A stretch of DNA of 64,000 nucleotides from an uncultured Spirochaetota bacterium. Lineage in GTDB: Bacteria; Spirochaetota; Brevinematia; Brevinematales; JAOACQ01. Positions within the stretch are counted from its first letter, which is position 1; every line of letters begins with the position of its first letter. Below are positions 1-64,000 of this stretch, one piece after another. The notes below the pieces were generated by a model, which worked only from the letters and a program-made list of their open reading frames with translations, had not been told where the DNA came from and searched no databases. The stretch is from contig CAWIGG010000002.1 of assembly GCA_963835575.1 (NCBI GenBank), positions 192,001 through 256,000 of the forward strand, in the 5' to 3' direction. The position numbers and the translations under genes were made by a program.

Positions 1-2
1 AA

Positions 3-662
3 GCCGAGGAAAACCTGAGAAACAGCGAAGAGCGTTTCAGGGAAATTGCCCTGCTTCTTCCCACTATCGTTATTGAGACTGATATAAATCTTGGAATTAC
101 ATTTATTAATAAAGCGGGATATGAAGCCCTGGATCTTTCTGACAGCGAATTGAAAATGGATTTTTCACTTCTGGATTTTGTTTATACAGATGATAGAAAG
201 CGGTTTGAGGAATATTGCGAGAGAGTCGTTCAGGGGTCTTCCCCTAATTTCAGGGAATTCCGTATGTTTAAAAAGAGCGGCGCCATTATTACTTTAATGA
301 CTAAAGCCTCTCCGATTTACAAGAACGGCGCGATTGAAGGCATCCGCTGGAACGCGATTGATATAAAGCCTCTTATGTCCTCTGTCATTATGCCCGAAGA
401 CTCATTCTTTAAGGAACATAAATTCAGCCCCAGGGAAAAAGAGGTTTTGCTTCTCATGCTTCAGGGGCATAAAATTAAGGATATTGCGAAAAAGCTTTTT
501 ATCACTGAAAGTACTATTAAAGGCCATATCGGCGCGATCTATACGGAAATTGGAGTTAAAAACAGATCGGAATTTTTTCAACTTCTCGAAGAATACCAGA
601 TCAATCATTTCGGTTATCAATCATTCATCTTTTCCATGATCAGCAAATTGGTTAAAGATTAA
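3..662 (+). CDS. PAS-domain LuxR/NarL-family HTH transcriptional regulator (5'-truncated by window edge)
   Basis: Frame is open from the window start (AEENLRNSEERFREIA...FINKAG, PAS-like). C-terminal FSPREKEVLLLMLQGHKIKDIAKKLFITESTIKGHIGAIY is a LuxR-type HTH. Confidence 0.88.
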   Translation, partial: AEENLRNSEERFREIALLLPTIVIETDINLGITFINKAGYEALDLSDSELKMDFSLLDFVYTDDRKRFEEYCERVVQGSSPNFREFRMFKKSGAIITLMTKASPIYKNGAIEGIRWNAIDIKPLMSSVIMPEDSFFKEHKFSPREKEVLLLMLQGHKIKDIAKKLFITESTIKGHIGAIYTEIGVKNRSEFFQLLEEYQINHFGYQSFIFSMISKLVKD

Positions 663-695
663 AATGTTGACTGAAAACAGTCAGAAACGATGCAG

Positions 696-756
696 TGAGC
701 CGTTGTGCTGAGCCGCTGAACTGAGCTTTTGTCTAAGCATTGCCGAACTGCCGAAA
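696..756. repeat. Degenerate nested REP-like element (TGAGC x3 ... GCCGAA x2)
   Basis: tgagcc..ctgagcc..ctgagcttttgtctaagc..gccgaa..gccgaa looks like nested copies of a TGAGCC-TGCCGAA-type unit. Confidence 0.35.
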
Positions 757-864
757 GTTAACAGTAAAATTAACGGTTTATGCGGAAATTTATCTATCGA
801 ATATTCGTTAAAACTTATTTTTGCAGCATTTTGTGATGTATAAAAAAATTCTCGTCATTCCAAT

Positions 865-955
865 ATCCTACCACTGGTCGTATTAAATCCATACTCAAGG
901 TATTGTTAAATCAATACTATGAGTCTGTATTGGTTTTATCAGAAGCTTTTATAAT
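865..955 (+). promoter_or_regulatory. Promoter with three 23-bp-spaced direct repeats and a -10 box
   Basis: TAC cores at 869, 892 and 915 (AAATCCATACTCAAGGT-like); TATAAT at 950. Confidence 0.75.
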
Positions 956-1019
956 AAATATCATCAATAATAGAAAGGGATAAATCCATTTCATAATAAA
1001 CTTTTAGAGGAGGAAAATT

Positions 1020-3677
1020 ATGAAGAAAATCTTCGGTTTAAAGAGATTAATCGCTCTTTTGACCATTGTAACGGCGGGCATTGTTCTGTCTTTACTGATC
1101 GTTTCATGCTCGACGACGTTAAGTTCTGGCGGTAATAATGGTTTTACAAGCCAGAATACAGAAACAAAGGCTGGAGGCTATAACTACGGCGAAGCCATCC
1201 AGAAAGCCATTATGTTCTACGAGTTTCAGCGCTCCGGAAAAATTGCCGCGGCTGATACAAACGGCCGTATGAACTGGCGCGGAAGTAGCGATATCAATGA
1301 CGGCTCTGATAACGGCATTGACCTGACCGGAGGCTGGCATGACGCGGGAGACCATGTCAAGTTTAACCTGCCCATGGCTTATTCGATATCCATGCTCTCC
1401 TGGGCTATTTATGAATACGGTGCGGCCCTTCAGTCCAGCGGCCAGTACGGCTACCTGACAAACAACATCAAGTGGGCTACGGATTATCTATTGAAATGCA
1501 GCGCCGGGTCCTCATATTATTATCAGGTCGGCAGCGGCGGCAATGATCATTCATGGTGGGGCCCCTGCGAAGTAAACCCGACCGTCAGGCCTTCCTACGC
1601 TGTAACCAGCGGCGGTTCGGCTGTAGCCGGTGAAACCGCGGCAGCTTTAGCCGCTGCAGCATGGGTTTTCCAGAACGGCGGTAATACTTCCTATGCTTCC
1701 ACGCTTCTCAGCACCGCCGAATCCCTTTATACCAAAGCCGCTTCCTGGGCCAGCGATTCCGCTTACAACAGCGGAGCGGCCAGCGGTTTTTACACATCTT
1801 CCAGCTGGGCCGACGACCTTTCCTGGGCAGCCATCTGGATCTATCTGGCCGGCGGCGGCAGCAGCTATCTGACAGCCGCGCAATCATGGACCAACCAATG
1901 GCCTGTCGTTACCGGATCATCCACATGGGATTACAGATGGACACAGTGCTGGGATGACGTTCACTACGGCGCTGAACTTATGCTGGCTAAATTAACAGGC
2001 CTTGACGTTTACAGGACCGCTATCGAACAGAGCCTGCAGTTCTGGACAACCGGTTATAACGGATTAAAAGTTACCTATACACCGGGCGGACTGGCATGGC
2101 TTTCAGAATGGGGTTGTCTGCGGTATGCCGTGAGCGAATCGTTTCTCGCATTTGTTTACACCGATTGGACAAACGCCGCGACGAGTAATCTGAGCGCTTA
2201 CAAGAGCTTTGCGGAAAACCAGGTTAACTATGTTCTGGGATCCACGGGAAAAAGCTATGAAATCGGTTTCGGAAGCAGTTATCCCCAGCATCCTCATCAC
2301 AGGACTGCTGAAAGCTCCTGGGCCAATGATATGAACACGCCGTCTTACGCAAGGCATACGATTTACGGAGCGCTTGTCGGCGGTCCGGACGCAAGCGATA
2401 ATTTTACAGATGCAGTCGGTTCGTATCAATACACAGAACCGGCCTGCGATTATAACGCGGGTTTTATCGCCTCACTTTCCAGAATGTACAAAGTTTACGG
2501 CGGTACGCCGATTGCGAACTTTACAAGCGCCATAGAAGTTCCTTCCAATACCGAGTTTTTCGTGTCGACGCAGCCTAACAGCACCGGCGCCAACTATTTT
2601 GAGGTGGCTGCCTGGCTGAACAACATGTCCGGCTGGCCGGCAAGACCGGGTACGAATCTTTCGTTCCGGTATTTTATCAATACTTCTGAATTTGCGGCAA
2701 ACGGCTACAGCGATACCAATGTTGCCATCACAGTCAATTACAACCAGGGCAACGCAACGGTATCGCCCAATCTGGTAGCATGGGACGCCGCAAATCATAT
2801 CTACTATGTCAATGTAAGTTTCAACAATACGAATATCTATCCCGGCGGACAGGGCATTTACCAGATGCAGATCCAGTTCAGGGTAGCGGGTCCGCAGAAC
2901 ACCAGCTTCTGGAGCAACCAGAACAACTGGTCCTATCAGGGCGGCATGACTACCAACAGTCCCAACCAGAATGTGCCTGTGTATATGTCCGGTGTTAAGA
3001 TATACGGTAATGAACCCGGAACATCCACTTCATCTTCTTCTGTTGCATCTTCAGTTGCAGTAAGTTCAAGCCTGGCCGCATCCAGCGTAGCGTCTTCTGT
3101 TGCGGTCAGTTCGAGCAGATCGAGTGTTGCGTCTTCGACAGCAGTAAGTTCAAGCCTGGCCGCATCCAGCGTAGCGTCTTCTGTTGCAGTTAGTTCGAGC
3201 AGATCGAGCGTAGCATCTTCAGTTGCGGTAAGCTCCAGCCGGTCGAGCGTAGCTTCTTCAGCAGCAGTCAGCTCGAGCCGGGCTGCATCCAGTGTTGCAG
3301 CTTCTAGCGTGGCTTCCAGCGTCGCAGTGTCCAGTGCGGCTTCAAGTACAGCCGGCGGATATGCTGTGAATTATACAGTCAATAATGACTGGGGTGCGGG
3401 CGCTACATGCACGGTGACCATAAAGAACAATTCCGCTACAGCCCTCAGTAGCTGGTCTCTTGTCTGGACTTTTGCAGGCAACCAGGCTATAACCCAGATA
3501 TGGAGCGCCAGTCAGACTACCAGCGGTGAAACAGTGACAGCCGTGAATTTAAGCTACAACGGTACGATCGGCGCGAATGGCGGAACGCAGAGCTTCGGCT
3601 TCAATTTGAGCTACAGCGGGTCCAATGCAAAACCGACTTCGTTCACTCTGAACGGAACGGCATGTACAACATATTAA
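1020..3677 (+). CDS. Lipoprotein GH9 endoglucanase (GH9-CBM3c-Ser/Ala linker-CBM2)
   Basis: Lipobox LIVSC; GGWHDAGDHVKF, PHHRTA and TEPACDYNAG motifs; CBM3c-like NMSGWPAR..LSFRYF..YG.EP; C-terminal CBM2 (NDWGAG..QIWS..SFGF..LNGTAC); GAGGAGG RBS. Confidence 0.93.
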   Translation: MKKIFGLKRLIALLTIVTAGIVLSLLIVSCSTTLSSGGNNGFTSQNTETKAGGYNYGEAIQKAIMFYEFQRSGKIAAADTNGRMNWRGSSDINDGSDNGIDLTGGWHDAGDHVKFNLPMAYSISMLSWAIYEYGAALQSSGQYGYLTNNIKWATDYLLKCSAGSSYYYQVGSGGNDHSWWGPCEVNPTVRPSYAVTSGGSAVAGETAAALAAAAWVFQNGGNTSYASTLLSTAESLYTKAASWASDSAYNSGAASGFYTSSSWADDLSWAAIWIYLAGGGSSYLTAAQSWTNQWPVVTGSSTWDYRWTQCWDDVHYGAELMLAKLTGLDVYRTAIEQSLQFWTTGYNGLKVTYTPGGLAWLSEWGCLRYAVSESFLAFVYTDWTNAATSNLSAYKSFAENQVNYVLGSTGKSYEIGFGSSYPQHPHHRTAESSWANDMNTPSYARHTIYGALVGGPDASDNFTDAVGSYQYTEPACDYNAGFIASLSRMYKVYGGTPIANFTSAIEVPSNTEFFVSTQPNSTGANYFEVAAWLNNMSGWPARPGTNLSFRYFINTSEFAANGYSDTNVAITVNYNQGNATVSPNLVAWDAANHIYYVNVSFNNTNIYPGGQGIYQMQIQFRVAGPQNTSFWSNQNNWSYQGGMTTNSPNQNVPVYMSGVKIYGNEPGTSTSSSSVASSVAVSSSLAASSVASSVAVSSSRSSVASSTAVSSSLAASSVASSVAVSSSRSSVASSVAVSSSRSSVASSAAVSSSRAASSVAASSVASSVAVSSAASSTAGGYAVNYTVNNDWGAGATCTVTIKNNSATALSSWSLVWTFAGNQAITQIWSASQTTSGETVTAVNLSYNGTIGANGGTQSFGFNLSYSGSNAKPTSFTLNGTACTTY

Positions 3678-3830
3678 GTGAAATTCCCGGAAATGTTTCC
3701 GGTCTCATTAGGGGATAGATAAATCTCTATAGTGAGGAAAAGTTATTAATAGATATGTCATTCAGCCCTGTCCGGACGGATGCCGCATCCCCCCGACCGC
3801 GGTATTCGGTTCCGAACAGGGCGATTTTTA
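2946..3830 (+). repeat. 885-bp direct repeat, copy 1 (3' end of GH9 gene plus downstream intergenic DNA)
   Basis: Reads line-for-line identical to 6006-6890 (offset 3060). Confidence 0.9.
3757..3830 (+). other. Conserved long imperfect stem-loop, copy 1 of 3 (also 6817-6890 and 35545-35620)
   Basis: GCCCTGTCCGGACGGATGCCGC-(C-rich loop)-GCGGTATTCGGTTCCGAACAGGGC followed by a short T run. Confidence 0.6.
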
Positions 3831-3913
3831 TGTAAACATTTATCTGTCGAATATTTGTTAAAACTTATTTTTGCAATATTTTGTGATGTATAAATAAATC
3901 CTCTCATTCCCAT

Positions 3914-4004
3914 GTCCTGCCATTGGTCGGAAAAAATCCATACTTAAGGTATTGGTAAATCAATACTATGAGTCTTTATAGATTTTATAAAATGCTCTTA
4001 TAAT
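3914..4004 (+). promoter_or_regulatory. Promoter with 23-bp-spaced repeats and a -10 box
   Basis: TAC cores at 3941 and 3964 plus a degenerate upstream copy; TATAAT at 3999. Confidence 0.75.
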
Positions 4005-4070
4005 AATCATCATAAATAGTTGATAGAAAGAAATTCATTTCAATAATAAACTTTTAAAGGAGGATATTTT

Positions 4071-6737
4071 ATGAAGAAAATCTTCGGTTTAAAGAGGTTA
4101 ATCGCTCTTTTGACCATTGTAACAGCGGGTATTGTTCTCGCAGCTTTTATCGTATCCTGTTCGCTGGTTTCCCATGAGAATTCCGGCCAGGGCTTCGATT
4201 CGAACCCTAATACTATGAAATCCGCGACGACATCAGGCGGCGGATATAACTACGGCGAAGCCATCCAGAAAGCCATTATGTTCTACGAGTTTCAGCGTTC
4301 AGGCAAGATCAACTCCGCTGATACTAACGGCCGTATGAACTGGCGCGGAGACAGCGATCTTAATGACGGCTCCGACAACGGTATAGACCTGACCGGCGGC
4401 TGGCATGACGCCGGCGATAATGTCAAGTTCAACCTGCCCATGTCCTACTCCGTATCCATGCTCTCCTGGGCCATCTACGAATACGGGGCCGCGATTCAAT
4501 CAAGCGGCCAGTACGGCTATCTGACGAACAATATCAAGTGGGCGACCGATTATCTATTGAAATGCAGCGCCGGGTCCTCATATTATTACCAGGTCGGCAG
4601 CGGCGCCAACGACCATTCATGGTGGGGACCTTGCGAAGTTAACCCAACGGTAAGGCCTTCATACTCATTGAGTAGCGGCGGTTCGGCAGTGGCCGGTGAA
4701 ACCGCGGCCGCTTTAGCCGCCGCAGCATGGGTTTTCCAGAACGGCGGAAATACTTCTTATGCTTCCACTCTGCTCACGCGCGCTGAATCCTTATATGCTT
4801 CAGCCGCTTCCTGGGCAAGCGATTCCGCATATAACTCCGGCGCCGCAAACGGTTATTATGGTTCCTCATGCTGGGCCGACGACCTTTCCTGGGCCGCAAT
4901 CTGGATCTACATTGCGGGCGGCGGAAGTTCTTACCTGACAGCCGCACAAACATGGACTAACCAATGGCCTGTCGTTACCGGATCATCCACATGGGATTAC
5001 AGGTGGACACAGTGCTGGGATGACGTTCACTACGGCGCTGAACTTATGCTGGCTAAATTAACAGGCCTTGACGTTTATAGGACCGCTATCGAACAGAGCC
5101 TGCAGTTCTGGACAACCGGTTATAACGGATTAAAAGTTACCTATACACCGGGCGGACTGGCATGGCTTTCACAATGGGGCTGTCTGCGGTATGCCATGAG
5201 CGAAGCGTTTCTCGCATTTGTCTACTGCGATTGGACAAACGCCGCAACGAGCAATCTGAGCGCTTACAAGAGCTTTGCTGAATCCCAGGTCAACTATGTT
5301 CTGGGCGCCACGGGCAGGAGCTTTGAAATCGGTTTCGGAACAAATTATCCCCTGCATCCGCACCACAGGACCGCGCAGGGTTCCTGGGCCGGCGATATGA
5401 ACATCCCGTCCTACTCAAGACATGTCCTTTACGGAGCGCTTAGCGGTGGTCCCGACTCAAGCGATGCTTTTACAGATGCTGTCGGTTCATATCAATGCAC
5501 CGAACCTGCCTGCGATTACAACGCGGGTTTTATCGCCTCACTTTCCAGAATGTACAAAGTTTACGGCGGTACGCCGATTGCGAACTTTACAAGCGCCATA
5601 GAAGTTCCTTCCAATACCGAGATTTTTGCATCCTCAATGTCGTACTATATGGGAACCGGCACTTATCAGGTAGTGGCGTTTATGAATAATATGTCGGGCT
5701 GGCCGGCAAGACCGGGCACCAATCTCTCTTTCAGGTGGTTTATCAATACATCATCGCTTGTCTCAGCCGGTTATTCCGATACGAATGTCACCGTACAGGT
5801 GAACGGAGGTGCGGGAAAGGTATCGCCGAATTTGATTGCATGGAACGCGGCCAGTCATATTTACTATGTTAATGTCGACTTCAGCGGCACAAACATCTGT
5901 CCTGCCGGGAATAATGTTTATCAGCTTCAGGCCAGCTTCCAGCTGAACGGCCCTTCAGGATCTACAGCATATAATTACAGCAATGACTGGTCTTACCTGG
6001 GAGGTATGACTACCAACAGTCCCAACCAGAATGTGCCTGTGTATATGTCCGGTGTTAAGATATACGGTAATGAACCCGGAACATCCACTTCATCTTCTTC
6101 TGTTGCATCTTCAGTTGCAGTAAGTTCAAGCCTGGCCGCATCCAGCGTAGCGTCTTCTGTTGCGGTCAGTTCGAGCAGATCGAGTGTTGCGTCTTCGACA
6201 GCAGTAAGTTCAAGCCTGGCCGCATCCAGCGTAGCGTCTTCTGTTGCAGTTAGTTCGAGCAGATCGAGCGTAGCATCTTCAGTTGCGGTAAGCTCCAGCC
6301 GGTCGAGCGTAGCTTCTTCAGCAGCAGTCAGCTCGAGCCGGGCTGCATCCAGTGTTGCAGCTTCTAGCGTGGCTTCCAGCGTCGCAGTGTCCAGTGCGGC
6401 TTCAAGTACAGCCGGCGGATATGCTGTGAATTATACAGTCAATAATGACTGGGGTGCGGGCGCTACATGCACGGTGACCATAAAGAACAATTCCGCTACA
6501 GCCCTCAGTAGCTGGTCTCTTGTCTGGACTTTTGCAGGCAACCAGGCTATAACCCAGATATGGAGCGCCAGTCAGACTACCAGCGGTGAAACAGTGACAG
6601 CCGTGAATTTAAGCTACAACGGTACGATCGGCGCGAATGGCGGAACGCAGAGCTTCGGCTTCAATTTGAGCTACAGCGGGTCCAATGCAAAACCGACTTC
6701 GTTCACTCTGAACGGAACGGCATGTACAACATATTAA
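4071..6737 (+). CDS. Lipoprotein GH9 endoglucanase (GH9-CBM3c-linker-CBM2), close paralog of 1020..3677
   Basis: Lipobox FIVSC; DAGDNVKF, PHHRTA, TEPACDYNAG; linker and CBM2 identical to the previous gene. Confidence 0.93.
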   Translation: MKKIFGLKRLIALLTIVTAGIVLAAFIVSCSLVSHENSGQGFDSNPNTMKSATTSGGGYNYGEAIQKAIMFYEFQRSGKINSADTNGRMNWRGDSDLNDGSDNGIDLTGGWHDAGDNVKFNLPMSYSVSMLSWAIYEYGAAIQSSGQYGYLTNNIKWATDYLLKCSAGSSYYYQVGSGANDHSWWGPCEVNPTVRPSYSLSSGGSAVAGETAAALAAAAWVFQNGGNTSYASTLLTRAESLYASAASWASDSAYNSGAANGYYGSSCWADDLSWAAIWIYIAGGGSSYLTAAQTWTNQWPVVTGSSTWDYRWTQCWDDVHYGAELMLAKLTGLDVYRTAIEQSLQFWTTGYNGLKVTYTPGGLAWLSQWGCLRYAMSEAFLAFVYCDWTNAATSNLSAYKSFAESQVNYVLGATGRSFEIGFGTNYPLHPHHRTAQGSWAGDMNIPSYSRHVLYGALSGGPDSSDAFTDAVGSYQCTEPACDYNAGFIASLSRMYKVYGGTPIANFTSAIEVPSNTEIFASSMSYYMGTGTYQVVAFMNNMSGWPARPGTNLSFRWFINTSSLVSAGYSDTNVTVQVNGGAGKVSPNLIAWNAASHIYYVNVDFSGTNICPAGNNVYQLQASFQLNGPSGSTAYNYSNDWSYLGGMTTNSPNQNVPVYMSGVKIYGNEPGTSTSSSSVASSVAVSSSLAASSVASSVAVSSSRSSVASSTAVSSSLAASSVASSVAVSSSRSSVASSVAVSSSRSSVASSAAVSSSRAASSVAASSVASSVAVSSAASSTAGGYAVNYTVNNDWGAGATCTVTIKNNSATALSSWSLVWTFAGNQAITQIWSASQTTSGETVTAVNLSYNGTIGANGGTQSFGFNLSYSGSNAKPTSFTLNGTACTTY

Positions 6738-6890
6738 GTGAAATTCCCGGAAATGTTTCCGGTCTCATTAGGGGATAGATAAATCTCTATAGTGAGGAAA
6801 AGTTATTAATAGATATGTCATTCAGCCCTGTCCGGACGGATGCCGCATCCCCCCGACCGCGGTATTCGGTTCCGAACAGGGCGATTTTTA
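6006..6890 (+). repeat. 885-bp direct repeat, copy 2
   Basis: Identical to 2946-3830. Confidence 0.9.
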
Positions 6891-6920
6891 ATGGATCCAT
6901 AAACGAAATTCAGTTCAGAT

Positions 6921-6965
6921 CATTCATTCGTCTTTTCCATGATCAGCGAATTGGTTAAAGATTAA
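6921..6965 (+). pseudogene. Relic of the 3' end of the LuxR regulator gene
   Basis: 42/45 nt match to 618-662 (HSFVFSMISELVKD* versus QSFIFSMISKLVKD*). Confidence 0.8.
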
Positions 6966-7111
6966 AAAAGTTAATATTTTAAAAACAGCAGCCGGCATTC
7001 GGCGGTATATGGCGTAAATGCCGTTTATCTGCCGATAACTCGTATAAAATTCTTCCATTTCTTTAATTGAGTAAAATTCTTGAATTTTCCAGAGTTTTTA
7101 ATCATTTCAAT

Positions 7112-7202
7112 GTCCTACCGTAAGTCGGATTAAAACCATACTTAAGGTATTGTCAAATCAATACTATGAGTCTGCATAGATTTTATTGGAAGATTTTATA
7201 AT
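7112..7202 (+). promoter_or_regulatory. Promoter with three 23-bp-spaced repeats and a -10 box
   Basis: TAC cores at 7116, 7139 and 7162; TATAAT at 7197. Confidence 0.75.
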
Positions 7203-7263
7203 ATTTATTATCAAAAGTTTAAGAAGAAAATTCATTTCATAAAAAACTGTAAGGAGGAAAATT

Positions 7264-9783
7264 ATGAAGAAAATCTTTGGTTTAAAGAGAATAATCGCTC
7301 TTTTAACCTTGATGACGGCGGGCATCGTTATTTCTTTGTTTATCGCTTCATGCTCTACGTCGATTAATTCTGGCGGTAATAATGGTTTTACAGACCAGAA
7401 TTCTCAAACTAAGGCAGGAGGCTATAACTACGGTGAAGCCCTCCAGAAGGCCATTATGTTCTACGAGTTCCAGAGGTCTGGAACAATCCCTTCAGATCAG
7501 AGAGACAACTGGAGAGGGAACTCCGGTATGAGCGACGCAGTCCTCGGCGGTTACTATGACGCCGGCGACCATGTCAAATTCAACCTTCCCATGGCCTTTT
7601 CAGCCAGTATGATGGCCTGGTCTCTCTATGAAAACGCTTCGGCTTATACGGCCACTGGTCAGACCGCTTATATTCAGAAAGCGATCCAGTGGGTTTGCGA
7701 CTACCTTGTCGGATGCCAGAGCGGAAACATCTATCAGATCGGCGACGGCAGTCTGGACCATGCCTGGTGGGGTCCCTGCGAAGTCATGCAGATGTCAAGA
7801 CCTGCGGCATCATCGGCTCAATGTTCTGCCGTATGGGGAGAAAGCGCCGCCGCTCTTGCCGCCGCTTCCAAAGTGCTCGGCAATTCTTCCTACCTGTCGG
7901 CTGCGAAGACCTATTTCAGCAAGGCTGAAAGTGCTATGAGCGATTCCGGTTATACCGCCGCTAACGGTTATTACAATTCCTGGAGCGGTTTCTATGATGA
8001 ACTGGTCTGGGCGGCAGTATGGCTCTATATTGCCTCCGGTGACAGCACATATTTAACGAAAGCTCAAACCTATTTTGGAAATATCGGGATGGAAGGACAG
8101 TCTTCCAACGTTGCTTACAAATGGACACAATCTTGGGACGACAAGCATTACGGCGCAGAGCTTTTGCTTGCCAAGTTAACAGGCGGCGCCCAATATAAAA
8201 CAGCCATTGAAAACAACCTGGACTACTGGACCACAGGCGGTCCTGACGGCTCCAAGATTACTTATACTCCCAAGGGTCTGGCCCATCTGGATAACTGGGG
8301 ATGTATCAGGTACGCTATGGGCGCTTCAACTCTAGCTTTTTGCTATGCCAACTGGTCCGGCGCGAATGCCACAAAAGCCGCCACTTACAAGTCTTTTGCT
8401 GAAACGCAGGTCAATTATGCTCTCGGCAGCACAGGCAGAAGCTATATAATCGGTTTCGGAAGCAATTATCCCCAGCATCCGCACCACAGAACGGCTGAAA
8501 GCTCATGGGCAGACAGCCAGACAGTACCGCCCTATTGCCGTCATACACTTATCGGCGCATTGGTCGGCGGTCCTGACGCAAGCGACAATTTTACCGACGA
8601 TGACAGCCAGTATCAATACACTGAACCGGCCTGCGACTATAACGCATGCTTGATCGGCGCACTGGCATATATGTATAATTCCTACGGCGGTACACCGGTA
8701 GCCAACTTGACGGCTAATGAAACTCCTTCCAACCTGGAATATTTTGTTCAGACTGCGCAAAATGCCACAGGAAATAACTTCTTTGAAGTCAAGTTTGATT
8801 TGTTCAACGAGTCAGGGTGGCCGGCAAGGGCGCTTTCAAACTCTGTGTCATTCCGCTACTTTTTTGATATTTCCGAACTTGTTGCAAAAGGGCATACCGC
8901 TAGTGATATTACCCTTACCGTCAATTACAATCAGGACAGCGCGGGTGTAGCCACACTGAAGCAGTGGAGCGGGAATATCTATTATATCAATGTCAACTGG
9001 ACCGGATTGATCTATCCCGGCGGACAGTCGATGTACAAGAAAGAAATTCAGGTCAGGTTTACTTATCCGACAGACGTGACAAACGATAACTCCAATGACT
9101 GGTCCTACCAGTATTTTAACAATGTAGTTACAACCGGAACAACAAATAACCCCAATGTGCCTGTATACATCAATGGGACGAAAGTTTATGGTAATGAACC
9201 CGGCGCAGCTTCTTCTTCAGCTGCTTCATCTGTAGCCGCGAGTTCACGTCCAGCATCCTCAGTAGCAGCATCCTCAATAGCAGCAAGCTCAGTGGCAGCA
9301 TCTTCATCATTGGCCGCATCATCCATAGCTGCTAGTTCACGGTCGAGCGTAGCATCCTCAGTAGCAGTCAGCTCGAGCCGGTCCAGTGTTGCGTCTTCAG
9401 TAGCAGTTTCCAGCGTTGCATCTTCAGTTGCTGTTTCCAGCGCAGCTTCTTCAGTCAGCGGCGGATATGCGGTTAATTACACCGTCAATAATGACTGGGG
9501 CGCGGGCGCTACATGCACGGTGACCATTAAGAACAATTCCGCTACAGCCCTCAGCAGCTGGTCTCTTGTCTGGACTTTTGCAGGCAACCAGGCGATCACG
9601 CAGATCTGGAGCGCAACGCAGACTTCCAGCGGTGAAACGGTGACTGTCAATAACCTGAGCTACAATAATGTCATCGGCGCGAACGGCGGAACGCAGAGCT
9701 TCGGCTTCAATTTGAGCTACAGCGGATCCAATGCAAAACCGACTTCGTTCACTTTGAACGGAACGGCATGTACACTTTACTAA
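7264..9783 (+). CDS. Lipoprotein GH9 endoglucanase (GH9-CBM3c-linker-CBM2)
   Basis: Lipobox FIASC; GGYYDAGDHVKF, PHHRTA, TEPACDYNA; NESGWPAR..YPGGQS..KKEIQ CBM3c; CBM2. Confidence 0.93.
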   Translation: MKKIFGLKRIIALLTLMTAGIVISLFIASCSTSINSGGNNGFTDQNSQTKAGGYNYGEALQKAIMFYEFQRSGTIPSDQRDNWRGNSGMSDAVLGGYYDAGDHVKFNLPMAFSASMMAWSLYENASAYTATGQTAYIQKAIQWVCDYLVGCQSGNIYQIGDGSLDHAWWGPCEVMQMSRPAASSAQCSAVWGESAAALAAASKVLGNSSYLSAAKTYFSKAESAMSDSGYTAANGYYNSWSGFYDELVWAAVWLYIASGDSTYLTKAQTYFGNIGMEGQSSNVAYKWTQSWDDKHYGAELLLAKLTGGAQYKTAIENNLDYWTTGGPDGSKITYTPKGLAHLDNWGCIRYAMGASTLAFCYANWSGANATKAATYKSFAETQVNYALGSTGRSYIIGFGSNYPQHPHHRTAESSWADSQTVPPYCRHTLIGALVGGPDASDNFTDDDSQYQYTEPACDYNACLIGALAYMYNSYGGTPVANLTANETPSNLEYFVQTAQNATGNNFFEVKFDLFNESGWPARALSNSVSFRYFFDISELVAKGHTASDITLTVNYNQDSAGVATLKQWSGNIYYINVNWTGLIYPGGQSMYKKEIQVRFTYPTDVTNDNSNDWSYQYFNNVVTTGTTNNPNVPVYINGTKVYGNEPGAASSSAASSVAASSRPASSVAASSIAASSVAASSSLAASSIAASSRSSVASSVAVSSSRSSVASSVAVSSVASSVAVSSAASSVSGGYAVNYTVNNDWGAGATCTVTIKNNSATALSSWSLVWTFAGNQAITQIWSATQTSSGETVTVNNLSYNNVIGANGGTQSFGFNLSYSGSNAKPTSFTLNGTACTLY

Positions 9784-9811
9784 GCAGAGTTAATTTTGAG
9801 TAACTAAATAA

Positions 9812-9845
9812 AAGCAGAGGTTGGGGCATGCCCCGGCCTTTGCTT
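9812..9845 (+). terminator. Intergenic stem-loop (terminator or RNA-stabilising hairpin)
   Basis: AAGCAGAGGTTGGGG-CATG-CCCCGGCCTTTGCTT; a related hairpin lies at ~37450-37480. Confidence 0.55.
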
Positions 9846-9894
9846 CTTAAATAGGAAAGAATTCTAATATCATCCTGAAAAAAGGAGGAGAAAA

Positions 9895-11736
9895 ATGATA
9901 AAGAGAAACAAAGTGAAACTAATTTTATTAGGTTTAGGTGCAATGTTTTTTGTTCTCCAGTTTTCTACCTGCTCATTACAGTCTAATCAGGAAACTGGAC
10001 AGCAAAACAATACGACGGCTGTCAATACACAGAAAGCCACGGTTTCCAGCGTCGGGCGTCTGACAGGCGTCAACTGGTTCGGATTTGAAACCGGAAACTT
10101 CTGTCCCCATGGTCTCTGGTCCAGAGACTATAAATCCATGTTGAAGCAGATCAAAGACCTCGGTTTTAACTGTATTCGTATGCCCTGGTGCAACGATATG
10201 CTGTCGGCAACTCCCAACAGCATACAGATCAACGCTTCAGGCGTGGACGCGTACACAGGTCAGACCGGCCTGAACATGGACCTGGCCGGACTTTCTTCAA
10301 TCCAGGTAATGGACAAGGTAATCGATGAGGCAACCAGGGTCGACGGTATAAAGATCATCCTGGACAACCATTCAAAGACACATGACAACTATAATAATGA
10401 AACATTATGGTACACATCATCCTGTTCGGAAAGCCAGGGTATTTCGGATTGGCTTACTCTAATCAACCGTTATAAGAATAACGCGTATGTTTGCGGGGCC
10501 GATCTGAAGAACAAGCCTCATGGCAATATGACTACAGGTATGAGACCGCCTGCGACCTGGGGTTATGATGAACCCGGTCAGGGAACGACAGACTGGAAAG
10601 CGGCCGCCGAAAGGATCGGTACCGCCATCCTTAACGCCAATCCCAATATGATCATCATCGTGGAAGGCGTGGAATGCTATTACAATTATCCTACGGATAC
10701 TGTTACCAACTTCTTCTGGTGGGGCGGCGAATTATCAGGTGTTGCAGACCATCCTATCACTGCTATTCCTTCTGCCCAGCTGATGTATTCTGTTCATGAG
10801 TACGGTCCCGAAGTCTATAATCAGTCCTGGTTCCAGGATTCCACATTCCCGAACAATATGCCTGCCATCTGGGACAAACATTACTATTTTATTAAAAAGA
10901 ATGGCATAGGCTCTCTGTTCTTCGGTGAATTCGGCATAACGGAATCCGCAGTAGAAGCCGGCGGAGTGGCAGCCACATGGTATAAGAACTTTATGGCATA
11001 TATCGGAACCGCCAACAGCTGGACATTCTGGTGCATCAACCCGGATTCCGGCGACACCGGCGGTATATTACAGAACAACTGGGTTACTGTAGAGCCGTCT
11101 AAATACGCGGTTTTGAAACCCTATCTGGCCGCTCAATTCTCGCCTCTCGGCGGAGCAAGTTCATCTTCATCCTCTACTGTATCTTCAGTTGCTGCGAGTT
11201 CGAGCCGGGCAGCATCCTCAGTGGCAGTCAGTTCGAGCAGATCGAGCGCAGCTTCTTCAGTCGCTGCAAGCTCCAGCCGGGCCGCATCCAGCGTTGCTTC
11301 ATCTATAGCCGCTAGTTCACGGTCCAGTGTTGCTTCTTCTGCAGCGGTTAGTTCGAGCCGGTCGAGCGCCGCATCCAGCGCCGCGGCTTCCAGTACTGCC
11401 GCTTCATCAGGCGGCGGATATGCTGTTAATTATACGGTTAATAATGACTGGGGCGCAGGCGCCACATGCACGGTGACCGTTAAGAACAACAGCGCTACGG
11501 CTGTAAATGGATGGTCCTTAGTATGGACTTACGCTGGCAATCAGACGCTGACGCAGATTTGGAACGCCACATATACCGCAAGCGGAGAGACCATTACCGT
11601 CACAAACGCAAGCTTTAACAATGTCATAAGCGTAAACGGCGGGACGCAGAGCTTCGGCTTCAATCTGAGCTACAGCGGGTCCAATGCAAAACCGGCTTCG
11701 TTCACTTTGAACGGAACGGCTTGCACAACATACTAA
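9895..11736 (+). CDS. Lipoprotein GH5 (subfamily 1-like) endoglucanase-CBM2 with catalytic acid/base Glu replaced by Lys
   Basis: GVNWFGFET, HEYGP, FGEFG and WCINPDSGDTGG motifs. DLKNKPH stands where paralogs 35644 and 37514 have DLKNEPH. Confidence 0.88.
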   Translation: MIKRNKVKLILLGLGAMFFVLQFSTCSLQSNQETGQQNNTTAVNTQKATVSSVGRLTGVNWFGFETGNFCPHGLWSRDYKSMLKQIKDLGFNCIRMPWCNDMLSATPNSIQINASGVDAYTGQTGLNMDLAGLSSIQVMDKVIDEATRVDGIKIILDNHSKTHDNYNNETLWYTSSCSESQGISDWLTLINRYKNNAYVCGADLKNKPHGNMTTGMRPPATWGYDEPGQGTTDWKAAAERIGTAILNANPNMIIIVEGVECYYNYPTDTVTNFFWWGGELSGVADHPITAIPSAQLMYSVHEYGPEVYNQSWFQDSTFPNNMPAIWDKHYYFIKKNGIGSLFFGEFGITESAVEAGGVAATWYKNFMAYIGTANSWTFWCINPDSGDTGGILQNNWVTVEPSKYAVLKPYLAAQFSPLGGASSSSSSTVSSVAASSSRAASSVAVSSSRSSAASSVAASSSRAASSVASSIAASSRSSVASSAAVSSSRSSAASSAAASSTAASSGGGYAVNYTVNNDWGAGATCTVTVKNNSATAVNGWSLVWTYAGNQTLTQIWNATYTASGETITVTNASFNNVISVNGGTQSFGFNLSYSGSNAKPASFTLNGTACTTY

Positions 11737-11809
11737 GGCGAATAAATAGCGAGATATTTTAAGAAGCTCTCAATTAGGGAGTGGAACCATAAAAACCAAT
11801 CTCCATGTT

Positions 11810-11848
11810 ATATCCCCCCTCCCTTATCAGGGTGGGGGGATATTTTTT
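11810..11848 (+). terminator. Rho-independent terminator
   Basis: ATATCCCCCCTCCC-TTATC-AGGGTGGGGGGATAT followed by a T run; homologous to 46058-46095. Confidence 0.75.
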
Positions 11849-12169
11849 ACAGAGAAAGCGTTTTAAAAAATAAAGGAGGATAAAAACCTGACTAAGGTTT
11901 TAAGTAATAACAGAAAAATAAGGTTTATGATAAAAAATTATATTTTATAAAAAAGAAAGGGTTTTGAATCAAGAAAGGATATAATAAAAATATTTTATGG
12001 TATTGAAAGCATATCTTTTTTCACTCAGTCCTTTCCTTTAAGGCTTTATTACCCTTTTATTATTAATCTTTAACGATAAGAACGGGATGCGTTATTATGT
12101 TTTTATAATATTTTTTTAGTAAAATAATGGTATTGAGGTTAAAGTAGTACAAATATTTTAAAAAGGAGT

Positions 12170-13990
12170 GTGAAAGTTATGAAGAGAATTCTTTCGGCAG
12201 TTATTTTACTCATTGCCGCCGTATCCTGTTCGGTTTTGGATAACGGCAGTAATTCAGTAAATAGCGGGCAGAATCAGACTGGAAATACTGTAAAAGCGGC
12301 GCCGGCCGGGTTTGTTTACGCGCAGGGCACGCAGTTCATGATCGACGGAAAGCCTTTCTATTTCGCCGGCTGTAACGCCTACAGCATCTTTACCGTCGGA
12401 GAGGACTGGATGACCAATTCAACCAACGATATTGAAAACTACGCGATCGGCAAGACAAACATTGATACCTTTATGAGCAACATGGCGGTCATCGGCGTCA
12501 AGGTCTTGAGGACCTGGGGCTTCGATCACCAGGCCTGGATGGGATATGAACCCGCGAATGGTGTATATAATGAAGCGCAGTTCATGAAATTCGACTATAT
12601 CCTGCAGTCAGCCCAGAAATACGGCATCAAGGTGATCATTGTACTGGAGAATTATTGGGCGGATTATGGCGGTATAGATGCGGTACTGCAATGGTTTGGC
12701 CTTCCTTCAGGGGATTATGCGTCCAGGGTAGCATTTTTTACAAATGCGAGCTGCATTCAGTCTTATAAAAATTATGTCCAGCACTGGTTAACCAGGCTCA
12801 ACCATTACACATTGAAGACTTACAGCGCCGATCCCGCAATATTTTCCTGGGAATTGATGAACAAACCGAGAGGCCCGAATGGGGATAGTACCGGTACCAT
12901 ATTGAGGGCCTGGGTTGATCAAATGGGTTCGTATATCAAGAGCCTGGATCCGAACCATATGGTCAGCGCCGGTTTAGAGGGTCATGGAACAAAATACGGC
13001 TTCGGAGGCGATGAAGGCAACCCGTTTGTTTACATACATCAATCGCCTTATATTGATTTCTGCACGGCCCATCCTTATCCCGATGAAAGCTGGGCAAACC
13101 TTACTACAAACCAGGCTGCGGCATTGGTCGATGCATGGATTGCCGACGCGCATGGCGTCGTCGGAAAGCCTTTTGTAATGGAGGAGTTTAATACTCATAA
13201 CAATAAACAAGCCTACTGGACGGCCATGTATACGGAAATTGAAAATAAAAACGCCGCAGGGGACTGCTTCTGGAATTTTAATCTTTCTTCGACAAGCGAT
13301 TTCGATATGCTTCCCGGGGATGCAGTTTTGACAGGTGTATTTATGCCCCATGCCGCTAAAATGGCCTCCAAAAGCGGACCAGTCGGTTCTTCCAGCAGCG
13401 CGGTATCCTCAGTTGCTGTGAGTTCCAGCCGCTCCAGTACTGTTTCATCAGCTGCGGTAAGTTCGAGCCTGTCGAGCGCAGCTTCATCAACGGCAGTCAG
13501 TTCGAGCAGATCAAGCGCGGCTTCATCAACAGCGGCAAGCTCCAGCAGATCGAGCGCAGCATCCTCTGTAGCAGTCAGCTCGAGCCGATCCAGTGTTGCG
13601 TCTTCAGTAGCAGTTTCCAGTGTTGCATCTTCAGTTGCTGTTTCCAGCGCAGCTTCTTCAGTCAGCGGCGGATATGCGGTTAATTACACCGTCAATAATG
13701 ACTGGGGCGCGGGCGCTACATGCACGGTGACCATTAAGAACAATTCCGCTACAGCCCTCAGCAGCTGGTCTCTTGTCTGGACTTTTGCAGGCAACCAGGC
13801 TATAACCCAGATATGGAGCGCCAGTCAGACTACCAGCGGTGAAATAGTGACTGCCGTGAATTTAAGCTACAATGGCACGATCGGCGCGAACGGCGGGACG
13901 CAGAGCTTCGGTTTTAATCTGAGCTACAGCGGTTCGAACGCAAAACCAACGTCGTTCACTTTGAATGGAACGGCATGCACACTTTATTAA
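12170..13990 (+). CDS. Lipoprotein GH5 (subfamily 7-like) mannanase-CBM2 with catalytic acid/base Glu replaced by Lys
   Basis: KPFYFAGCNAY, VLRTWGF, NYWADYGG, HPYPD and KPFVMEEF motifs; WELMNKPR instead of WELxNEPR. ATG at 12179 is the better-spaced start. Confidence 0.86.
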   Translation: MKVMKRILSAVILLIAAVSCSVLDNGSNSVNSGQNQTGNTVKAAPAGFVYAQGTQFMIDGKPFYFAGCNAYSIFTVGEDWMTNSTNDIENYAIGKTNIDTFMSNMAVIGVKVLRTWGFDHQAWMGYEPANGVYNEAQFMKFDYILQSAQKYGIKVIIVLENYWADYGGIDAVLQWFGLPSGDYASRVAFFTNASCIQSYKNYVQHWLTRLNHYTLKTYSADPAIFSWELMNKPRGPNGDSTGTILRAWVDQMGSYIKSLDPNHMVSAGLEGHGTKYGFGGDEGNPFVYIHQSPYIDFCTAHPYPDESWANLTTNQAAALVDAWIADAHGVVGKPFVMEEFNTHNNKQAYWTAMYTEIENKNAAGDCFWNFNLSSTSDFDMLPGDAVLTGVFMPHAAKMASKSGPVGSSSSAVSSVAVSSSRSSTVSSAAVSSSLSSAASSTAVSSSRSSAASSTAASSSRSSAASSVAVSSSRSSVASSVAVSSVASSVAVSSAASSVSGGYAVNYTVNNDWGAGATCTVTIKNNSATALSSWSLVWTFAGNQAITQIWSASQTTSGEIVTAVNLSYNGTIGANGGTQSFGFNLSYSGSNAKPTSFTLNGTACTLY

Positions 13991-14104
13991 AAAATGTTGA
14001 GAGCGGCCCTGATATTTAGGAATGAATAAGATAGTTAAAAATCCTCCCTCATTTATTTGAGGGAGGAACGCTTTTATCTTAAGAAAATTTTTGAGGAGAG
14101 TTTT

Positions 14105-16921
14105 ATGAAGAAGGTCTTTGCAATGGTTTTAGTGATAATGGCATACCTGATTATAACAGCTTGTCAGGTAATGGTTTTCAATCATGATGAGACTATTCAT
14201 GATAGAATAGGGAGCAAGGCCCTCCTTTCCAACGGAATTCCAACCGTGGCATGGGTTAAGGATATTAATGCGGGAGGCTATATCGACGGCGCGTCCATCG
14301 GCGGTTTCGGCGCGGGCACGATCACTCTTCGCTTTGATGGAAATTTTTACAGAGGAAGGCTGAATATCAGCGAGAGTAATATGACTGTCGATACAAGCTG
14401 TAACTTTTATATATACCAGAAGCCGTCCGGGCAGAGCGCCGTATTTAAAAAGCTTAACGCTGCGACTCTTGGTTCGGGCCAGGCAAATTATTATTCTCTC
14501 TTTCCGGTTTCCTGGGTTGATTATTATGGAAGCGCATTCACGGCCAAAGTCAAAGTTAAGCAGTTCAGTCCGATCATTCCCGGCGACTACCAGAGAACAA
14601 GCTATCCGGTGGGCATTTATGTCTGGTCTATCTCGAATCCGACCAGTTCTCCATGCGATGTGGCCATCATGCTGACCTGGAACAATAATTTCAGCGGCAG
14701 TACGGCTGCGGCTTTTGTTTCTAATAATAATAAAGGCATCATTTTACAGAGGAGCGGCACTTCGGCCGCCGCTGAAAAGAACCAGGGAGAGTTTACCCTG
14801 GCCTCCCAGGAACAAACCGGAGTTTCCGTCACATATGAATCGGCGACAGCGGTCTCAACCCTGGAAAATGATTTCTCGACAAACGGCACTCTCAAAAATT
14901 CAACGGGCAGCCATACCAACGGCGCTGTTGCTTTCAAAGTAACGCTTGCTGCCGGTCAGTCCATAAATATTCCCATCGTCCTGGCATGGGATATTCCGAT
15001 TGTCCAGCTGGGGAACAAGTGGTACAGGGAATACACCAGGTATTTCAGCCGTTCAGGACTGAATTCCTCCGCGATTGCGAATGAGGCTCTCAATAATTAT
15101 ACGGCCTGGCAGTCGTCTGTGGACAGCTGGCAGAATAACATCATCAACAGTTCGGTATACCCGGATTGGCTGAAGACAACGCTCTTCAACGAACTCTATT
15201 ATTATTTTGTAGGCGGGACAATCTGGGAGGCCGGAGCCGCTTCGGGCCAGGCTGATAACGCAAGCGAGGATATGTTCAGTCACATGGAATGCTACGATTA
15301 CGCTTTTTACGGCACATCGGACGTCCGGTTCTACGGTTCGTGGCCTCTGGCATTGCTCTGGCCTAACCTGGATAAACAGGCCGTGAAGCAGTTCAGCGAC
15401 AGCATCTATAATAATAGAAGCGACCGCCCGGCGGCGCTGGGCACATGCGCGCATGATTTCGGGACAACAAACAATGTCTTTACAATATGGAACGCTTATA
15501 CATACAGGGATTCCACAACCTGGAAGGATCTTAATTCCAAGTTTGTCCTGATGGTTTACAGGGATTATGTCCTGACGGGCAAAAGCGACACGACATTCCT
15601 GAATTACTGCTGGACGTCCGTCAAAACGGCGATGACCAAGGTCAAGGGACAGGATACGGATTCCGACGGCCTTCCAAATTCCACTGGAATCGATCAGACT
15701 TATGATGATATGAGCCTCTCCGGCAATACGGCCTACTGCGGAAGCCTCTTCCTTGCGGCATGTCTTGCCGCCAAGCAGATCGCGCTGGCAATGGGAGATT
15801 CTTCAACCGCAAGCACCTACCAGTCCTGGTATGACCAGGGCAAGGCCAGCTTTGAATCCAAGCTCTGGAACGGTTCCTACTATAATATAGATACCGGCAG
15901 TTCGGCGACAAACAGGATCATGAGCGATCAGCTTTGCGGTGAGTGGTACGCAAAAGCGCTTGGTCTGGGTAATATTCTGGACAGTTCTCATATTTCGAGC
16001 GCTTTCACCGTGATCTATCAGAACAACTTTAAAAAATTCGACAGCGGTACGCATGGTGTGGTCAATGTCATGACAAGCAGCGGTTCGATTGACAGCACAA
16101 GCTCCCAGACACGGGAGATGTGGGTCGGGACTGCCTGGGGCGTTACGGCGGGAATGATCCAGGAGGGATTGACATCGCAGGCGTCCGAGATCGGGAACAG
16201 CCTTTACAGTACGATCTATTTGAACAATCAGCTCTATTTCAGGACGCCGGAAGCCTGGCAGTCGGGGGTCTCATCTATAAGGGCTTATTATTATATGAGA
16301 GCCAATGCCGTTTGGGCTGTCAAATACGCTTATGATAACGCCGGAACACCGGCCAGCTCATCCTCATCAATCAGTTCGAGCGTTATATCGAGTGCGGCAT
16401 CATCAACAGCTGTCAGTTCAAGTCTGTCTAGCGCTGCTTCATCAACAGCAGTAAGCTCGAGCCGCTCAAGCGTTGCATCGTCAGTTGCGGTCAGTTCGAG
16501 CAGATCGAGCGTTGCATCGTCAGTTGCAGTCAGTTCGAGCCGGGCCGCATCCAGTGCGGCTGCGAGCGTTGCTTCCAGTACAGCCGCTTCATCAGGCGGC
16601 GGTTATGCTGTTAATTATACCGTCAATAACGATTGGGGCGCGGGCGCTACATGCACAGTTACTGTAAAGAACAATAGCGCAACAGCAGTAAACGGCTGGA
16701 CCTTAGTATGGACATTCGCAGGTAATCAAACTCTGACACAGATATGGAACGCTGCATATACCGCAAGCGGAGAGACCATTACCGTCACAAACGCAAGCTT
16801 TAACAATGTCATAGGCGCGAACGGCGGGACGCAGAGCTTTGGTTTCAATTTGAGCTACAGCGGATCCAATGCAAAACCGGCTTCGTTCACTTTGAACGGA
16901 ACGGCCTGCTCAGTTTATTAA
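14105..16921 (+). CDS. Lipoprotein GH116 beta-glucosidase-like protein with linker and CBM2
   Basis: GGFGAGTI, FSPIIPGDYQRTSYP, LFNELYY, MECYDYAFYGTSDVRFY, WKDLNSKF, DQTYD, DQLCGEW and FRTPEA are GH116 motifs. GAGGAG RBS before ATG 14105; lipobox IITAC. Confidence 0.87.
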   Translation: MKKVFAMVLVIMAYLIITACQVMVFNHDETIHDRIGSKALLSNGIPTVAWVKDINAGGYIDGASIGGFGAGTITLRFDGNFYRGRLNISESNMTVDTSCNFYIYQKPSGQSAVFKKLNAATLGSGQANYYSLFPVSWVDYYGSAFTAKVKVKQFSPIIPGDYQRTSYPVGIYVWSISNPTSSPCDVAIMLTWNNNFSGSTAAAFVSNNNKGIILQRSGTSAAAEKNQGEFTLASQEQTGVSVTYESATAVSTLENDFSTNGTLKNSTGSHTNGAVAFKVTLAAGQSINIPIVLAWDIPIVQLGNKWYREYTRYFSRSGLNSSAIANEALNNYTAWQSSVDSWQNNIINSSVYPDWLKTTLFNELYYYFVGGTIWEAGAASGQADNASEDMFSHMECYDYAFYGTSDVRFYGSWPLALLWPNLDKQAVKQFSDSIYNNRSDRPAALGTCAHDFGTTNNVFTIWNAYTYRDSTTWKDLNSKFVLMVYRDYVLTGKSDTTFLNYCWTSVKTAMTKVKGQDTDSDGLPNSTGIDQTYDDMSLSGNTAYCGSLFLAACLAAKQIALAMGDSSTASTYQSWYDQGKASFESKLWNGSYYNIDTGSSATNRIMSDQLCGEWYAKALGLGNILDSSHISSAFTVIYQNNFKKFDSGTHGVVNVMTSSGSIDSTSSQTREMWVGTAWGVTAGMIQEGLTSQASEIGNSLYSTIYLNNQLYFRTPEAWQSGVSSIRAYYYMRANAVWAVKYAYDNAGTPASSSSSISSSVISSAASSTAVSSSLSSAASSTAVSSSRSSVASSVAVSSSRSSVASSVAVSSSRAASSAAASVASSTAASSGGGYAVNYTVNNDWGAGATCTVTVKNNSATAVNGWTLVWTFAGNQTLTQIWNAAYTASGETITVTNASFNNVIGANGGTQSFGFNLSYSGSNAKPASFTLNGTACSVY

Positions 16922-17034
16922 TCTTAAAAGCGGCTGAATTTACGGCAGCCGCTGAGCCTGAAGATACTTTTTATGAAAAAGAGTTTGGCTAGGGAAATTT
17001 CTTAGGTTAAAAAATTTTTATAGGAGGCAGATAT

Positions 17035-18312
17035 ATGAGACTATTTAGTAAGTTTTTTGCGGTAGCAGCAGTTTTTACTTTAATGCTTGGTTGCTCGGTC
17101 GCTCCTTCTTCGAATGAAAATCCGGTGGGAGCAATCGGCAGTACTCCGGTGAACAAAGCGACTGTCACGCTTTCGGCGCAGTATGACATTTGTTGGATCG
17201 CTTCAACGACGTCAAATTACTGTGTACAGCAGGACGTCTGGAACCCGATCAGCGGATGGGTGCAGACCATGACGGTAGATAACCAGACTGGAGACTTTAC
17301 AGTCGCATCGTGCAACGCGAACTATACAGGCGGATCGCCCATGTCTTACCCGTCTATTTACAAAGGGAACCATTACGGTACGATAACCAGAAGCAGTGGT
17401 ATGCCTATGGCGGTAAGCGCGTTAAGCAGTTTGAACTGCACATGGACAGCCACTACTATCAGTTCAGGCATCTGGGATGCCGCTTATGATGTATGGTTCG
17501 AAAACGGTACTTACTCAAGCGGTAATTACAACGGGGCCGAGCTGATGATCTGGGTTGCCCATCTTGGAGGAACCCAGCCTGTCGGTTCGCAGGTAGCGTC
17601 ATCGGTATCACTCGGCGGATCAACCTGGAATGTATGGTTTGGAAACTCAGGCTGGAATGTAATATCTTATGTGAGAACAGCTAATGGATCATCAGGCAGT
17701 TTTGATGTAAAAGCCTTTATCAATGACGCTGTAAGCAGAGGTTATATCCAGAATAGCTGGAACCTGGAAGCTGTTGAGGCGGGTTTCGAAATCTGGTCGG
17801 GCGGAGTCGGTCTGAAATCCTCCGGTTTTACAGTTTCGGTTAACGGCGGCGGCGGCACATCATCCACGCCGGCTGCCAGTTCGAGCCGTTCAAGCGCAGC
17901 TTCGAGTGTTGCATCCTCAGCTGCGGTGAGCTCCAGCCGCTCGAGTGTTGCTTCCAGCGCAGCGGCTTCCAGTACAGCTGCTTCATCAGGCGGATATGCG
18001 GTTAATTACACCGTCAACAATGACTGGGGCGCGGGCGCTACATGCACAGTTACTGTAAAGAACAATAGCGCAACAGCAGTAAACGGCTGGACCTTAGTAT
18101 GGACATTCGCGGGCAATCAGACGCTTACGCAGATCTGGAACGCTACATATACCGCAAGCGGCGCTACAGTTACCGTCAAAAACGCAAGTTATAACAATGT
18201 TATCGGCGCGAACGGTGGAACGCAGGCTTTCGGCTTCAATCTGAGCTATAGCGGTTCAAACGCCAAGCCGACAGCGTTCACTTTGAACGGTACGGCATGC
18301 TCACTTTATTAG
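17035..18312 (+). CDS. Lipoprotein GH12 endoglucanase-CBM2
   Basis: SYPSIY.G.HYG, WDAAYDVW, GAELMIW, QPVGS and AGFEIW are GH12 motifs; lipobox LMLGC. Confidence 0.9.
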   Translation: MRLFSKFFAVAAVFTLMLGCSVAPSSNENPVGAIGSTPVNKATVTLSAQYDICWIASTTSNYCVQQDVWNPISGWVQTMTVDNQTGDFTVASCNANYTGGSPMSYPSIYKGNHYGTITRSSGMPMAVSALSSLNCTWTATTISSGIWDAAYDVWFENGTYSSGNYNGAELMIWVAHLGGTQPVGSQVASSVSLGGSTWNVWFGNSGWNVISYVRTANGSSGSFDVKAFINDAVSRGYIQNSWNLEAVEAGFEIWSGGVGLKSSGFTVSVNGGGGTSSTPAASSSRSSAASSVASSAAVSSSRSSVASSAAASSTAASSGGYAVNYTVNNDWGAGATCTVTVKNNSATAVNGWTLVWTFAGNQTLTQIWNATYTASGATVTVKNASYNNVIGANGGTQAFGFNLSYSGSNAKPTAFTLNGTACSLY

Positions 18313-18385
18313 AAATTGAAGAACGGCAGTGCAATAGCCGGTTCGTTAAAGCAGAACATTGACACTGCAAAAAAATGACTGAATC

Positions 18386-18418
18386 AACCTCCCTCTAAAT
18401 CAGAGGGAGGTTTTTTTA
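18386..18418 (+). terminator. Rho-independent terminator
   Basis: AACCTCCCTCT-AAATC-AGAGGGAGGTT followed by a T run. Confidence 0.8.
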
Positions 18419-18441
18419 TGATAATTTTATAAAGTAAGAGA

Positions 18442-18513
18442 AAATCCATACTCAAGGTACTGTTAAATCCATACTCAAGGTTTGCCATATTTTAAAAAGT
18501 ATTTGTTTATAAT
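18442..18513 (+). promoter_or_regulatory. Promoter with a perfect 17-bp direct repeat at 23-bp spacing and a -10 box
   Basis: AAATCCATACTCAAGGT at 18442 and 18465; TATAAT at 18508. Confidence 0.8.
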
Positions 18514-18563
18514 ATAAATTCGTTAGTAATGTCATGGAATAATATAAATAAAGGAGGAAAAGC

Positions 18564-21161
18564 ATGAAAAGTATTTTTAAGAACAGTTTATCATTATTAT
18601 CTTTATTTGCTCTCCTATTCTTCTTTTTATTTTTTGCTTCCTGTTCTCTCAATTTTAATAATGGTAAAAACTCCGAAGGTTTTTCAGGATTGAATCATGC
18701 GGCAACAAAAGCGACATCATTCAATTACGCCGATGCGTTCGCCAAGTCGATTCTTATGTATGATGTGAACTGGTGCGGACCGGATGCCGGTTCGAACCGC
18801 CTTCCATGGAGGGGTCCATGCCACACAAGCGACGGCGCCGATGTGGGACTGGACCTGTCCGGCGGTTTTCATGACTGCGGCGATCATGTCAAGTTCGGCC
18901 AGACGCAGTGTTACTCCGCCGCTACCCTTGGGTGGGCATATTATGAGTTCAAGGATGTTTTCGTTGCCAAAGGTCAGGATGCTTATCTGCTGAAAGTTCT
19001 CAAGCATTTTACGGATTATTTTCTGAAATGCTTCCCGAACGCTAACACATTCTATTATCAGTGCGGAGACGGGGCGACCGACCATCCCTACTGGGGTCCG
19101 CCTGAACTGCAGACCCTGTCCATCAGCACCAGACCGACTCTCTACTCGGCCACTCCGACAGCGCCGGGTTCCGATGTCTGCGGCGATGCAGCCGCGGCCC
19201 TGGCTCTCATGTACCTGGATTACAAAGATAAGGATTCGGCTTACGCCTCAAAATGTCTGACGGCGGCTCAGGGTATTTATACGCTTGGGAAAACCTATCC
19301 AGGCCTCTCCCAGAGCGGCGGGTTTTACGGGGCGAGCATTTACCTTGATGATCTCAGCTGGGGCGCCTTATGGCTTTATATGGCAACGAGCAACAGCACC
19401 TATATGACTGATATCAGCAACTATTTGGTCAGTGCGGGCATCTCTGAAGCGAACCAGTACGCCAACAGCTGGACTTACTGCTGGGATAACGTATGGGCCG
19501 GCGTGTTTGTCAAATTGGCCCAGATCACGAATAGGGGACTTTATAAATACTGCGCGGATTATAATATGAATTACTGGGTTTCCAATATCTCCAGAACCCC
19601 CGGCGGTTTCTGCTTCCTCAATTCCTGGGGAAACTGCAGATATGTCTCGGCCCAGTGCATGCTGGCAATGGTATATAATAAAACCGTATCCAACCAGGCC
19701 TATGTTGATTTCACAAAATCACAGATAGATTATATACTGGGTAATAATCCGCTGAGCCTTTCGTATGAATGCGGTTTTGGAACGAACTATCCTCATTTCC
19801 CGCATAACCGCGCGGCAAGCGGACGGTTTGAATATCCGCCTGCCAATGAACATAAGACCGATCCGGAAAGGCATCTGCCTTATGGATTTCTGGTTGGCGG
19901 CCCGGATGCCAACGATAATTTCAGCGATGATCCCAATAACTTTGTATTCACTGAGGGCGGTATCGATTACAATGCCGGGTTTGTCGGAGCTCTCGCGGGC
20001 ATGACCGCAATTTACGGCATGTCTCAGACTCCGGAAGCGACGCCCGGGATAGAGTCCACGAACTCACCTTACTATATCAGCGCCTATGTCGCTTCAGAGA
20101 ACAATCAGGGGTCGACCATTTATGCCTATTTGAATAATATATCGGTTCTTCCCCCGCATTATGAGACAAACTTGTCATTCAGGTACTTTGTGAATTTGAG
20201 CGAATACTTTTCCACGAATTCGAACGTGACCAGCGCCGTGACATGCTCCGTCTATTACGGACCTACCAATGCGGTTGTGTCGGTATTACAGCCATGGGAT
20301 GCGGCAAACGGGATTTATTACATCGAAGCCAGTGCTCCGAATTCGCTGTTATACGGAAAAGTTCCCTTTGAGTTTTCCCTTCATGCCTATGACTACACAT
20401 GCTGGAATCCGTCTAACGATTTCTCCAGAACAGGACTGACAACCGCCACGAACGATGTCATGACAGTCTATATTCCGGTGTACCGGAACGGGGTGCTGAT
20501 ATACGGCAATGAACCTCCGAAAGGCGGTTCATCCAGCAGTACGGCGTCTTCAACAGCAGTCAGCTCAAGCCGGGCCGCATCCTCAATAGCAGCAAGCTCG
20601 AGCCTGGCCGCGTCCAGCGTCGCTTCTTCTGCGGCAGTCAGTTCGAGCCGCTCCAGCGCGGCATCTTCAGCGGCGGTCAGTTCCAGCAGATCGAGCGCTG
20701 CATCTTCAACAGCAGTCAGCTCAAGCCGGGCATCAAGTGTTACAAGCAGTGCCGCGTCATCGGCTGCCGTGAGTTCGAGCCGGGCTGTGTCCAGTGCGGC
20801 TTCAAGTGTCGCGGTTTCCAGCACAGCAGCCTCGTCAGGCGGATATGCAGTTAATTATGCCGTCAATAACGATTGGGGCGCAGGCGCCACTGTGACCGTG
20901 ACGATTAAGAATAATAGCACGACAGCGGTCAATGGATGGACACTGGTCTGGACTTACGCCGGCAATCAGGCAATCACGCAAATATGGAACGCCACGCAGA
21001 CATCTAGCGGCGAAACGATTACTGTAAATAGCTTAAGCTATAGTGGAACAATCGGCGCGAACGGCGGGACTCAAAGTTTCGGTTTTAATCTGAGCTACAG
21101 CGGAACAAACGCCAAGCCGGCTGCGTTTACTTTGAACGGGACTGCCTGTTCACTATATTAA
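18564..21161 (+). CDS. Lipoprotein GH9 (DCGD type)-CBM3c-linker-CBM2
   Basis: GGFHDCGDHVKF, PHNR, TEGGIDYNAG; lipobox FFASC. Confidence 0.9.
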   Translation: MKSIFKNSLSLLSLFALLFFFLFFASCSLNFNNGKNSEGFSGLNHAATKATSFNYADAFAKSILMYDVNWCGPDAGSNRLPWRGPCHTSDGADVGLDLSGGFHDCGDHVKFGQTQCYSAATLGWAYYEFKDVFVAKGQDAYLLKVLKHFTDYFLKCFPNANTFYYQCGDGATDHPYWGPPELQTLSISTRPTLYSATPTAPGSDVCGDAAAALALMYLDYKDKDSAYASKCLTAAQGIYTLGKTYPGLSQSGGFYGASIYLDDLSWGALWLYMATSNSTYMTDISNYLVSAGISEANQYANSWTYCWDNVWAGVFVKLAQITNRGLYKYCADYNMNYWVSNISRTPGGFCFLNSWGNCRYVSAQCMLAMVYNKTVSNQAYVDFTKSQIDYILGNNPLSLSYECGFGTNYPHFPHNRAASGRFEYPPANEHKTDPERHLPYGFLVGGPDANDNFSDDPNNFVFTEGGIDYNAGFVGALAGMTAIYGMSQTPEATPGIESTNSPYYISAYVASENNQGSTIYAYLNNISVLPPHYETNLSFRYFVNLSEYFSTNSNVTSAVTCSVYYGPTNAVVSVLQPWDAANGIYYIEASAPNSLLYGKVPFEFSLHAYDYTCWNPSNDFSRTGLTTATNDVMTVYIPVYRNGVLIYGNEPPKGGSSSSTASSTAVSSSRAASSIAASSSLAASSVASSAAVSSSRSSAASSAAVSSSRSSAASSTAVSSSRASSVTSSAASSAAVSSSRAVSSAASSVAVSSTAASSGGYAVNYAVNNDWGAGATVTVTIKNNSTTAVNGWTLVWTYAGNQAITQIWNATQTSSGETITVNSLSYSGTIGANGGTQSFGFNLSYSGTNAKPAAFTLNGTACSLY

Positions 21162-21207
21162 TGATTGGAATATTGGACTTATGTAAAAATTAATAAAGTT
21201 ATAGGAC

Positions 21208-21248
21208 AGCCGGGTTGGTTCTTACCAACCTGGCTTCTGTTTTTTTTT
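21208..21248 (+). terminator. Rho-independent terminator
   Basis: AGCCGGGTTGGT-TCTT-ACCAACCTGGCT followed by a T run. Confidence 0.75.
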
Positions 21249-21404
21249 AAATAAGTAAAATATATTATTAAAGAAGAGGAAGGCCTGTATTGAGGATAAA
21301 TTAATAAGAGTCTAAGTTAAGGTTTTGTTATCTCGGAAAAACGGGGATTTTCGAAAGTTTAAACTGAGCCTGAAAATTTAAAATTTTAGATTAGGAGGAT
21401 AAAT

Positions 21405-23966
21405 ATGAAAAAAGCTGTTATGCTTTTTCTGGTTCTTTCAATTTTTGCATTTTTTTGGATGTTTTCATGCAGTGTTATGCCTGGAGGTAAAGGCAATAAT
21501 GTAATCAGTCATGGTACAGATTCCAGGGCAACCAGCTTCAATTATGCCGATGCCTTCTCCAAAGCCATCATGTTTTATGAGGCGAGCTGGTGCGGGCCTG
21601 ACGCGGGATCCAACCGGCTGCCTTGGAGGGCGGCATGCCACACGAGCGACGGCGCGGATGTCGGGCTGGATTTGACCGGCGGTTTTCATGACTGCGGCGA
21701 CCATGTCAAGTTCGGTCTGACACAGGTCTACTCGGCCGCGACACTGGGCTGGGCTTATTATGAATACAAGGATGTTTTCACGGCTAAAGGCCAGGACGGC
21801 TATCTGTTGAGGATATTAAAGCATTTTACGGATTATTTCCTGAAGTGCTACCCGAATGCAACGACCTTTTACTACCAGTGCGGCGAAGGAAATTCAGACC
21901 ATATCTACTGGGGCCCGCCGGAACTGCAGACTACCGCTATTACGCCGAGGCCCACTCAATATGTTGCCAATACTTCTACACCAGCGTCGGATGTCACGGC
22001 TACCGCTGCGGCAGCCCTGGCTCTGATGTATATGAACTATCTGGATAAAGACTCGGCTTATGCCAATAAATGCCTGACTGCGGCTAAAAGCCTCTATACT
22101 TTTGCTAAAACCTATCTGGGCTTAAGCCAGAGCGGCGGATTTTATACTTCCAGCGGCTACTGGGACGATCTCTGCTGGGGGGCTGTCTGGCTTTATACGG
22201 CAACAACAAACAGCAGTTATCTGAATGATGTGAATACTTTCCTCTCCAATAAAAATATCACCGATTCGAGCCCCTACAATAATCACTGGACCCACTGCTG
22301 GGACGATCAATGGGGAGGGGTATTTTTAAAACTGTCCCAGATAACCAACAGGCCTCTGTTCAAATTCATAGTCGAGGATAACCTGAGCTACTGGATGACC
22401 AATGTGGCCAGAACACCTGCCGGTTTTTGCTATTTTAATTCATGGGGAAACTGCAGATATGTGGCCGCGGAATGCATGCTGGCGCTTGTCTATTATAAAT
22501 CCACAACAAATCAGGCGTATCTTGATTTTGCCAAATCGCAGATAGATTATATTCTGGGCAATAATCCGAATGGCTTTTCATGCGAAGTGGGCTTTGGGAA
22601 CAACTATCCGCACTTTCCTCACCACCGTGCGGCCAGCGGACGGTTTGAGTATCCGCCTGCAAATGAATCCTCGAAAGATCCGGAAAGGCACCTGCTTTAC
22701 GGAGCGCTTCCAGGCGGCCCCTCAGACGGCAGCGATAACTATGTGGATGATATAAGCCAGTACGCGAGCACCGAGGTCGGTATTGATTATAACGCCGGAT
22801 TTGTGGGAGCTCTGGCCGGGATAGTCCAGCTTTACGGCATGTCGCAGACCCCGGAAGCCACACCCGGCATAGAAACCAATGCACAGTATTATGTTACTGC
22901 CTATATATCGGAGGAGAATAATACGCATTCAACGGTCATGGCCTATCTGAATAATATTTCAGTCCTTCCGCCGCATTATGAGACAAATCTTTCTTTCAGA
23001 TATTTTGTGAATTTAAGCGAGTACACCAATCCGACCAGCGCCGTGACCGCTTCTCTCTGGTGGGCGCCGTCGAACGCTGTCATCTCGGCACTGCAGCCAT
23101 GGGATACTGCGAACAGTGTTTATTATGTGGAACTCAAAGCCACGGGCATGCCGATGTACGGCCCAATTCCTTTTGAATTTGCGGTGAATGCGTATTCCTA
23201 TTCCTGCTGGAACCCTTCCAATGATTATTCTAGGACAGGACTGACCACTTCCACCAACAGCGTCATTACCACTTATATCCCGGTATACAGGAACGGGGTT
23301 CTGATATTCGGTAATGAACCTCCGAAAGGCGGTTCATCCAGCAGTACGGCGTCTTCAACTGCTGTCAGCTCGAGCCGGGCCGCATCCTCAATAGCAGCAA
23401 GCTCGAGCCTGGCTGCGTCCAGCGTAGCTTCTTCCGCGGCAGTAAGCTCCAGCCGGTCCAGTGCGGCATCTTCAACGGCGGTCAGTTCGAGCAGATCGAG
23501 CGTTGCATCTTCAACTGCCGTCAGCTCGAGCCGGGCCGCATCCAGTGCGGCTTCAAGTGTTGCCTCCTCGGTTGCTGTGAGTTCCAGCCGGGCCGCAAGT
23601 GTCGCTTCCAGCGTCGCGGCTTCCAGTTCGGCAGCCTCATCAGGCGGTTACGCTGTTAATTATACGGTTAATAACGACTGGGGCGCCGGAGCCACAGTTA
23701 CGGTAACAATGAAGAACAATTCCGCTTCGGCCCTTTCGAGCTGGTCTCTTGTTTGGACATATGCAGGCAATCAACAGATCACCCAGATCTGGAGCGCCAC
23801 GCAGACAACCAGCGGCGAGACAGTTACGGCCGTCAATCTCAGCTATAACGGCACGATCGGGGCAAACGGAGGGACACAGTCCTTCGGCTTTAACATGAGC
23901 TACAGCGGATCGAATGCCAAACCGACGGCTTTTACGCTGAACGGGACGGCATGTACGACCTATTAG
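21405..23966 (+). CDS. Lipoprotein GH9 (DCGD type)-CBM3c-linker-CBM2
   Basis: GGFHDCGDHVKF, PHHRAAS, TEVGIDYNAG; lipobox WMFSC; AGGAGG RBS. Confidence 0.92.
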   Translation: MKKAVMLFLVLSIFAFFWMFSCSVMPGGKGNNVISHGTDSRATSFNYADAFSKAIMFYEASWCGPDAGSNRLPWRAACHTSDGADVGLDLTGGFHDCGDHVKFGLTQVYSAATLGWAYYEYKDVFTAKGQDGYLLRILKHFTDYFLKCYPNATTFYYQCGEGNSDHIYWGPPELQTTAITPRPTQYVANTSTPASDVTATAAAALALMYMNYLDKDSAYANKCLTAAKSLYTFAKTYLGLSQSGGFYTSSGYWDDLCWGAVWLYTATTNSSYLNDVNTFLSNKNITDSSPYNNHWTHCWDDQWGGVFLKLSQITNRPLFKFIVEDNLSYWMTNVARTPAGFCYFNSWGNCRYVAAECMLALVYYKSTTNQAYLDFAKSQIDYILGNNPNGFSCEVGFGNNYPHFPHHRAASGRFEYPPANESSKDPERHLLYGALPGGPSDGSDNYVDDISQYASTEVGIDYNAGFVGALAGIVQLYGMSQTPEATPGIETNAQYYVTAYISEENNTHSTVMAYLNNISVLPPHYETNLSFRYFVNLSEYTNPTSAVTASLWWAPSNAVISALQPWDTANSVYYVELKATGMPMYGPIPFEFAVNAYSYSCWNPSNDYSRTGLTTSTNSVITTYIPVYRNGVLIFGNEPPKGGSSSSTASSTAVSSSRAASSIAASSSLAASSVASSAAVSSSRSSAASSTAVSSSRSSVASSTAVSSSRAASSAASSVASSVAVSSSRAASVASSVAASSSAASSGGYAVNYTVNNDWGAGATVTVTMKNNSASALSSWSLVWTYAGNQQITQIWSATQTTSGETVTAVNLSYNGTIGANGGTQSFGFNMSYSGSNAKPTAFTLNGTACTTY

Positions 23967-24014
23967 GTGATCGGTCAGAAATGAAATATAAGAAATAATT
24001 TCAAAGGAGGATTT

Positions 24015-25985
24015 GTGAAAAATTCAAAATTCGCTTTGCTTTCAGGATTGATGCTATTGGTACTTCCATTATGTTTGACATGCAGCCTGAATATGTCAGG
24101 TAACAATGACAAAGGCGCCATTTCTGAAACAAGCGTGAAAAAAGCGACCACAGGTTTCTCCATCAGCGGCAGGAATCTGATTGACGCCAATGGCAATCAG
24201 TTCATTTTAAGAGGTATTGCCCATGCGCATGTCTGGTATGAGAGCCAGATTACCAATGCTTTGAGCGGCATCAAAAGCGTGGGTGCCAACTGCGTCAGGA
24301 TTGTCCTGGGCTGCGGAGTCCAGTGGGGCCCGAATACAGCCGCCGATGTGTCCAATGTGATCGCATTATGCAAGGCAAACAGGCTGATCGGAATACTCGA
24401 AGTGCATGATACCACCGGTTACGGGGATGCCTCAGCGGCATGCAGCCTGGCCACGGCGGTGACATACTGGCAGTCGATCAAGAGCGTCCTGGACGGACAG
24501 GAAAAATACATCATTATCAATATCGGGAATGAGCCGTACGGCAACAACAATGTCGCCAACTGGGTCGCTGATACGGAGAACGCTATTAAATCGATGAGAA
24601 GCGCCGGGTTCCAGCATACGCTGATGGTAGATGCTCCAAATTGGGGGCAGGATTACTCTTTTATGATGCTGACCAATGCCACAGCGGTGTTTAATTCCGA
24701 TGTGAACAAGAATACGATTCTCTCGGTACATATGTATGAAGTTTATCAAACCATCACACCCATTACAAATTATATAACTCAATTTATGGCCTTGAATCTT
24801 CCCCTTGTGATCGGCGAGTTTGGATGTTCAAATAACGGGCAATATGTGGATGCGGCCGATGTCATGGCGACAGCACAGTCGCAGGGAATCGGCTACATGG
24901 CCTGGTCCTGGTGTGGGAACAGCTCCCCAGTTCTGGATATGGTCGTTAATTGGGATGCCAGCCAGTTGACGAGCTGGGGAAATATGGCGATTAACGGTGC
25001 CAACGGCATTAAAGCCACTGCTAAAGAATGCACGGTATTCAGCGGTGTATCATCCAGTTCGGTTTCCAGTATTTCGTCCGCCGTGAGCTCCAGCCGCTCG
25101 AGTGTCGCATCTTCAGTGGCTGTGAGTTCGAGCCTGTCCAGTATTGCTTCTTCAGTTGCTGTCAGCTCCAGCCAGGCGAGCAGTATAGCCAGTTCCGCTT
25201 CATCCTCAGTCCAGTATCAGAATATTACTCTTCCGTTCAGCTTTGACGGCGCGGGAGAATTATACTGGCAGACAAGCGGTACGATCACCAGCATGAATTC
25301 CTGGAATCTTGATGCGCTGGATGTGAATGGGACAAGCTTTAAAAATGTGTATGTCGCCGGAAGCAGCCTGCCCGCGAAACAGAATGGATACTACTACATT
25401 CACTATAAGGGGTCATATTCCTATAGTCATGTTGAAATTGCCGGCACATCAGGATCGGTGAGCAGCAGTTCGATAGCTGTCAGTTCCAGCCCGGCAAGCA
25501 GTGTCGCTTCTTCAATAGCGGCAAGCTCCAGCCGTGCAGCCTCTTCAATAGCAGCTAGCTCTAGCAGATCGAGTATTGCATCTTCAGTAGCAGTCAGCTC
25601 AAGCCTGGCCGCATCCAGTGTCGCTTCCAGTGCGGCATCGAGCACGGCTTCCAGCACAAGCGGCGGGTATGCAGTGAATTATACCGTCAATAATGACTGG
25701 GGCGCGGGCGCCACAGTCACGGTAACCATAAAGAACAATTCCGCAACGGCCCTTTCGAGCTGGTCTCTTGTCTGGACATTTGCGGGCAATCAGCAGATCA
25801 CTCAGATCTGGAGCGCCACGCAGACAACCAGCGGCGCGACCGTTACTGCGAATAGTTTAACTTATAACGGCGCGATCGGCGCGAACGGCGGGACGCAGAG
25901 TTTCGGCTTCAATTTGAACTACAGCGGCTCGAACGCCAAACCGACGTCGTTTACTCTAAACGGGACGGCATGTACGCTCTATTAG
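24015..25985 (+). CDS. Lipoprotein GH5 (subfamily 8-like) mannanase with CBM64-like module and CBM2
   Basis: LEVHDTTG, INIGNEPY, DAPNWGQD, HMYE, IGEFG and AWSWCGN motifs. LPFSFDGAGELYW..NSWNLD..GYYYIHYKG..HVEI resembles Spirochaeta thermophila CBM64. Confidence 0.9.
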   Translation: MKNSKFALLSGLMLLVLPLCLTCSLNMSGNNDKGAISETSVKKATTGFSISGRNLIDANGNQFILRGIAHAHVWYESQITNALSGIKSVGANCVRIVLGCGVQWGPNTAADVSNVIALCKANRLIGILEVHDTTGYGDASAACSLATAVTYWQSIKSVLDGQEKYIIINIGNEPYGNNNVANWVADTENAIKSMRSAGFQHTLMVDAPNWGQDYSFMMLTNATAVFNSDVNKNTILSVHMYEVYQTITPITNYITQFMALNLPLVIGEFGCSNNGQYVDAADVMATAQSQGIGYMAWSWCGNSSPVLDMVVNWDASQLTSWGNMAINGANGIKATAKECTVFSGVSSSSVSSISSAVSSSRSSVASSVAVSSSLSSIASSVAVSSSQASSIASSASSSVQYQNITLPFSFDGAGELYWQTSGTITSMNSWNLDALDVNGTSFKNVYVAGSSLPAKQNGYYYIHYKGSYSYSHVEIAGTSGSVSSSSIAVSSSPASSVASSIAASSSRAASSIAASSSRSSIASSVAVSSSLAASSVASSAASSTASSTSGGYAVNYTVNNDWGAGATVTVTIKNNSATALSSWSLVWTFAGNQQITQIWSATQTTSGATVTANSLTYNGAIGANGGTQSFGFNLNYSGSNAKPTSFTLNGTACTLY

Positions 25986-26044
25986 GAATAGGAATGCGTC
26001 AGCATGATCGCCAAAAATTTTGATGCGGTAAAATAATATTGAAT

Positions 26045-26079
26045 CATCCTCCCTCCGGATTTCGGAGGGAGGATTTTTT
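26045..26079 (+). terminator. Rho-independent terminator
   Basis: ATCCTCCCTCCG-GATTT-CGGAGGGAGGAT followed by a T run. Confidence 0.85.
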
Positions 26080-26206
26080 ATTTTAATAATCTTCATGATT
26101 TTATAGAAATGTATCCCTGGTATCTGCGTCTTTTCATGTTATTATTATTTTTTTAAATATTGCATTTTTTTTAAACAGGTATATAATTAAGTAACTGGGG
26201 GTTCGT

Positions 26207-29200
26207 TTGGAAACTAAACAAAATCCCGGTAAAAAGGCGCTTCCCATATTGTTTACATTAGCGGGTTGTCTAATCCCTGTTTTTATTATTTTGATAGTCT
26301 ATTCTATATACCGCATTCCGGAAAAAGATAAATCCAGCATAATTCAATTGACCGGTGTCTGGAAAATTCAGGAAGGTTTAAACCCGGATTGGACCAGGCC
26401 GGGCCTGGATGATTCAGGCTGGAAAGAAATCAAATTACCCGGAAGCTTTTATAACCAGGGCTTTCATGAAAAGTACCTGACATTAAGAAAAGATTTTACT
26501 TTAAATACAAATATGGAAAACCAGGACCTGTTTTTATTCATCGGCGGCACCGGCGGTTCAATGGGTATGGTTTATATGAACGGATTTAAAATCGGCGAAA
26601 TCGGAATGATTGTGAACGGCAGAAAGACACAGGGGGCCGATGAAAAATTCGGGTTTTATATTAATAAACATAATATCTTAAACGGGGCGGCCGATGTTAA
26701 AAATACAATCAGCATTGAATTTGATACTATAACGCCGAGCTATGACGGTGTGCAGGACCCAAGGATCCTTCTGGGTACCTACAATAGTTTAAGATCATAT
26801 TATGAGAAAAATATTTCGGCAAGTTTGTTTTTTCAATACGGGATCATATTTACCGGCATATTTGCCCTGATCATTTTATTTTTACTTTTGATGACTGAAT
26901 GGGGATCACCCAACCGCAATAAATATGTTTCTACCATATTCTTTGTGTTTTCGGCAATTTTATATAATTTATTTTTTACGAATGTTTTTGTCAGATATGT
27001 TTTTGATACAATATTACTATCCAAATTATTAATTTTATCGATTGTTTTTTTATGCCCGGCAACCCTGGATTATGTCCAGTATTTCTTTACCAATAAGACG
27101 AATATATTGTCAAAAATAAACAGAGTGGTTTGTTTGCTTGTTGTTGTAATGGTTTTTGCCATTCAGGATTTTGTCATAGTCAAATTGATCCATGGCTATT
27201 TTATCATGTACTTTTTTGTTGTAATTGTATATATATGTGCCTTTTGTGTGGCCCATACTCTTAAAGCCCGGGAAAAGTACAATGCCGTTGTTATTACTGT
27301 TTCGATTATAATCGGCGCGGTTTCAGGTATTTCCGACCTGTTGACCAACTTGGGATTGATTCATATGCCGCTTTTATTCAGCATTACCATTTCCATTTTT
27401 ATTGTGATGAGCGCCATGGTGATTATCGCTGATTTTATAAAGATCAGCGATTATAATAAAACACTTTCTCTGGAATTGAGCCAGTTGAACGTGAACCTTG
27501 AAGCCAAGGTTTCTGAAAGGACAAAGGAATTGAGCCAGGCCAATGAAAAACTGAAGAAGCTGGATACTGTTAAAAACGATTTTATTGCCAATATTACCCA
27601 CGATTTCCGGTCTCCTCTCACAGTCATACTGAATACGGCGGATTTAAACTTAAAAGAACACAAAGACAATCCTTATAAAAGTGAATTTGAAATGATACTG
27701 TCTTCTTCCTACCGCATGAAAAATTATATTGACCGGCTTCTGGATTTAGCGAAGATGGATGCGGGGGCCATAAAACTAAAAATCAGAAAAACAGATATTG
27801 TACAATTTTTAGAAACAATCGCAAGTTATTATCAATCGGCGATAATAAATACCAACATCAAAATTATAACCAGTTTTCCTGAAATTCCGGTGGAAAATTT
27901 TTATACTGACGAGGAAAAATTGGATGAGGTAATCAGCAATATCCTGTCCAATGCGATCAAATATGTCAGTATTGAAAACGGGATTATAGAAATTGAGGTG
28001 AGAGATGAACCGGATACGGTCCTGATTATTATATCAGACAATGGCATAGGAATACCTGAAGATAAACTGGAATTTATTTTTGAGAGGTTTGAACAGCTGG
28101 AAAGCGGGAGAAATACAAAATTCAGCGGGAGCGGGATCGGTCTTGCTTTTGCAAAACAGCTGGTGGAATTTATGAAAGGAAAAATATGGGCGGAATCGGG
28201 AGGTGAAAATAAGGGCTCCAGATTTATGATCAGGCTGCCGAGAGGCAAAGCCGCTTTTGATGATCAAGAAATTTCAACCGAATCAATGAAAGCGACATCC
28301 TTATCCCGTTTCAAGAAATTGGTAGAGTATGATATCGGTAGAAAAATTCAAAAAGAAGAACTGGAATTTTATATCAAGGAAAGAAATAAAGAAAACGAAT
28401 TTGTCCTCAAAAAAAGCGTGATATTAATAATTGACGATGAAAAATCAATCGCCGGAATCGTGATGAACTATCTTCTAATCAATGGATTTGAAAACTTTAT
28501 TATCGCTAATAACGGTAAAACCGGCCTGAAAGCCGTGTATCAATACACGCCGGATGTCATATTGTGCGATTATAACATGCCCGGGGCTCACGGGCAGTGA
28601 AGTTCATGACGCGATAGTTGATAACCCGAAATACAATCAAATTCCATTTATATTTTTGTCCGCTGTGGCGGATAGAAATTTAATTATTGAACGCAGGGAA
28701 AAAGGGGCAAATGCTTATTTAAAGAAACCGATAGATGAAAATGATCTTGTGCTGACGGTAAATCTTCATCTGAAAAAATATTTTGAATATTTAAAAACCC
28801 TGGAGCTTGCGGCCATAGATGAACTAACAGGATTATACAACAGGCGGGAAATCATCAAGCGGCTGCATGAAGAGCTGGCTGTCAGAAAATTTATGGAATT
28901 ATCGCTTATATTTTTTGATGTAGACCATTTTAAAGAAATAAACGACCGGTACGGCCATCCCATCGGCGATCGGGTTTTAAGAACTATAGGAAGAATCATA
29001 AAAGGAAACCTCAGGCCCTATGATATATCGGCAAGATATGGAGGAGATGAGTTTCTGATAATCCTGCCTCAAACAAATTCGGAAAATGCCGTTCGGGTAG
29101 CGGAAATATTAAAAAAGAGTTTCGCCGAAGAAAAAATCCTTCAAAGTGAGAATGTTCTTGCTATTACCTGCAGTTTCGGTATTTCATCACTGATCGGCAA

Positions 29201-29501
29201 CCAGAAAGACCTTGAAAAAGAACTGCATTTGAAGGATTTAAAAAAGATTTATGAGATAAAAGATTCCGCGAAAGCAGATTGGAAAATGATTCGGGAGACA
29301 AAAGAAAAGATTGCCGAAGTTCTAATAAGTTTTGCCGACAAAGCGCTTTATCAATCAAAAAAAACGGTGTGCGAAGACTGCGGATATTATTCTGAAAAAG
29401 AAGAAGATTTTCATAATAACAAATGCCCGAAATGCGGAAGTAAAAAACTGTCCGGCAGGAATAAAGTCAGTCTGTATTCGCATGATGAAAGCGCTGGTTA
29501 A
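26207..29501 (+). pseudogene. Hybrid sensor (extracellular sugar-binding-like domain, multi-TM, HisKA, HATPase, REC, GGDEF, Zn-ribbon) split by a one-base insertion near 28580-28586; could be a sequencing error
   Basis: ORF1 (26207..28600) has THDFRSPL, NILSNAIKY, DNGIGI, GSGIGL and a REC domain broken at ILCDYNMP. ORF2 (28554..29501) continues GLTGSEV..IPFIFLSA..KKP, then DELTGLYNRR and RYGGDEF. Removing one base from CCCGGGG joins the two frames. Confidence 0.82.
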
Positions 29502-29584
29502 AATGTAATATAAGCGACTTTTGATAAAAGAACAAATCAAAACGGACGTTCGATTTTCAAACAGCATACATAGGAAGTTGAATC

Positions 29585-29622
29585 ATCCTCCCTCCGTAAT
29601 CCGGAGGGGGGATTTTTTTGTT
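29585..29622 (+). terminator. Rho-independent terminator; insertion target of the group IIC intron
   Basis: ATCCTCCCTCCG-TAATC-CGGAGGGGGGAT-TTTTTT immediately precedes GTGCG. Confidence 0.85.
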
Positions 29623-29684
29623 GTGCGCCCGGCAGGGCGCACGTTCTTGCGGGTGAAAGTCCCGTATGCACCCGGTAAGGGGAA

Positions 29685-29736
29685 TCCCTCACCAGTTTGT
29701 GAACTTCTCCGGGCAGCCGGACAAACTGGTGAGGGA
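29685..29736. repeat. 16-bp inverted-repeat hairpin element inside intron domain I
   Basis: TCCCTCACCAGTTTGT-N20-ACAAACTGGTGAGGGA; the same arms occur at 51368-51420. Confidence 0.8.
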
Positions 29737-30066
29737 CAGACGGCAAGGGTGTCCGCCGTGAGGCGGAATCTGAAGGAAGCTGCAGGCAAAGCACTGGTCT
29801 GACGAACAGAAACCGCATAGAGGCGGCACTGCTGGGTGAGACGGCAATTATCGTTAAAGCCCGATACTTACACAGAAAGCAATGGCGTAGATGCGGCAGA
29901 CATAAGTGTGAAGGAACGAGCGCATTACCCGGGGAGGTCTGACAGCCTGCCACATATTGGCTATTGTCATCGAAAGGTGATAAGAGGGGTTTTCAGAAGT
30001 CAGCAGAAGCCATAGTAACCTCTTGACCGGAGGCGAAGGGCAGAACCAAACTATAGGAGTACCGCT

Positions 30067-30465
30067 ATGAATCCTGACACGGTAACTTACGCAGAAGCGG
30101 AAGGAAACTTTCCGGCTTTGACAAAGGATAGGGACGGAATTCCGAAGAATAGCCAAAGCGCGTGTATCCGTGCAGAGAGTCAAAGAAGGAGTACACCGGA
30201 TGAAACAAATTTAATAGAGCGTCTGGTCAAACGCGAGAACATGCTGGAAGCTTATCACAGGGTGGTAAGCAATAAGGGGGCGGCGGGAGTTGACGGAGTC
30301 ACTGTAAAACAGCTAAAAGGCTTCATCAACAAACATATGAACATCGCCTTTCCTAAGAAATTATTCGACAGTATGGGACTCGTATCGATGCTGAACAAGA
30401 TTTGTATTTATCAGAAATTATATTTTGGAACCGCCGTATACGGAACCGTACGTACGGTGGTGTGA
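30067..30465 (+). pseudogene. Truncated intron-encoded RT/maturase remnant
   Basis: RT0-like ENMLEAYHRVVSNKGAAGVDG is fused in frame to a maturase-end-like NIAFPKKLFDSMGLVSM; no YADD. Confidence 0.85.
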
Positions 30466-30578
30466 GAGGTCGGCGGGTGTAAACCCGCCTCCTACTCAAT
30501 TATTTTTTCTACAGGAAGATAAGAATGCTCCGGATGTCTTTTCATGTAATCTATCTTAAAAAATTTCTGTTAAGCAAA

Positions 30579-30650
30579 AAAACCATACCCAAAGTACTGT
30601 CAAATCCATACTCAAGGTTTGCCCTGTTTTAAAAAGCGGTTATTTATAAT
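30579..30650 (+). promoter_or_regulatory. Promoter with 23-bp-spaced repeats and a -10 box
   Basis: TAC cores at 30586 and 30609; TATAAT at 30645; paralogous to 18442-18513. Confidence 0.78.
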
Positions 30651-30694
30651 ATTAACCTATATATAATGTGGAATAATATAAATTAGGAGGAAAT

Positions 30695-33322
30695 ATGAAA
30701 ACTATGAAGAGAAGTTTGCCATTATTATCATTACTGGTAGTTGTGTTCTTCTTTTTAATTTCGGCTTCCTGCTCCTTGTCATTTAAAAATGATAATAATT
30801 CAGGCGGTTCTTCCGGATTGAACTCCAATCCGTTAAAAGCTACATCTTTTAATTATACCGACGCTTTCGCCAAATCAATCCTGTTTTATGAGGCCAACTG
30901 GTGCGGGCCTGACGCCGGTTCAAACCGCCTTCCATGGAGAGGTCCCTGCCACACGAGCGACGGCGCGGATGTCGGGCTTGATCTCACAGGCGGTTTTCAT
31001 GACTGCGGCGACCACGTCAAGTTCGGCCAGACCCAGGCTTACGCCGCGTCCACGCTGGGCTGGGCATATTATGAATTCAAGGATGTGTTCGTTTCCAAGG
31101 GCCAGGACGTTTATATGCTTAAGATCCTGAAGCATTTTACGGACTATTTCCTTAAGAGCTTTCCGAACGCGAACACGTTTTATTATGAGTGCGGAGACGG
31201 AACGACAGACCACGCTTACTGGGGCCCGCCCGAATTACAAACGACTGCTATTACAACGCGTCCCACTCTTTATGTCGCTAATCCGACAACGCCGGGTTCC
31301 GATGTCTGCGGCGATACGGCTGCCGCTCTCGCTTTGATGTACTTGAACTATCTGGACAAAGATTCGTCTTACGCGAACAAATGCCTCACTGCCGCGAAAA
31401 GCCTTTACACGCTGGGCAAAACCTATTTAGGCCTCAGCCAGGCCGGCGGATTTTACGCCCCAAGCGGCTACTGGGATGAACTGAGCTGGGGAGCCGTCTG
31501 GCTCTATCTGGCGACAACAAACACCAGTTATTTGAACGATGTGTTGACTTTCATGTCAAATAAGAATATTACCGATTCCAATCCCTATAACAATCATTGG
31601 ACGCATTGCTGGGACGATGTCTGGGGAGGAGTATTCGTTAAAATGGCGCAGATCACAAACAGGCCGCTCTTTAAATCAGTTGCGGAAGAAAATTTGAGCT
31701 ACTGGATGACCGGCCTTACCAGAACGCCCGGCGGGCTCTGCTACCTGAACTCCTGGGGCAACTGCCGGTATGTCGCGGCCGAATGTATGCTGGCCCTTGT
31801 TTATAACAAAACGGCAACCAACCAGGCATACGCCGATTTCGCTAAATCACAGATCGACTATATTCTGGGCAATAACCCGCATAGTTATTCCTATGAAATC
31901 GGGTTCGGGACAAGCTATCCGAAGTTTCCTCACCACCGCGCGGCCAGCGGGCGTTTTGAGCATCAGCCTGCCAATGAGTCCAAGGATGATCCGGAAAGGC
32001 ACCTTCTCTACGGCGCTCTTCCCGGCGGTCCGGATTCCAGCGATAATTACACCGATGATGTGGAACAATATGTTTACACCGAAGTCGGGATCGATTATAA
32101 CGCCGGTCTTGTCGGGGCTCTGGCTGCCCTGACGAAAACATACGGCGCCTCCCAGAGCCCTGAGGCTACTCCCGGCATTGAATCTACCAACGCGCCATGT
32201 TATGTCACCGCTTATGTGATGAATGAGGCCTCCGACCATTCGACAATCAGGGCGTTTTTCCACAATGATTCCGTGCTGCCGCCTCATTATGAAAATCAGC
32301 TGTCCTTCCGTTATTTCTTTAATTTAAGCGAATATTTCGCCCAGGGTCTGAACGCCAGTGCAGTAACCTCATCCATATTCTACTCGGCCTTAAGCGGAGG
32401 GACCCTGACTGCCCCGACCGTATGGGATGACGCGAATCATATATATTATGTTGAAGCCAGCATTGCCGGATCAGATTTGTACGGCAAAGCCGAATTTCAG
32501 TTCTCGCTGGCGTCCTACGGCGCCGCTATCTGGGATCCGTCCAATGATTTTTCCAGGACTGGGCTTTCAACTGCAACTAATGACATAATAGCAACCAATA
32601 TTGCTGTTTATAGAAACGGCGTCAAAATATTCGGGAATGAGGCGCCCAAGGGCGCCACTTCCAGCAGTACGGCGTCTTCTGCTGCCGTCAGCTCGAGCCT
32701 GGCCGCATCCAGTGCGGCTTCAAGCGTTGCCAGCAGTGTTGCCTCATCGGCTGCTGTGAGTTCGAGCCTGGCCGCATCCAGCGTCGCTTCTTCTGCGGCA
32801 GTCAGTTCGAGCAGGTCTTCCGCAGCGAGCAGCGTGGTATCCAGCGCCGCATCTTCAGCGGCTATCAGTTCCAGCAGATCAAGCGTAGCATCTTCTGCAG
32901 CGGTTAGCTCGAGCCGGTCGAGCGTCGCATCCTCTATTGCTGTGAGTTCGAGCCTGGCCGCATCCAGTGTTGCTTCCAGCACAGCTGCTTCATCCGGCAG
33001 CGGATACGCTGTTAATTATACTGTTAATAATGACTGGGGTGCGGGCGCTACATGCACAGTGACAATAAAGAACAATTCTGCCACAGCCCTTTCGAGCTGG
33101 TCTCTTGTCTGGACATTTGCGGGAAATCAGCAGATCACTCAGATCTGGAGCGCTGCGCAGACAACCAGCGGCGAGACAGTTACGGCCGTCAATCTCAGCT
33201 ATAACGGCACGATCGGCGCGAGCGGCGGGACTCTGAGCTTCGGATTAAATTTAAGCTACAGCGGAGCGAACGCAAAGCCGACGGCGTTTACACTGAACGG
33301 GACGGCATGCACACTCTATTAA
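30695..33322 (+). CDS. Lipoprotein GH9 (DCGD type)-CBM3c-linker-CBM2
   Basis: DCGDHVKF, PHHRAAS, TEVGIDYNAG; lipobox ISASC. Confidence 0.92.
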   Translation: MKTMKRSLPLLSLLVVVFFFLISASCSLSFKNDNNSGGSSGLNSNPLKATSFNYTDAFAKSILFYEANWCGPDAGSNRLPWRGPCHTSDGADVGLDLTGGFHDCGDHVKFGQTQAYAASTLGWAYYEFKDVFVSKGQDVYMLKILKHFTDYFLKSFPNANTFYYECGDGTTDHAYWGPPELQTTAITTRPTLYVANPTTPGSDVCGDTAAALALMYLNYLDKDSSYANKCLTAAKSLYTLGKTYLGLSQAGGFYAPSGYWDELSWGAVWLYLATTNTSYLNDVLTFMSNKNITDSNPYNNHWTHCWDDVWGGVFVKMAQITNRPLFKSVAEENLSYWMTGLTRTPGGLCYLNSWGNCRYVAAECMLALVYNKTATNQAYADFAKSQIDYILGNNPHSYSYEIGFGTSYPKFPHHRAASGRFEHQPANESKDDPERHLLYGALPGGPDSSDNYTDDVEQYVYTEVGIDYNAGLVGALAALTKTYGASQSPEATPGIESTNAPCYVTAYVMNEASDHSTIRAFFHNDSVLPPHYENQLSFRYFFNLSEYFAQGLNASAVTSSIFYSALSGGTLTAPTVWDDANHIYYVEASIAGSDLYGKAEFQFSLASYGAAIWDPSNDFSRTGLSTATNDIIATNIAVYRNGVKIFGNEAPKGATSSSTASSAAVSSSLAASSAASSVASSVASSAAVSSSLAASSVASSAAVSSSRSSAASSVVSSAASSAAISSSRSSVASSAAVSSSRSSVASSIAVSSSLAASSVASSTAASSGSGYAVNYTVNNDWGAGATCTVTIKNNSATALSSWSLVWTFAGNQQITQIWSAAQTTSGETVTAVNLSYNGTIGASGGTLSFGLNLSYSGANAKPTAFTLNGTACTLY

Positions 33323-33345
33323 ATTTAAAATCTTTATTTTGATCT

Positions 33346-33382
33346 AAATATACCGTCCTTCGTTATGAAGGGCGGTATATTT
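33346..33382 (+). other. Intergenic stem-loop just upstream of the RBS
   Basis: AAATATACCGTCCTTC-GTTAT-GAAGGGCGGTATATTT. Confidence 0.6.
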
Positions 33383-33403
33383 CCATACAGGGAGAAAAGT
33401 TTT

Positions 33404-35296
33404 ATGAACATGAGACAAAAATCACAATTATCAAAAAGTATTATCCTGATTTTTCTGGCTTTAATAATGGGCTCCTGTACGGTTTTATCACCGGACCACG
33501 TTAATAGCGGCAGTCAGATAAATAATAATACTGAGAGAGCAACGGACATGAATAGTTTTGTCAAGACTTCCGGAACGCAGTTTGTCGTCAGCGGGAAAAC
33601 TTTTTATTTTAACGGGGCCAACCAGTATTATCTGTTCTACAAATCCCATGCCATGGTTACCGAGGTTATCACCGATGCCGCCGCTCTGGGACTTACCGTT
33701 ATCAGGACCTGGGGTTTCTGCGACGGAGCGCCAAAGGACAACAACTTCGGCTTCCAGCAGAGCGCCGGGGTTTATGATGAGGCGACATTCAAACAGATGG
33801 ATTTTACGATCAATACCTGCAAACAATACGGCATCCGTCTGGTTATCCCGCTGGTCAATAACTGGGACGATATGGGCGGTATGGACCAGTATGTCATATG
33901 GGCAGGAGCTTCAGCTCATGACGATTTTTACACAAACGTGCAGTGCCGGACCCTTTATAAGAGCTATGTCAATTATTTTTTGAACAGGACGAATTCTATA
34001 ACGGGAGTCGTGTATAAAAACGATCCCACCATCATGATGTGGGAACTGGCCAATGAGCCCCGCTGCGACAGCGACATGACCGGCATGAAGCTGAGCAACT
34101 GGATCAATGAAATGGCCGGTTATATCAAGAGCATCGATCAGAACCATCTGGTTTCGATCGGTTCAGAAGGATTTTTCAAGGGGGTCGGATACGGCTATCT
34201 TTATGACGGCTCTTCGGGATGTGATTTTGTCGGCCATAACAGGATCCAGTATATTGACGCGTGTTCCGCTCATCTTTATCCATCCAGCTGGGGCATTTCC
34301 ACGAACGATGCCGTCAACTGGATCATTATGGGGGCGACGAACGCTCATGTCACAGTAGGCAAGCCGTATTATCTGGGTGAATTCGGTTATCCGGATCATA
34401 CCGCGCGCAATCAGATTTATCAGGACTGGTACAATACGCTTTATGCTTACAACGCGGACGGGGCCATGTTCTGGCTTCTGAGCGGCCATCAGGATGACGG
34501 TTCCCTCTATCCGGACTATGACGGTTTTACCGTCTATTATCCCCAGGACACAAATACATGCGCCGTTATATCGGCATACTCCGTCAAGGCAAACGCCGAA
34601 ACCGGGCAAACCCCGGCTTCCGCGGCCAGCAGTACTGCTGTATCTTCTGTCAGTTCGAGCCGGTCTTCCAGCAGTGCGAGCAGCGCAGTTTCCTCGTCAG
34701 TCATTTCCAGCCGCTCGAGCTCGAGCGCGGCAATTTCATCGGCAGTCAGTTCGAGCCGGTCGAGCGTTGCATCCTCAATTGCCGTAAGTTCGAGCCATTC
34801 CAGTGCAGCTTCTTCTGCGGCTGTGAGTTCGAGCAGATCGAGCGTAGCATCTTCAGTTGCGGTAAGCTCCAGCCGGTCGAGCGTAGCTTCTTCAGCAGCA
34901 GTCAGCTCAAGCCTTGCCGCATCCAGTGTTGCAGCTTCTAGCGTGGCTTCCAGCACAGCAGTTTCATCAGGCAGCGGATATGCAGTTAATTACACCGTCA
35001 ACAATGACTGGGGTGCGGGCGCAACATGCACAGTGACGATTAAGAACAATAGCGCGACAGCCCTCAGCAGCTGGTCTCTTGTCTGGACTTTTGCAGGCAA
35101 CCAGGCTATAACCCAGATATGGAGCGCCAGTCAGACTACCAGCGGTGAAACAGTGACTGCCGTGAATTTAAGCTACAACGGTACGATCGGCGCGAGCGGC
35201 GGGACTCAGAGCTTTGGCTTCAATCTGAGCTACAGCGGATCCAATGCAAAACCGGCTTCGTTCACTTTGAATGGGTCGGCGTGCACGCTTTATTAA
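33404..35296 (+). CDS. Lipoprotein GH5 (subfamily 7-like) endo-mannanase-CBM2
   Basis: GANQYYL, IRTWGF, NNWDDMGG, WELANEPR, HLYP, LGEFG and YPDYDGF motifs. GGAG RBS favours ATG 33404 over 33365. Confidence 0.9.
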   Translation: MNMRQKSQLSKSIILIFLALIMGSCTVLSPDHVNSGSQINNNTERATDMNSFVKTSGTQFVVSGKTFYFNGANQYYLFYKSHAMVTEVITDAAALGLTVIRTWGFCDGAPKDNNFGFQQSAGVYDEATFKQMDFTINTCKQYGIRLVIPLVNNWDDMGGMDQYVIWAGASAHDDFYTNVQCRTLYKSYVNYFLNRTNSITGVVYKNDPTIMMWELANEPRCDSDMTGMKLSNWINEMAGYIKSIDQNHLVSIGSEGFFKGVGYGYLYDGSSGCDFVGHNRIQYIDACSAHLYPSSWGISTNDAVNWIIMGATNAHVTVGKPYYLGEFGYPDHTARNQIYQDWYNTLYAYNADGAMFWLLSGHQDDGSLYPDYDGFTVYYPQDTNTCAVISAYSVKANAETGQTPASAASSTAVSSVSSSRSSSSASSAVSSSVISSRSSSSAAISSAVSSSRSSVASSIAVSSSHSSAASSAAVSSSRSSVASSVAVSSSRSSVASSAAVSSSLAASSVAASSVASSTAVSSGSGYAVNYTVNNDWGAGATCTVTIKNNSATALSSWSLVWTFAGNQAITQIWSASQTTSGETVTAVNLSYNGTIGASGGTQSFGFNLSYSGSNAKPASFTLNGSACTLY

Positions 35297-35459
35297 GGGC
35301 AGTTCTAAAAACTCACATTTTTAGAACTGCCGACCTTGTTTTAGATCATGCGGCCGCTGAGTTCGCGCGGCGAACTCCACGCGGCAGCGATAGTTACAAA
35401 AACAAGGAATTTATTTTATAGGGGGCAGTTCCAAAAACTTAAGGTTTTTGGAACTGCCC
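35297..35459. mobile_element. 163-bp MITE-like element with 16-bp terminal inverted repeats and TTAA target duplication
   Basis: Ends GGGCAGTTCTAAAAAC and GTTTTTGGAACTGCCC (15/16 match); TTAA at 35293-35296 and 35460-35463. Paralogous empty sites TATTAAGTGAAATT at 3672 and 6732. Confidence 0.8.
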
Positions 35460-35460
35460 T

Positions 35461-35620
35461 TAAGTGAAATTTCCGGAAATATTTCCGGTTTTTTATGATG
35501 GGATAGAAGAATATTTATAATGAGAAAAAGTTAATAATAGATAAGTCATTCAGCCCTGTCCGGGCCGGTGCCGCATCCCCCCCCGACCGCGGTATTCGGT
35601 TCCGGACCGGGCGAAAATGA
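35461..35620 (+). repeat. Diverged third copy of the intergenic unit 3675-3830, including the long stem-loop
   Basis: TAAGTGAAATTTCCGGAAAT..GTCATTCAGCCCTGTCCGG..GCGGTATTCGGTTCCG..GGGCGA; TATAAT at ~35516. Confidence 0.75.
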
Positions 35621-35643
35621 CGGATAAAAAATGGAGGAACATT

Positions 35644-37428
35644 ATGTCAGGGAAAAAATCAGGAAAACTTTTCTGTCTGTTTTTAGCAGGCGTGTTTTTT
35701 GTTCTTCAATATGCAGGCTGTTCTTTACAGTTACCGCAGGATTCCGGAACGCAGAGTCTGATGGTTAATCAGCCCAGAGCGACCGTCAGCAGTGTCGGAC
35801 GTCTGACAGGCATCAACTGGTTCGGCTTTGAGACCAGCGCTTACTGCCCGCATGGACTGTATATCAGGGATTATAAATCCATGCTGAAACAAATCAAGGA
35901 TCTGGGATTCAACTGTATCCGCCTGCCGTGGTGCAACGATATGCTGACTCAGACCACCCCTCCCTCGTCCATTCAAATCAACACAAATGAAAGAACGGAT
36001 GCCTATACCGGCCTGCATAACCTGAATGCCGATCTCGCCGGTTTGTCCCCTATACAGGTCATGGACAAGGTAATTGATGAAGCTACCAGAGTCGACGGTC
36101 TTAAGATCATTCTGGACTGCCATTCGCATACTGTTGACAACTATAATAATGAACCTTTATGGTACACATCATCCTGTTCAGAAAGTAAAGCGATTTCCGA
36201 TTGGGTCTTACTTATTAACCGTTATAAGAATAACCCCTATGTCTGCGGAGCAGACCTCAAAAACGAACCCCATGGCAATATGGGCTCATCCGGTATGAAG
36301 CCTCCCGCCACCTGGGGTTATGACGAGCCCGGTCAGGGAACAACAGACTGGAAAGCGGCCGCTGAAAGGATCGGTACCGCCATCCTTAACGCCAATCCCA
36401 ATATGATCATCATCGTGGAAGGCGTGGAATGCTATTACAATTATCCGACCGACACAGTCACCAATTTCTTCTGGTGGGGCGGCGAATTATCAGGCGTTGC
36501 CGACCATCCTATCACCGCTATTCCTTCCGCTCAGCTAATGTATTCGGCGCATGAATATGGTCCTCATGTGTATAACCAGCCCTGGTTTCAGGATTCGACT
36601 TTCCCGAATAATATGCCGGCCATCTGGGACAAGCACTATTATTTCATCAAGAAGAATGGAATCGGCTCTCTCTTCTTTGGTGAATTCGGTATTATGGAAT
36701 CTGAAGTTGACGCCGGCGGCGTGGCAGCCACATGGTATAAGAACTTTATGGCTTATATCGGAACCGCCAACAGCTGGACATTCTGGTGCATCAATCCCGA
36801 CTCAGGAGACACCGGCGGTATATTACAGAGCGACTGGGTTACGGTAGAAACGGGTAAATATAATATATTAAAGCCTTATCTGGCCGCTCAATTCTCTCCT
36901 CTCGGCGGCGGATCAAGTTCATCTTCCTCCTCTGTCGCGGCGAGTTCGAGCCTGGCCGCATCCAGCGTTGCGTCTTCGGTAACAGTCAGCTCCAGCCGTT
37001 CGAGCGCCGCTTCATCTATAGCTGTCAGCTCGAGCCGGGCCGCATCCAGTGTGGCTTCCAGTGTTGCGGTTTCCAGTATAGCTTCCAGCACAGCCGCTTC
37101 ATCAGGCGGTTACGCTGTTAATTACACAGTCAATAATGACTGGGGCGCAGGAGCTACGTGCACAGTAACAGTTAAGAATAACAGTGCGGCGGCTCTTTCC
37201 AGCTGGTCTCTTGTCTGGACATTCGCGGGCAATCAGCAGATTACGCAGATCTGGAGCGCTTCTCAAACGACCAGCGGCGAAACGGTAACAGCCGTCAATC
37301 TCAGTTACAACGGTGCGATAGGAGCGAACGGCGGGACACAGAGCTTCGGCTTTAATCTGAGCTACAGCGGTTCCAACGCCAAACCCGCGGCTTTTACTCT
37401 GAATGGGACAGCTTGTACAACTTATTGA
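35644..37428 (+). CDS. Lipoprotein GH5 (subfamily 1-like) endoglucanase-CBM2
   Basis: GINWFGFET, DLKNEPH, HEYGP, FGEFG; GGAGG RBS before ATG 35644; lipobox QYAGC. Confidence 0.92.
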   Translation: MSGKKSGKLFCLFLAGVFFVLQYAGCSLQLPQDSGTQSLMVNQPRATVSSVGRLTGINWFGFETSAYCPHGLYIRDYKSMLKQIKDLGFNCIRLPWCNDMLTQTTPPSSIQINTNERTDAYTGLHNLNADLAGLSPIQVMDKVIDEATRVDGLKIILDCHSHTVDNYNNEPLWYTSSCSESKAISDWVLLINRYKNNPYVCGADLKNEPHGNMGSSGMKPPATWGYDEPGQGTTDWKAAAERIGTAILNANPNMIIIVEGVECYYNYPTDTVTNFFWWGGELSGVADHPITAIPSAQLMYSAHEYGPHVYNQPWFQDSTFPNNMPAIWDKHYYFIKKNGIGSLFFGEFGIMESEVDAGGVAATWYKNFMAYIGTANSWTFWCINPDSGDTGGILQSDWVTVETGKYNILKPYLAAQFSPLGGGSSSSSSSVAASSSLAASSVASSVTVSSSRSSAASSIAVSSSRAASSVASSVAVSSIASSTAASSGGYAVNYTVNNDWGAGATCTVTVKNNSAAALSSWSLVWTFAGNQQITQIWSASQTTSGETVTAVNLSYNGAIGANGGTQSFGFNLSYSGSNAKPAAFTLNGTACTTY

Positions 37429-37513
37429 TCAGAATAAAAAATTCCGGTAAAAAGGTTGAGGCTTTCCCCGGCCTTTTTGCTCATCTCATAAATAAAAAAA
37501 ATGGAGGAACATT

Positions 37514-39355
37514 ATGTCAGGAAAAAAATCAGGAAAATTCTTCTGTCTATTTTTAGCAGGCGCGTTTTTTGTTCTTTATTTTGCCGCTTGTTCTATACAG
37601 CCTGCACAGGATTCCGGGGCGCGTAGTCCGGCGGTCTTTCAGACCAGGGCGACAGTCACTGTCAATAACGTGGGAAGGCTGACCGGTGTGAACTGGTTCG
37701 GCTTTGAAACAGGGAATCTCTGTCCCCATGGTCTCTGGTCGAGAGACTACAAATCCATGCTCAAGCAGATTAAAGACCTGGGCTTTAACTGCATCCGTTT
37801 GCCCTGGTGTATTCCCGCGCTGACGGGAAGTCCGTCCAGTATCCAGATCAATGTTTACGGGATAGATGCCTACACAGGCCAGACTAATTTAAATGCCGAT
37901 CTGAGCGGTCTATCCTCTATTCAGGTTATGGATAAAATCATCGAGGTGGGAACACAGACTTATGGCCTTAAATTTATACTTGACTGTCATTCGCTTGTCG
38001 CCGATCAATACCAGAGCGAACCGTTGTGGTACACTTCCGGCGTTTCGGAAAGCCAATGGATTTCCGCATGGACGACCATTGTCAGCCGTTATGCGAATAA
38101 TTCTTATGTGATCGGATGTGATCTGAAAAATGAGCCGCATGGCAATACCGGCACCGGCTATAAACCCCCTGCGACATGGGGATATCAGGCTTCCGGTTAC
38201 GATGCATCGTCAAGTCCCACCGACTGGAAAGCGGCCGCTGAAAGGTGCGGTAAGGCGATTCTTGCGGTTAATCCCAATATCATTATCATGGTAGAAGGTG
38301 TGGAGCAATATAATAACGATTATTTCTGGTGGGGCGGCAATTTGGAAGGAGTGGCATCAAACCAGATCAGCACTTCCAGTATTCCTGCAAGCCAGTTGAT
38401 GTATTCCTGGCATGAATACGGCCCGGAGGTTTTCAACCAGTCCTATTTCACGAATTCCAGTTTTCCGAACAATATGCCCGCGATCTGGGATCAATTTTAC
38501 TATTTTATCAAAAAGCAGAATATTGCGCCCCTGTATCTTGGGGAGTTCGGCATAACGGAAGCCGGAGTCGACGCCGGTGGAACTGCGGCGACATGGTACA
38601 AGTCTTTAATGGCGTATGTGGGCAGTAATGTCAACTGGACGTTCTGGTGCATAAACCCTGATTCGGGAGATACAGGAGGCATCCTCCAGGATGACTGGGT
38701 CACTGTCAATACGGGCAAATACAATATTCTGAAGCCTTATCTGGCCGCTCAATTTTCACCCCTCGGCGGCGGGTCAAGTTCATCTTCATCCTCTGTTGCA
38801 GCGAGTTCGAGCCTGGCCGCATCCAGCGCTGCGTCTTCGGTAACAGTCAGCTCCAGCCGTTCGAGTGCTGCATCATCAGTTGCTGTGAGCTCCAGCCGGT
38901 CAAGTGCAGCTTCTTCAGTTGCTGTGAGCTCCAGCCGTTCGAGTGTTGCATCATCGGCAGCAGTCAGTTCAAGCCTGGCCGCATCCAGTGCGGCTTCCAG
39001 CGCTGCGTCGAGCGCGGCTTCCAGCACATCCGGCGGTTATGCCGTAAACTACAATGTCTCTAATGATTGGGGCACGGGCGCCACTGTCACGGTGACGATA
39101 AAGAATAATTCTGCCGCGGCCCTCTCGAGCTGGTCTCTTGTCTGGACATTCGCGGGCAATCAGCAGATTACGCAGATCTGGAGCGCTTCTCAAACGACCA
39201 GCGGCGAAACGGTAACAGCCGTCAATCTCAGTTACAACGGCATGATCGGAGCGAACGGCGGGACACTGGCTTTCGGATTTAACCTGAGCTACAGCGGCTC
39301 GAACGCCAAGCCGGCGGCCTTTACCCTGAACGGCACGGCATGTACGTTATATTAA
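37514..39355 (+). CDS. Lipoprotein GH5 (subfamily 1-like) endoglucanase-CBM2
   Basis: GVNWFGFET, DLKNEPH, WWGGNL, LGEFG; lipobox YFAAC. Confidence 0.92.
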   Translation: MSGKKSGKFFCLFLAGAFFVLYFAACSIQPAQDSGARSPAVFQTRATVTVNNVGRLTGVNWFGFETGNLCPHGLWSRDYKSMLKQIKDLGFNCIRLPWCIPALTGSPSSIQINVYGIDAYTGQTNLNADLSGLSSIQVMDKIIEVGTQTYGLKFILDCHSLVADQYQSEPLWYTSGVSESQWISAWTTIVSRYANNSYVIGCDLKNEPHGNTGTGYKPPATWGYQASGYDASSSPTDWKAAAERCGKAILAVNPNIIIMVEGVEQYNNDYFWWGGNLEGVASNQISTSSIPASQLMYSWHEYGPEVFNQSYFTNSSFPNNMPAIWDQFYYFIKKQNIAPLYLGEFGITEAGVDAGGTAATWYKSLMAYVGSNVNWTFWCINPDSGDTGGILQDDWVTVNTGKYNILKPYLAAQFSPLGGGSSSSSSSVAASSSLAASSAASSVTVSSSRSSAASSVAVSSSRSSAASSVAVSSSRSSVASSAAVSSSLAASSAASSAASSAASSTSGGYAVNYNVSNDWGTGATVTVTIKNNSAAALSSWSLVWTFAGNQQITQIWSASQTTSGETVTAVNLSYNGMIGANGGTLAFGFNLSYSGSNAKPAAFTLNGTACTLY

Positions 39356-39394
39356 AATCCGTTTCAAAATAAATTGATAAGGAGGAAAATTTTT

Positions 39395-41488
39395 ATGAAA
39401 AAAGCGGGTTTTTTAGTTTTTGCGGGAATAGGCCTCTTACTGTTTTCACTGTACTTTGCTTGCAGCCTGAACCTCGGAGCAAGCAATAACGGTAAAGGCA
39501 ATGCCCCAGGAATAACCATACCCAGGGCCTTTGGCGATAGGATCACGGTCTCCGGCACCCAATTTTTCGCGGGCAGCAGCCGGATTTGGATCAACGGCGC
39601 TAATACGCCATGGAACAGCTGGGATGATATGGGCGGTACTATGGATACTAATTGGTGGAACACTGAGTTTCAAACTCTGCATACTAATGGCATTAATGCC
39701 ACACGCGTCTGGCTCATCTGCAGCGGTGATGTCGGAATTGTTATAGACAGCAGCGGCTATGTCTCAAACGCTACCGCCACTTTCTGGAATCACCTCGACA
39801 GTCTTATGCAGATATGCCAGAATCAACAGGTATATCTTGACGCTACCTTAATATCATTCGATTGTGTTAAGAACAATACTGCCTCTAACTGGAAAAATAT
39901 GTTTAATAGTGACAGCAGTATTGATTCATTTGTCAGTAATTTCTTGATTCCTTTAGTTAACCGTTACAAAAATAATCCCTGGCTCTGGACTATTGATCTA
40001 TGCAATGAACCGGATTGGCTTTTCGAGACTTATGGTATTCCATGGAACCGGATTCAGACATATTTCGCTAAATGCGCTGTAGGAATCCATGCGAACAGCA
40101 GCATCCTGGTCAATGTTGGAATGGCAATAATCAAATATAATAGTACTACATGCGCCGGTGCTCAGGGTAATATGGTAAGCGACGCCTCACTGCAAGCATT
40201 AGTGGGAGGCGATACAAGGGCGAAAGTCGATTTTTGGAATGTTCACTACTATCCCTGGATGGATCCATACTGGCCGGTTCCATTTAACGTGACACCGGTT
40301 GTTTTCGGTCTTGACGCGAGCAAACCGTCGATAGTCGGGGAATGCCCGGCTAAGGATTCGACAAACCATACTATTATAGGGGATTATGAAAATGCTTACC
40401 AGAATGGCTGGCAGGGAGTCATGCCATGGACGGCCAACGGTGTGGATGCTAACGGAGACATCACTACTTTGGGGCCTGCTACCCTGGCATTCCTGGGCAA
40501 TCATTACAGTCTTGTGTTTCCAGGCGGAACTAATAGCAGCTCGTCTAGTTTATCCAGCAGTTCGAGCACTTCGACTTCGCTCAGTGCAAGCTCTGCGTCA
40601 TCGGCTGTTAGTTCAAGCCGTTCGAGTGCCGTATCCAGCACTGTCAGTTCGATCAGCTCGGCAGCAAGCTCTTCGTCCGCTTCCGCACAGTATCTGAATA
40701 TCAATCTTCCCTTTACTAATGATGGAGTAGGAGAATATTACTGGCAGACAAGCGGCACGATTACCAGCATGAACTCATGGAATCTCGATGCTCTGGATGT
40801 GAATGGAACAAGCTTTAAAAACGTTTATGTCAGCGGCAGCGGCCTGCCCGCGAAGCAGAACGGGTACTACTATATTCACTATAAAGGCTCCTATTCCTAC
40901 AGTCACGTTGAAATTGCCGGCTCCGGAACGGTAAGCAGCAGCTCCGTTACCTCGGCCGCAAGCAGTTCGAGTTCTGTGTCATCCGCGGCGAGTTCGAGCC
41001 TGGCCGCATCCAGCGCTGCGTCTTCGGTAACAGTCAGCTCCAGCCGGTCAAGTGCAGCTTCTTCAGTTGCTGTGAGCTCCAGCCGTTCGAGTGTTGCATC
41101 ATCGGTAGCAGTCAGTTCCAGCCTGGCTGCATCCAGTGTGGCTTCCAGCGCCGCATCGAGCGCGGGAGGATACGCTGTGAATTACAATGTCTCTAATGAT
41201 TGGGGCGCGGGCGCCACAGTCACGGTAACGATAAAGAATAATTCTGCCGCAGCCCTTTCGAGCTGGTCTCTTGTCTGGACATTCGCTGGTAATCAGGCGA
41301 TCACTCAGATCTGGAGCGCTTCTCAAACGACCAGCGGCGAAACGGTAACAGCCGTCAATCTCAGTTACAATGGTGCGATCGGAGCGAACGGCGGGACACT
41401 GGCTTTCGGATTTAACTTGAGCTACAGCGGTTCCAACGCCAAACCGACGGCTTTCACGCTGAATGGAACGGCATGTTCAACATATTGA
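39395..41488 (+). CDS. Lipoprotein GH5-like (possibly subfamily 10 mannanase-like) hydrolase with CBM64-like module and CBM2
   Basis: INGANTPW, TRVWL, IDLCNEPDW, VHYYPW and KPSIVGE clan GH-A motifs; CBM64-like module at ~40688-40921; GGAGG RBS before ATG 39395. Confidence 0.78.
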   Translation: MKKAGFLVFAGIGLLLFSLYFACSLNLGASNNGKGNAPGITIPRAFGDRITVSGTQFFAGSSRIWINGANTPWNSWDDMGGTMDTNWWNTEFQTLHTNGINATRVWLICSGDVGIVIDSSGYVSNATATFWNHLDSLMQICQNQQVYLDATLISFDCVKNNTASNWKNMFNSDSSIDSFVSNFLIPLVNRYKNNPWLWTIDLCNEPDWLFETYGIPWNRIQTYFAKCAVGIHANSSILVNVGMAIIKYNSTTCAGAQGNMVSDASLQALVGGDTRAKVDFWNVHYYPWMDPYWPVPFNVTPVVFGLDASKPSIVGECPAKDSTNHTIIGDYENAYQNGWQGVMPWTANGVDANGDITTLGPATLAFLGNHYSLVFPGGTNSSSSSLSSSSSTSTSLSASSASSAVSSSRSSAVSSTVSSISSAASSSSASAQYLNINLPFTNDGVGEYYWQTSGTITSMNSWNLDALDVNGTSFKNVYVSGSGLPAKQNGYYYIHYKGSYSYSHVEIAGSGTVSSSSVTSAASSSSSVSSAASSSLAASSAASSVTVSSSRSSAASSVAVSSSRSSVASSVAVSSSLAASSVASSAASSAGGYAVNYNVSNDWGAGATVTVTIKNNSAAALSSWSLVWTFAGNQAITQIWSASQTTSGETVTAVNLSYNGAIGANGGTLAFGFNLSYSGSNAKPTAFTLNGTACSTY

Positions 41489-41499
41489 TAATATGAATA

Positions 41500-41531
41500 T
41501 TCTGGGCTGGCGGATTACGTCAGCCCGGAAA
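41500..41531 (+). terminator. Intergenic hairpin; paralogous copy at ~43649-43678
   Basis: TTCTGGGCTGGCG-GATTA-CGTCAGCCCGGAA; no clear U tract. Confidence 0.5.
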
Positions 41532-41710
41532 TATAAAAAGTGAAGAATTGAGAAGAAATCACACTTCAGTATAAACACGTGTTTATAGAAAAAGTATGAA
41601 CGGACAGGTTCATTTCTAAGGCCTGAACTGAAGGCTATTCGTTTTTCATGTGAGGTTAAAAAAAGATTAAATTTTTCATCTCAATAAAAAATAATCGAAA
41701 GGAGGTTTTT

Positions 41711-43636
41711 ATGAATCACTTGAAGGTTAAAGCGATTTTACTGTTCGGAAGCATACTGTGCTTTTTATGGTCATGCTCCGTAAACCCTATGAGTGAGAAA
41801 GGCCAGTCATTGTCTTTCACTGGGGTGAAAGCGACGGCGAACGGAAAGTTTTTGGGAAATATCTGGGGAGGCAATACCGAACCTCTGAACTTCAGCAAGT
41901 ATTGGAACCAGGTGACGCCTGAAAACGCAGGAAAATGGGGATCAGTGGAATTGTCCCAGGGCACTTACAACTGGAGTGATCTGGATGCGCAGTACAGTTA
42001 TGCCAAATCCAAAGGCTTCCCGTTTAAGTTTCATAATCTGGTATGGGGAAGCCAGCAGCCGAGCTGGATCAGTTCATTATCTGCCACAAACCAGGTGCTG
42101 GCTGTAATTGATTGGATCTCGAATGTCGGCGCAAGATACTCAAACCTTGATTTTATCGACGTGGTCAACGAACCGATTAAAACCGGCCAGCCTCCCTATG
42201 GGGCGGCCATCGGCGGCAGCGGTTCGACGGGATGGGACTGGGTCATTTTTGCATTTACGGTGGCACGGAAATATTGCGGCAATGCAAAACTGCTTGTTAA
42301 TGAATACAGTGTGGAAAATGATACCTCTGCAGCAGCGCAATACACCAATATTATCAATTTGCTGAAAAGCCGTAATCTGATAGATGGAGTGGGGATCCAG
42401 GGCCATTATTTCAGTTTGGACAGTGATGATACCGGTACTTTATCAAACTGTCTGTCAATTATATTGTCCACAGGCCTTCCGATTTACATTTCTGAGCTTG
42501 ACCTTGACGGAGATGATGCGACTCAGCTTTCCAGATACCAAAAATATTTTCCGATCCTCTGGAATTACTCAACGATTAAAGGCGTCACACTCTGGGGATA
42601 CATCCAGGGTTCAATCTGGACAACAAACGCTTATCTCTTAACCACTTCCGGGACGGAACGCCCGGCATTGACCTGGCTGATGCAGTATGTCGGCAATACT
42701 ACCTCGACCAGTTCCAGCAGCCCGGTTGCGTCTTCCAGCAGCGCGGCTTCGTCCGTACCTGTAAGCTCCAGCCGGTCGTCCGCGGCGAGCAGTATTGCTT
42801 CTTCAGTTGCTGTCAGCTCCAGCCAGGCGAGCAGTATAGCCAGTTCCGCTTCATCCTCAGTCCAGTATCAGAATATTACTCTTCCGTTCAGCTTTGACGG
42901 CACGGGAGAATTATACTGGCAGACAAGCGGTACGATCACCAGCATGAATTCCTGGAATCTTGATGCGCTGGATGTGAATGGGACAAGCTTTAAAAATGTG
43001 TATGTCGCCGGAAGCAGCCTGCCCGCGAAACAGAATGGATACTACTACATTCACTATAAGGGGTCATATTCCTATAGTCATGTTGAAATTGCCGGCACAT
43101 CAGGATCGGTGAGCAGCAGTTCGATAGCTGTCAGTTCCAGCCCGGCAAGCAGTGTCGCCTCTTCAATAGCGGCAAGCTCCAGCCGTGCAGCCTCTTCAAT
43201 AGCAGCTAGCTCTAGCAGATCGAGTATTGCATCTTCAGTAGCAGTCAGCTCAAGCCTGGCCGCATCCAGTGTCGCTTCCAGTGCGGCATCGAGCACGGCT
43301 TCCAGCACAAGCGGCGGGTATGCAGTGAATTATACCGTCAATAATGACTGGGGCGCGGGCGCCACAGTCACGGTAACCATAAAGAACAATTCCGCAACGG
43401 CCCTTTCGAGCTGGTCTCTTGTCTGGACATTTGCGGGCAATCAGCAGATCACTCAGATCTGGAGCGCCACGCAGACAACCAGCGGCGCGACCGTTACTGT
43501 GAATAGTTTAACTTATAACGGCGCGATCGGCGCGAACGGCGGAACGCAGAGTTTCGGCTTCAATCTGAGCTACAGCGGCTCGAACGCCAAGCCGGCAGCA
43601 TTTACTTTGAATGGGACGGCATGCTCGACTTATTGA
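41711..43636 (+). CDS. Lipoprotein GH10 endo-xylanase with CBM64-like module and CBM2
   Basis: WNQVTPENAGKWG, FHNLVWGSQQP, DVVNEP, GIQGH, IYISELD and GVTLWG motifs; lipobox FLWSC. Confidence 0.92.
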   Translation: MNHLKVKAILLFGSILCFLWSCSVNPMSEKGQSLSFTGVKATANGKFLGNIWGGNTEPLNFSKYWNQVTPENAGKWGSVELSQGTYNWSDLDAQYSYAKSKGFPFKFHNLVWGSQQPSWISSLSATNQVLAVIDWISNVGARYSNLDFIDVVNEPIKTGQPPYGAAIGGSGSTGWDWVIFAFTVARKYCGNAKLLVNEYSVENDTSAAAQYTNIINLLKSRNLIDGVGIQGHYFSLDSDDTGTLSNCLSIILSTGLPIYISELDLDGDDATQLSRYQKYFPILWNYSTIKGVTLWGYIQGSIWTTNAYLLTTSGTERPALTWLMQYVGNTTSTSSSSPVASSSSAASSVPVSSSRSSAASSIASSVAVSSSQASSIASSASSSVQYQNITLPFSFDGTGELYWQTSGTITSMNSWNLDALDVNGTSFKNVYVAGSSLPAKQNGYYYIHYKGSYSYSHVEIAGTSGSVSSSSIAVSSSPASSVASSIAASSSRAASSIAASSSRSSIASSVAVSSSLAASSVASSAASSTASSTSGGYAVNYTVNNDWGAGATVTVTIKNNSATALSSWSLVWTFAGNQQITQIWSATQTTSGATVTVNSLTYNGAIGANGGTQSFGFNLSYSGSNAKPAAFTLNGTACSTY

Positions 43637-43874
43637 TAATAATGAATATTCCGGGCTGGCGATATACGTCAGCCCGGTTATATAAAAAAATAGGAATTGT
43701 AATAGTATGATGAAAATCAATACTTTTATATAAACTCTTGTTTTTGTAGAATAAACAACCAAACTGGCAAGTTTTTAATGCGTCTTGATTGAAGTCTCTG
43801 CCGTGTTAAGTGTGAGGTTTTAAATAATAATGAAATTTTTTGTTTCAATAATGAATATAAGAAAGGAGTATGCT

Positions 43875-45985
43875 ATGAAGCTATTGAAGATGAAAGTTTT
43901 ATTACTGTCCGGAAGCATGCTGTGCTTTTTATGGTCATGCTCGTAAGCCCTTTGAGTGAGAAAAGTCAGTCATTGTCTTTCACCGCGGTGAAAGCGACGG
44001 CGAGCGGAAAGTTTCTGGGTAATATCTGGGGAGGCAGTTCCGAGCCCCTCAATTTCAGTACATACTGGAACCAGGTGACTCCTGAAAACGCCGGGAAATG
44101 GGGTTCCGTGGAATCCAGCCAGGGAACCTATAACTGGAGCGCATTGGACGCGCAATACAGTTATGCTAAATCCAGAGGATATCCTTTTAAATTCCATAAT
44201 CTGATCTGGGGCAGCCAGCAGCCTGCCTGGATCAGCACTTTGTCGGCCGCGAACCAGGTGCTGGCGGTCATCGATTGGATTTCGAATGTCGGCGCGAGAT
44301 ACAGCAATTTAGACTTCATAGATGTGGTCAATGAACCTCTGCATTCGCCGCCCTCCTATTCGAATGCGATGGGCGGAAGCGGCTCCACCGGCTGGGACTG
44401 GATTGTTTTTGCATTTCAACAGGCGCGGAAGTATTGCGGGAATGCAAAACTGCTTATCAATGAGTATGGCGTGGAGGGCAACACCACGGCCATGGCAAAC
44501 TACACGAATATCATCAGTATTCTTAAGGCTTCGAATTTGATAGATGGAGTGGGAGTCCAGGGGCATGATTTCAGTCTTGACGGCTGTTCACTAAGCACGC
44601 TGTCGAACTGCTTGTCTATGATTGCGGCCACAGGATTGCCGATCTATATTTCGGAGCTTGATCTTTCATCTACTGATGACACTGTCCAGCTTGGTCTTTA
44701 TCAGAAGTATTTCCCGGCATTGTGGGAAAATCCGGATGTCATGGGTGTTACTTTGTGGGGTTATATTCAAGGCTCAATATGGACTTCCAATGCTTTTCTT
44801 CTCTACACAAACGGCACGGAACGCCCTGCTCTGACATGGCTGACGAATTATGTGAGAGGCGGGGCTTCTTCTGCAGGCGGATCCATCCAGGTTTTTTTCT
44901 ACAACGGAAATACCAGTACATCAGTAAACAGCCTTTCCCTTAATTTTCTTATATCCAATACGGGACTCTCCATCATCAATTTAACCAATGTGACTCTCCG
45001 CTATTACTACACCATTGACAGCGCAACGAATCAGATCTTCAACTGTAATTACTCGACTTTAGGCAACAGCAGTGTGACCGGAAGTTTTGTAACGATGCCG
45101 AATCCCGGGCCGACTGCAGACAGATATGTTCAGATCGGCTTTACGAGTGCGGCCGGAAGCCTGTATGCCGGGAATAGCGCTGTGGTTCAAGTTGCGGTAA
45201 ATAAAAGTGACTGGTCCAGTTATATACAAACAAATGATTATTCATTTAATTCCTCGGCCGCAACATATACGTCCTGGTCAAAAGTGACCGGGTATATCTC
45301 AGGCACGCTTGCATTTGGCACAGAGCCGTCTTCCGGCAGTTCCTCATCCATCTCAAGTGTGAGTTCCAGTCTATCCAGTTCATTAAGCAGTTCCGTTATT
45401 TCCTCGAGCAGCAGCCGTTCCGCCGCATCATCTTCGGTCAGCTCCAGCCTGAGCTCGAGTAAATCGTCGAGCAGTGTGTCCAGTCCTGCTTCGAGCAGCA
45501 GCCGTTCCAGCGTTGCATCCAGCATTTCCTCATCAGTAGCAGTGAGTTCCAGCCTTTCCAGCGTTGCGTCATCGGCAGCGGTGAGCTCGAGCCTGGCAGC
45601 ATCCAGTGTTGCTTCAAGCGTTGCTTCCAGTGCAGCATCGAGCGCGGCATCCAGCACAAGCGGCGGGTATGCAGTTAATTATACAGTCAATAATGACTGG
45701 GGCGCAGGGGCTACGTGCACGGTGACCATAAAGAACAACAGCGCCGCAGCCGTAAACGGATGGACATTAGTCTGGACATTTGCGGGTAATCAGACTCTCA
45801 CACAGATTTGGAACGCAACTGACACCCAGAGCGGAGCAACTGTTACCGTTAAGAACGCGAGCTTTAATAATATCATCGGAGCGAGCGGCGGGACCCAGAG
45901 CTTCGGATTTAATTTGAGTTACAGCGGTTCGAATGTTAAACCCGCGGCATTTACTTTAAACGGTACGGCATGCACACTTTACTGA
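43875..45985 (+). pseudogene. GH10 xylanase-CBM3-linker-CBM2 with a one-base deletion just after the lipobox (or a sequencing error)
   Basis: AGGAG RBS and ATG 43875 give MKLLKMKVLLLSGSMLCFLWSCS* (TAA 43944-43946). The paralog reads TGC TCC GTA where this copy reads TGC TC GTA. ORF 43922..45985 holds intact GH10 and CBM3 (LRYYYT, NDYSF) modules. Confidence 0.83.
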
Positions 45986-46057
45986 AGAAAATTAATGGCG
46001 AAATTAATTTTAACGCTCTTAATAAGATAATGAAACCATAAAAAATAATCTCCATGT

Positions 46058-46095
46058 TATCTCCCCTCCCTTTTAGGGCGGGGGGGATATTTTTT
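46058..46095 (+). terminator. Rho-independent terminator
   Basis: TATCTCCCCTCCCT-TTT-AGGGCGGGGGGGATA followed by a T run. Confidence 0.7.
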
Positions 46096-46134
46096 AAAGA
46101 TGGTTTGTATTTTTAATAAATAAAGATGAATAAA

Positions 46135-46205
46135 AAAACCGTACTCAAAGTATTATAAAAACCGTACTAAAGGTTTAATAATGTTATGCAAGCGAGATTT
46201 ATAAT
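46135..46205 (+). promoter_or_regulatory. Promoter with 23-bp-spaced repeats and a -10 box
   Basis: AAACCGTACTCAAAGT and AAACCGTACTAAAGGT (TAC at 46142 and 46165); TATAAT at 46200. Confidence 0.72.
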
Positions 46206-46535
46206 AAATGACCTTAAAAAGGTTTTGAATGAGAAAGGATATAAAATTAAGAATGATAGTTGTCTCAAGTTTTTTGATTCGTTTTTTACCGGGTCCTTTC
46301 ATGTGATTTATTGATATGCCTTTTTATATATGTAATTTCATCAACTGTTAATAGAAACAAGCTTAAGTGTTTTTTGTCAGCGGGGGAATAATTGCCGGGT
46401 TGTCATTGATTTATGCCGATGTTTTTATTTATTGATAAGGAGGTTTTCAAGGCTTTAATAACGTGGGTTTGAGAAAAGAATGGATTAAACAGGGAGGCTG
46501 ATTGTGATAAAAAATATTTTATAAGGAGTAATGAC

Positions 46536-49238
46536 ATGAGAAAAGTATTTCCAAGAAAGCAATTTTGGCTTACTTTGATGTTTTTTGCTGTCGGTATTTC
46601 TCTAGCAGTAATCGTATCTTGTTCCCTTTCAACTTTTGGAGGCGGTCCTAATGCGGATTACTCTAAAGTCAATCATGCGCCGAGCTATCCGGGTGTGGCA
46701 ACACGGGCGGCTCCTATGGTCATTGATACCAATGTCTCGGTTGATGCTTCAACTGTTGTCAGGACCATGCCGGACGATTTGTTCGGGAACAACATTGCGG
46801 CCTGGGAAGGGAGTACGGATGGGAAGGACGCCTTTTTGAATGACTTCATGAAGATAAGCGGCATGAAACTGATCCGTTATCCCGGCGGTTCATGGGCAGA
46901 TATCGTGGCCTGGGACACGGTCGGAGTGCCTTCAAGCAATTCATGGGAGCTGGACAATAATGAGTCAATAGCTTTTGCGAAAGCAGCCGGAGCCAATCTC
47001 CAGGCGATCGTCAACTTCAGCGGATACTGGGACGGCGTTCAGCATACACCGGCCGATGCGGTGGCTAAAGCGTCCAACTGGGTCGCCTATATGAAGAACA
47101 CCGCCGCTTTTCCAATTAAATACTGGGAAATCGGCAATGAATCATACGGCAGCTGGGAACAGGGCTACACAAATGGAGCCGCCTATGGCAGCCGTTTTGC
47201 CGATTTTTATAAGGCAATGAAAGCCATTGATTCCACGATCCAGATCGGGGCCGTTTCCACGCCTTACGATAACGGCGACAGCTATACAGGATATTACTGG
47301 TGGATGAGGGATATGTTATCCAATTCAATAGCAAAAGGAGTGATTCCGGATTACCTGATTATCCATACCTATCCGATGGACGAAGCCATGTCGGCCGATG
47401 CCGACGCAAGGCTGTTACAGGCGCCCTGGACGATATCTCAATTGACGGCTAACCTGGACCAGATCGTGGCCAATTATGCCGGATCAAGCTATGTTGGAAA
47501 GATTCCATATAGAATGACGGAATACCGTTCCGTTTTGAACAGCCGCGGCCAGACGATCACTTTCCTGGACGCAATGTTCACGGCACAGTACATCATGGAA
47601 ATGGCGAAACACGGCTGGGCCGGGGCCAATTTGTGGAATATCAGGAACGGTATGAGTACCAGTTATAATGGAGATTACGGCATATTTCAAAAAACCAGTT
47701 CAGGAACTGTTATTGACGACTATTACACAACTTATCTTGTGTTCCCGTTCCTGAGCAGTAAATTCGGGCGCAGCATGGTCAATGCGTCGGTCACAAGCAA
47801 TTCCTATATCAATGCCTATGCTGCCAAGGATGCATCCGGTAATCTGACCATATTGCTGATCAATAATTCTCCGGATACAGACCTTACGGCCCAGGTGAAC
47901 ATTACCGGTTTTACCGCCGCGACAAACGGGTTGGAATGGGTGCTGGCTCCGGCCGGTATGACGGCGAGCGGCGCCACAACACCAATACAGGAATGCACGA
48001 ATATTTCCTATAACGGTGTGGTCCACCCGAGCGCTCAAACTGCTTATTACACGAGCGGCATACCGATAAAAACAGGGACGAATTTTCCGGTTCCAGTGAA
48101 AAAAAGCACGATGGTTCTGGTTAATGTTCCCAGTACGGCCAATGCCAGCAGTTCATCATCCGTTTCTTCCATGTCTTTCGCTTCTTCCAGCAGCCGTCCG
48201 AGTGATATTGTGCAAACTATTCCCGGAAAAGTTATTGGGGATTATTATACGAATATGAACGGCATTCAAGTTGAATCCTGCGGCGATTCAAACGGCGTTG
48301 GAGACGGATACGATATCGGTTATATAGATTATGGAGATTGGTGCGATTACAACGTTAATGTCCAGAGTACGGCAAATTATAATGTGGAATTCAGGATCGC
48401 AGGCGCAACACCGGCTGGATGTATCCAGATTTATACGAATGGACAATGGATCATGCAGACGATATCTACTCTACCGGCAACAACTGGATATCAGGACTGG
48501 ACTTCCTATAATACAAATTTCACACTGACTGCCGGGCGTTATGTACTGCGGGTCTTTTTCAACGGGAACGGCTTTAACTTCGAATATGCCAATTTCACGA
48601 TACCGGGCGGTTCTTCATCGAGTTCCAGCGCAGCATCTTCGGTACCGGCAAGCTCCAGCCGTTCGAGTGTTGCGTCCAGTGTGGCTTCGAGTATTGCATC
48701 GTCAACCGCAGTGAGTTCAAGCCGTGCCGCGTCCAGCGTCGCTTCTTCAGTTGCCGTCAGTTCGAGCCGGTCGAGCGCTGCATCCTCAGCGGCAGTAAGC
48801 TCCAGCAGATCGAGCGCTGCGTCTTCTGTGGCTGTGAGTTCGAGCCGGGCCGCATCAAGTGCAGTTTCCAGTGCTGCGGTTTCCAGTGCGGCTTCCAGCA
48901 CAGCCGCTTCATCTGGCGGTTACGCCGTGAATTATACTGTTAATAATGACTGGGGCGCAGGCGCCACTTGCACGGTGACCATTAAAAACAATAGCGCGGC
49001 AGCCCTCAGCAGCTGGTCTCTTGTCTGGACCTTTGCAGGCAACCAGGCTATAACCCAGATATGGAGCGCCAGTCAGACTACCAGCGGTGAAACGGTGACA
49101 GCCGTCAATCTCAGTTACAACGGTGCGATAGGAGCGAACGGCGGAACACAGAGTTTCGGCTTTAATCTCTCATACAGCGGGTCCAATGCCAAACCAACAG
49201 CATTCACTTTAAACGGAACTGCATGTTCAATTTATTAA
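46536..49238 (+). CDS. Lipoprotein clan GH-A hydrolase (GH51-like) with CBM6-like module and CBM2
   Basis: LIRYPGGSWAD, KYWEIGNESYGSWE and RMTEY motifs; CBM6-like IGYIDYGDWCDYNVNV..TTGYQDW; lipobox VIVSC. Exact family uncertain. Confidence 0.72.
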   Translation: MRKVFPRKQFWLTLMFFAVGISLAVIVSCSLSTFGGGPNADYSKVNHAPSYPGVATRAAPMVIDTNVSVDASTVVRTMPDDLFGNNIAAWEGSTDGKDAFLNDFMKISGMKLIRYPGGSWADIVAWDTVGVPSSNSWELDNNESIAFAKAAGANLQAIVNFSGYWDGVQHTPADAVAKASNWVAYMKNTAAFPIKYWEIGNESYGSWEQGYTNGAAYGSRFADFYKAMKAIDSTIQIGAVSTPYDNGDSYTGYYWWMRDMLSNSIAKGVIPDYLIIHTYPMDEAMSADADARLLQAPWTISQLTANLDQIVANYAGSSYVGKIPYRMTEYRSVLNSRGQTITFLDAMFTAQYIMEMAKHGWAGANLWNIRNGMSTSYNGDYGIFQKTSSGTVIDDYYTTYLVFPFLSSKFGRSMVNASVTSNSYINAYAAKDASGNLTILLINNSPDTDLTAQVNITGFTAATNGLEWVLAPAGMTASGATTPIQECTNISYNGVVHPSAQTAYYTSGIPIKTGTNFPVPVKKSTMVLVNVPSTANASSSSSVSSMSFASSSSRPSDIVQTIPGKVIGDYYTNMNGIQVESCGDSNGVGDGYDIGYIDYGDWCDYNVNVQSTANYNVEFRIAGATPAGCIQIYTNGQWIMQTISTLPATTGYQDWTSYNTNFTLTAGRYVLRVFFNGNGFNFEYANFTIPGGSSSSSSAASSVPASSSRSSVASSVASSIASSTAVSSSRAASSVASSVAVSSSRSSAASSAAVSSSRSSAASSVAVSSSRAASSAVSSAAVSSAASSTAASSGGYAVNYTVNNDWGAGATCTVTIKNNSAAALSSWSLVWTFAGNQAITQIWSASQTTSGETVTAVNLSYNGAIGANGGTQSFGFNLSYSGSNAKPTAFTLNGTACSIY

Positions 49239-49260
49239 AGAAAAAAGCTCATTAACATCT

Positions 49261-49297
49261 TTCTGCCCCCGCAAATAGCGGGGGCAGAATTTTTTTC
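49261..49297 (+). terminator. Rho-independent terminator
   Basis: TTCTGCCCCCGC-AAATA-GCGGGGGCAGAA followed by T7. Confidence 0.85.
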
Positions 49298-49336
49298 AGC
49301 AGAACGGCTGTCATGAATTTCAAGGGTTCATCGTTT

Positions 49337-49430
49337 AAATCTTACCATTGGTAGGATAAAAACCATACCCCGGGAACGGGTAAAACCATACCTTTTGTCC
49401 AGACGGATTAATGCGGTTGTTTTTTATAAT
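49337..49430 (+). promoter_or_regulatory. Promoter with three 23-bp-spaced repeats and a -10 box
   Basis: TAC cores at 49343, 49366 and 49389 (AAACCATAC twice); TATAAT at 49425. Confidence 0.72.
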
Positions 49431-49560
49431 AATAGGCCCTGATTAAGGTTAAAAAATAAAAACAATTATCCCAAATGATTTTACCGCGATTTGCATCTTT
49501 TTATTATTTATCAGATATCAACGAAAGAAATATTACATATAAAAAAGGAGGAAAAGAAAA

Positions 49561-51351
49561 ATGAGGAAAATCTTAGTAAGGTTTCTGCTTCTTGCTCTAA
49601 CTCTTGCGGCCGCATTGTGTGTTGTGTCATGCGCGTTATCAATCCCGGACGGATCGAATCAGGGTGAAAAATCCCAGCCTTTGGGTTCGGGCTTGAGGGC
49701 CGCTCCGGTAGGCAGCGGCGCGTATCCTTACGGAACTGTTCTCGGGAATGACAATCAAATGCTTGTCAACAGCTACAGCACCTGGAAATCGAAATACGTC
49801 ACTTCTTCCGGGGCGTCGGGTTATCTGAGGGTCCAGCGCCCGGAAAATAACAATGATACTGTTTCGGAGGGCATCGGCTACGGCATGCTTATTGCCGTTT
49901 ATATGAATGACCAGGCGACATTCAACTCTCTGTGGAGCTATGCCCAGAAGTATCTGGACGCCGACGGCCTGATGAACTGGCAGATTGACAGTTCCGGGAA
50001 CGTTATCGGACAGAACGGGGCCACGGACGCCGATGAGGATATGACTCTGGCACTGGTTGCCGCCGATAAATTATGGGGCGGCTATACTTCTCAGGCCACG
50101 GGCATGATCCAGAAAATTTATAATAACGAGGTCGAAAGCGGCACCTACTGCATAAAGCCGGGTGATGTCTGGGGCGGATCGGCATGTATGAACCCATCGT
50201 ATTTTGCCACAGCGGAATACCGGGTTTTCGCACAGTATTCCGGCAATACAGGCTGGACTTCCGCGGCATCGGAATGCTATACGGTTTTAAACGCTAATAA
50301 AAACGCCACTACCGGTCTGGTGATGGACTGGTGCCAGGCTAACGGTACCCCTTCTTCCCAGCAGCCCGGTGGAACCAATTATCTCTATGATGCTTGCCGC
50401 GTTCCGATGAGAATATCTCTGGATTATCTGTGGTTCGGGACTTCAAGCGCACAGACTTTCCTGAATACAATGATCGGCTGGTTTGCCAATATCGGCGCAG
50501 CAAATATTAAGTCCAGTTATACTGTAACCGGGACCCCGCTTGTGACTTACCAGGATTGCGCCTTTTTAGGGCCCATCGCTGCCGGTTCATGCTCGGCATC
50601 AGTCAGTTCAACTTTCAGGTCTGATATTTTTACCGATTTGACCAACAGGGGCGTTAATAACAATTACTATAATGATTCTCTGGCAATGATCTGCATGCTG
50701 ATCACAACCGGACACTTCCCGAATCCTCTAACTTTGAGCGGGAACTCTTCATCTTCCGCAGCTGCCAGTTCGAGCCGTTCCAGCGCCGCCTCTTCAGCAG
50801 CTGTGAGCTCCAGTGCAAGCGTAGCTTCTTCTGCCGCTGTGAGTTCGAGCCGGTCGAGCGTCGCTTCTTCAGTTGCCGTCAGTTCGAGCCGGTCGAGCGC
50901 TGCATCCTCAGCGGCAGTAAGCTCTAGCAGATCGAGCGCTGCGTCTTCTGTGGCTGTGAGTTCGAGCCGGGCCGCATCAAGTGCAGCTTCCAGCGCCGCA
51001 GTGTCCAGTGCGGCTTCAAGTACAGCCGGCGGATATGCTGTGAATTATACAGTCAATAATGATTGGGGCGCAGGCGCTACATGCACGGTAACCATAAAGA
51101 ACAATAGCGCCGCGGCTGTAAACGGATGGACCTTAGTATGGACTTACACGGGTAATCAGACTCTCACACAGATATGGAACGCTGCATATACTGCAAGCGG
51201 AGAGACCATTACCGTCACAAACGCAAGCTTTAACAATGTTATCAGTGCTAACGGCGGGACTCAGAGCTTCGGCTTCAATTTGAGCTATAGCGGATCCAAT
51301 GCCAAACCAACGGCGTTTACGCTGAACGGGACGGCATGTACAACGTACTAA
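49561..51351 (+). CDS. Lipoprotein GH8 endoglucanase-CBM2
   Basis: DTVSEGIGYGM, ATDADED, NPSYF, YDACRVP and YYNDSL are GH8 motifs; lipobox CVVSC. Confidence 0.92.
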   Translation: MRKILVRFLLLALTLAAALCVVSCALSIPDGSNQGEKSQPLGSGLRAAPVGSGAYPYGTVLGNDNQMLVNSYSTWKSKYVTSSGASGYLRVQRPENNNDTVSEGIGYGMLIAVYMNDQATFNSLWSYAQKYLDADGLMNWQIDSSGNVIGQNGATDADEDMTLALVAADKLWGGYTSQATGMIQKIYNNEVESGTYCIKPGDVWGGSACMNPSYFATAEYRVFAQYSGNTGWTSAASECYTVLNANKNATTGLVMDWCQANGTPSSQQPGGTNYLYDACRVPMRISLDYLWFGTSSAQTFLNTMIGWFANIGAANIKSSYTVTGTPLVTYQDCAFLGPIAAGSCSASVSSTFRSDIFTDLTNRGVNNNYYNDSLAMICMLITTGHFPNPLTLSGNSSSSAAASSSRSSAASSAAVSSSASVASSAAVSSSRSSVASSVAVSSSRSSAASSAAVSSSRSSAASSVAVSSSRAASSAASSAAVSSAASSTAGGYAVNYTVNNDWGAGATCTVTIKNNSAAAVNGWTLVWTYTGNQTLTQIWNAAYTASGETITVTNASFNNVISANGGTQSFGFNLSYSGSNAKPTAFTLNGTACTTY

Positions 51352-51360
51352 AATAAAAAA

Positions 51361-51427
51361 GCGGGCGTCCCTCACCAGTTTGTCAAGCTCCACCTGAGAA
51401 ACAAACAAACTGGTGAGGGACGCCCGC
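51361..51427. terminator. 23-bp-stem inverted repeat between convergent genes (likely bidirectional terminator built on a repeat element)
   Basis: GCGGGCGTCCCTCACCAGTTTGT-N21-ACAAACTGGTGAGGGACGCCCGC, preceded by an A run. Confidence 0.75.
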
Positions 51428-51450
51428 TATTACTACTTTATTATCTTATT

Positions 51451-51975
51451 TCAATTGTCTCTATGGTCTCTTTTTTTATCTTCCCTGCCGGGCTTCTCTT
51501 TAGCGTTTTTTCCTCTTTGACTATTATCATTCCCTTTCTTTGGTTCTTCATTTTTCCAGCCGCGTTTGTCCCAGTATTTATTCTTATGCCATTCCTTCCA
51601 GTGGGCCTTTGTGTCATTCCATTTTACTTTTACCGCATCATTCCGTGAATCTCTCCACCTGGGAGGCATATGCGTGATTGCGTAGGGAACACGCCGGTTA
51701 TCAACAACAACCCAGTTCCCGGAATAATTATCCGATCTGTACCAGCCCCCCTGCAATGGCCTCCACCAGAAGCCTTCATAAAAGAAAATGTCGTTGTTAT
51801 CGGAAGATGTGTAGTAGATATAGGTGCCCGGTATAACAATCAGATCTGGATTGGAACCTAAAACGATATTGGCCACAGTTTTGTGAACGATAAGTGATGC
51901 AGTGGCAGCAGGCGCCTGTGAGAAAAGCGCCGCAATAAACAAAAAGATCAGAATGAAAAAGGTTCTTTTCAACAT
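51451..51975 (-). CDS. Hypothetical exported protein (Trp/Tyr-rich core, basic tail)
   Basis: Signal-peptide-like N-terminus; AGGAG RBS on the minus strand; DIFFYEGFWWRP..GWYRS..W core. Confidence 0.72.
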   Translation of the reverse strand: MLKRTFFILIFLFIAALFSQAPAATASLIVHKTVANIVLGSNPDLIVIPGTYIYYTSSDNNDIFFYEGFWWRPLQGGWYRSDNYSGNWVVVDNRRVPYAITHMPPRWRDSRNDAVKVKWNDTKAHWKEWHKNKYWDKRGWKNEEPKKGNDNSQRGKNAKEKPGREDKKRDHRDN

Positions 51976-52090
51976 ACTGTACTCCTTTTTTAAAATTTGT
52001 TTATACGATTAAATAATATAACCCAAAAAGTCTTAAGAATCAAGGATTAATCCGATTAAAAAAACAGCAGCGGGATCAAAATGGGAAGGA

Positions 52091-53869
52091 TCAGAAAGGC
52101 CATTCTGGGAGCCATTTCAGTAATTGAACATAGTCTCTGCCGGCCGGCATTCCGGAAATGACCGGATAAAAGATGATAAAAAGGGCCGCCGCGGCCGCCA
52201 GCCAGCCGTAAATCAAAAACCGGGTCCATGTTTTCTTTTCCGTAATATGACGCATTATATAAACGGCGCAGAGGACCATAAAAGGAACGGCCGCGTAGAA
52301 ATGATAAATCCAGGTCAGTCTCTGCACAAGAATCCACGGGAGATACTGGGCAAAAAAGCCCGTCAGGATGAAGAAAGCCTTTTTGTCCCTTGTTTTAATA
52401 CCGGCGATAAGGCATGCTATGACAGCCAGAATGCCCGGCCACCAGACCGCTGGATTTCCCATGGCGGCTATGGTGGAGACGGTGACGGCCGGAAAATATT
52501 CATGGCCGCTGTAGTACCAGACGGGTTTCAGCATCAGCGGCCATGTCCACCATTTTGAAGCGTAGGGATGTGTTGCATTGAGGCTGGTATGATAGCGGAG
52601 CATGTTCAGCTGGTTGCCCAGGATCTGGTCCAATCCCGGGCCGCGCGCGAAAGGCGTGGGCAGGTAGGAAAGAACATATACTGACGCGGGAATGACGATG
52701 AATGACAGCGCGGCAATCCCGGCCAGCTTGAGGATTTGCCCGGGATAGCGCCTGACGGAAGCCTTGAGCGTTTCCGCATCTCCGTCCGGAATATTTTTCC
52801 CCGCATTGATTTTCCGGGCCGCGCAGGAACGGTATTCCTGAAAACTCCTGAAGACGGCCGCAAAGAAAATAACGGCAAGTCCCGCGCCGGCGTAAAAAGA
52901 AATCCACTTGACCGATATGCCGAGTCCGAAAAAAAGTCCGCTGAGGAGGAGCGGACAGGCCGCTTTTTTAAGGCCGTTTTTAAAAAGGTCCCCGCTGTAA
53001 AAACAGTACATGAAATAATACATCAGAATGATAAAAAAGACGGCAAATGTGTCGACAGTCCCTATCCGGGATTCTGTAAAATGGAGAAAATCGGCCGCGA
53101 ACAGTATCAGCGCGAAAAACGCGTATTTCCGGCTGTTGAATAATCCGCGGGCGAGCAAGTAAAGAATGATGAGCATGCCGATCCCGAAGAGGGCGCCCAT
53201 CACGCGCCAGCCGAAGGGGCCCATGCCGGAAAGAAATATTCCGCCTGCGATGATCAGTTTGCCGAGGGGCGGATGCGTCCACTCAAAAGGCTCCATTCCA
53301 TGAAGATATTCGTACGCCGTCCGGGCCGTGTAAATTTCGTCAAAATACATACTATTATAGAAGGAAGGAGTAAAAGGAACGGCCGCCTGTTCGTCAAAAA
53401 GGTTGGCCGGAGAACCTTCGCTTAACGGGCTGATTTTTACCGGGATGATATTTTTTACTCTTAAAAGGCGGTACATATTATTTTCTTCTCCCCAGATGCC
53501 GGCCTCGTAAAGAGTGGAACCGGGAATTTCCACTGTCAGCCGGATAAAAGCGGCGCTGAAATCATATTCCGTCCTTTTCCAGGCAAAAAGAGAGGGGATG
53601 AGGGCCCGGTCTTTCATCCAGTTTGTGCCGTCCTGTGAATATTCCAGATCGTATCGCCCTTCGCCGCTTATACCGCCGAAACAGGAAATATATTTTACGT
53701 CTTGTTTTCCGCCCAGGTCAATAATAAAGCTTTCACTTTGTGCGGCCGGCTTCCAGCCGGTGCGGGGGCTTTTCGGGCTTCCGAGATTAAGGAAGGCGAT
53801 AAAGCTGTACACGCATAATAACAGGCAGAGGAATATCAGCTCCTTGTTTGTAAAGGGAAGTCTGGTCAT
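52091..53869 (-). CDS. Polyprenyl-phosphate-mannose:protein O-mannosyltransferase-like (PMT/GT39, GT-C fold) with N-terminal soluble domain
   Basis: MYFDEIY, EWTHPPLGKLI, FGWR, SRIG, VKW, HPYASKWWTWP, GNPAVWW and YLPW..R..YHF motifs; many TM segments. Confidence 0.87.
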   Translation of the reverse strand: MTRLPFTNKELIFLCLLLCVYSFIAFLNLGSPKSPRTGWKPAAQSESFIIDLGGKQDVKYISCFGGISGEGRYDLEYSQDGTNWMKDRALIPSLFAWKRTEYDFSAAFIRLTVEIPGSTLYEAGIWGEENNMYRLLRVKNIIPVKISPLSEGSPANLFDEQAAVPFTPSFYNSMYFDEIYTARTAYEYLHGMEPFEWTHPPLGKLIIAGGIFLSGMGPFGWRVMGALFGIGMLIILYLLARGLFNSRKYAFFALILFAADFLHFTESRIGTVDTFAVFFIILMYYFMYCFYSGDLFKNGLKKAACPLLLSGLFFGLGISVKWISFYAGAGLAVIFFAAVFRSFQEYRSCAARKINAGKNIPDGDAETLKASVRRYPGQILKLAGIAALSFIVIPASVYVLSYLPTPFARGPGLDQILGNQLNMLRYHTSLNATHPYASKWWTWPLMLKPVWYYSGHEYFPAVTVSTIAAMGNPAVWWPGILAVIACLIAGIKTRDKKAFFILTGFFAQYLPWILVQRLTWIYHFYAAVPFMVLCAVYIMRHITEKKTWTRFLIYGWLAAAAALFIIFYPVISGMPAGRDYVQLLKWLPEWPF

Positions 53870-55443
53870 TGTTTCATCCTTATCTCATTATTCTCTGGAA
53901 TTCCCGCTTCCGATGAAATAAACAGGAGAGGGTTTCTGTTTTTAATAAACAGGTCATAGCCGGTTTTTACAAGCCATGCAAGGGCCGTCAGATGGAGAAA
54001 TGAAATGATAAAAAAGAACTGGTCGAACCGGGGAACATAGAATGAGTTCATCAGGCTGAACTGAAAGACATACCCTGTATTGAGAAAATGCAGCAGGCTT
54101 AAGAACCCGGTGATCAGAAAAATCCTTTTGTCTTTTGTGAAAATGAAAGCAATCAATCCCAGGGCGATGGCCGGGTAGAGGTACCGTTCATGCATCCTGG
54201 AACTTAAAATAAAAACCGCCGTGATAATAAATAAAGCCGTATAAGAATAAAATTCCCGTCCTTTATTTTTCAGGAAGACAAACACGGCCCATCCCAGTAC
54301 GGCAAATATAAATACAAATCCCCAGATGGAATAGGGCAGGAAAAGAAATGTTTCCGAATCAGGCATCCCGTTGCCTCCGGAAAGGGAGAATAAATTGGCA
54401 GCGTTCAGGCTCGCGTAGGGATAGAGGGCAAGGGAGTCCGTGTATTTTTTGAAAATCCAGAACGGACCCTGTATGACGGAAAAGGGAATGATGCCGAGGA
54501 TGAAAACGAGAATGCCGGCCCCCGCGCCGGCCAGGAACGTCCGCAAGCCTCCTTTTCTAATGAAGGCAAAAATAAGGAGCGGGGCGAAGATCAGCGCCTG
54601 CGGTTTGATAAGAAGGGCGGCGGCGAAAAAGCAGCACGCTTGAACGGCCTTTTTTTCAATCAGAAGTATCAGCGTCAGCAGGATGAAGAGGGTGAATACG
54701 GAATCGATCTGGCCCCAGACCGCGGAATTCAGGATAATAGCGGGATTAAAAAGAAAGAGAGCGCTCAGAACAAAAGCCTGCCGGCCGCCTCCGTTTTTTT
54801 CCGCATGGCGGAAGATGAAAAAAGCGGTCAGGAGGTCGGCTATGATTGCCGGCAGTTTAAGAATAATAATATAAAGCCGGGAATCCTGAGGAAGCATAAA
54901 GATTTTTCTGATGGCGCCTATGATGTATAAAAAATAGATATATCCGGGGGGATAGTCCGCGAAAATTCCTATATAGAAGCCCGGTAGTCCCCTGTCGGCG
55001 GCCTGGATCGCCCATGCGGAGAAATTATGTATGTCGACGGGATGCCCTTTAAAGGAAACGGCGAGGATGACGCGGAGGATGAGGCCGGCGGCGAAAAGGA
55101 TGGAAAGGCCCCGGAAATTTATTTCTTTATTCGCAGTGCCGTCAAAAGATTTTTTCTGTAATAAAAAATAGCCTGCCGCCAGAAGCGCGGCGTAGGCAAG
55201 GGTAATAATCAGGAGGACCGGGATCGAGACGGGGTTTCCAGGTTGGGTGTCAGTCACCATCGGGGCCGCCATGTTTGCCAGCTTCATAAAGAAAGGCTGA
55301 ACAGGTGTGAATTTTAGGACAGCCTGTCCATCTTCGACCCGGATGCCGGGTAAATGGGAAATTGTGTTTTCCACCGGGAAAAGACGGCCGCAAAAAGAGA
55401 GCGCAATAATAATGAATAAGAGTTTAACGAGCCTTTTATTCAT
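53866..55443 (-). CDS. GT-C-fold integral membrane glycosyltransferase (putative mannosyltransferase)
   Basis: DYPPGY, KLPAIIAD, FNPA..NSAVWGQIDS, IKPQA and MHERYLYP motifs; 4-bp overlap with the PMT gene. Confidence 0.8.
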   Translation of the reverse strand: MNKRLVKLLFIIIALSFCGRLFPVENTISHLPGIRVEDGQAVLKFTPVQPFFMKLANMAAPMVTDTQPGNPVSIPVLLIITLAYAALLAAGYFLLQKKSFDGTANKEINFRGLSILFAAGLILRVILAVSFKGHPVDIHNFSAWAIQAADRGLPGFYIGIFADYPPGYIYFLYIIGAIRKIFMLPQDSRLYIIILKLPAIIADLLTAFFIFRHAEKNGGGRQAFVLSALFLFNPAIILNSAVWGQIDSVFTLFILLTLILLIEKKAVQACCFFAAALLIKPQALIFAPLLIFAFIRKGGLRTFLAGAGAGILVFILGIIPFSVIQGPFWIFKKYTDSLALYPYASLNAANLFSLSGGNGMPDSETFLFLPYSIWGFVFIFAVLGWAVFVFLKNKGREFYSYTALFIITAVFILSSRMHERYLYPAIALGLIAFIFTKDKRIFLITGFLSLLHFLNTGYVFQFSLMNSFYVPRFDQFFFIISFLHLTALAWLVKTGYDLFIKNRNPLLFISSEAGIPENNEIRMKQ

Positions 55444-55794
55444 AATAGTACCTACAGCTCAAATAAGATTTTCCCCGACCTTTATAGCAGGATATAACTA
55501 TAGGCCAAATAAAGAGGTCTGTCAAGAAAGTGTGGAGGGCAGGCGCGGCCTCCGATTTAATCGGGGAGATTGTTCACTTTCTTTTGTCCGGATTGCCTGT
55601 CGGTTATTTCATTTTCGGAGTCAAACCAGCCCCTTACAATAAGCGGGCAAGACAAGCAAAAGAAAGTGAACCGAAAGAAAAATGCCTATTTCGAGGCCAT
55701 TTTCATACGAAGCTATCGGATTGTATGGATGTGTGTTATCCGGCTTTTAATAAACAGTTCATTGTAATAATAGCCGCCTTAAATCGCTGTCCTT

Positions 55795-55863
55795 GCCCAG
55801 CACCACTTTGAGGACGGGCAATCAAAGTGGTGCTGGGCGTCGGTTTTGACATCCGTGTCAAAA
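55795..55863. repeat. Two adjacent palindromes (17-bp stem plus REP-like TTTTGACATCCGTGTCAAAA)
   Basis: GCCCAGCACCACTTTGA-N10-TCAAAGTGGTGCTGGGC followed by a CATCC-centred hairpin. Confidence 0.6.
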
Positions 55864-56028
55864 GCATGCGCCTCTCTTCTATTATAATATAAACGGATAG
55901 CACGACTTTATATTGAGATATTTAATGCGCAGATTATGGCTAATGGAAAATGGCCTCTGGAACGGGGGGATGAAGAACTGGATGGAGTAAAAAATAAAAA
56001 ACAAACAACGGACTTTAAGCAAAGAAGC

Positions 56029-56085
56029 CGTCATTGCGAACAACACATATTCTCCATTGCCGCTGATTTGAGCGTGAAGCAATCT
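56029..56085. repeat. REP-like element CGTCATTGCGA...GAAGCAATCT
   Basis: Termini match a GTCATTGCGA..GCAATCT palindromic repeat type I recall as widespread; interior degenerate. Confidence 0.45.
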
Positions 56086-56322
56086 GTCTGCATAAAATAG
56101 TGAAGATGATTAAGAAAAAAATTATAGCTGTGCCGCCACTATTGTTACTGGATATCCCCTCCTGCAGACGGTAAGCCCGGCCTTTTTCGTTCCGCATTTG
56201 ACAAACGCCGGGATAATGTGTTAAACTGAATCGATTGGTAGGAATAGATTTGGGGATTAAATTACTATGTTTTGCTGAAAAAGCAAAGCAATTTTAAGCG
56301 TACTTGTTATGTTAACAGCATT

Positions 56323-56350
56323 GGGGCATGCGGAGAGGCATGCCTTTTTT
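56323..56350 (+). terminator. Terminator-like hairpin
   Basis: GGGGCATGC-GGAGAG-GCATGCCTT followed by a T run. Confidence 0.65.
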
Positions 56351-56449
56351 TGTTTGAGAAGGAAGTAAAAAGGATTATTTCAGCTATAATAAGATATACA
56401 AAAGTCCTATAAAAATTATTGTAAATTTTGATAGAATAGGAGGTTGCTT

Positions 56450-57076
56450 ATGAAATCCGGCAGTTATTTCTCATGGTTCCAAGAAAATTGGTATAAAGCC
56501 GGGGTATTGGTCGGAATAATCTTGATTGTTTACCTTTTTGCACTTGTACTTCCAAATAATTTGCTGCTTTTTGTCCTGTTAATGTATACCCCTCTATATT
56601 ATCTTCACGAGACTGAAGAATATATTTTTCCAGCCGGTTTTTACCAGTTTTTTAATAAGAATATATTCAAGACAGATCCGGAAAATGGTCCGCTTGAAAC
56701 AAAATCTATATTTTGGATTAATATGGTTTATGTATGGATTGCCATACCAATTTTCAGCCTACTAGCCATTGTTGATTTGCGATGGGCGGCATGGTTGCCC
56801 TATTTTTTCATATTTCAAGCGTTTAGTCATCTAATTCTGGGAATTGTTGGTAAAAAGCTCCTTAACCCGGGTATGATTTCGTCATGGTTAGTGCATGTAC
56901 CTTGGGGAATCTGGACAATAATTCTCCTGATGAATGCAAAAGTTATATTGAATCCATTCTGGAATTTATACCTGCTGATCGGTTTGCTGCTTAATGGAAC
57001 CCTGCCAATCGTGGGACGTTTTCTTCTGGCGCGATACAACAGTAAGAAAAGTGTGGGCAAATCTCGTGCGTCATAG
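56450..57076 (+). CDS. HXXEE-domain membrane protein
   Basis: LHETEEYIFP motif, NPG motif, multiple TM segments; AGGAGG RBS before ATG 56450. Confidence 0.85.
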   Translation: MKSGSYFSWFQENWYKAGVLVGIILIVYLFALVLPNNLLLFVLLMYTPLYYLHETEEYIFPAGFYQFFNKNIFKTDPENGPLETKSIFWINMVYVWIAIPIFSLLAIVDLRWAAWLPYFFIFQAFSHLILGIVGKKLLNPGMISSWLVHVPWGIWTIILLMNAKVILNPFWNLYLLIGLLLNGTLPIVGRFLLARYNSKKSVGKSRAS

Positions 57077-57160
57077 TTTTGCCTCTGTATTTTAAGATAT
57101 TTTAGAATAAGTATTTGGAATATCATATAAGTTAAATCGTTAATAAATAATTTGTACCGG

Positions 57161-57330
57161 ACTTTTGTATATCAGCGGCTATACGCTCCGCTCCGTCCTC
57201 ACTAGCATTCCGGGCGGTGCTCGGCCTGACGGCAAATTTGGCTTTGTCATCTTTTTTGCGCGTGGGATGCAAAAAAGATGACAACCCTGCGGGACGCCAA
57301 ACTTCTTCTACGCGCACCGTTATACGAAAT
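57161..57330 (+). repeat. attC-like (integron cassette recombination site-like) palindrome, degenerate
   Basis: Left box GTATATC (57167; canonical ends AAC) and right box GTTATAC (57319) enclose an internal palindrome TTTGGC..TTGTCATCTTTTTTGC..GCAAAAAAGATGACAA..GCCAAA; lies downstream of a single gene. Confidence 0.55.
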
Positions 57331-57357
57331 TTGCCGGGCCGAAGCTGGTTGTGTGGT

Positions 57358-57383
57358 GTTTTCAGGCATCCTTGCCTGAAAAC
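57358..57383. repeat. REP-like hairpin
   Basis: GTTTTCAGGCA-TCCT-TGCCTGAAAAC. Confidence 0.55.
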
Positions 57384-57431
57384 AGCGTAAGGTATATAAT
57401 CAATCTTTAAATAAAACAAAGGAATTAAAGA

Positions 57432-60400
57432 ATGAGAAAACAAGAGGGGCTTTTAATAGTTGAAGAGAAAGTAGATGATTTCAACAGAAACGAAAGTACT
57501 TACCTTTCAAAAAACTTTCAGGAAACGGAAGCGAGGACCCGGTTCATTGACCCGCTTTTTACAGCTCTCGGCTGGGAACTGGAACAAACCGGCCTGAACC
57601 GTCAATGCTGGGATGTTTACCGTGAATTCTCGCAGAGGGACGATTCATCCACTAAAAAGCCCGATTATGCTTTCAGGATCAAAGAAAAAGGCGCGCCCCA
57701 TAATAAATATAAAGAAAAATTCTTTGTCGAGGCGAAAGCCCCATGGGTCCCTCTTACAGACGCAAAGCCCGTCTTTCAGGCCAAAAGATACGCCTTTTCA
57801 TCTCATGGCAAAGCCCCCATCGTCATTCTCACCGACTTTCAGGAATTCCGGGTTTTCAACGGCCTGGAAAGACCGCGTTTCGAAAATCCTCTGCAGGGAT
57901 TGATTAAAGAGCTGGATTTAAAATATACCGATTATTCAGTTAAATGGGATTTACTCTGGGCCAACTTTTCAAAAGAAGCCGTTTATGACGGAAGCATAGA
58001 TATCCTTGCGGGAAAAGTTTCCAGGAGTACAAAAACATTGGACGATGAATTTCTGAATGATATTATCGAATGGAGAGAAACGCTCGCACGGAATGTCGCC
58101 ATCCGGAATAATAACCTGTCCGTCGATGAAATCAATGAAGCCGTTCAAAGAATTCTTGACCGTTTTGTCTTTATCAGAAACCTTGAGGACAGAAACATTG
58201 AAGACGAGAACCTTCTTATAAATCTTGTGGACCGTCAGGACGGCGGGGACGCGCATTTTTATAAATGTATCGTCCCGGTATTCCGTAAATTCGATATTGA
58301 TTATAACGGCCTTCTTTTTAAAAAACATTTCAGCGAAGACCTGGAAATTGATAATAAGGTCATTAAAGATATCATTAAAAGCATGAGTTCGCAGGTCTCA
58401 CCTTTCCGGTTTGATATCATAGAGCCTGAAATATTGGGGCGGATTTATGAAAGATTTCTCGGCTCCAAAATCCGGCTGACGGAAGACCACCATGCGAAGG
58501 TCGAGGAAAAACCGGAAGTGCGCCATGCCGGGGGCGTTTATTACACGCCGGAATATATCGTCAAATACATCGTTGAAAACACCGTGGGAGCGTTATTAAA
58601 AGGTGAAACCGCCGCCACAGACAGGAATGTCTGTGGTACCACCGGCATTCCTGCCGGTGGAGGTATGCCCCCCGAAGAAATCGAGAAAATTAAAATACTC
58701 GACCTCGCCTGCGGTTCGGGAAGTTTCCTGCTTGGGGCTTTCGGCTACCTGATAAAATACCATCAGGATTATTACTCCGGTCTTTCCAAAACCGCCCGGA
58801 AGAAATACAAAGACGATTTTTTTGAAACCCCGGACGGAGAAATCCGCCTGACCCTGCGGAAGAAAGGCAAAATCCTGAAAAACAATATTTTCGGCGTGGA
58901 CATCGACAGGGAGGCCACGGAAGTGGCAATTATGAGCCTTTATTTAAAACTGCTGGACGAGGGTTTTGACAAAGGGCAGGCTTTACTATTTATGAAGGGC
59001 CATATTCTGCCGGATATGACGGCGAATGTGAAGTGCGGGAATAGTTTGATTGGCACGGATTACTTTGAAGGAATGCTAAAGATAAACGATGAGGAATTTA
59101 AGAAGATCAATCCTTTCGATTGGGAGAAAGAGTTTTCTGAAATACTAAAAAAAGGCGGCTTCGATTGTGTGATTGGGAACCCGCCGTATATTCGTATTCA
59201 AGAGCTTAAGGAATATCAACCTGAAACCATTCCCTACTTAAAATCAAAATACTATTCTGCTTTATCTGGAAATATTGACATTTATGTAATTTTCGTGGAA
59301 AAAGGGCTAAGTTTATTAGATAAAAATGGTAAACTTGGATTTATTCTTCCAAGTAAATTTTTTGCCACTGATTATGGAACAGCATTACGAAAAATTATTT
59401 CAGAAAAAAAGGCTTTGAATAAAATAATTGATTTTGGACATTCACAAGTATTTGAAAATGCAACTACTTATACCTGTTTATTATTCCTATCAAATGAACC
59501 GGTTAATAAAATGAATTATACCAAAGTTATTAATACATCTGAGATGCTCAAAGATGAAACAATGTCAATATTAATAGAGAATGATAAACTTACTGATTCT
59601 CCATGGATATTTGCTACAAATACAGAAAATCTAATAGCTGAGAAATTATTAAATAATTGTGTGCCGTTGAGTATGATATCAAGAATTGGGCGTGGCTCTA
59701 GTTCAGGAAATGATGATGTTTTTATGCTAAAAATTAAAAACGGTTCTTTCTTTACACGGCAAGACGAAAGTATTAATATTGAAAAAGAAATTCTACGCGT
59801 ACCTATTTATGCAACTGATTTCAATCGTTTTAGTTTTGCACCAGATTCTGGAGAACTAATTATTTTTCCTTATAAAGTCAATAATAATGATTATGAATTG
59901 ATTTCTGAAAATGAAATAAAAAACAATTTCCCTAAAGCATATAAATATCTTTATACACATAAAAAGGAATTGGAGGCACGCAAACAATTTAAAACATGGT
60001 ATAGTTTTAGTGCTCCAAGAAATTTAGAAGTTCATGAAAAAGCGCATATTCTTGTACCACTTTTAGCGGATCGTGGTTTGTTTTGTCGGCTTCCACTGGA
60101 ATCCAATAATTATTGTTTAATGGCTAGTGGAGGATTTAGTATAACAATAAATAGCGAGTGTGGATTATCTCCAAATTACATACTAGGTTTATTAAATTCA
60201 CGCGTATTATTTTGGCGTCTTCGTTCAATTAGCAATATATTTCGAGGTGGATGGATTACTTGTACAAAACAATATGTCGAAACATTACCAATATATAAAA
60301 TCAATTTTTCTGTTGAAAGAGATAAATTTCATTATGACAGTATGGTATCCTTTGTAGATCAAATGCTTTCCGTTCAAAAAGACCTGCAAAAATCTAATAC

Positions 60401-60524
60401 CGATCAGGGGAAAGCCCTTTTAAACCGGCAGATTGAAATGCTCAACAGCCAGATTGATAAACTGGTATATGAGCTGTATGGATTGACGGACGAGGAGATA
60501 AAAGTGGTGGAGGGGAAGGAATGA
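57432..60524 (+). CDS. Type IIG restriction-modification enzyme (fused endonuclease, N6-adenine MTase and TRD; Eco57I-like architecture)
   Basis: PD..EAK nuclease motif (KPDYAF..FVEAK), GVYYTP, motif I LDLACGSGSF, motif IV IGNPPY, and C-terminal IDKLVYELYGLTDEEI. Confidence 0.9.
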   Translation: MRKQEGLLIVEEKVDDFNRNESTYLSKNFQETEARTRFIDPLFTALGWELEQTGLNRQCWDVYREFSQRDDSSTKKPDYAFRIKEKGAPHNKYKEKFFVEAKAPWVPLTDAKPVFQAKRYAFSSHGKAPIVILTDFQEFRVFNGLERPRFENPLQGLIKELDLKYTDYSVKWDLLWANFSKEAVYDGSIDILAGKVSRSTKTLDDEFLNDIIEWRETLARNVAIRNNNLSVDEINEAVQRILDRFVFIRNLEDRNIEDENLLINLVDRQDGGDAHFYKCIVPVFRKFDIDYNGLLFKKHFSEDLEIDNKVIKDIIKSMSSQVSPFRFDIIEPEILGRIYERFLGSKIRLTEDHHAKVEEKPEVRHAGGVYYTPEYIVKYIVENTVGALLKGETAATDRNVCGTTGIPAGGGMPPEEIEKIKILDLACGSGSFLLGAFGYLIKYHQDYYSGLSKTARKKYKDDFFETPDGEIRLTLRKKGKILKNNIFGVDIDREATEVAIMSLYLKLLDEGFDKGQALLFMKGHILPDMTANVKCGNSLIGTDYFEGMLKINDEEFKKINPFDWEKEFSEILKKGGFDCVIGNPPYIRIQELKEYQPETIPYLKSKYYSALSGNIDIYVIFVEKGLSLLDKNGKLGFILPSKFFATDYGTALRKIISEKKALNKIIDFGHSQVFENATTYTCLLFLSNEPVNKMNYTKVINTSEMLKDETMSILIENDKLTDSPWIFATNTENLIAEKLLNNCVPLSMISRIGRGSSSGNDDVFMLKIKNGSFFTRQDESINIEKEILRVPIYATDFNRFSFAPDSGELIIFPYKVNNNDYELISENEIKNNFPKAYKYLYTHKKELEARKQFKTWYSFSAPRNLEVHEKAHILVPLLADRGLFCRLPLESNNYCLMASGGFSITINSECGLSPNYILGLLNSRVLFWRLRSISNIFRGGWITCTKQYVETLPIYKINFSVERDKFHYDSMVSFVDQMLSVQKDLQKSNTDQGKALLNRQIEMLNSQIDKLVYELYGLTDEEIKVVEGKE
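58615..58660. repeat. Paired REP-like hairpins inside the R-M coding sequence
   Basis: CCACAGAC-AGGAAT-GTCTGTGG and CCACCGGC-ATTCCT-GCCGGTGG; the two loops are reverse complements. Confidence 0.75.
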
Positions 60525-60621
60525 CTAACTACAGATAAATAGATGCACATGGATAGAAAACGGCCCGAATCTGTGTTTATCCGCGCTTAATTAACCCATA
60601 CGTGGGCAGGGAGGATGAATA

Positions 60622-63243
60622 ATGATGCTAAGAGAGTTTCATAATTTTATGATTGAACTTGCAGAAAAATCTGTTTCAGATGATGTTAAACGGATGGGAA
60701 ATATTATCTTGAAATATCTTAATGAAATTATTCCTCTTAGCACTGCATATGGTCAGCGATCAAAAAAGATTATCGAATTAGCACAAAACGAATTTGAAAA
60801 AATAGTTCCACAAATTACTGTTTCTACAGAGTCTAATCAGGAAGATGAATTTGCTATCAGTCGATTAAAAAGTATTGAAATTGAATCATTCAGGGGTTTT
60901 AATCAAAAAGAAATATTTGATATAGATGCGCCGATAGTTCTACTTTATGGTCCCAATGGTTCAGGAAAAACCAGCTTTTGTGAGGCGTTAGAATATTCCC
61001 TTTTAGGGTTTGTGGAAGAAGCAGAGGTAAAACGGTTTTCAAACACAGATTACCTCAAGAATGCAAGAACAGATAGGCTTGAATTTCCTATACTAAAAGC
61101 AATTAATGCCAAAGGAGAAATGATTCTGGTTTCTCAGAATGATGCAATTTACAGATTTTGTTTTGTTGAAAAAAATAGAATAGACGACTTTTCCCGCATG
61201 GCTGCAAAGTTACCTGCTCAACAAAATAAATTGATCGGCACTCTTTTTGGCTTGGATTCTTTTGATGAGTTTGTGAAGGGATTTTCCAATGAACTAGATT
61301 CGAGATATATCGATTTAATCGGTCAAAAAACTATTGAATTGCAAGAAAAGAGAAAAACTCTCAGTGCTGACGAACAAATAGCTGCATCAGCGGAAAAAGA
61401 TTTTGAAGAACTTACATCAACTGAAAACAAGACGGTATCAGAATTTAAATCTGATATGAATTATCCCGATTTTGTTGCTTATCTTGGTACTATAGAGAAA
61501 CCTGGCAGAATTCAAGAACTCGAACAATTAATAGAAAAACAAATACCGAAAAAAATTGGATTGACTCTTTCAATACTTAAAGAGATTGATAATTCACTGA
61601 CATATTCTCTAGAGAAAATTAATAGTTATGAAAAAACACTGGAGGCCAAAAGGAATCAGATTTCTTTTCGTAACTTGTATCGGGCAGTAAAAGAACTACA
61701 TACTGAAAATCCTGATATTTGTCCTGCTTGTTCCACCCCTTTGAAAAAAGTTGCTCAAGATCCCTATTTAAGAGCAGAAAATGGATTAAAAGAATTGGAA
61801 AATCTTTCAGAATTAGAACAAAATTTATCTGATTACAAAGCGGCACAGCAAAAATCTTTAAGTGATTTGTTTCAATTGGTGAAATCTGCGGTTGATTTTG
61901 AACAGACTTGCTTAAATCATGAATTAACCAATGTTCCGAATTCTGAAAAAGAAATGACATGTGATTTGTGGCTGAATTTTAAGCAAGACTCTGGTGATGA
62001 CGGTTTGAATTGGCAGAAATTGGAAAATATTATTAGTAAAATAGAAGAATATGATAATAAAATTGAAGAACTTGAAAATGAGCGCGATAGTTATATTGTT
62101 GAAATTAAACAGCTAAGAATATATAGGGAAGAGGTTGTTCGTCATGATGAAGCCCGCAAGAAGAAAAATGAAACTATTGAGAAGGCTAAAAAAAATATAA
62201 TTCAATTTGAAACAGATAATAAAAAGCTAATTGAAGAAGTAGAATCAGAAAAGCAAAATATAGAAACAAATAAAAGAATTGCGGGCGCTTATAAAATTTT
62301 CGTTGAAGAACTGAATATCTATCGAAAGGAATTGCCAGAAAAATTGATAGCAGATTTAGCAGATAAAGTTAAGGAACTCTACAATGGGTTTAATCGAGCG
62401 GACCAGGATGGTGACCTTTTAGCGGAGATTCGTTTGCCTCTTGTCTGTGGAAGTAAAATTGAAGTTGCTTTCAATAGCGAACCAACTCATTTTTTTGATG
62501 CGTTGCATGTATTAAGTGAAGGACATATCCGATGTTTAGGATTATCCATATTATTGGCAAAGAATTTAAAACAAAAGTGTCCTCTTTTGATTTTTGATGA
62601 TCCTGTTAATGCAATAGATGATGATCATCGAGAAGGAATTCGTAGAACAATATTCGAAGATAGTTTGTTTGCCGATTCACAAATAATTCTTACTTGTCAT
62701 GGAGAAGAGTTCTTTAAGGATGTTCAGAATTTATTAGGTGTGAAAAAAGTAAAAGAAACAAAAGCATTTACGTTTATTCCACATATTGGAGATAATCAGA
62801 TTATAGTTGATTCATCACCTACCCCAAGAAACTATGTGGTTGCTGCGAGAAATCACTTTTCTAAAGGTGAAATTCGTGAATCATTGGCAAAAAGTAGACG
62901 AGCATTGGAATTTCTCGCGAATGAAACATGGAAGTTTGTTGCCAAATATGGTGATGGTTCTCTTGCATTGACAATAAAAGGCCCAAAAGAAAGGTTAGAA
63001 TTAAGAAATCTAATAGAGAAATTGAGTTCTAAAGTTAAAAAAAGTAATTTTATACACAATGAAAAAGATAAATTATCTTCAGCTTTATCATCTTTATTAG
63101 GTATTGATGGACAATCACGAGAATGGAGATATTTAAATGGTGGTACACATGAAGAGGAAGACCGGGAAGAATTTGACCGACCAACAGTTCAAACAATTGT
63201 TGAATCTCTTGAAAAAACAGATGAGGTGATAAGGGCTGAATAA
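60622..63243 (+). CDS. RloC-like ABC/SMC ATPase with zinc hook and C-terminal HEPN-like nuclease
   Basis: Walker A GPNGSGKT; coiled coils around CPAC; signature LSEG; Walker B LIFDDP; C-terminal RRALE (Rx3E) and RYLNGGTH (Rx2Nx3H). Confidence 0.72.
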   Translation: MMLREFHNFMIELAEKSVSDDVKRMGNIILKYLNEIIPLSTAYGQRSKKIIELAQNEFEKIVPQITVSTESNQEDEFAISRLKSIEIESFRGFNQKEIFDIDAPIVLLYGPNGSGKTSFCEALEYSLLGFVEEAEVKRFSNTDYLKNARTDRLEFPILKAINAKGEMILVSQNDAIYRFCFVEKNRIDDFSRMAAKLPAQQNKLIGTLFGLDSFDEFVKGFSNELDSRYIDLIGQKTIELQEKRKTLSADEQIAASAEKDFEELTSTENKTVSEFKSDMNYPDFVAYLGTIEKPGRIQELEQLIEKQIPKKIGLTLSILKEIDNSLTYSLEKINSYEKTLEAKRNQISFRNLYRAVKELHTENPDICPACSTPLKKVAQDPYLRAENGLKELENLSELEQNLSDYKAAQQKSLSDLFQLVKSAVDFEQTCLNHELTNVPNSEKEMTCDLWLNFKQDSGDDGLNWQKLENIISKIEEYDNKIEELENERDSYIVEIKQLRIYREEVVRHDEARKKKNETIEKAKKNIIQFETDNKKLIEEVESEKQNIETNKRIAGAYKIFVEELNIYRKELPEKLIADLADKVKELYNGFNRADQDGDLLAEIRLPLVCGSKIEVAFNSEPTHFFDALHVLSEGHIRCLGLSILLAKNLKQKCPLLIFDDPVNAIDDDHREGIRRTIFEDSLFADSQIILTCHGEEFFKDVQNLLGVKKVKETKAFTFIPHIGDNQIIVDSSPTPRNYVVAARNHFSKGEIRESLAKSRRALEFLANETWKFVAKYGDGSLALTIKGPKERLELRNLIEKLSSKVKKSNFIHNEKDKLSSALSSLLGIDGQSREWRYLNGGTHEEEDREEFDRPTVQTIVESLEKTDEVIRAE

Positions 63244-63311
63244 AGCATTAAAAATAATGAATAACTCCAAAATTTAATAAAAAAGAATTATTAATAAGTG
63301 AGGATATAAAA

Positions 63312-63848
63312 ATGTTAAGATGGATATTCTTTTTGTTAAGTTTAATAGCATTCTGTATTCTAGCTTTTGTTCTATGTCCTGGAAAAGGATTTGCAATATC
63401 AGGTTTATTAATTGGAATTTACGGTTTTGGCGCAACAATTTATACTCTTCAAAAAGGAAACATTATTCGGGAAGCTGAATTTATTGAAAGACTATGTGGC
63501 GTTTTTGAAAGGCCAAATATCAGCAAACTTTATTATAAAATTGAATATAATCATTTGTCCTCTATTTTAGATGAATCAGAAGATGAGAAAGATTTAGATG
63601 AATTGATTAGTTTTTTTGATAGTATGGAGTATTATCATAAGAAAAAAATAATCTCCGATGATGAAGTGGAATTTGTTGCTGTTGAATTGTTGACAGTTTA
63701 TGAGAATGAAGTTGTCCGCCAATACATTAAGAAAGTTCAAAAATATTTCAATAAATATCAGCATGATATTATTCCATCAACTGGTTTTCAAGATTTAGCT
63801 GAGAAATTAATAAAAGAACCGAAATACAGTATTTATAAAAAGAAATGA
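63312..63848 (+). CDS. Hypothetical membrane protein (two N-terminal TM helices)
   Basis: 178-aa ORF with GAGG RBS; hydrophobic N-terminus and acidic helical C-terminus. Confidence 0.7.
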   Translation: MLRWIFFLLSLIAFCILAFVLCPGKGFAISGLLIGIYGFGATIYTLQKGNIIREAEFIERLCGVFERPNISKLYYKIEYNHLSSILDESEDEKDLDELISFFDSMEYYHKKKIISDDEVEFVAVELLTVYENEVVRQYIKKVQKYFNKYQHDIIPSTGFQDLAEKLIKEPKYSIYKKK

Positions 63849-63965
63849 TCAGCGAAACTATGTTCATCTGTGGTTAATTAACCCTTAAGGCAGTATTTAA
63901 TATGGAAAGAACAATTGGGGTTGAATAAAAAAGCAAAATGTTAACAAATATTTTAGGGGGTATAT

Positions 63966-64000
63966 ATGAAGAAAATTTTCCTTACTCTATTATTCTTGGT
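63966..64000 (+). CDS. Start of a probable exported protein (truncated by window edge)
   Basis: G-rich RBS followed by MKKIFLTLLFL. Confidence 0.45.
   Translation, partial: MKKIFLTLLFL

Follow-up and report, generated by a model that had tools for sequence, protein, structure and literature searches.

The window, that is, the whole stretch of 64,000 nt analysed, carries 19 open reading frames (ORFs), all on the + strand from 1020 to 51351, which form a co-directional array of predicted cellulase and hemicellulase genes. Each product combines a single catalytic module with a Ser/Ala linker and a C-terminal CBM2. Modules listed below were assigned with Pfam unless otherwise stated, and lipoboxes were read by eye.

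150..662 (+), 3' end of the gene (G000:C2:190155-192662) for an 835-aa LacI-type sugar-sensor/PAS/LuxR regulator, a candidate activator
886..918 (+), operator-like repeat of 23-bp period, upstream of gene 1
3935-3967, 7133-7165, 18443-18475, 30580-30612 and 49360-49392, further operator-like pairs
46137-46167, looser operator copy
1020..3677 (+), g1, lipobox-GH9-CBM3-linker-CBM2
4071..6737 (+), g2, lipobox-GH9-(CBM3-like, without Pfam match)-linker-CBM2; tail DNA identical to that of g1
7264..9783 (+), g3, lipobox-GH9-CBM3-linker-CBM2
9895..11736 (+), g4, lipobox-GH5 (endoglucanase type)-linker-CBM2; NKP replaces catalytic NEP
12170..13990 (+), g5, lipobox-GH5 (mannanase type, by match to a solved beta-mannanase)-linker-CBM2; NKP replaces NEP
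14057..16921 (+), g6, lipobox-GH116-linker-CBM2
17035..18312 (+), g7, lipobox-GH12-linker-CBM2
18564..21161 (+), g8, lipobox-GH9-CBM3-linker-CBM2
21405..23966 (+), g9, lipobox-GH9-CBM3-linker-CBM2
24015..25985 (+), g10, lipobox-GH5-linker-CBM64-linker-CBM2
26207..29501 (+), sensor histidine kinase and REC-GGDEF ORF interrupting the array; receiver domain split across two overlapping ORFs
29752..30500 (+), group II intron remnant; a second copy precedes a GH9-PA14-CBM2 gene ~9 kb past the window
30695..33322 (+), g11, lipobox-GH9-CBM3-linker-CBM2
33365..35296 (+), g12, lipobox-GH5 (mannanase type)-linker-CBM2
35617..37428 (+), g13, lipobox-GH5-linker-CBM2; 83% to g4, NEP intact
37514..39355 (+), g14, lipobox-GH5-linker-CBM2; 58% to a GH5-CBM64 protein of the spirochaete G068
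39374..41488 (+), g15, lipobox-GH5-like mannanase-linker-CBM64-linker-CBM2; also a solved beta-mannanase match
41711..43636 (+), g16, lipobox-GH10-linker-CBM64-linker-CBM2
43875..45985 (+), g17, lipobox-GH10-CBM3-linker-CBM2; frameshift just past the Cys (real or assembly error)
46536..49238 (+), g18, lipobox-weakly GH51-like module-CBM6-linker-CBM2; GH51-like by weak PDB and NCBIfam matches
49561..51351 (+), g19, lipobox-GH8-linker-CBM2

ORF calling and Pfam confirmed the preliminary description of 19 co-directional genes from seven catalytic families, namely six GH9, seven GH5, two GH10 and one each of GH8, GH12, GH116 and a GH51-like type. Five GH5 modules were recognized by PF00150 and those at 12170 and 39374 were added through matches to solved beta-mannanases; the module at 46536 (g18) is weakly GH51-like (the PDB match covers about 100 aa with E 3e-6, and the NCBIfam score is 34 bits where the cut-off is 625). 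Pfam also revealed an internal CBM3 in five of the six GH9 proteins and in one GH10 protein, an internal CBM64 in three proteins and CBM6 in one. A 4.7-kb insertion comprising the sensor kinase, the GGDEF ORF and the group II intron remnant (26207-30500) divides the array into 10 and 9 genes.

As first described, the C-terminal CBM2 (Pfam) and the terminal A-C-x-x-Y were found in 19/19 proteins. The tails are similar but less uniform than the near identity initially reported, being 78-100% identical across all 19, with many synonymous differences and a mosaic character in an alignment that used 20 of 21 rows, the GH48 row being left out; seven other window tails aligned to gene 1 exhibited 78-90% identity. 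Likewise, the proposed common chassis stands as a shared pattern but not as a common head, as the heads are divergent in sequence.

We consider it highly unlikely that assembly error has enlarged the array or that the array is in decay. Three genes look damaged, one by a frameshift (g17) and two by E-to-K changes (g4, at 9895; g5, at 12170), and the genome that carries the array (G000) also contains a split GH5-CBM3, a collapsed CBM2 remnant and the split receiver domain. Furthermore, the six array proteins that were looked up are singletons of this one assembly, and the cluster look-up returned no second copy. However, the catalytic modules belong to seven families, paralogues differ (g4 and g13, 83%), most 300-nt repeat copies are 60-89% alike (a few 95-100%), synonymous differences separate the tails, the array lies well inside one contig of 2.05 Mb, and an identical copy of the adjacent GT39 gene occurs in a second, independent assembly. 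Regarding a motif-specific base-calling error as the source of the E-to-K changes, GAACGA was counted 19 times where 28.7 were expected, and g13 and g16 have kept the same NEP codons intact.

The sugar-sensor/PAS/LuxR regulator gene is preceded by a CBM4_9 lipoprotein gene. The operator pattern yielded 17 matches in G000 compared to 1 for the reversed control; seven of these are the promoters used to derive the pattern, and 8 of the 10 new ones lie upstream of CAZyme genes with the array's chassis. Matches at C4:45795 in G000 and C11:70712 in the relative G001 have no visible target. The palindrome precedes the operon of a homologous regulator in G007 and G010; in G000 itself, the regulator operon has no upstream match, and the G068 cluster likewise has none. 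We infer that the neighbouring sugar-sensor/LuxR protein probably binds the operator shared by the array and the outlying genes.

Outside the array, G000 has a further six complete genes with a CBM2 tail, as well as one remnant. A lipobox-like Cys is found in five of these six, amounting to 24 of the 25 CBM2-tail genes of the genome, 19 of which sit in the one array. The exception, ~530 kb away, is a GH48-CBM2 gene without stops whose full-length PF02011 match predicts an exoglucanase. Its signal is of the SPase I type (A-S-A, Cys-free), its linker and tail are as in the array enzymes, and its closest CBM64-bearing relatives, P0002 and P0003, likewise lack a signal Cys. Hence, although the 30 window ORFs scanned contained no cohesin, dockerin, GH48 or GH6, as the preliminary description stated, and no SusC TonB-dependent transporter, the supposed lack of an exoglucanase was not supported by the genome search. 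Secretin, T2SSE, T2SSF, T2SSG, pseudopilin and prepilin peptidase genes surround the GH48 gene, and the enzyme probably exits via the type II secretion/pilus-like machine that they encode. Alternatively, a type IV pilus could be the product of this locus, and the T2SS/pilus ATPase gave no match at E 1e-60 in the CBM64-carrying relatives G001, G007, G010 and G011, which counts against the reading that we favour below.

The proposal of a scaffold-free system was borne out genome-wide: in G000 (94% complete), dockerin (PF00404), cohesin (PF00963) and SusD (PF07980) each gave 0 matches, with controls matching in 2/14 for the first two and in B. thetaiotaomicron for SusD. The GH6 profile had no match in G000 and none in its positive control. 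In a search of 300 other genomes of the phylum, each had at most one CBM2 scoring above the cut-off. The three CBM64 of G000 are all internal, none terminal. Furthermore, two tandem genes on contig C3 share identical DNA across the catalytic module and half of the linker but have different heads and end in CBM2 and CBM3, respectively, supporting module shuffling as the way in which the system was built. The module boundary of this pair falls on T-R-A codons. In a papain-like-CBM3 lipoprotein, TRA stands right ahead of the protease domain.

A lipobox Cys had been ascribed to every array gene. We read an in-frame lipobox-like Cys in 18/19; in the GH10 gene at 43922 (g17), the signal and Cys lie in another frame, from the ATG at 43875, followed by a stop. 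By eye, a Cys ends the hydrophobic stretch in 19/19 heads, with Ser at +2 in 16/19, and this Cys is conserved in the genes read from G001, G007, G011, G068 and G231. The genome encodes the lipidation enzymes Lgt and LspA, as well as LpxC and LpxB, which point to an outer membrane. The canonical lipobox is L-[AS]-[GA]-C, and most array lipoboxes deviate from it (by eye), counting against a surface coat. Together with the existence of a T2SS-like machine, this deviation would suit an unlipidated Cys or periplasmic proteins, and hence a free-enzyme or periplasmic cluster of the usual sort. We find this very improbable, as a Cys in all heads, the Ser at +2 and conservation in relatives stand against the Cys-free A-S-A signal of GH48, and crystalline-cellulose CBMs would make little sense in the periplasm. 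According to a review (PMC11784454), B. burgdorferi has been suggested to send lipoproteins to the surface by default; the same text describes this as unique to Borrelia, which counts against surface exposure here. The array enzymes may plausibly tether the cell to cellulose.

Two genes on the opposite strand follow the array:

52091..53869 (-), GT39 protein-O-mannosyltransferase-like gene (PMT and PMT_4TMC), candidate linker glycosylase
53866..55443 (-), GT87/ALG6-like membrane glycosyltransferase gene, overlapping the GT39 gene

The GT39 product scores far under the NCBIfam equivalog cut-off (93 vs 800 bits); its named nearest relatives are mostly from Bacillota and are named GT39. The C. 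bescii locus is reported to contain a GT39 without which its secreted enzymes are not properly glycosylated (PMC6151902), and deletion of a second C. bescii glycosyltransferase is reported to have had little effect (PMC7142884). The copy next to the array was found in 1 of 12 family genomes, G000 only. The uniqueness of GT39 to G000 was narrowed to this copy since another PMT-like gene is present in 12/12; therefore, the array does not necessarily rely on the GT39 beside it.

Considering the observed gene content, architecture, module swap, operator distribution and distribution in relatives, we lean, with slightly better than even confidence, towards a coat of cellulases that are co-regulated, anchored to the cell surface and free of any scaffold, together with an exoglucanase that is released, in a probable Brevinematales spirochaete. 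The array enzymes would be made as prolipoproteins, lipidated and cut by Lgt and LspA, then transferred to the outward-facing side of the outer membrane, where their lipid would hold them. The cellulose-gripping CBM2 would be carried on the Ser/Ala linker, to which the adjacent GT39 probably adds O-glycans. With enzymes held by lipid and gripping cellulose through CBM2, the membrane would therefore do the scaffoldin's job.

The presence of a Lys/Arg-Ala motif makes shedding a rival to cell tethering. The lipid would then be a transit handle, and a Lys/Arg-specific surface protease, possibly a lipobox-bearing clostripain-family enzyme, would cut at Lys/Arg-Ala and release free GH-linker-CBM2 enzymes, on the model of type V pilins, which are matured from lipoprotein precursors via cleavage after Arg (PMC13655056). 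By eye, the motif lies 19-29 residues past the Cys, abutting the catalytic module, in 18/19 array genes (g2 reads KSA; g17 was read past its frameshift). It also occurs in 7/8 outlying lipobox CAZymes, though tethers are otherwise divergent, in 3/4 G068 and 2/3 G231 genes, and at the two TRA junctions mentioned above, compared to 0/7 non-CAZyme lipobox ORFs, a small control set from two loci. Three clostripain (C11) genes are found in G000, two of them encoding lipobox proteins ~38-46 kb upstream of the array. Conversely, the motif is present in 0/2 G001 genes, 1/4 G007-type genes and the single G011 gene read; it may be common-head inheritance or a sorting signal; clostripains occur in 8/11 relatives irrespective of CAZymes; and gingipain C25 had no match in G000, its positive control being likewise silent. 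Shedding is the main rival, though less probable than the surface-anchored coat.

The preliminary description presented the organization as new in kind. Our search of related genomes revealed tandem lipobox-GH-linker-CBM64 arrays of four genes in G068 and three in G231, with catalytic types as in this array and predicted GH9-CBM3, GH5 and GH12 Pfam sets the same as those of G000. That description had named the same architecture, already described in close relatives, as grounds for rejecting its proposal; such an architecture was thus largely found. Because smaller versions of the plan exist in other spirochaetes, we regard the array as a greatly expanded version of it and not as something new in kind. 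Seven S. thermophila glycoside hydrolases share CBM64. The module originates from this species (PMC7867066), and G068, G124 and G231 contain seven CBM64 copies per genome. This S. thermophila-type system and the array have in common tandem co-directional genes with a lipobox (by eye), GH, linker and shared C-terminal CBM, along with GH9-CBM3, GH5 and GH12 types and Arg-Ala tether ends. They differ in gene number (19 vs 3-4), in terminal module (CBM2 here, with CBM64 internal in three proteins, vs terminal CBM64), in linkers (Ser/Ala vs Pro/Thr), in GH48 (present here; 0/3 matched in G068, G124 and G231, where the control was silent too) and in the operator, present here and without a match in the G068 cluster. 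What sets G000 apart from these spirochaetes is the scale, CBM2 as standard tail, GH48 and the extra GT39. On the favoured reading, the array grew out of the older spirochaetal plan (lipobox-GH-linker-CBM64) as genes were duplicated and modules were swapped across the repetitive linker, until CBM2 had become the usual tail. The locus is a natural record of enzyme module shuffling.

A broader and more doubtful proposal is that cellulolytic spirochaetes share an as yet undescribed secretion logic, whereby endoglucanases and hemicellulases would leave as lipoproteins, kept or shed at Lys/Arg-Ala by a surface clostripain-like protease, and GH48 via type II secretion. G000 would show this logic at its most extreme: the membrane would take the place of a scaffoldin, an acquired GT39 would protect the linkers and a single operator would control the whole set. 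The tether-or-shed question is addressable in cultured CBM64 spirochaetes, whose genes have the same heads. Our literature search found no description of the array, of a Brevinematales cellulase system or of the tether motif; the original S. thermophila CBM64 papers, outside that search, may cover lipoprotein signals and clustering.

On the question of how outer-membrane bacteria attack crystalline cellulose without cellulosomes, G000 supplies a complete set of predicted parts from an uncultured lineage of spirochaetes, including GH48, numerous GH9-CBM3 proteins, 25 CBM2 tails and a candidate glycosylase, operator and regulator. The Bacteroidota PUL has SusD, for which G000 gave no match. The clostridial cellulosome also combines GH48 with many GH9-CBM3 and GH5 enzymes and presumed cell-bound synergy, but it relies on dockerin and cohesin, neither of which matched here, where each enzyme carries its own CBM. 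The Caldicellulosiruptor glucan degradation locus (GDL) likewise brings modular GHs together in one place, with CBM DNA in repeated copies, a GT39 at the locus and a GH48 in the system, and has been proposed to grow via duplication and recombination (PMC7142884, PMC6151902). Its secreted proteins, as described there, have two catalytic domains around CBM3 repeats and Pro/Thr linkers, with GH48 in the locus, whereas here we find one catalytic domain, CBM2, lipobox heads, an outer membrane and GH48 elsewhere. Finally, Saccharophagus degradans and Cellvibrio share poly-serine linkers, CBM2 and lipobox-anchored enzymes with this system (PMC2386152, PMC3124978); the 34 lipobox proteins reported there account for 15% of the carbohydrate-active ORFs, with depolymerases frequently being free enzymes, in contrast to the 24 of 25 CBM2-tail genes with a lipobox-like head observed here.

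The source genome (G000; 4.39 Mb, 94% complete) carries the array in a window (C2:192001-256000) internal to a 2.05-Mb contig, with the following features.

1020-51351 (+): array of 19 genes, interrupted 10 + 9 by a sensor kinase, a GGDEF ORF and a group II intron remnant
26207-29501: low-GC segment within the array; its sensor kinase is a membrane protein whose N-terminal domain is extracellular, the partner is a REC-GGDEF protein, and the receiver domain is divided over two overlapping ORFs
29752-30500: group II intron remnant
37514-39355 (+): array GH5 gene g14
51451-51975: gene for a secreted-looking protein of 174 aa that has a charged tail and a stretch rich in Trp/Arg, 3' of the GT39 gene; no match in Pfam or NCBIfam
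57432-63848: low-GC stretch encoding Eco57I-type restriction-modification plus an SMC/AAA ATPase, possibly a defence island

The preliminary description had proposed 19 co-directional genes ending in a linker and CBM2, each with a lipobox Cys and a shared lipoprotein head. Number, orientation and C-terminal plan were borne out, as all 19 ORFs end in a Ser/Ala linker followed by CBM2. A Cys at the end of the N-terminal hydrophobic stretch is in frame in 18 of them, whereas in the 19th it sits in a different frame and is followed by a stop codon. The heads proved divergent, and the notion of a common one was not supported. The catalytic modules belong to GH9 (six), GH5 (seven; five assigned via Pfam and two via matches to solved mannanases), GH10 (two), GH8, GH12, GH116 and a GH51-like family assigned through a weak match (one each). 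Internal modules comprise CBM3 in five GH9 proteins and one GH10 protein, CBM64 in three proteins and CBM6 in one. In two GH5 genes, the catalytic NEP is replaced by NKP, through either genuine loss or a base error. Because the array spans seven catalytic families and its tails differ at synonymous sites, a collapsed-repeat assembly artefact is disfavoured. A second group II intron remnant lies at locus L079:8330-9078; both contain truncated ORFs and are located immediately 5' of a GH9 chassis gene.

Six further full genes of G000 carry the array-type tail (two GH9, GH5, GH27, a GH30-like xylanase and GH48), and three additional lipobox genes have the same linker with CBM3 in place of CBM2. 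At L081:5843-7606, a stop codon separates a lipobox GH5 from a linker-CBM3, representing a single broken gene or an assembly error. The preliminary description had noted no GH48 or GH6 gene in the window; a GH48 gene is present elsewhere in G000, and GH6 remained unmatched there with a model whose control was also silent. Among the six outlying genes, GH48 alone has no signal Cys, its signal site being A-S-A. It is surrounded by genes for a secretin, T2SSE, T2SSF, T2SSG, a pseudopilin and a prepilin peptidase, a set for which NCBIfam models do not discriminate type II secretion from a type IV pilus. None of the 11 family relatives yielded a GH48. Among the best matches of the G000 GH48 (53-56%) are two GH48-linker-CBM64 proteins, likewise devoid of a signal Cys.

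Several loci show that modules have been exchanged. In a tandem pair on contig C3, the DNA is identical from the T-R-A codons across the catalytic module into half of the linker, while the heads are divergent and the tails are CBM2 versus CBM3. In a remnant at C2:328.3 kb, the final 20 tail residues follow a lipobox head and the opening residues of GH5, and the array tails are patchworks of common segments (alignment judged by eye, GH48 row left out). We infer that gene conversion probably took part.

Alignment of 12 upstream regions revealed a 23-bp-period repeat with a palindromic core at six promoters, approximately 40 bases 5' of a TATAAT-like box; the comparison of 17 with 1.35 obtained for this alignment is partly circular. 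Across G000, the operator yielded 17 matches versus 1 with the reversed control. Ten of the matches lie outside the training promoters: eight are in front of chassis CAZyme genes, one is in front of a MATE gene and one is unexplained. The MATE transporter gene (L080:3018-1669; G000:C2:326665-328017), which adjoins the C2:328.3-kb remnant, has its own operator copy, suggesting that it is part of the regulon. Looser copies, recognized by eye, precede GH48 and a gene pair in G001, a genome of the same genus. G007 and G010 have the palindrome in front of genes for a CBM4_9 lipoprotein and a sugar-sensor/LuxR protein; the latter shares 40-43% identity with the protein encoded directly 5' of the G000 array. 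This G000 protein is the best candidate activator. Against this role, no operator match was found in front of the sugar-sensor/LuxR operon of G000 or in the G068 cluster described below.

GT39-like and GT87-like genes lie 3' of the array on the opposite strand. Named relatives of the GT39-like protein are mostly from Bacillota, and the array-adjacent copy occurs in 0 of 11 family relatives; a different PMT-like gene is present in 12/12 family genomes. In C. bescii, a GT39 inside the glucan degradation locus glycosylates secreted enzymes (PMC6151902, in part), and the effect of a second deletion was weaker (PMC7142884, in part). Given this precedent and its position beside the array, the GT39-like protein would act on the enzyme linkers. 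The family-wide PMT-like gene adjoins a lipobox GH5 lacking a linker-CBM tail (L105:2372-5784).

G000 encodes Lgt, LspA, LpxB and LpxC. By analogy with lipobox carbohydrases of Saccharophagus (PMC2386152, PMC3124978) and with Borrelia (PMC11784454), each source consulted in part, the array enzymes are probably displayed at the surface. We slightly favor permanent anchoring. The alternative, export as lipoproteins followed by shedding at Lys/Arg-Ala, seems rather unlikely to us and is nonetheless a serious rival, since this motif, common to the divergent heads, directly precedes the catalytic module in 18/19 array genes and 7/8 outlying lipobox CAZymes versus 0/7 non-CAZyme lipobox ORFs (by eye), G000 has three clostripain-family genes, two with lipobox heads, and type V pilins are lipoprotein precursors matured via cleavage at Arg (PMC13655056, in part). 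The motif occurs in 5/7 genes of G068 and G231 but in only 2/7 of those read from G001, G007-type loci and G011. A mix of anchoring and shedding is possible. Locus L103 (G000:C2:145500-156500) contains six co-directional lipobox genes; two encode clostripain-PPC proteases, and the products of the other four have tethers of Ser/Gly and a repetitive sequence resembling beta-helices. L104:1592-3235 encodes a lipobox papain-family protein with Fn3-like and CBM3 modules, a predicted cellulose-binding protease.

The array probably functions as a scaffold-free cellulase system bound to the cell. Dockerin, cohesin and SusD, which the preliminary description had noted as absent from the window, gave no model match in G000 (controls positive), and the system is neither a cellulosome nor a PUL. 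The proposal of a different organisation held to that extent, but the same plan recurs in G068 and G231, other phylum genomes with four and three tandem lipobox-GH-Pro/Thr-CBM64 genes, respectively, of GH9-CBM3, GH5 and GH12 types; g14 and the G068 GH5 are 58% identical. These arrays are the S. thermophila type of system, the organism from which CBM64 originates (PMC7867066, in part). The G000 array shares features with that type but differs in its terminal module, and with the Caldicellulosiruptor locus but differs in domain plan, thereby combining features of both. A literature search, with subscription S. thermophila papers and supplements outside its scope, returned no description of it.

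In G001, the regulator homologue is flanked by just two convergent chassis-like genes, GH5-polySer-CBM2 (tail 56% identical) and GH9-CBM3-polySer-CBM64. The tail query matched 1 of 40 relatives. CBM2 matched 6 of 300 other phylum genomes, many searched in part, with at most one copy above the cut-off per genome. CBM64 matched 11 of 400 other phylum genomes (8 above cut-off). The closest CBM64 relatives (59-74%) come from Brevinematales or Brevinematia bacteria, and G000 itself is probably a Brevinematales spirochaete. The family members G007 and G011 and two further CBM64-relative loci have scattered lipobox-GH9-polySer-CBM64 genes. Judging from these sequences, the chassis plan appears to predate the G000 array. 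Records from Chloroflexia and Anaerolineales carry many CBM64 copies (L036-L075), with about 18 loci in one record, possibly a parallel tail expansion.

Follow-up and report, generated by a model that had tools for sequence, protein, structure and literature searches.

Introduction

The polysaccharide hydrolase pullulanase of Klebsiella is a lipoprotein substrate of type II secretion that is released still acylated, and we know of no explanation for how spirochaetes without type II secretion deliver cellulases, xylanases and chitinases to insoluble substrate. In Bacteroides, the clostripain-like (C11) protease fragipain cuts surface lipoproteins at Arg-Ala and releases them, the cleaved bonds being R200-A201 of Fab1 and R211-A212 of BFT, and it is said in review to free numerous surface lipoproteins (PMC8406203, PMC12632263). 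The type V pilins FimA and Mfa1 of Bacteroidota are lipoprotein precursors with an N-terminal Arg site (Arg46, Arg49), and the pilus anchor subunits are without this site and stay attached (PMC8512630, PMC5954841). The Treponema pallidum lipoprotein Tp0751 (pallilysin) is reported to be cut after Arg in its N-terminal region (R77-S78) by host thrombin or by itself, and its release from the surface was proposed as a model (PMC3406077).

Here, the analysis of a locus from a member of the Brevinematales (Spirochaetota) (the window, a stretch of 64,000 nt) suggests, from sequence comparison, that enzymes with which this bacterium and distantly related spirochaetes digest plant fibre may be exported in lipid-anchored form and then cut free.

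Results

Lys/Arg junctions in cellulose-binding lipoproteins

The sequence-only reading of the window had listed 19 junction words at which the tether of a predicted lipoprotein ends in Lys or Arg before the catalytic domain, and every one of these words was present in the translations. All junctions are on the + strand, and positions are counted with the lipid Cys as 0. For GH9-CBM3-CBM2 lipoproteins, K-A junctions were found at 1167..1172 (+20; Cys codon 1107; gene 1020-3677), 7411..7416 (+20; Cys codon 7351; gene 7264-9783), 18708..18713 (+22; Cys codon 18642; gene 18564-21161) and 30836..30841 (+22; Cys codon 30770; gene 30695-33322), and an R-A junction at 21525..21530 (+19; Cys codon 21468; gene 21405-23966); the GH9-CBM2 lipoprotein (4071-6737) has K-S at 4218..4223 (+20; Cys codon 4158). 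GH5-CBM2 lipoproteins have K-A at 10033..10038 (+21; Cys codon 9970; gene 9895-11736) and R-A at 33536..33541 (+20; Cys codon 33476; gene 33365-35296), 35776..35781 (+19; Cys codon 35719; gene 35617-37428) and 37646..37651 (+19; Cys codon 37589; gene 37514-39355). K-A is also found in a GH5-CBM64-CBM2 lipoprotein (24015-25985; Cys codon 24081; 24141..24146, +20) and in a CBM2 lipoprotein (12170-13990; Cys codon 12227; 12293..12298, +22) whose catalytic region groups by sequence with that of the GH5 gene at 33365. The remaining K-A junctions of intact genes belong to GH116-CBM2 (14057-16921; Cys codon 14162; 14216..14221, +18), GH12-CBM2 (17035-18312; Cys codon 17092; 17155..17160, +21) and GH10-CBM64-CBM2 (41711-43636; Cys codon 41774; 41828..41833, +18) lipoproteins. 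R-A was detected in the GH8-CBM2 lipoprotein (49561-51351; Cys codon 49630; 49696..49701, +22) and in two lipoproteins with catalytic regions that gave no Pfam match, CBM64-CBM2 (39374-41488; Cys codon 39461; 39524..39529, +21) and CBM6-CBM2 (46536-49238; Cys codon 46620; 46704..46709, +28).

A GH10-CBM3-CBM2 gene carries the remaining K-A junction (43991..43996), in the word V-K-A. In this assembly its ATG at 43875, with signal peptide and lipobox, is out of frame with the tether and junction in the ORF at 43922-45985; an unbroken 711-aa version of the protein (P0122, in the protein database, from another contig) has K at +18. Catalytic Glu-to-Lys changes are, like this frameshift, given as read in this assembly. 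By our heuristic call, a lipobox Cys was predicted in the 18 intact window genes, 17 of which have K/R-A and one K-S. The spacing first reported was confirmed: the Lys or Arg of the 46536 gene lies at +28, and that of the other 17 at +18 to +22.

The description of the tethers as mostly unalignable also held, with a median identity of 8% over the last 12 residues (all pairs, 26 CBM2/CBM3 enzymes), although some paralogue pairs share 50-100% over these residues. The catalytic regions of the 26 enzymes form 14 sequence clusters, all with a [KR]-type junction, and there are thus about 14 independent cases rather than 19-26. By junction type, the 26 divide into 12 R-A, 12 K-A, one K-S and one R-M, and Lys and Arg are rare in the tethers upstream (3%). 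The junctions draw on five different codons for K/R and on every one of the four for Ala, so that conservation is at the protein level; a repeat in the DNA itself was considered for the junction and rejected.

Within a span that was set from the data, [KR]A was found in 24 of the 26 enzymes; when the residues of each tether were shuffled 20,000 times, 2.2 enzymes contained it on average and never more than 8. Of the intact window proteins 17/18 contain it, as do 7/8 of the CBM2/CBM3 enzymes encoded outside the window, compared to 19/214 among the remaining predicted lipoproteins (Fisher test on the eight outside the window, 1e-6). Lipoproteins were called by our own heuristic rather than SignalP, and some of the 214 are evidently miscalled. 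Only 2/67 other lipoproteins with similarly S/G/N/T/P/Q-rich tethers and 0/12 CAZyme lipoproteins without CBM2/CBM3 in this genome contain it. The K/R junction motif is therefore specific to the cellulose-binding enzymes in this genome and uncommon in other lipoproteins, as these counts support. The sequence-only reading had named an equal frequency of K/R-A in unrelated lipoproteins as grounds for refutation, and the counts do not show it. To chance, or an artefact of picking words by eye, we give almost no weight: a heuristic caller and a data-derived span would favour it, but the shuffle test, within the limits of the caller, refutes a chance origin, and the enrichment extends outside the window and to other genomes.

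Occurrence in other spirochaetes

In G058, a genome of the distant spirochaete family f31, all seven CBM64 lipoproteins have R-A or R-G at +13 to +18, a pattern that was fitted to G058 itself; when the span of the original reading was applied instead, 4/7 matched vs 12/99 (p 0.01). Of the other G058 lipoproteins, 8/99 match [SA]R[AG], and five of these are GH18-CBM5/12, GH13, CBM56-CBM6-GH64 (together with a truncated copy of it) and GH53 proteins; the motif bearers beyond CBM64 include chitinase, amylase, beta-1,3-glucanase and galactanase. In G227, of the same family, all seven CBM64 lipoproteins have K/R, six of them as K/R-A. The K/R junction is thus present in two classes of the phylum.

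The following residue varies across genomes, with G, V, F, S, T, P and M in addition to Ala. Among 16 plausible CBM64 lipoproteins from outside, [KR][AS] was found at +14 to +29 in only eight, and K/R with another follower in four more (by eye). One junction of G007 is K-P, a bond that trypsin-like enzymes do not cut. G001, of the same genus as the window genome, has no K/R at the junction of either enzyme and has Met there instead, as does P0302; two ice-binding-like paralogues of this genome have K-A (C4:243798) and M-A (C4:253755). No K/R was found at the junction position of the lipoprotein GH9 homologues P0048 and P0061, and no such junction was seen by eye in those GH10 lipoproteins of other spirochaetes that lack type A CBMs. 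Treponema-type pectate lyases were also located.

Position relative to the fold and to soluble homologues

The AlphaFold model of the GH10 lipoprotein (41711-43636), the one model considered, consists of an alternating strand-helix GH10 domain and a disordered tether, with pLDDT below 50 for tether residues 1-4 and 9-20 and the junction Lys at residue 19. This model supports placement of the K/R site within a disordered tether, just outside the fold. In alignments, K50|A51 of the window GH9 (7264-9783) is in register with residue 1 of PDB 1G87 (Ala opposite that residue), I-P-R|A of the 39374-41488 lipoprotein with A-Q-A|A of soluble P0342 (Arg opposite the last signal-peptide Ala), and V-T-R| with A-E-A| of soluble homologue P0364. 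These three pairs support a K/R that coincides with the signal peptidase I cut of soluble homologues; for GH10, the Lys and the customary Ala of the signal peptide are displaced by one residue.

The junction could instead be a functionless relic of gene fusion, in which either Firmicute enzymes kept their signal-peptide end (often V/T/A-K-A) or a K/R-ending lipoprotein leader cassette was fused to mature domains and spread by paralogue recombination. We consider this improbable. Among 103 non-lipoprotein GH9 homologues, a heavily redundant set, 51 have K at -5 and 83 have A at -4 relative to the first conserved motif, a shift of one residue compared to the window K-A. Arg codons at the junctions are AGA/AGG in 12/13 vs 53% genome-wide, as expected if one Lys/Arg codon was ancestral, and the CBM2 modules are nearly identical, which indicates that module shuffling is active in the island. 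Yet the signal peptides of 91 GH10 homologues do not have K/R among the six most frequent residues at either of their final two positions, while GH10 lipoproteins have K. The distance from K/R to the domain ranges from 3 to 9 residues within one GH9 subfamily, and K/R has been retained across two classes, also in chitinase, amylase and GH64 proteins that are unrelated, despite the decay of the tether to 8% median identity.

It also seems quite unlikely that the cut follows the Ala (K/R-A|) and is made by signal peptidase I, or by a different housekeeping protease of the envelope such as HtrA, with release into the periplasm or from the surface. By Pfam search, signal peptidase I genes were found in 5/5 genomes tested, as were trypsin-fold genes, which were HtrA-type where seen (in G058 the genes other than C1:2332316, one of five, and in G227 those other than two weak ones), and CtpA and RseP are common to this genome and G058. 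The -3/-1 rule is satisfied in 18/26, with S/A-R-A in G058 and T/V/S-K-A here, and K-A is a frequent ending of GH9 signal peptides in Firmicutes. However, the rule fails in 8/26 (Q, N, P, E, K or M at -3, or M at -1), it is K/R that is kept across genomes and the residue after it that changes (G, V, F, S, T), and Ala falls on the mature side in the exact alignments with P0342 and 1G87. Signal peptidase I requires a hydrophobic region next to its site and does not select for K/R at -2; here the hydrophobic region is separated from the site by the lipobox Cys and a polar tether of 17-27 residues, and this region would be gone after lipoprotein processing.

Search for a processing protease

Three C11 clostripain lipoproteins with the His/Cys motifs (HG and D-A-C) are encoded in this genome and are the leading candidates for the protease here, and C11 was also detected in G007, G011, G116 and G403. 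No Arg/Lys-type family tested (C11, C14, C25, S9A) was common to all motif-bearing genomes: C11 gave no match in G058 (complete), G227 and G010, C14 none in G058 and G227, S9A none in 5/5 genomes, and C25 none in 5/5, where the control was also silent. S8 and C1 were not found in G058, G227 and G010, and neither a three-protein C14 profile nor a clan-CD pattern gave a match in 2.096 of 2.473 Mb of G058. Among exported or membrane proteins of G058 with a homologue in this genome (86 + 115, out of 297 candidates), Pfam and NCBIfam returned only HtrA, CtpA, RseP, signal peptidase I, ClpP and M23. Any such processing protease probably differs between lineages.

The lack of a common Arg/Lys protease among the genomes tested would also fit a junction that is read rather than cut, with K/R(M)-A as a recognition element for a spirochaete sorting or surface-translocation factor and the enzymes either remaining lipid-anchored or leaving in outer-membrane vesicles. 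Met in place of Lys/Arg in G001, P0302 and the ice-binding-like paralogues fits binding of a long aliphatic side chain. The CBM2/CBM3 enzymes have a further signature in common, a hydrophobic residue at the second position after the Cys (24/26 vs 74/214 other lipoproteins). We hold such recognition to be rather unlikely: of the other lipoproteins that begin with C-S/T-hydrophobic and have a disordered tether, only 2/67 contain the word, which is therefore not required by all likely surface lipoproteins, and a signal that is merely bound could lie out of register with the mature N-terminus of soluble homologues.

Type II secretion

By eye, a type II secretion cluster was located in this genome at C2:760796-775691, with one CBM2 enzyme inside it, a GH48 that has an ordinary signal peptide. 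Secretin was detected in this genome only (1/5), with no match in motif-bearing G058, G227, G007 and G010; the enzymes of these four would thus need a route other than type II secretion.

Discussion

A model for export and release

We judge it slightly better than even that these enzymes are exported as surface lipoproteins and then released by cleavage after K/R. In this model, the enzymes would travel by the lipoprotein surface route in lipid-anchored form, K/R would be the P1 residue of a processing site, a protease cutting after it would free the enzyme from its anchor, and lipoprotein enzymes without the site would remain anchored. The proposal of lipoprotein export followed by shedding, already made in the sequence-only reading, gains from the specificity of the motif, the disordered tether, the signal peptidase I register and conservation in distant spirochaetes; it is weakened by the lack of a shared C11, C14 or S9A protease, an Ala that is not invariant, and G001 without K/R. 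Also against it are P0302 with Met, P0048 and P0061 without K/R, the eight of 16 CBM64 lipoproteins that lack [KR][AS], the K-P junction of G007, the one-residue offset in GH10 and the fitting of the G058 pattern to its own genome. No experimental cleavage data were found.

More tentatively, and doubtful at present, polymer-degrading Spirochaetota may have a route that spans the phylum and needs neither a type II nor a type IX system: the lipoprotein pathway would be followed by K/R shedding by a protease, or recognition by a factor, outside C11, C14, C25 and S9A at least in the Spirochaeta thermophila group, with the site sorting free from cell-bound enzymes in a manner readable from sequence. 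If the site is cut, this would be a secretion strategy for a cellulase system that was not found in the literature searched, although the papers on the Spirochaeta thermophila CBM64 genome and the fragipain secretome, or their supplements, may mention lipoprotein signals or released hydrolases. It would also provide a sequence rule separating shed from anchored lipoproteins in Spirochaetota, predicted native N-termini for dozens of enzymes, and a sheddase to look for.

Comparison with known systems

Like Klebsiella pullulanase, these enzymes are polysaccharide hydrolases predicted to be lipoproteins, in a genome with a type II cluster; unlike it, they have counterparts in four other motif-bearing genomes without a secretin match, and the CBM2 enzyme within the cluster, GH48, has an ordinary signal peptide. 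Tp0751 is likewise a spirochaete lipoprotein with an N-terminal Arg site, but a single protein, compared to the whole enzyme set of free-living spirochaetes here.

Type V pilins share the predicted lipobox Cys and an N-terminal Arg/Lys site, and the motif-less lipoprotein enzymes here resemble the anchor subunits without a site. The parallel drawn earlier with these pilins did not extend to the proteins themselves. Pilin families gave no match among the 28 window proteins, in which Pfam detected GH and CBM domains only, and the model of a GH10 domain with a disordered tether contains no pilin beta-sandwich with an N-terminal strand over a groove, so that type V pilin membership was rejected. 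Here there is no sign of a pilin fold, groove, donor strand or polymer, the piece that would be removed is predicted to be disordered, and gingipain (C25) gave no match, with a silent C25 control.

By analogy, fragipain release is a closer precedent than type V pilin assembly, with a predicted lipoprotein precursor, R-A at 12 of the 26 junctions and three C11 lipoproteins in this genome. The differences are that half of the sites here are Lys, that C11 was not found in three motif-bearing genomes (G058, G227 and G010), that the site is 18-28 residues from the Cys, so that the piece removed would be a bare tether rather than a large prodomain, and that the substrates are cellulases and other polysaccharide hydrolases of the phylum Spirochaetota. 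If the site is cut, the Bacteroidota logic of a lipoprotein followed by an Arg-Ala cut would reach a second phylum.

Conserved junction of the enzyme array

The window, from a genome of 4.39 Mb, carries 19 glycoside hydrolase genes on one strand between positions 1020 and 51351. By Pfam these were assigned to GH5, 8, 9, 10, 12 and 116, with three catalytic regions having no Pfam match. A lipoprotein-type signal peptide was called heuristically at the start of each protein, and the C-terminal part of all 19 is a Ser-rich linker followed by a nearly identical CBM2. The sequence-only reading had proposed a K/R-A site of proteolytic release in the tether that joins the lipid-anchored Cys to the catalytic domain. 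All 19 of its junction words were recovered in the translations. Among the 18 intact genes, the K/R was positioned at +18 to +22 (Cys = 0) in 17 and at +28 in one, and the junction was K/R-A in 17 and K-S in one. The 19th gene, a second GH10, has a frameshift between lipobox and tether in the present assembly, and an unbroken version (P0122) is found on another contig. This frameshift lies in the signal region (43875-43940) and may be an assembly error.

Eight further CBM2 or CBM3 enzymes elsewhere in the genome were added to the 18 intact proteins; the catalytic regions of these 26 formed 14 clusters. The tethers had been described as mostly unalignable, which held overall (median identity of 8% over the last 12 tether residues, all pairs) except for a few close pairs. 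The conserved columns were the K/R itself (13 K, 13 R) and the next residue (Ala in 24/26), flanked by weaker preferences for T before the K/R (11) and T/A after it (16). Cleavage after the Ala by a housekeeping protease would fit the -3/-1 rule at 18 of the 26 sites; we consider it improbable, as the invariant residue is the K/R and not the Ala.

Several other features of the array were observed. Two GH5-type genes (9895-11736 and 12170-13990) have N-K-P in place of the N-E-P (catalytic acid/base) of their paralogues, suggestive of either true loss of activity or assembly error. Genes for PMT-type glycosyltransferases, candidates for glycosylation of the Ser-rich linkers, adjoin the array (52091-55443) and also the GH10 genes of G058 (L170:2874-6650), the complete genome of a distant spirochaete. 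A LacI-like/PAS/LuxR regulator (window 3-662 with C2:190137-192662 of the source genome) adjoins the cellulase genes, as it does in other spirochaete loci (L027, L036 and L048).

Specificity within the source genome

Genome-wide calling with our own scripts gave 3,766 genes, among which 239 were candidate lipoproteins. CBM2 was found in 25 proteins: the 19 of the window, five lipoproteins elsewhere (K/R-A in four, R-M in one) and a GH48-like protein whose signal peptide is of the ordinary type. Outside the window, CBM3 was matched four times; three of these matches are lipoprotein enzymes, all with K/R-A, although these were spotted through the motif before their CBM3 was recognized. One of them, a GH5-linker-CBM3 enzyme (C2:1805842-1807600), has an in-frame TGA before the CBM3 that may be an assembly error. 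The fourth match, a C1 protease, was not called a lipoprotein and was excluded from the counts.

When tested as [KR]A with the K/R at +16 to +29, the motif was present in 17/18 window enzymes and 7/8 outside CBM2/CBM3 enzymes compared to 19/214 other candidates (Fisher 1e-6 for the eight outside enzymes); thus, it is not equally common in unrelated lipoproteins. It was found in 2/67 other lipoproteins with similar low-complexity tethers and in none of 12 CAZyme lipoproteins without CBM2/CBM3. When residues were shuffled within tethers, the motif matched 2.2 proteins on average and never more than 8, versus 24/26 observed.

Other lipoproteins have M-A or L-A at the end of the tether before the fold (C2:842810, C2:844642, C4:123288, C2:1265855 and C4:253755 of the source genome; L187 of the congeneric genome G001; database protein P0302), which may represent another specificity class of this junction. 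The C1 papain-family protease with its fused CBM3, a cellulose-targeted protease (C2:1906573-1908234, + strand; L116:3574-5232), has a lipoprotein-like leader in which an atypical Arg precedes the Cys, and its prodomain ends in T-R-A. A lipoprotein matching the thiol-activated cytolysin family (Pfam E 3e-25) is encoded at C5:379609-381144 (- strand; L130).

Junction in other genomes

In family searches that covered about 400 genomes of the phylum, GH9 was detected in 46/401, CBM64 in 12/401 and CBM3 in 9/401. The CBM64 loci of G058 had R-A or R-G in 7/7, at +13 to +18 (Cys = 1), and those of G227 had K/R in 7/7 (six K/R-A, one R-F). K was found in five from G007 (two K-A, K-G, K-T, K-P), K-A in two from G011, R-V in G010, and R-A, K-G and R-S in the Spirochaetaceae locus L027. 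Junctions with a follower other than Ala were assigned by eye, and G149 gave no clear junction. Both CBM64 enzymes read from G001 had Met, with no K/R, at the junction.

G058 probably belongs to the Spirochaeta thermophila group, whose name is borne by a GH10-CBM64 lipoprotein (P0133) found among the homologs. Lipoprotein calling in G058 covered 2.096 of 2.473 Mb and gave 106 lipoproteins. The span of the sequence-only reading matched 4/7 CBM64 and 12/99 other lipoproteins (p 0.01), a weaker score because the G058 tethers are shorter; the pattern [SA]R[AG], fitted to this genome, matched 7/7 versus 8/99. Five of these eight were a GH18-CBM5/12 chitinase, a GH13 amylase, a CBM56-CBM6-GH64 glucanase and its truncated copy, and a GH53 galactanase. 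The GH43, GH16, GH3, CBM4-GH9 and CBM-less GH10 lipoproteins of G058 were without the motif.

In addition, 1.84 billion representatives were searched with a CBM64 profile, and 23 of the best 150 matches were called lipoproteins. Removal of four counted before and three with a doubtful lipobox left 16, of which eight had [KR][AS] at +14 to +29, four had K/R with a different follower, and four had none or no clear junction. By these counts and the genome readings, the site is therefore widespread but not universal. Two CBM64 lipoproteins of another type, P0301 and P0318, also have R-A or R-V, some 28 residues downstream of the Cys. Taken together, the junction motif is real, selected and lineage-spanning, and is found mainly on enzymes that act on insoluble polysaccharides.

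Register with the fold and with signal peptides

In the AlphaFold model of the GH10 enzyme at 41711, from the Cys on, pLDDT was below 50 at residues 1-4 and 9-20, with the K at residue 19, and mostly above 90 in the rest. For the GH9 at 7264, the Ala after the K aligned with residue 1 of PDB 1G87. The R of the 39374 protein and that of C5:356984 aligned with the terminal Ala of the signal peptides apparent in P0342 and P0364, respectively (cuts judged by eye), and the K of GH10 lay one residue from the commonest signal-peptide Ala. In three of the four families compared, the K/R thus aligns with P1 of the site at which signal peptidase I cuts soluble homologs; the conserved Ala could be no more than the first residue of the mature enzyme, retained by inheritance.

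The junction could be viewed as a relic of gene fusion, in keeping with the K-A end of Firmicute GH9 signal peptides (K in 51/103, A in 83/103, a redundant set) and with the AGR codon bias at the Arg (12/13 versus 53%). Neither the GH10 comparison nor the unrelated G058 enzymes with the motif favor such an origin, which we regard as quite unlikely.

Export and protease machinery

A secretin match was detected in one of five genomes tested, the source genome, and not in the related motif-bearing genomes G058, G227, G007 or G010. The secretin lies with ATPase and pseudopilin-like genes in a type II secretion-like cluster (C2:760796-775691) that includes the GH48-like gene (C2:770883-773411, - strand; family judged by eye), whose product is the sole CBM2 enzyme of this genome with an ordinary signal peptide. 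Since the other four genomes encode lipoprotein CBM enzymes with no secretin match, we infer that the lipoprotein route is likely their export path.

Three C11 lipoproteins with the His and Cys motifs (C2:146290, C2:153232 and C2:933303) and an exported C14 protein were found in the source genome, C11 matches in G116 and G403, and C14 lipoproteins in G007 and G010. G058 (complete) and G227 had no match to C11, C14, C1, S8 or S9A, and C25 gave no match in any genome, with its controls equally silent. The shared proteases detected were signal peptidase I, HtrA, CtpA and RseP, the last two in the source genome and G058. The small caspase-family (C14) lipoproteins L297 (G010) and L298 (G007) start with C-S-I/L like the cellulases and are candidate sheddases in their genus.

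None of the Arg/Lys families searched matched in all the motif-bearing genomes, the main weakness of reading the junction as a release site. The missing common protease, as well as the Met variants, would favor a K/R word that serves as a recognition signal and stays uncut, a reading we hold to be unlikely. The junction is most likely a release site: the enzyme would be exported on its lipid anchor and then cut after the K/R and released, a sequence of events we consider somewhat better than evenly probable.

Comparison with known systems

A parallel to Bacteroidia type V pilins had been drawn and was not upheld, as the fold test was negative and the system is not a type V pilin. Among titles and abstract openings, we found no published account of the site or route for spirochaete hydrolases, a scope that does not establish absence from print. 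FimA and Mfa1 of Porphyromonas gingivalis are lipoprotein precursors cut by gingipain at Arg46 and Arg49, and the anchor subunits are without the Arg site (PMC8512630, PMC5954841). Treponema pallidum pallilysin is cut by thrombin at R77-S78, with release proposed (PMC3406077). Fragipain cleaves BFT and Fab1 at Arg-Ala, and their release depends on it (PMC8406203); according to a review, this protease frees numerous surface lipoproteins (PMC12632263). As read here from sequence, the spirochaete junction is proposed to work like this fragipain-type shedding.
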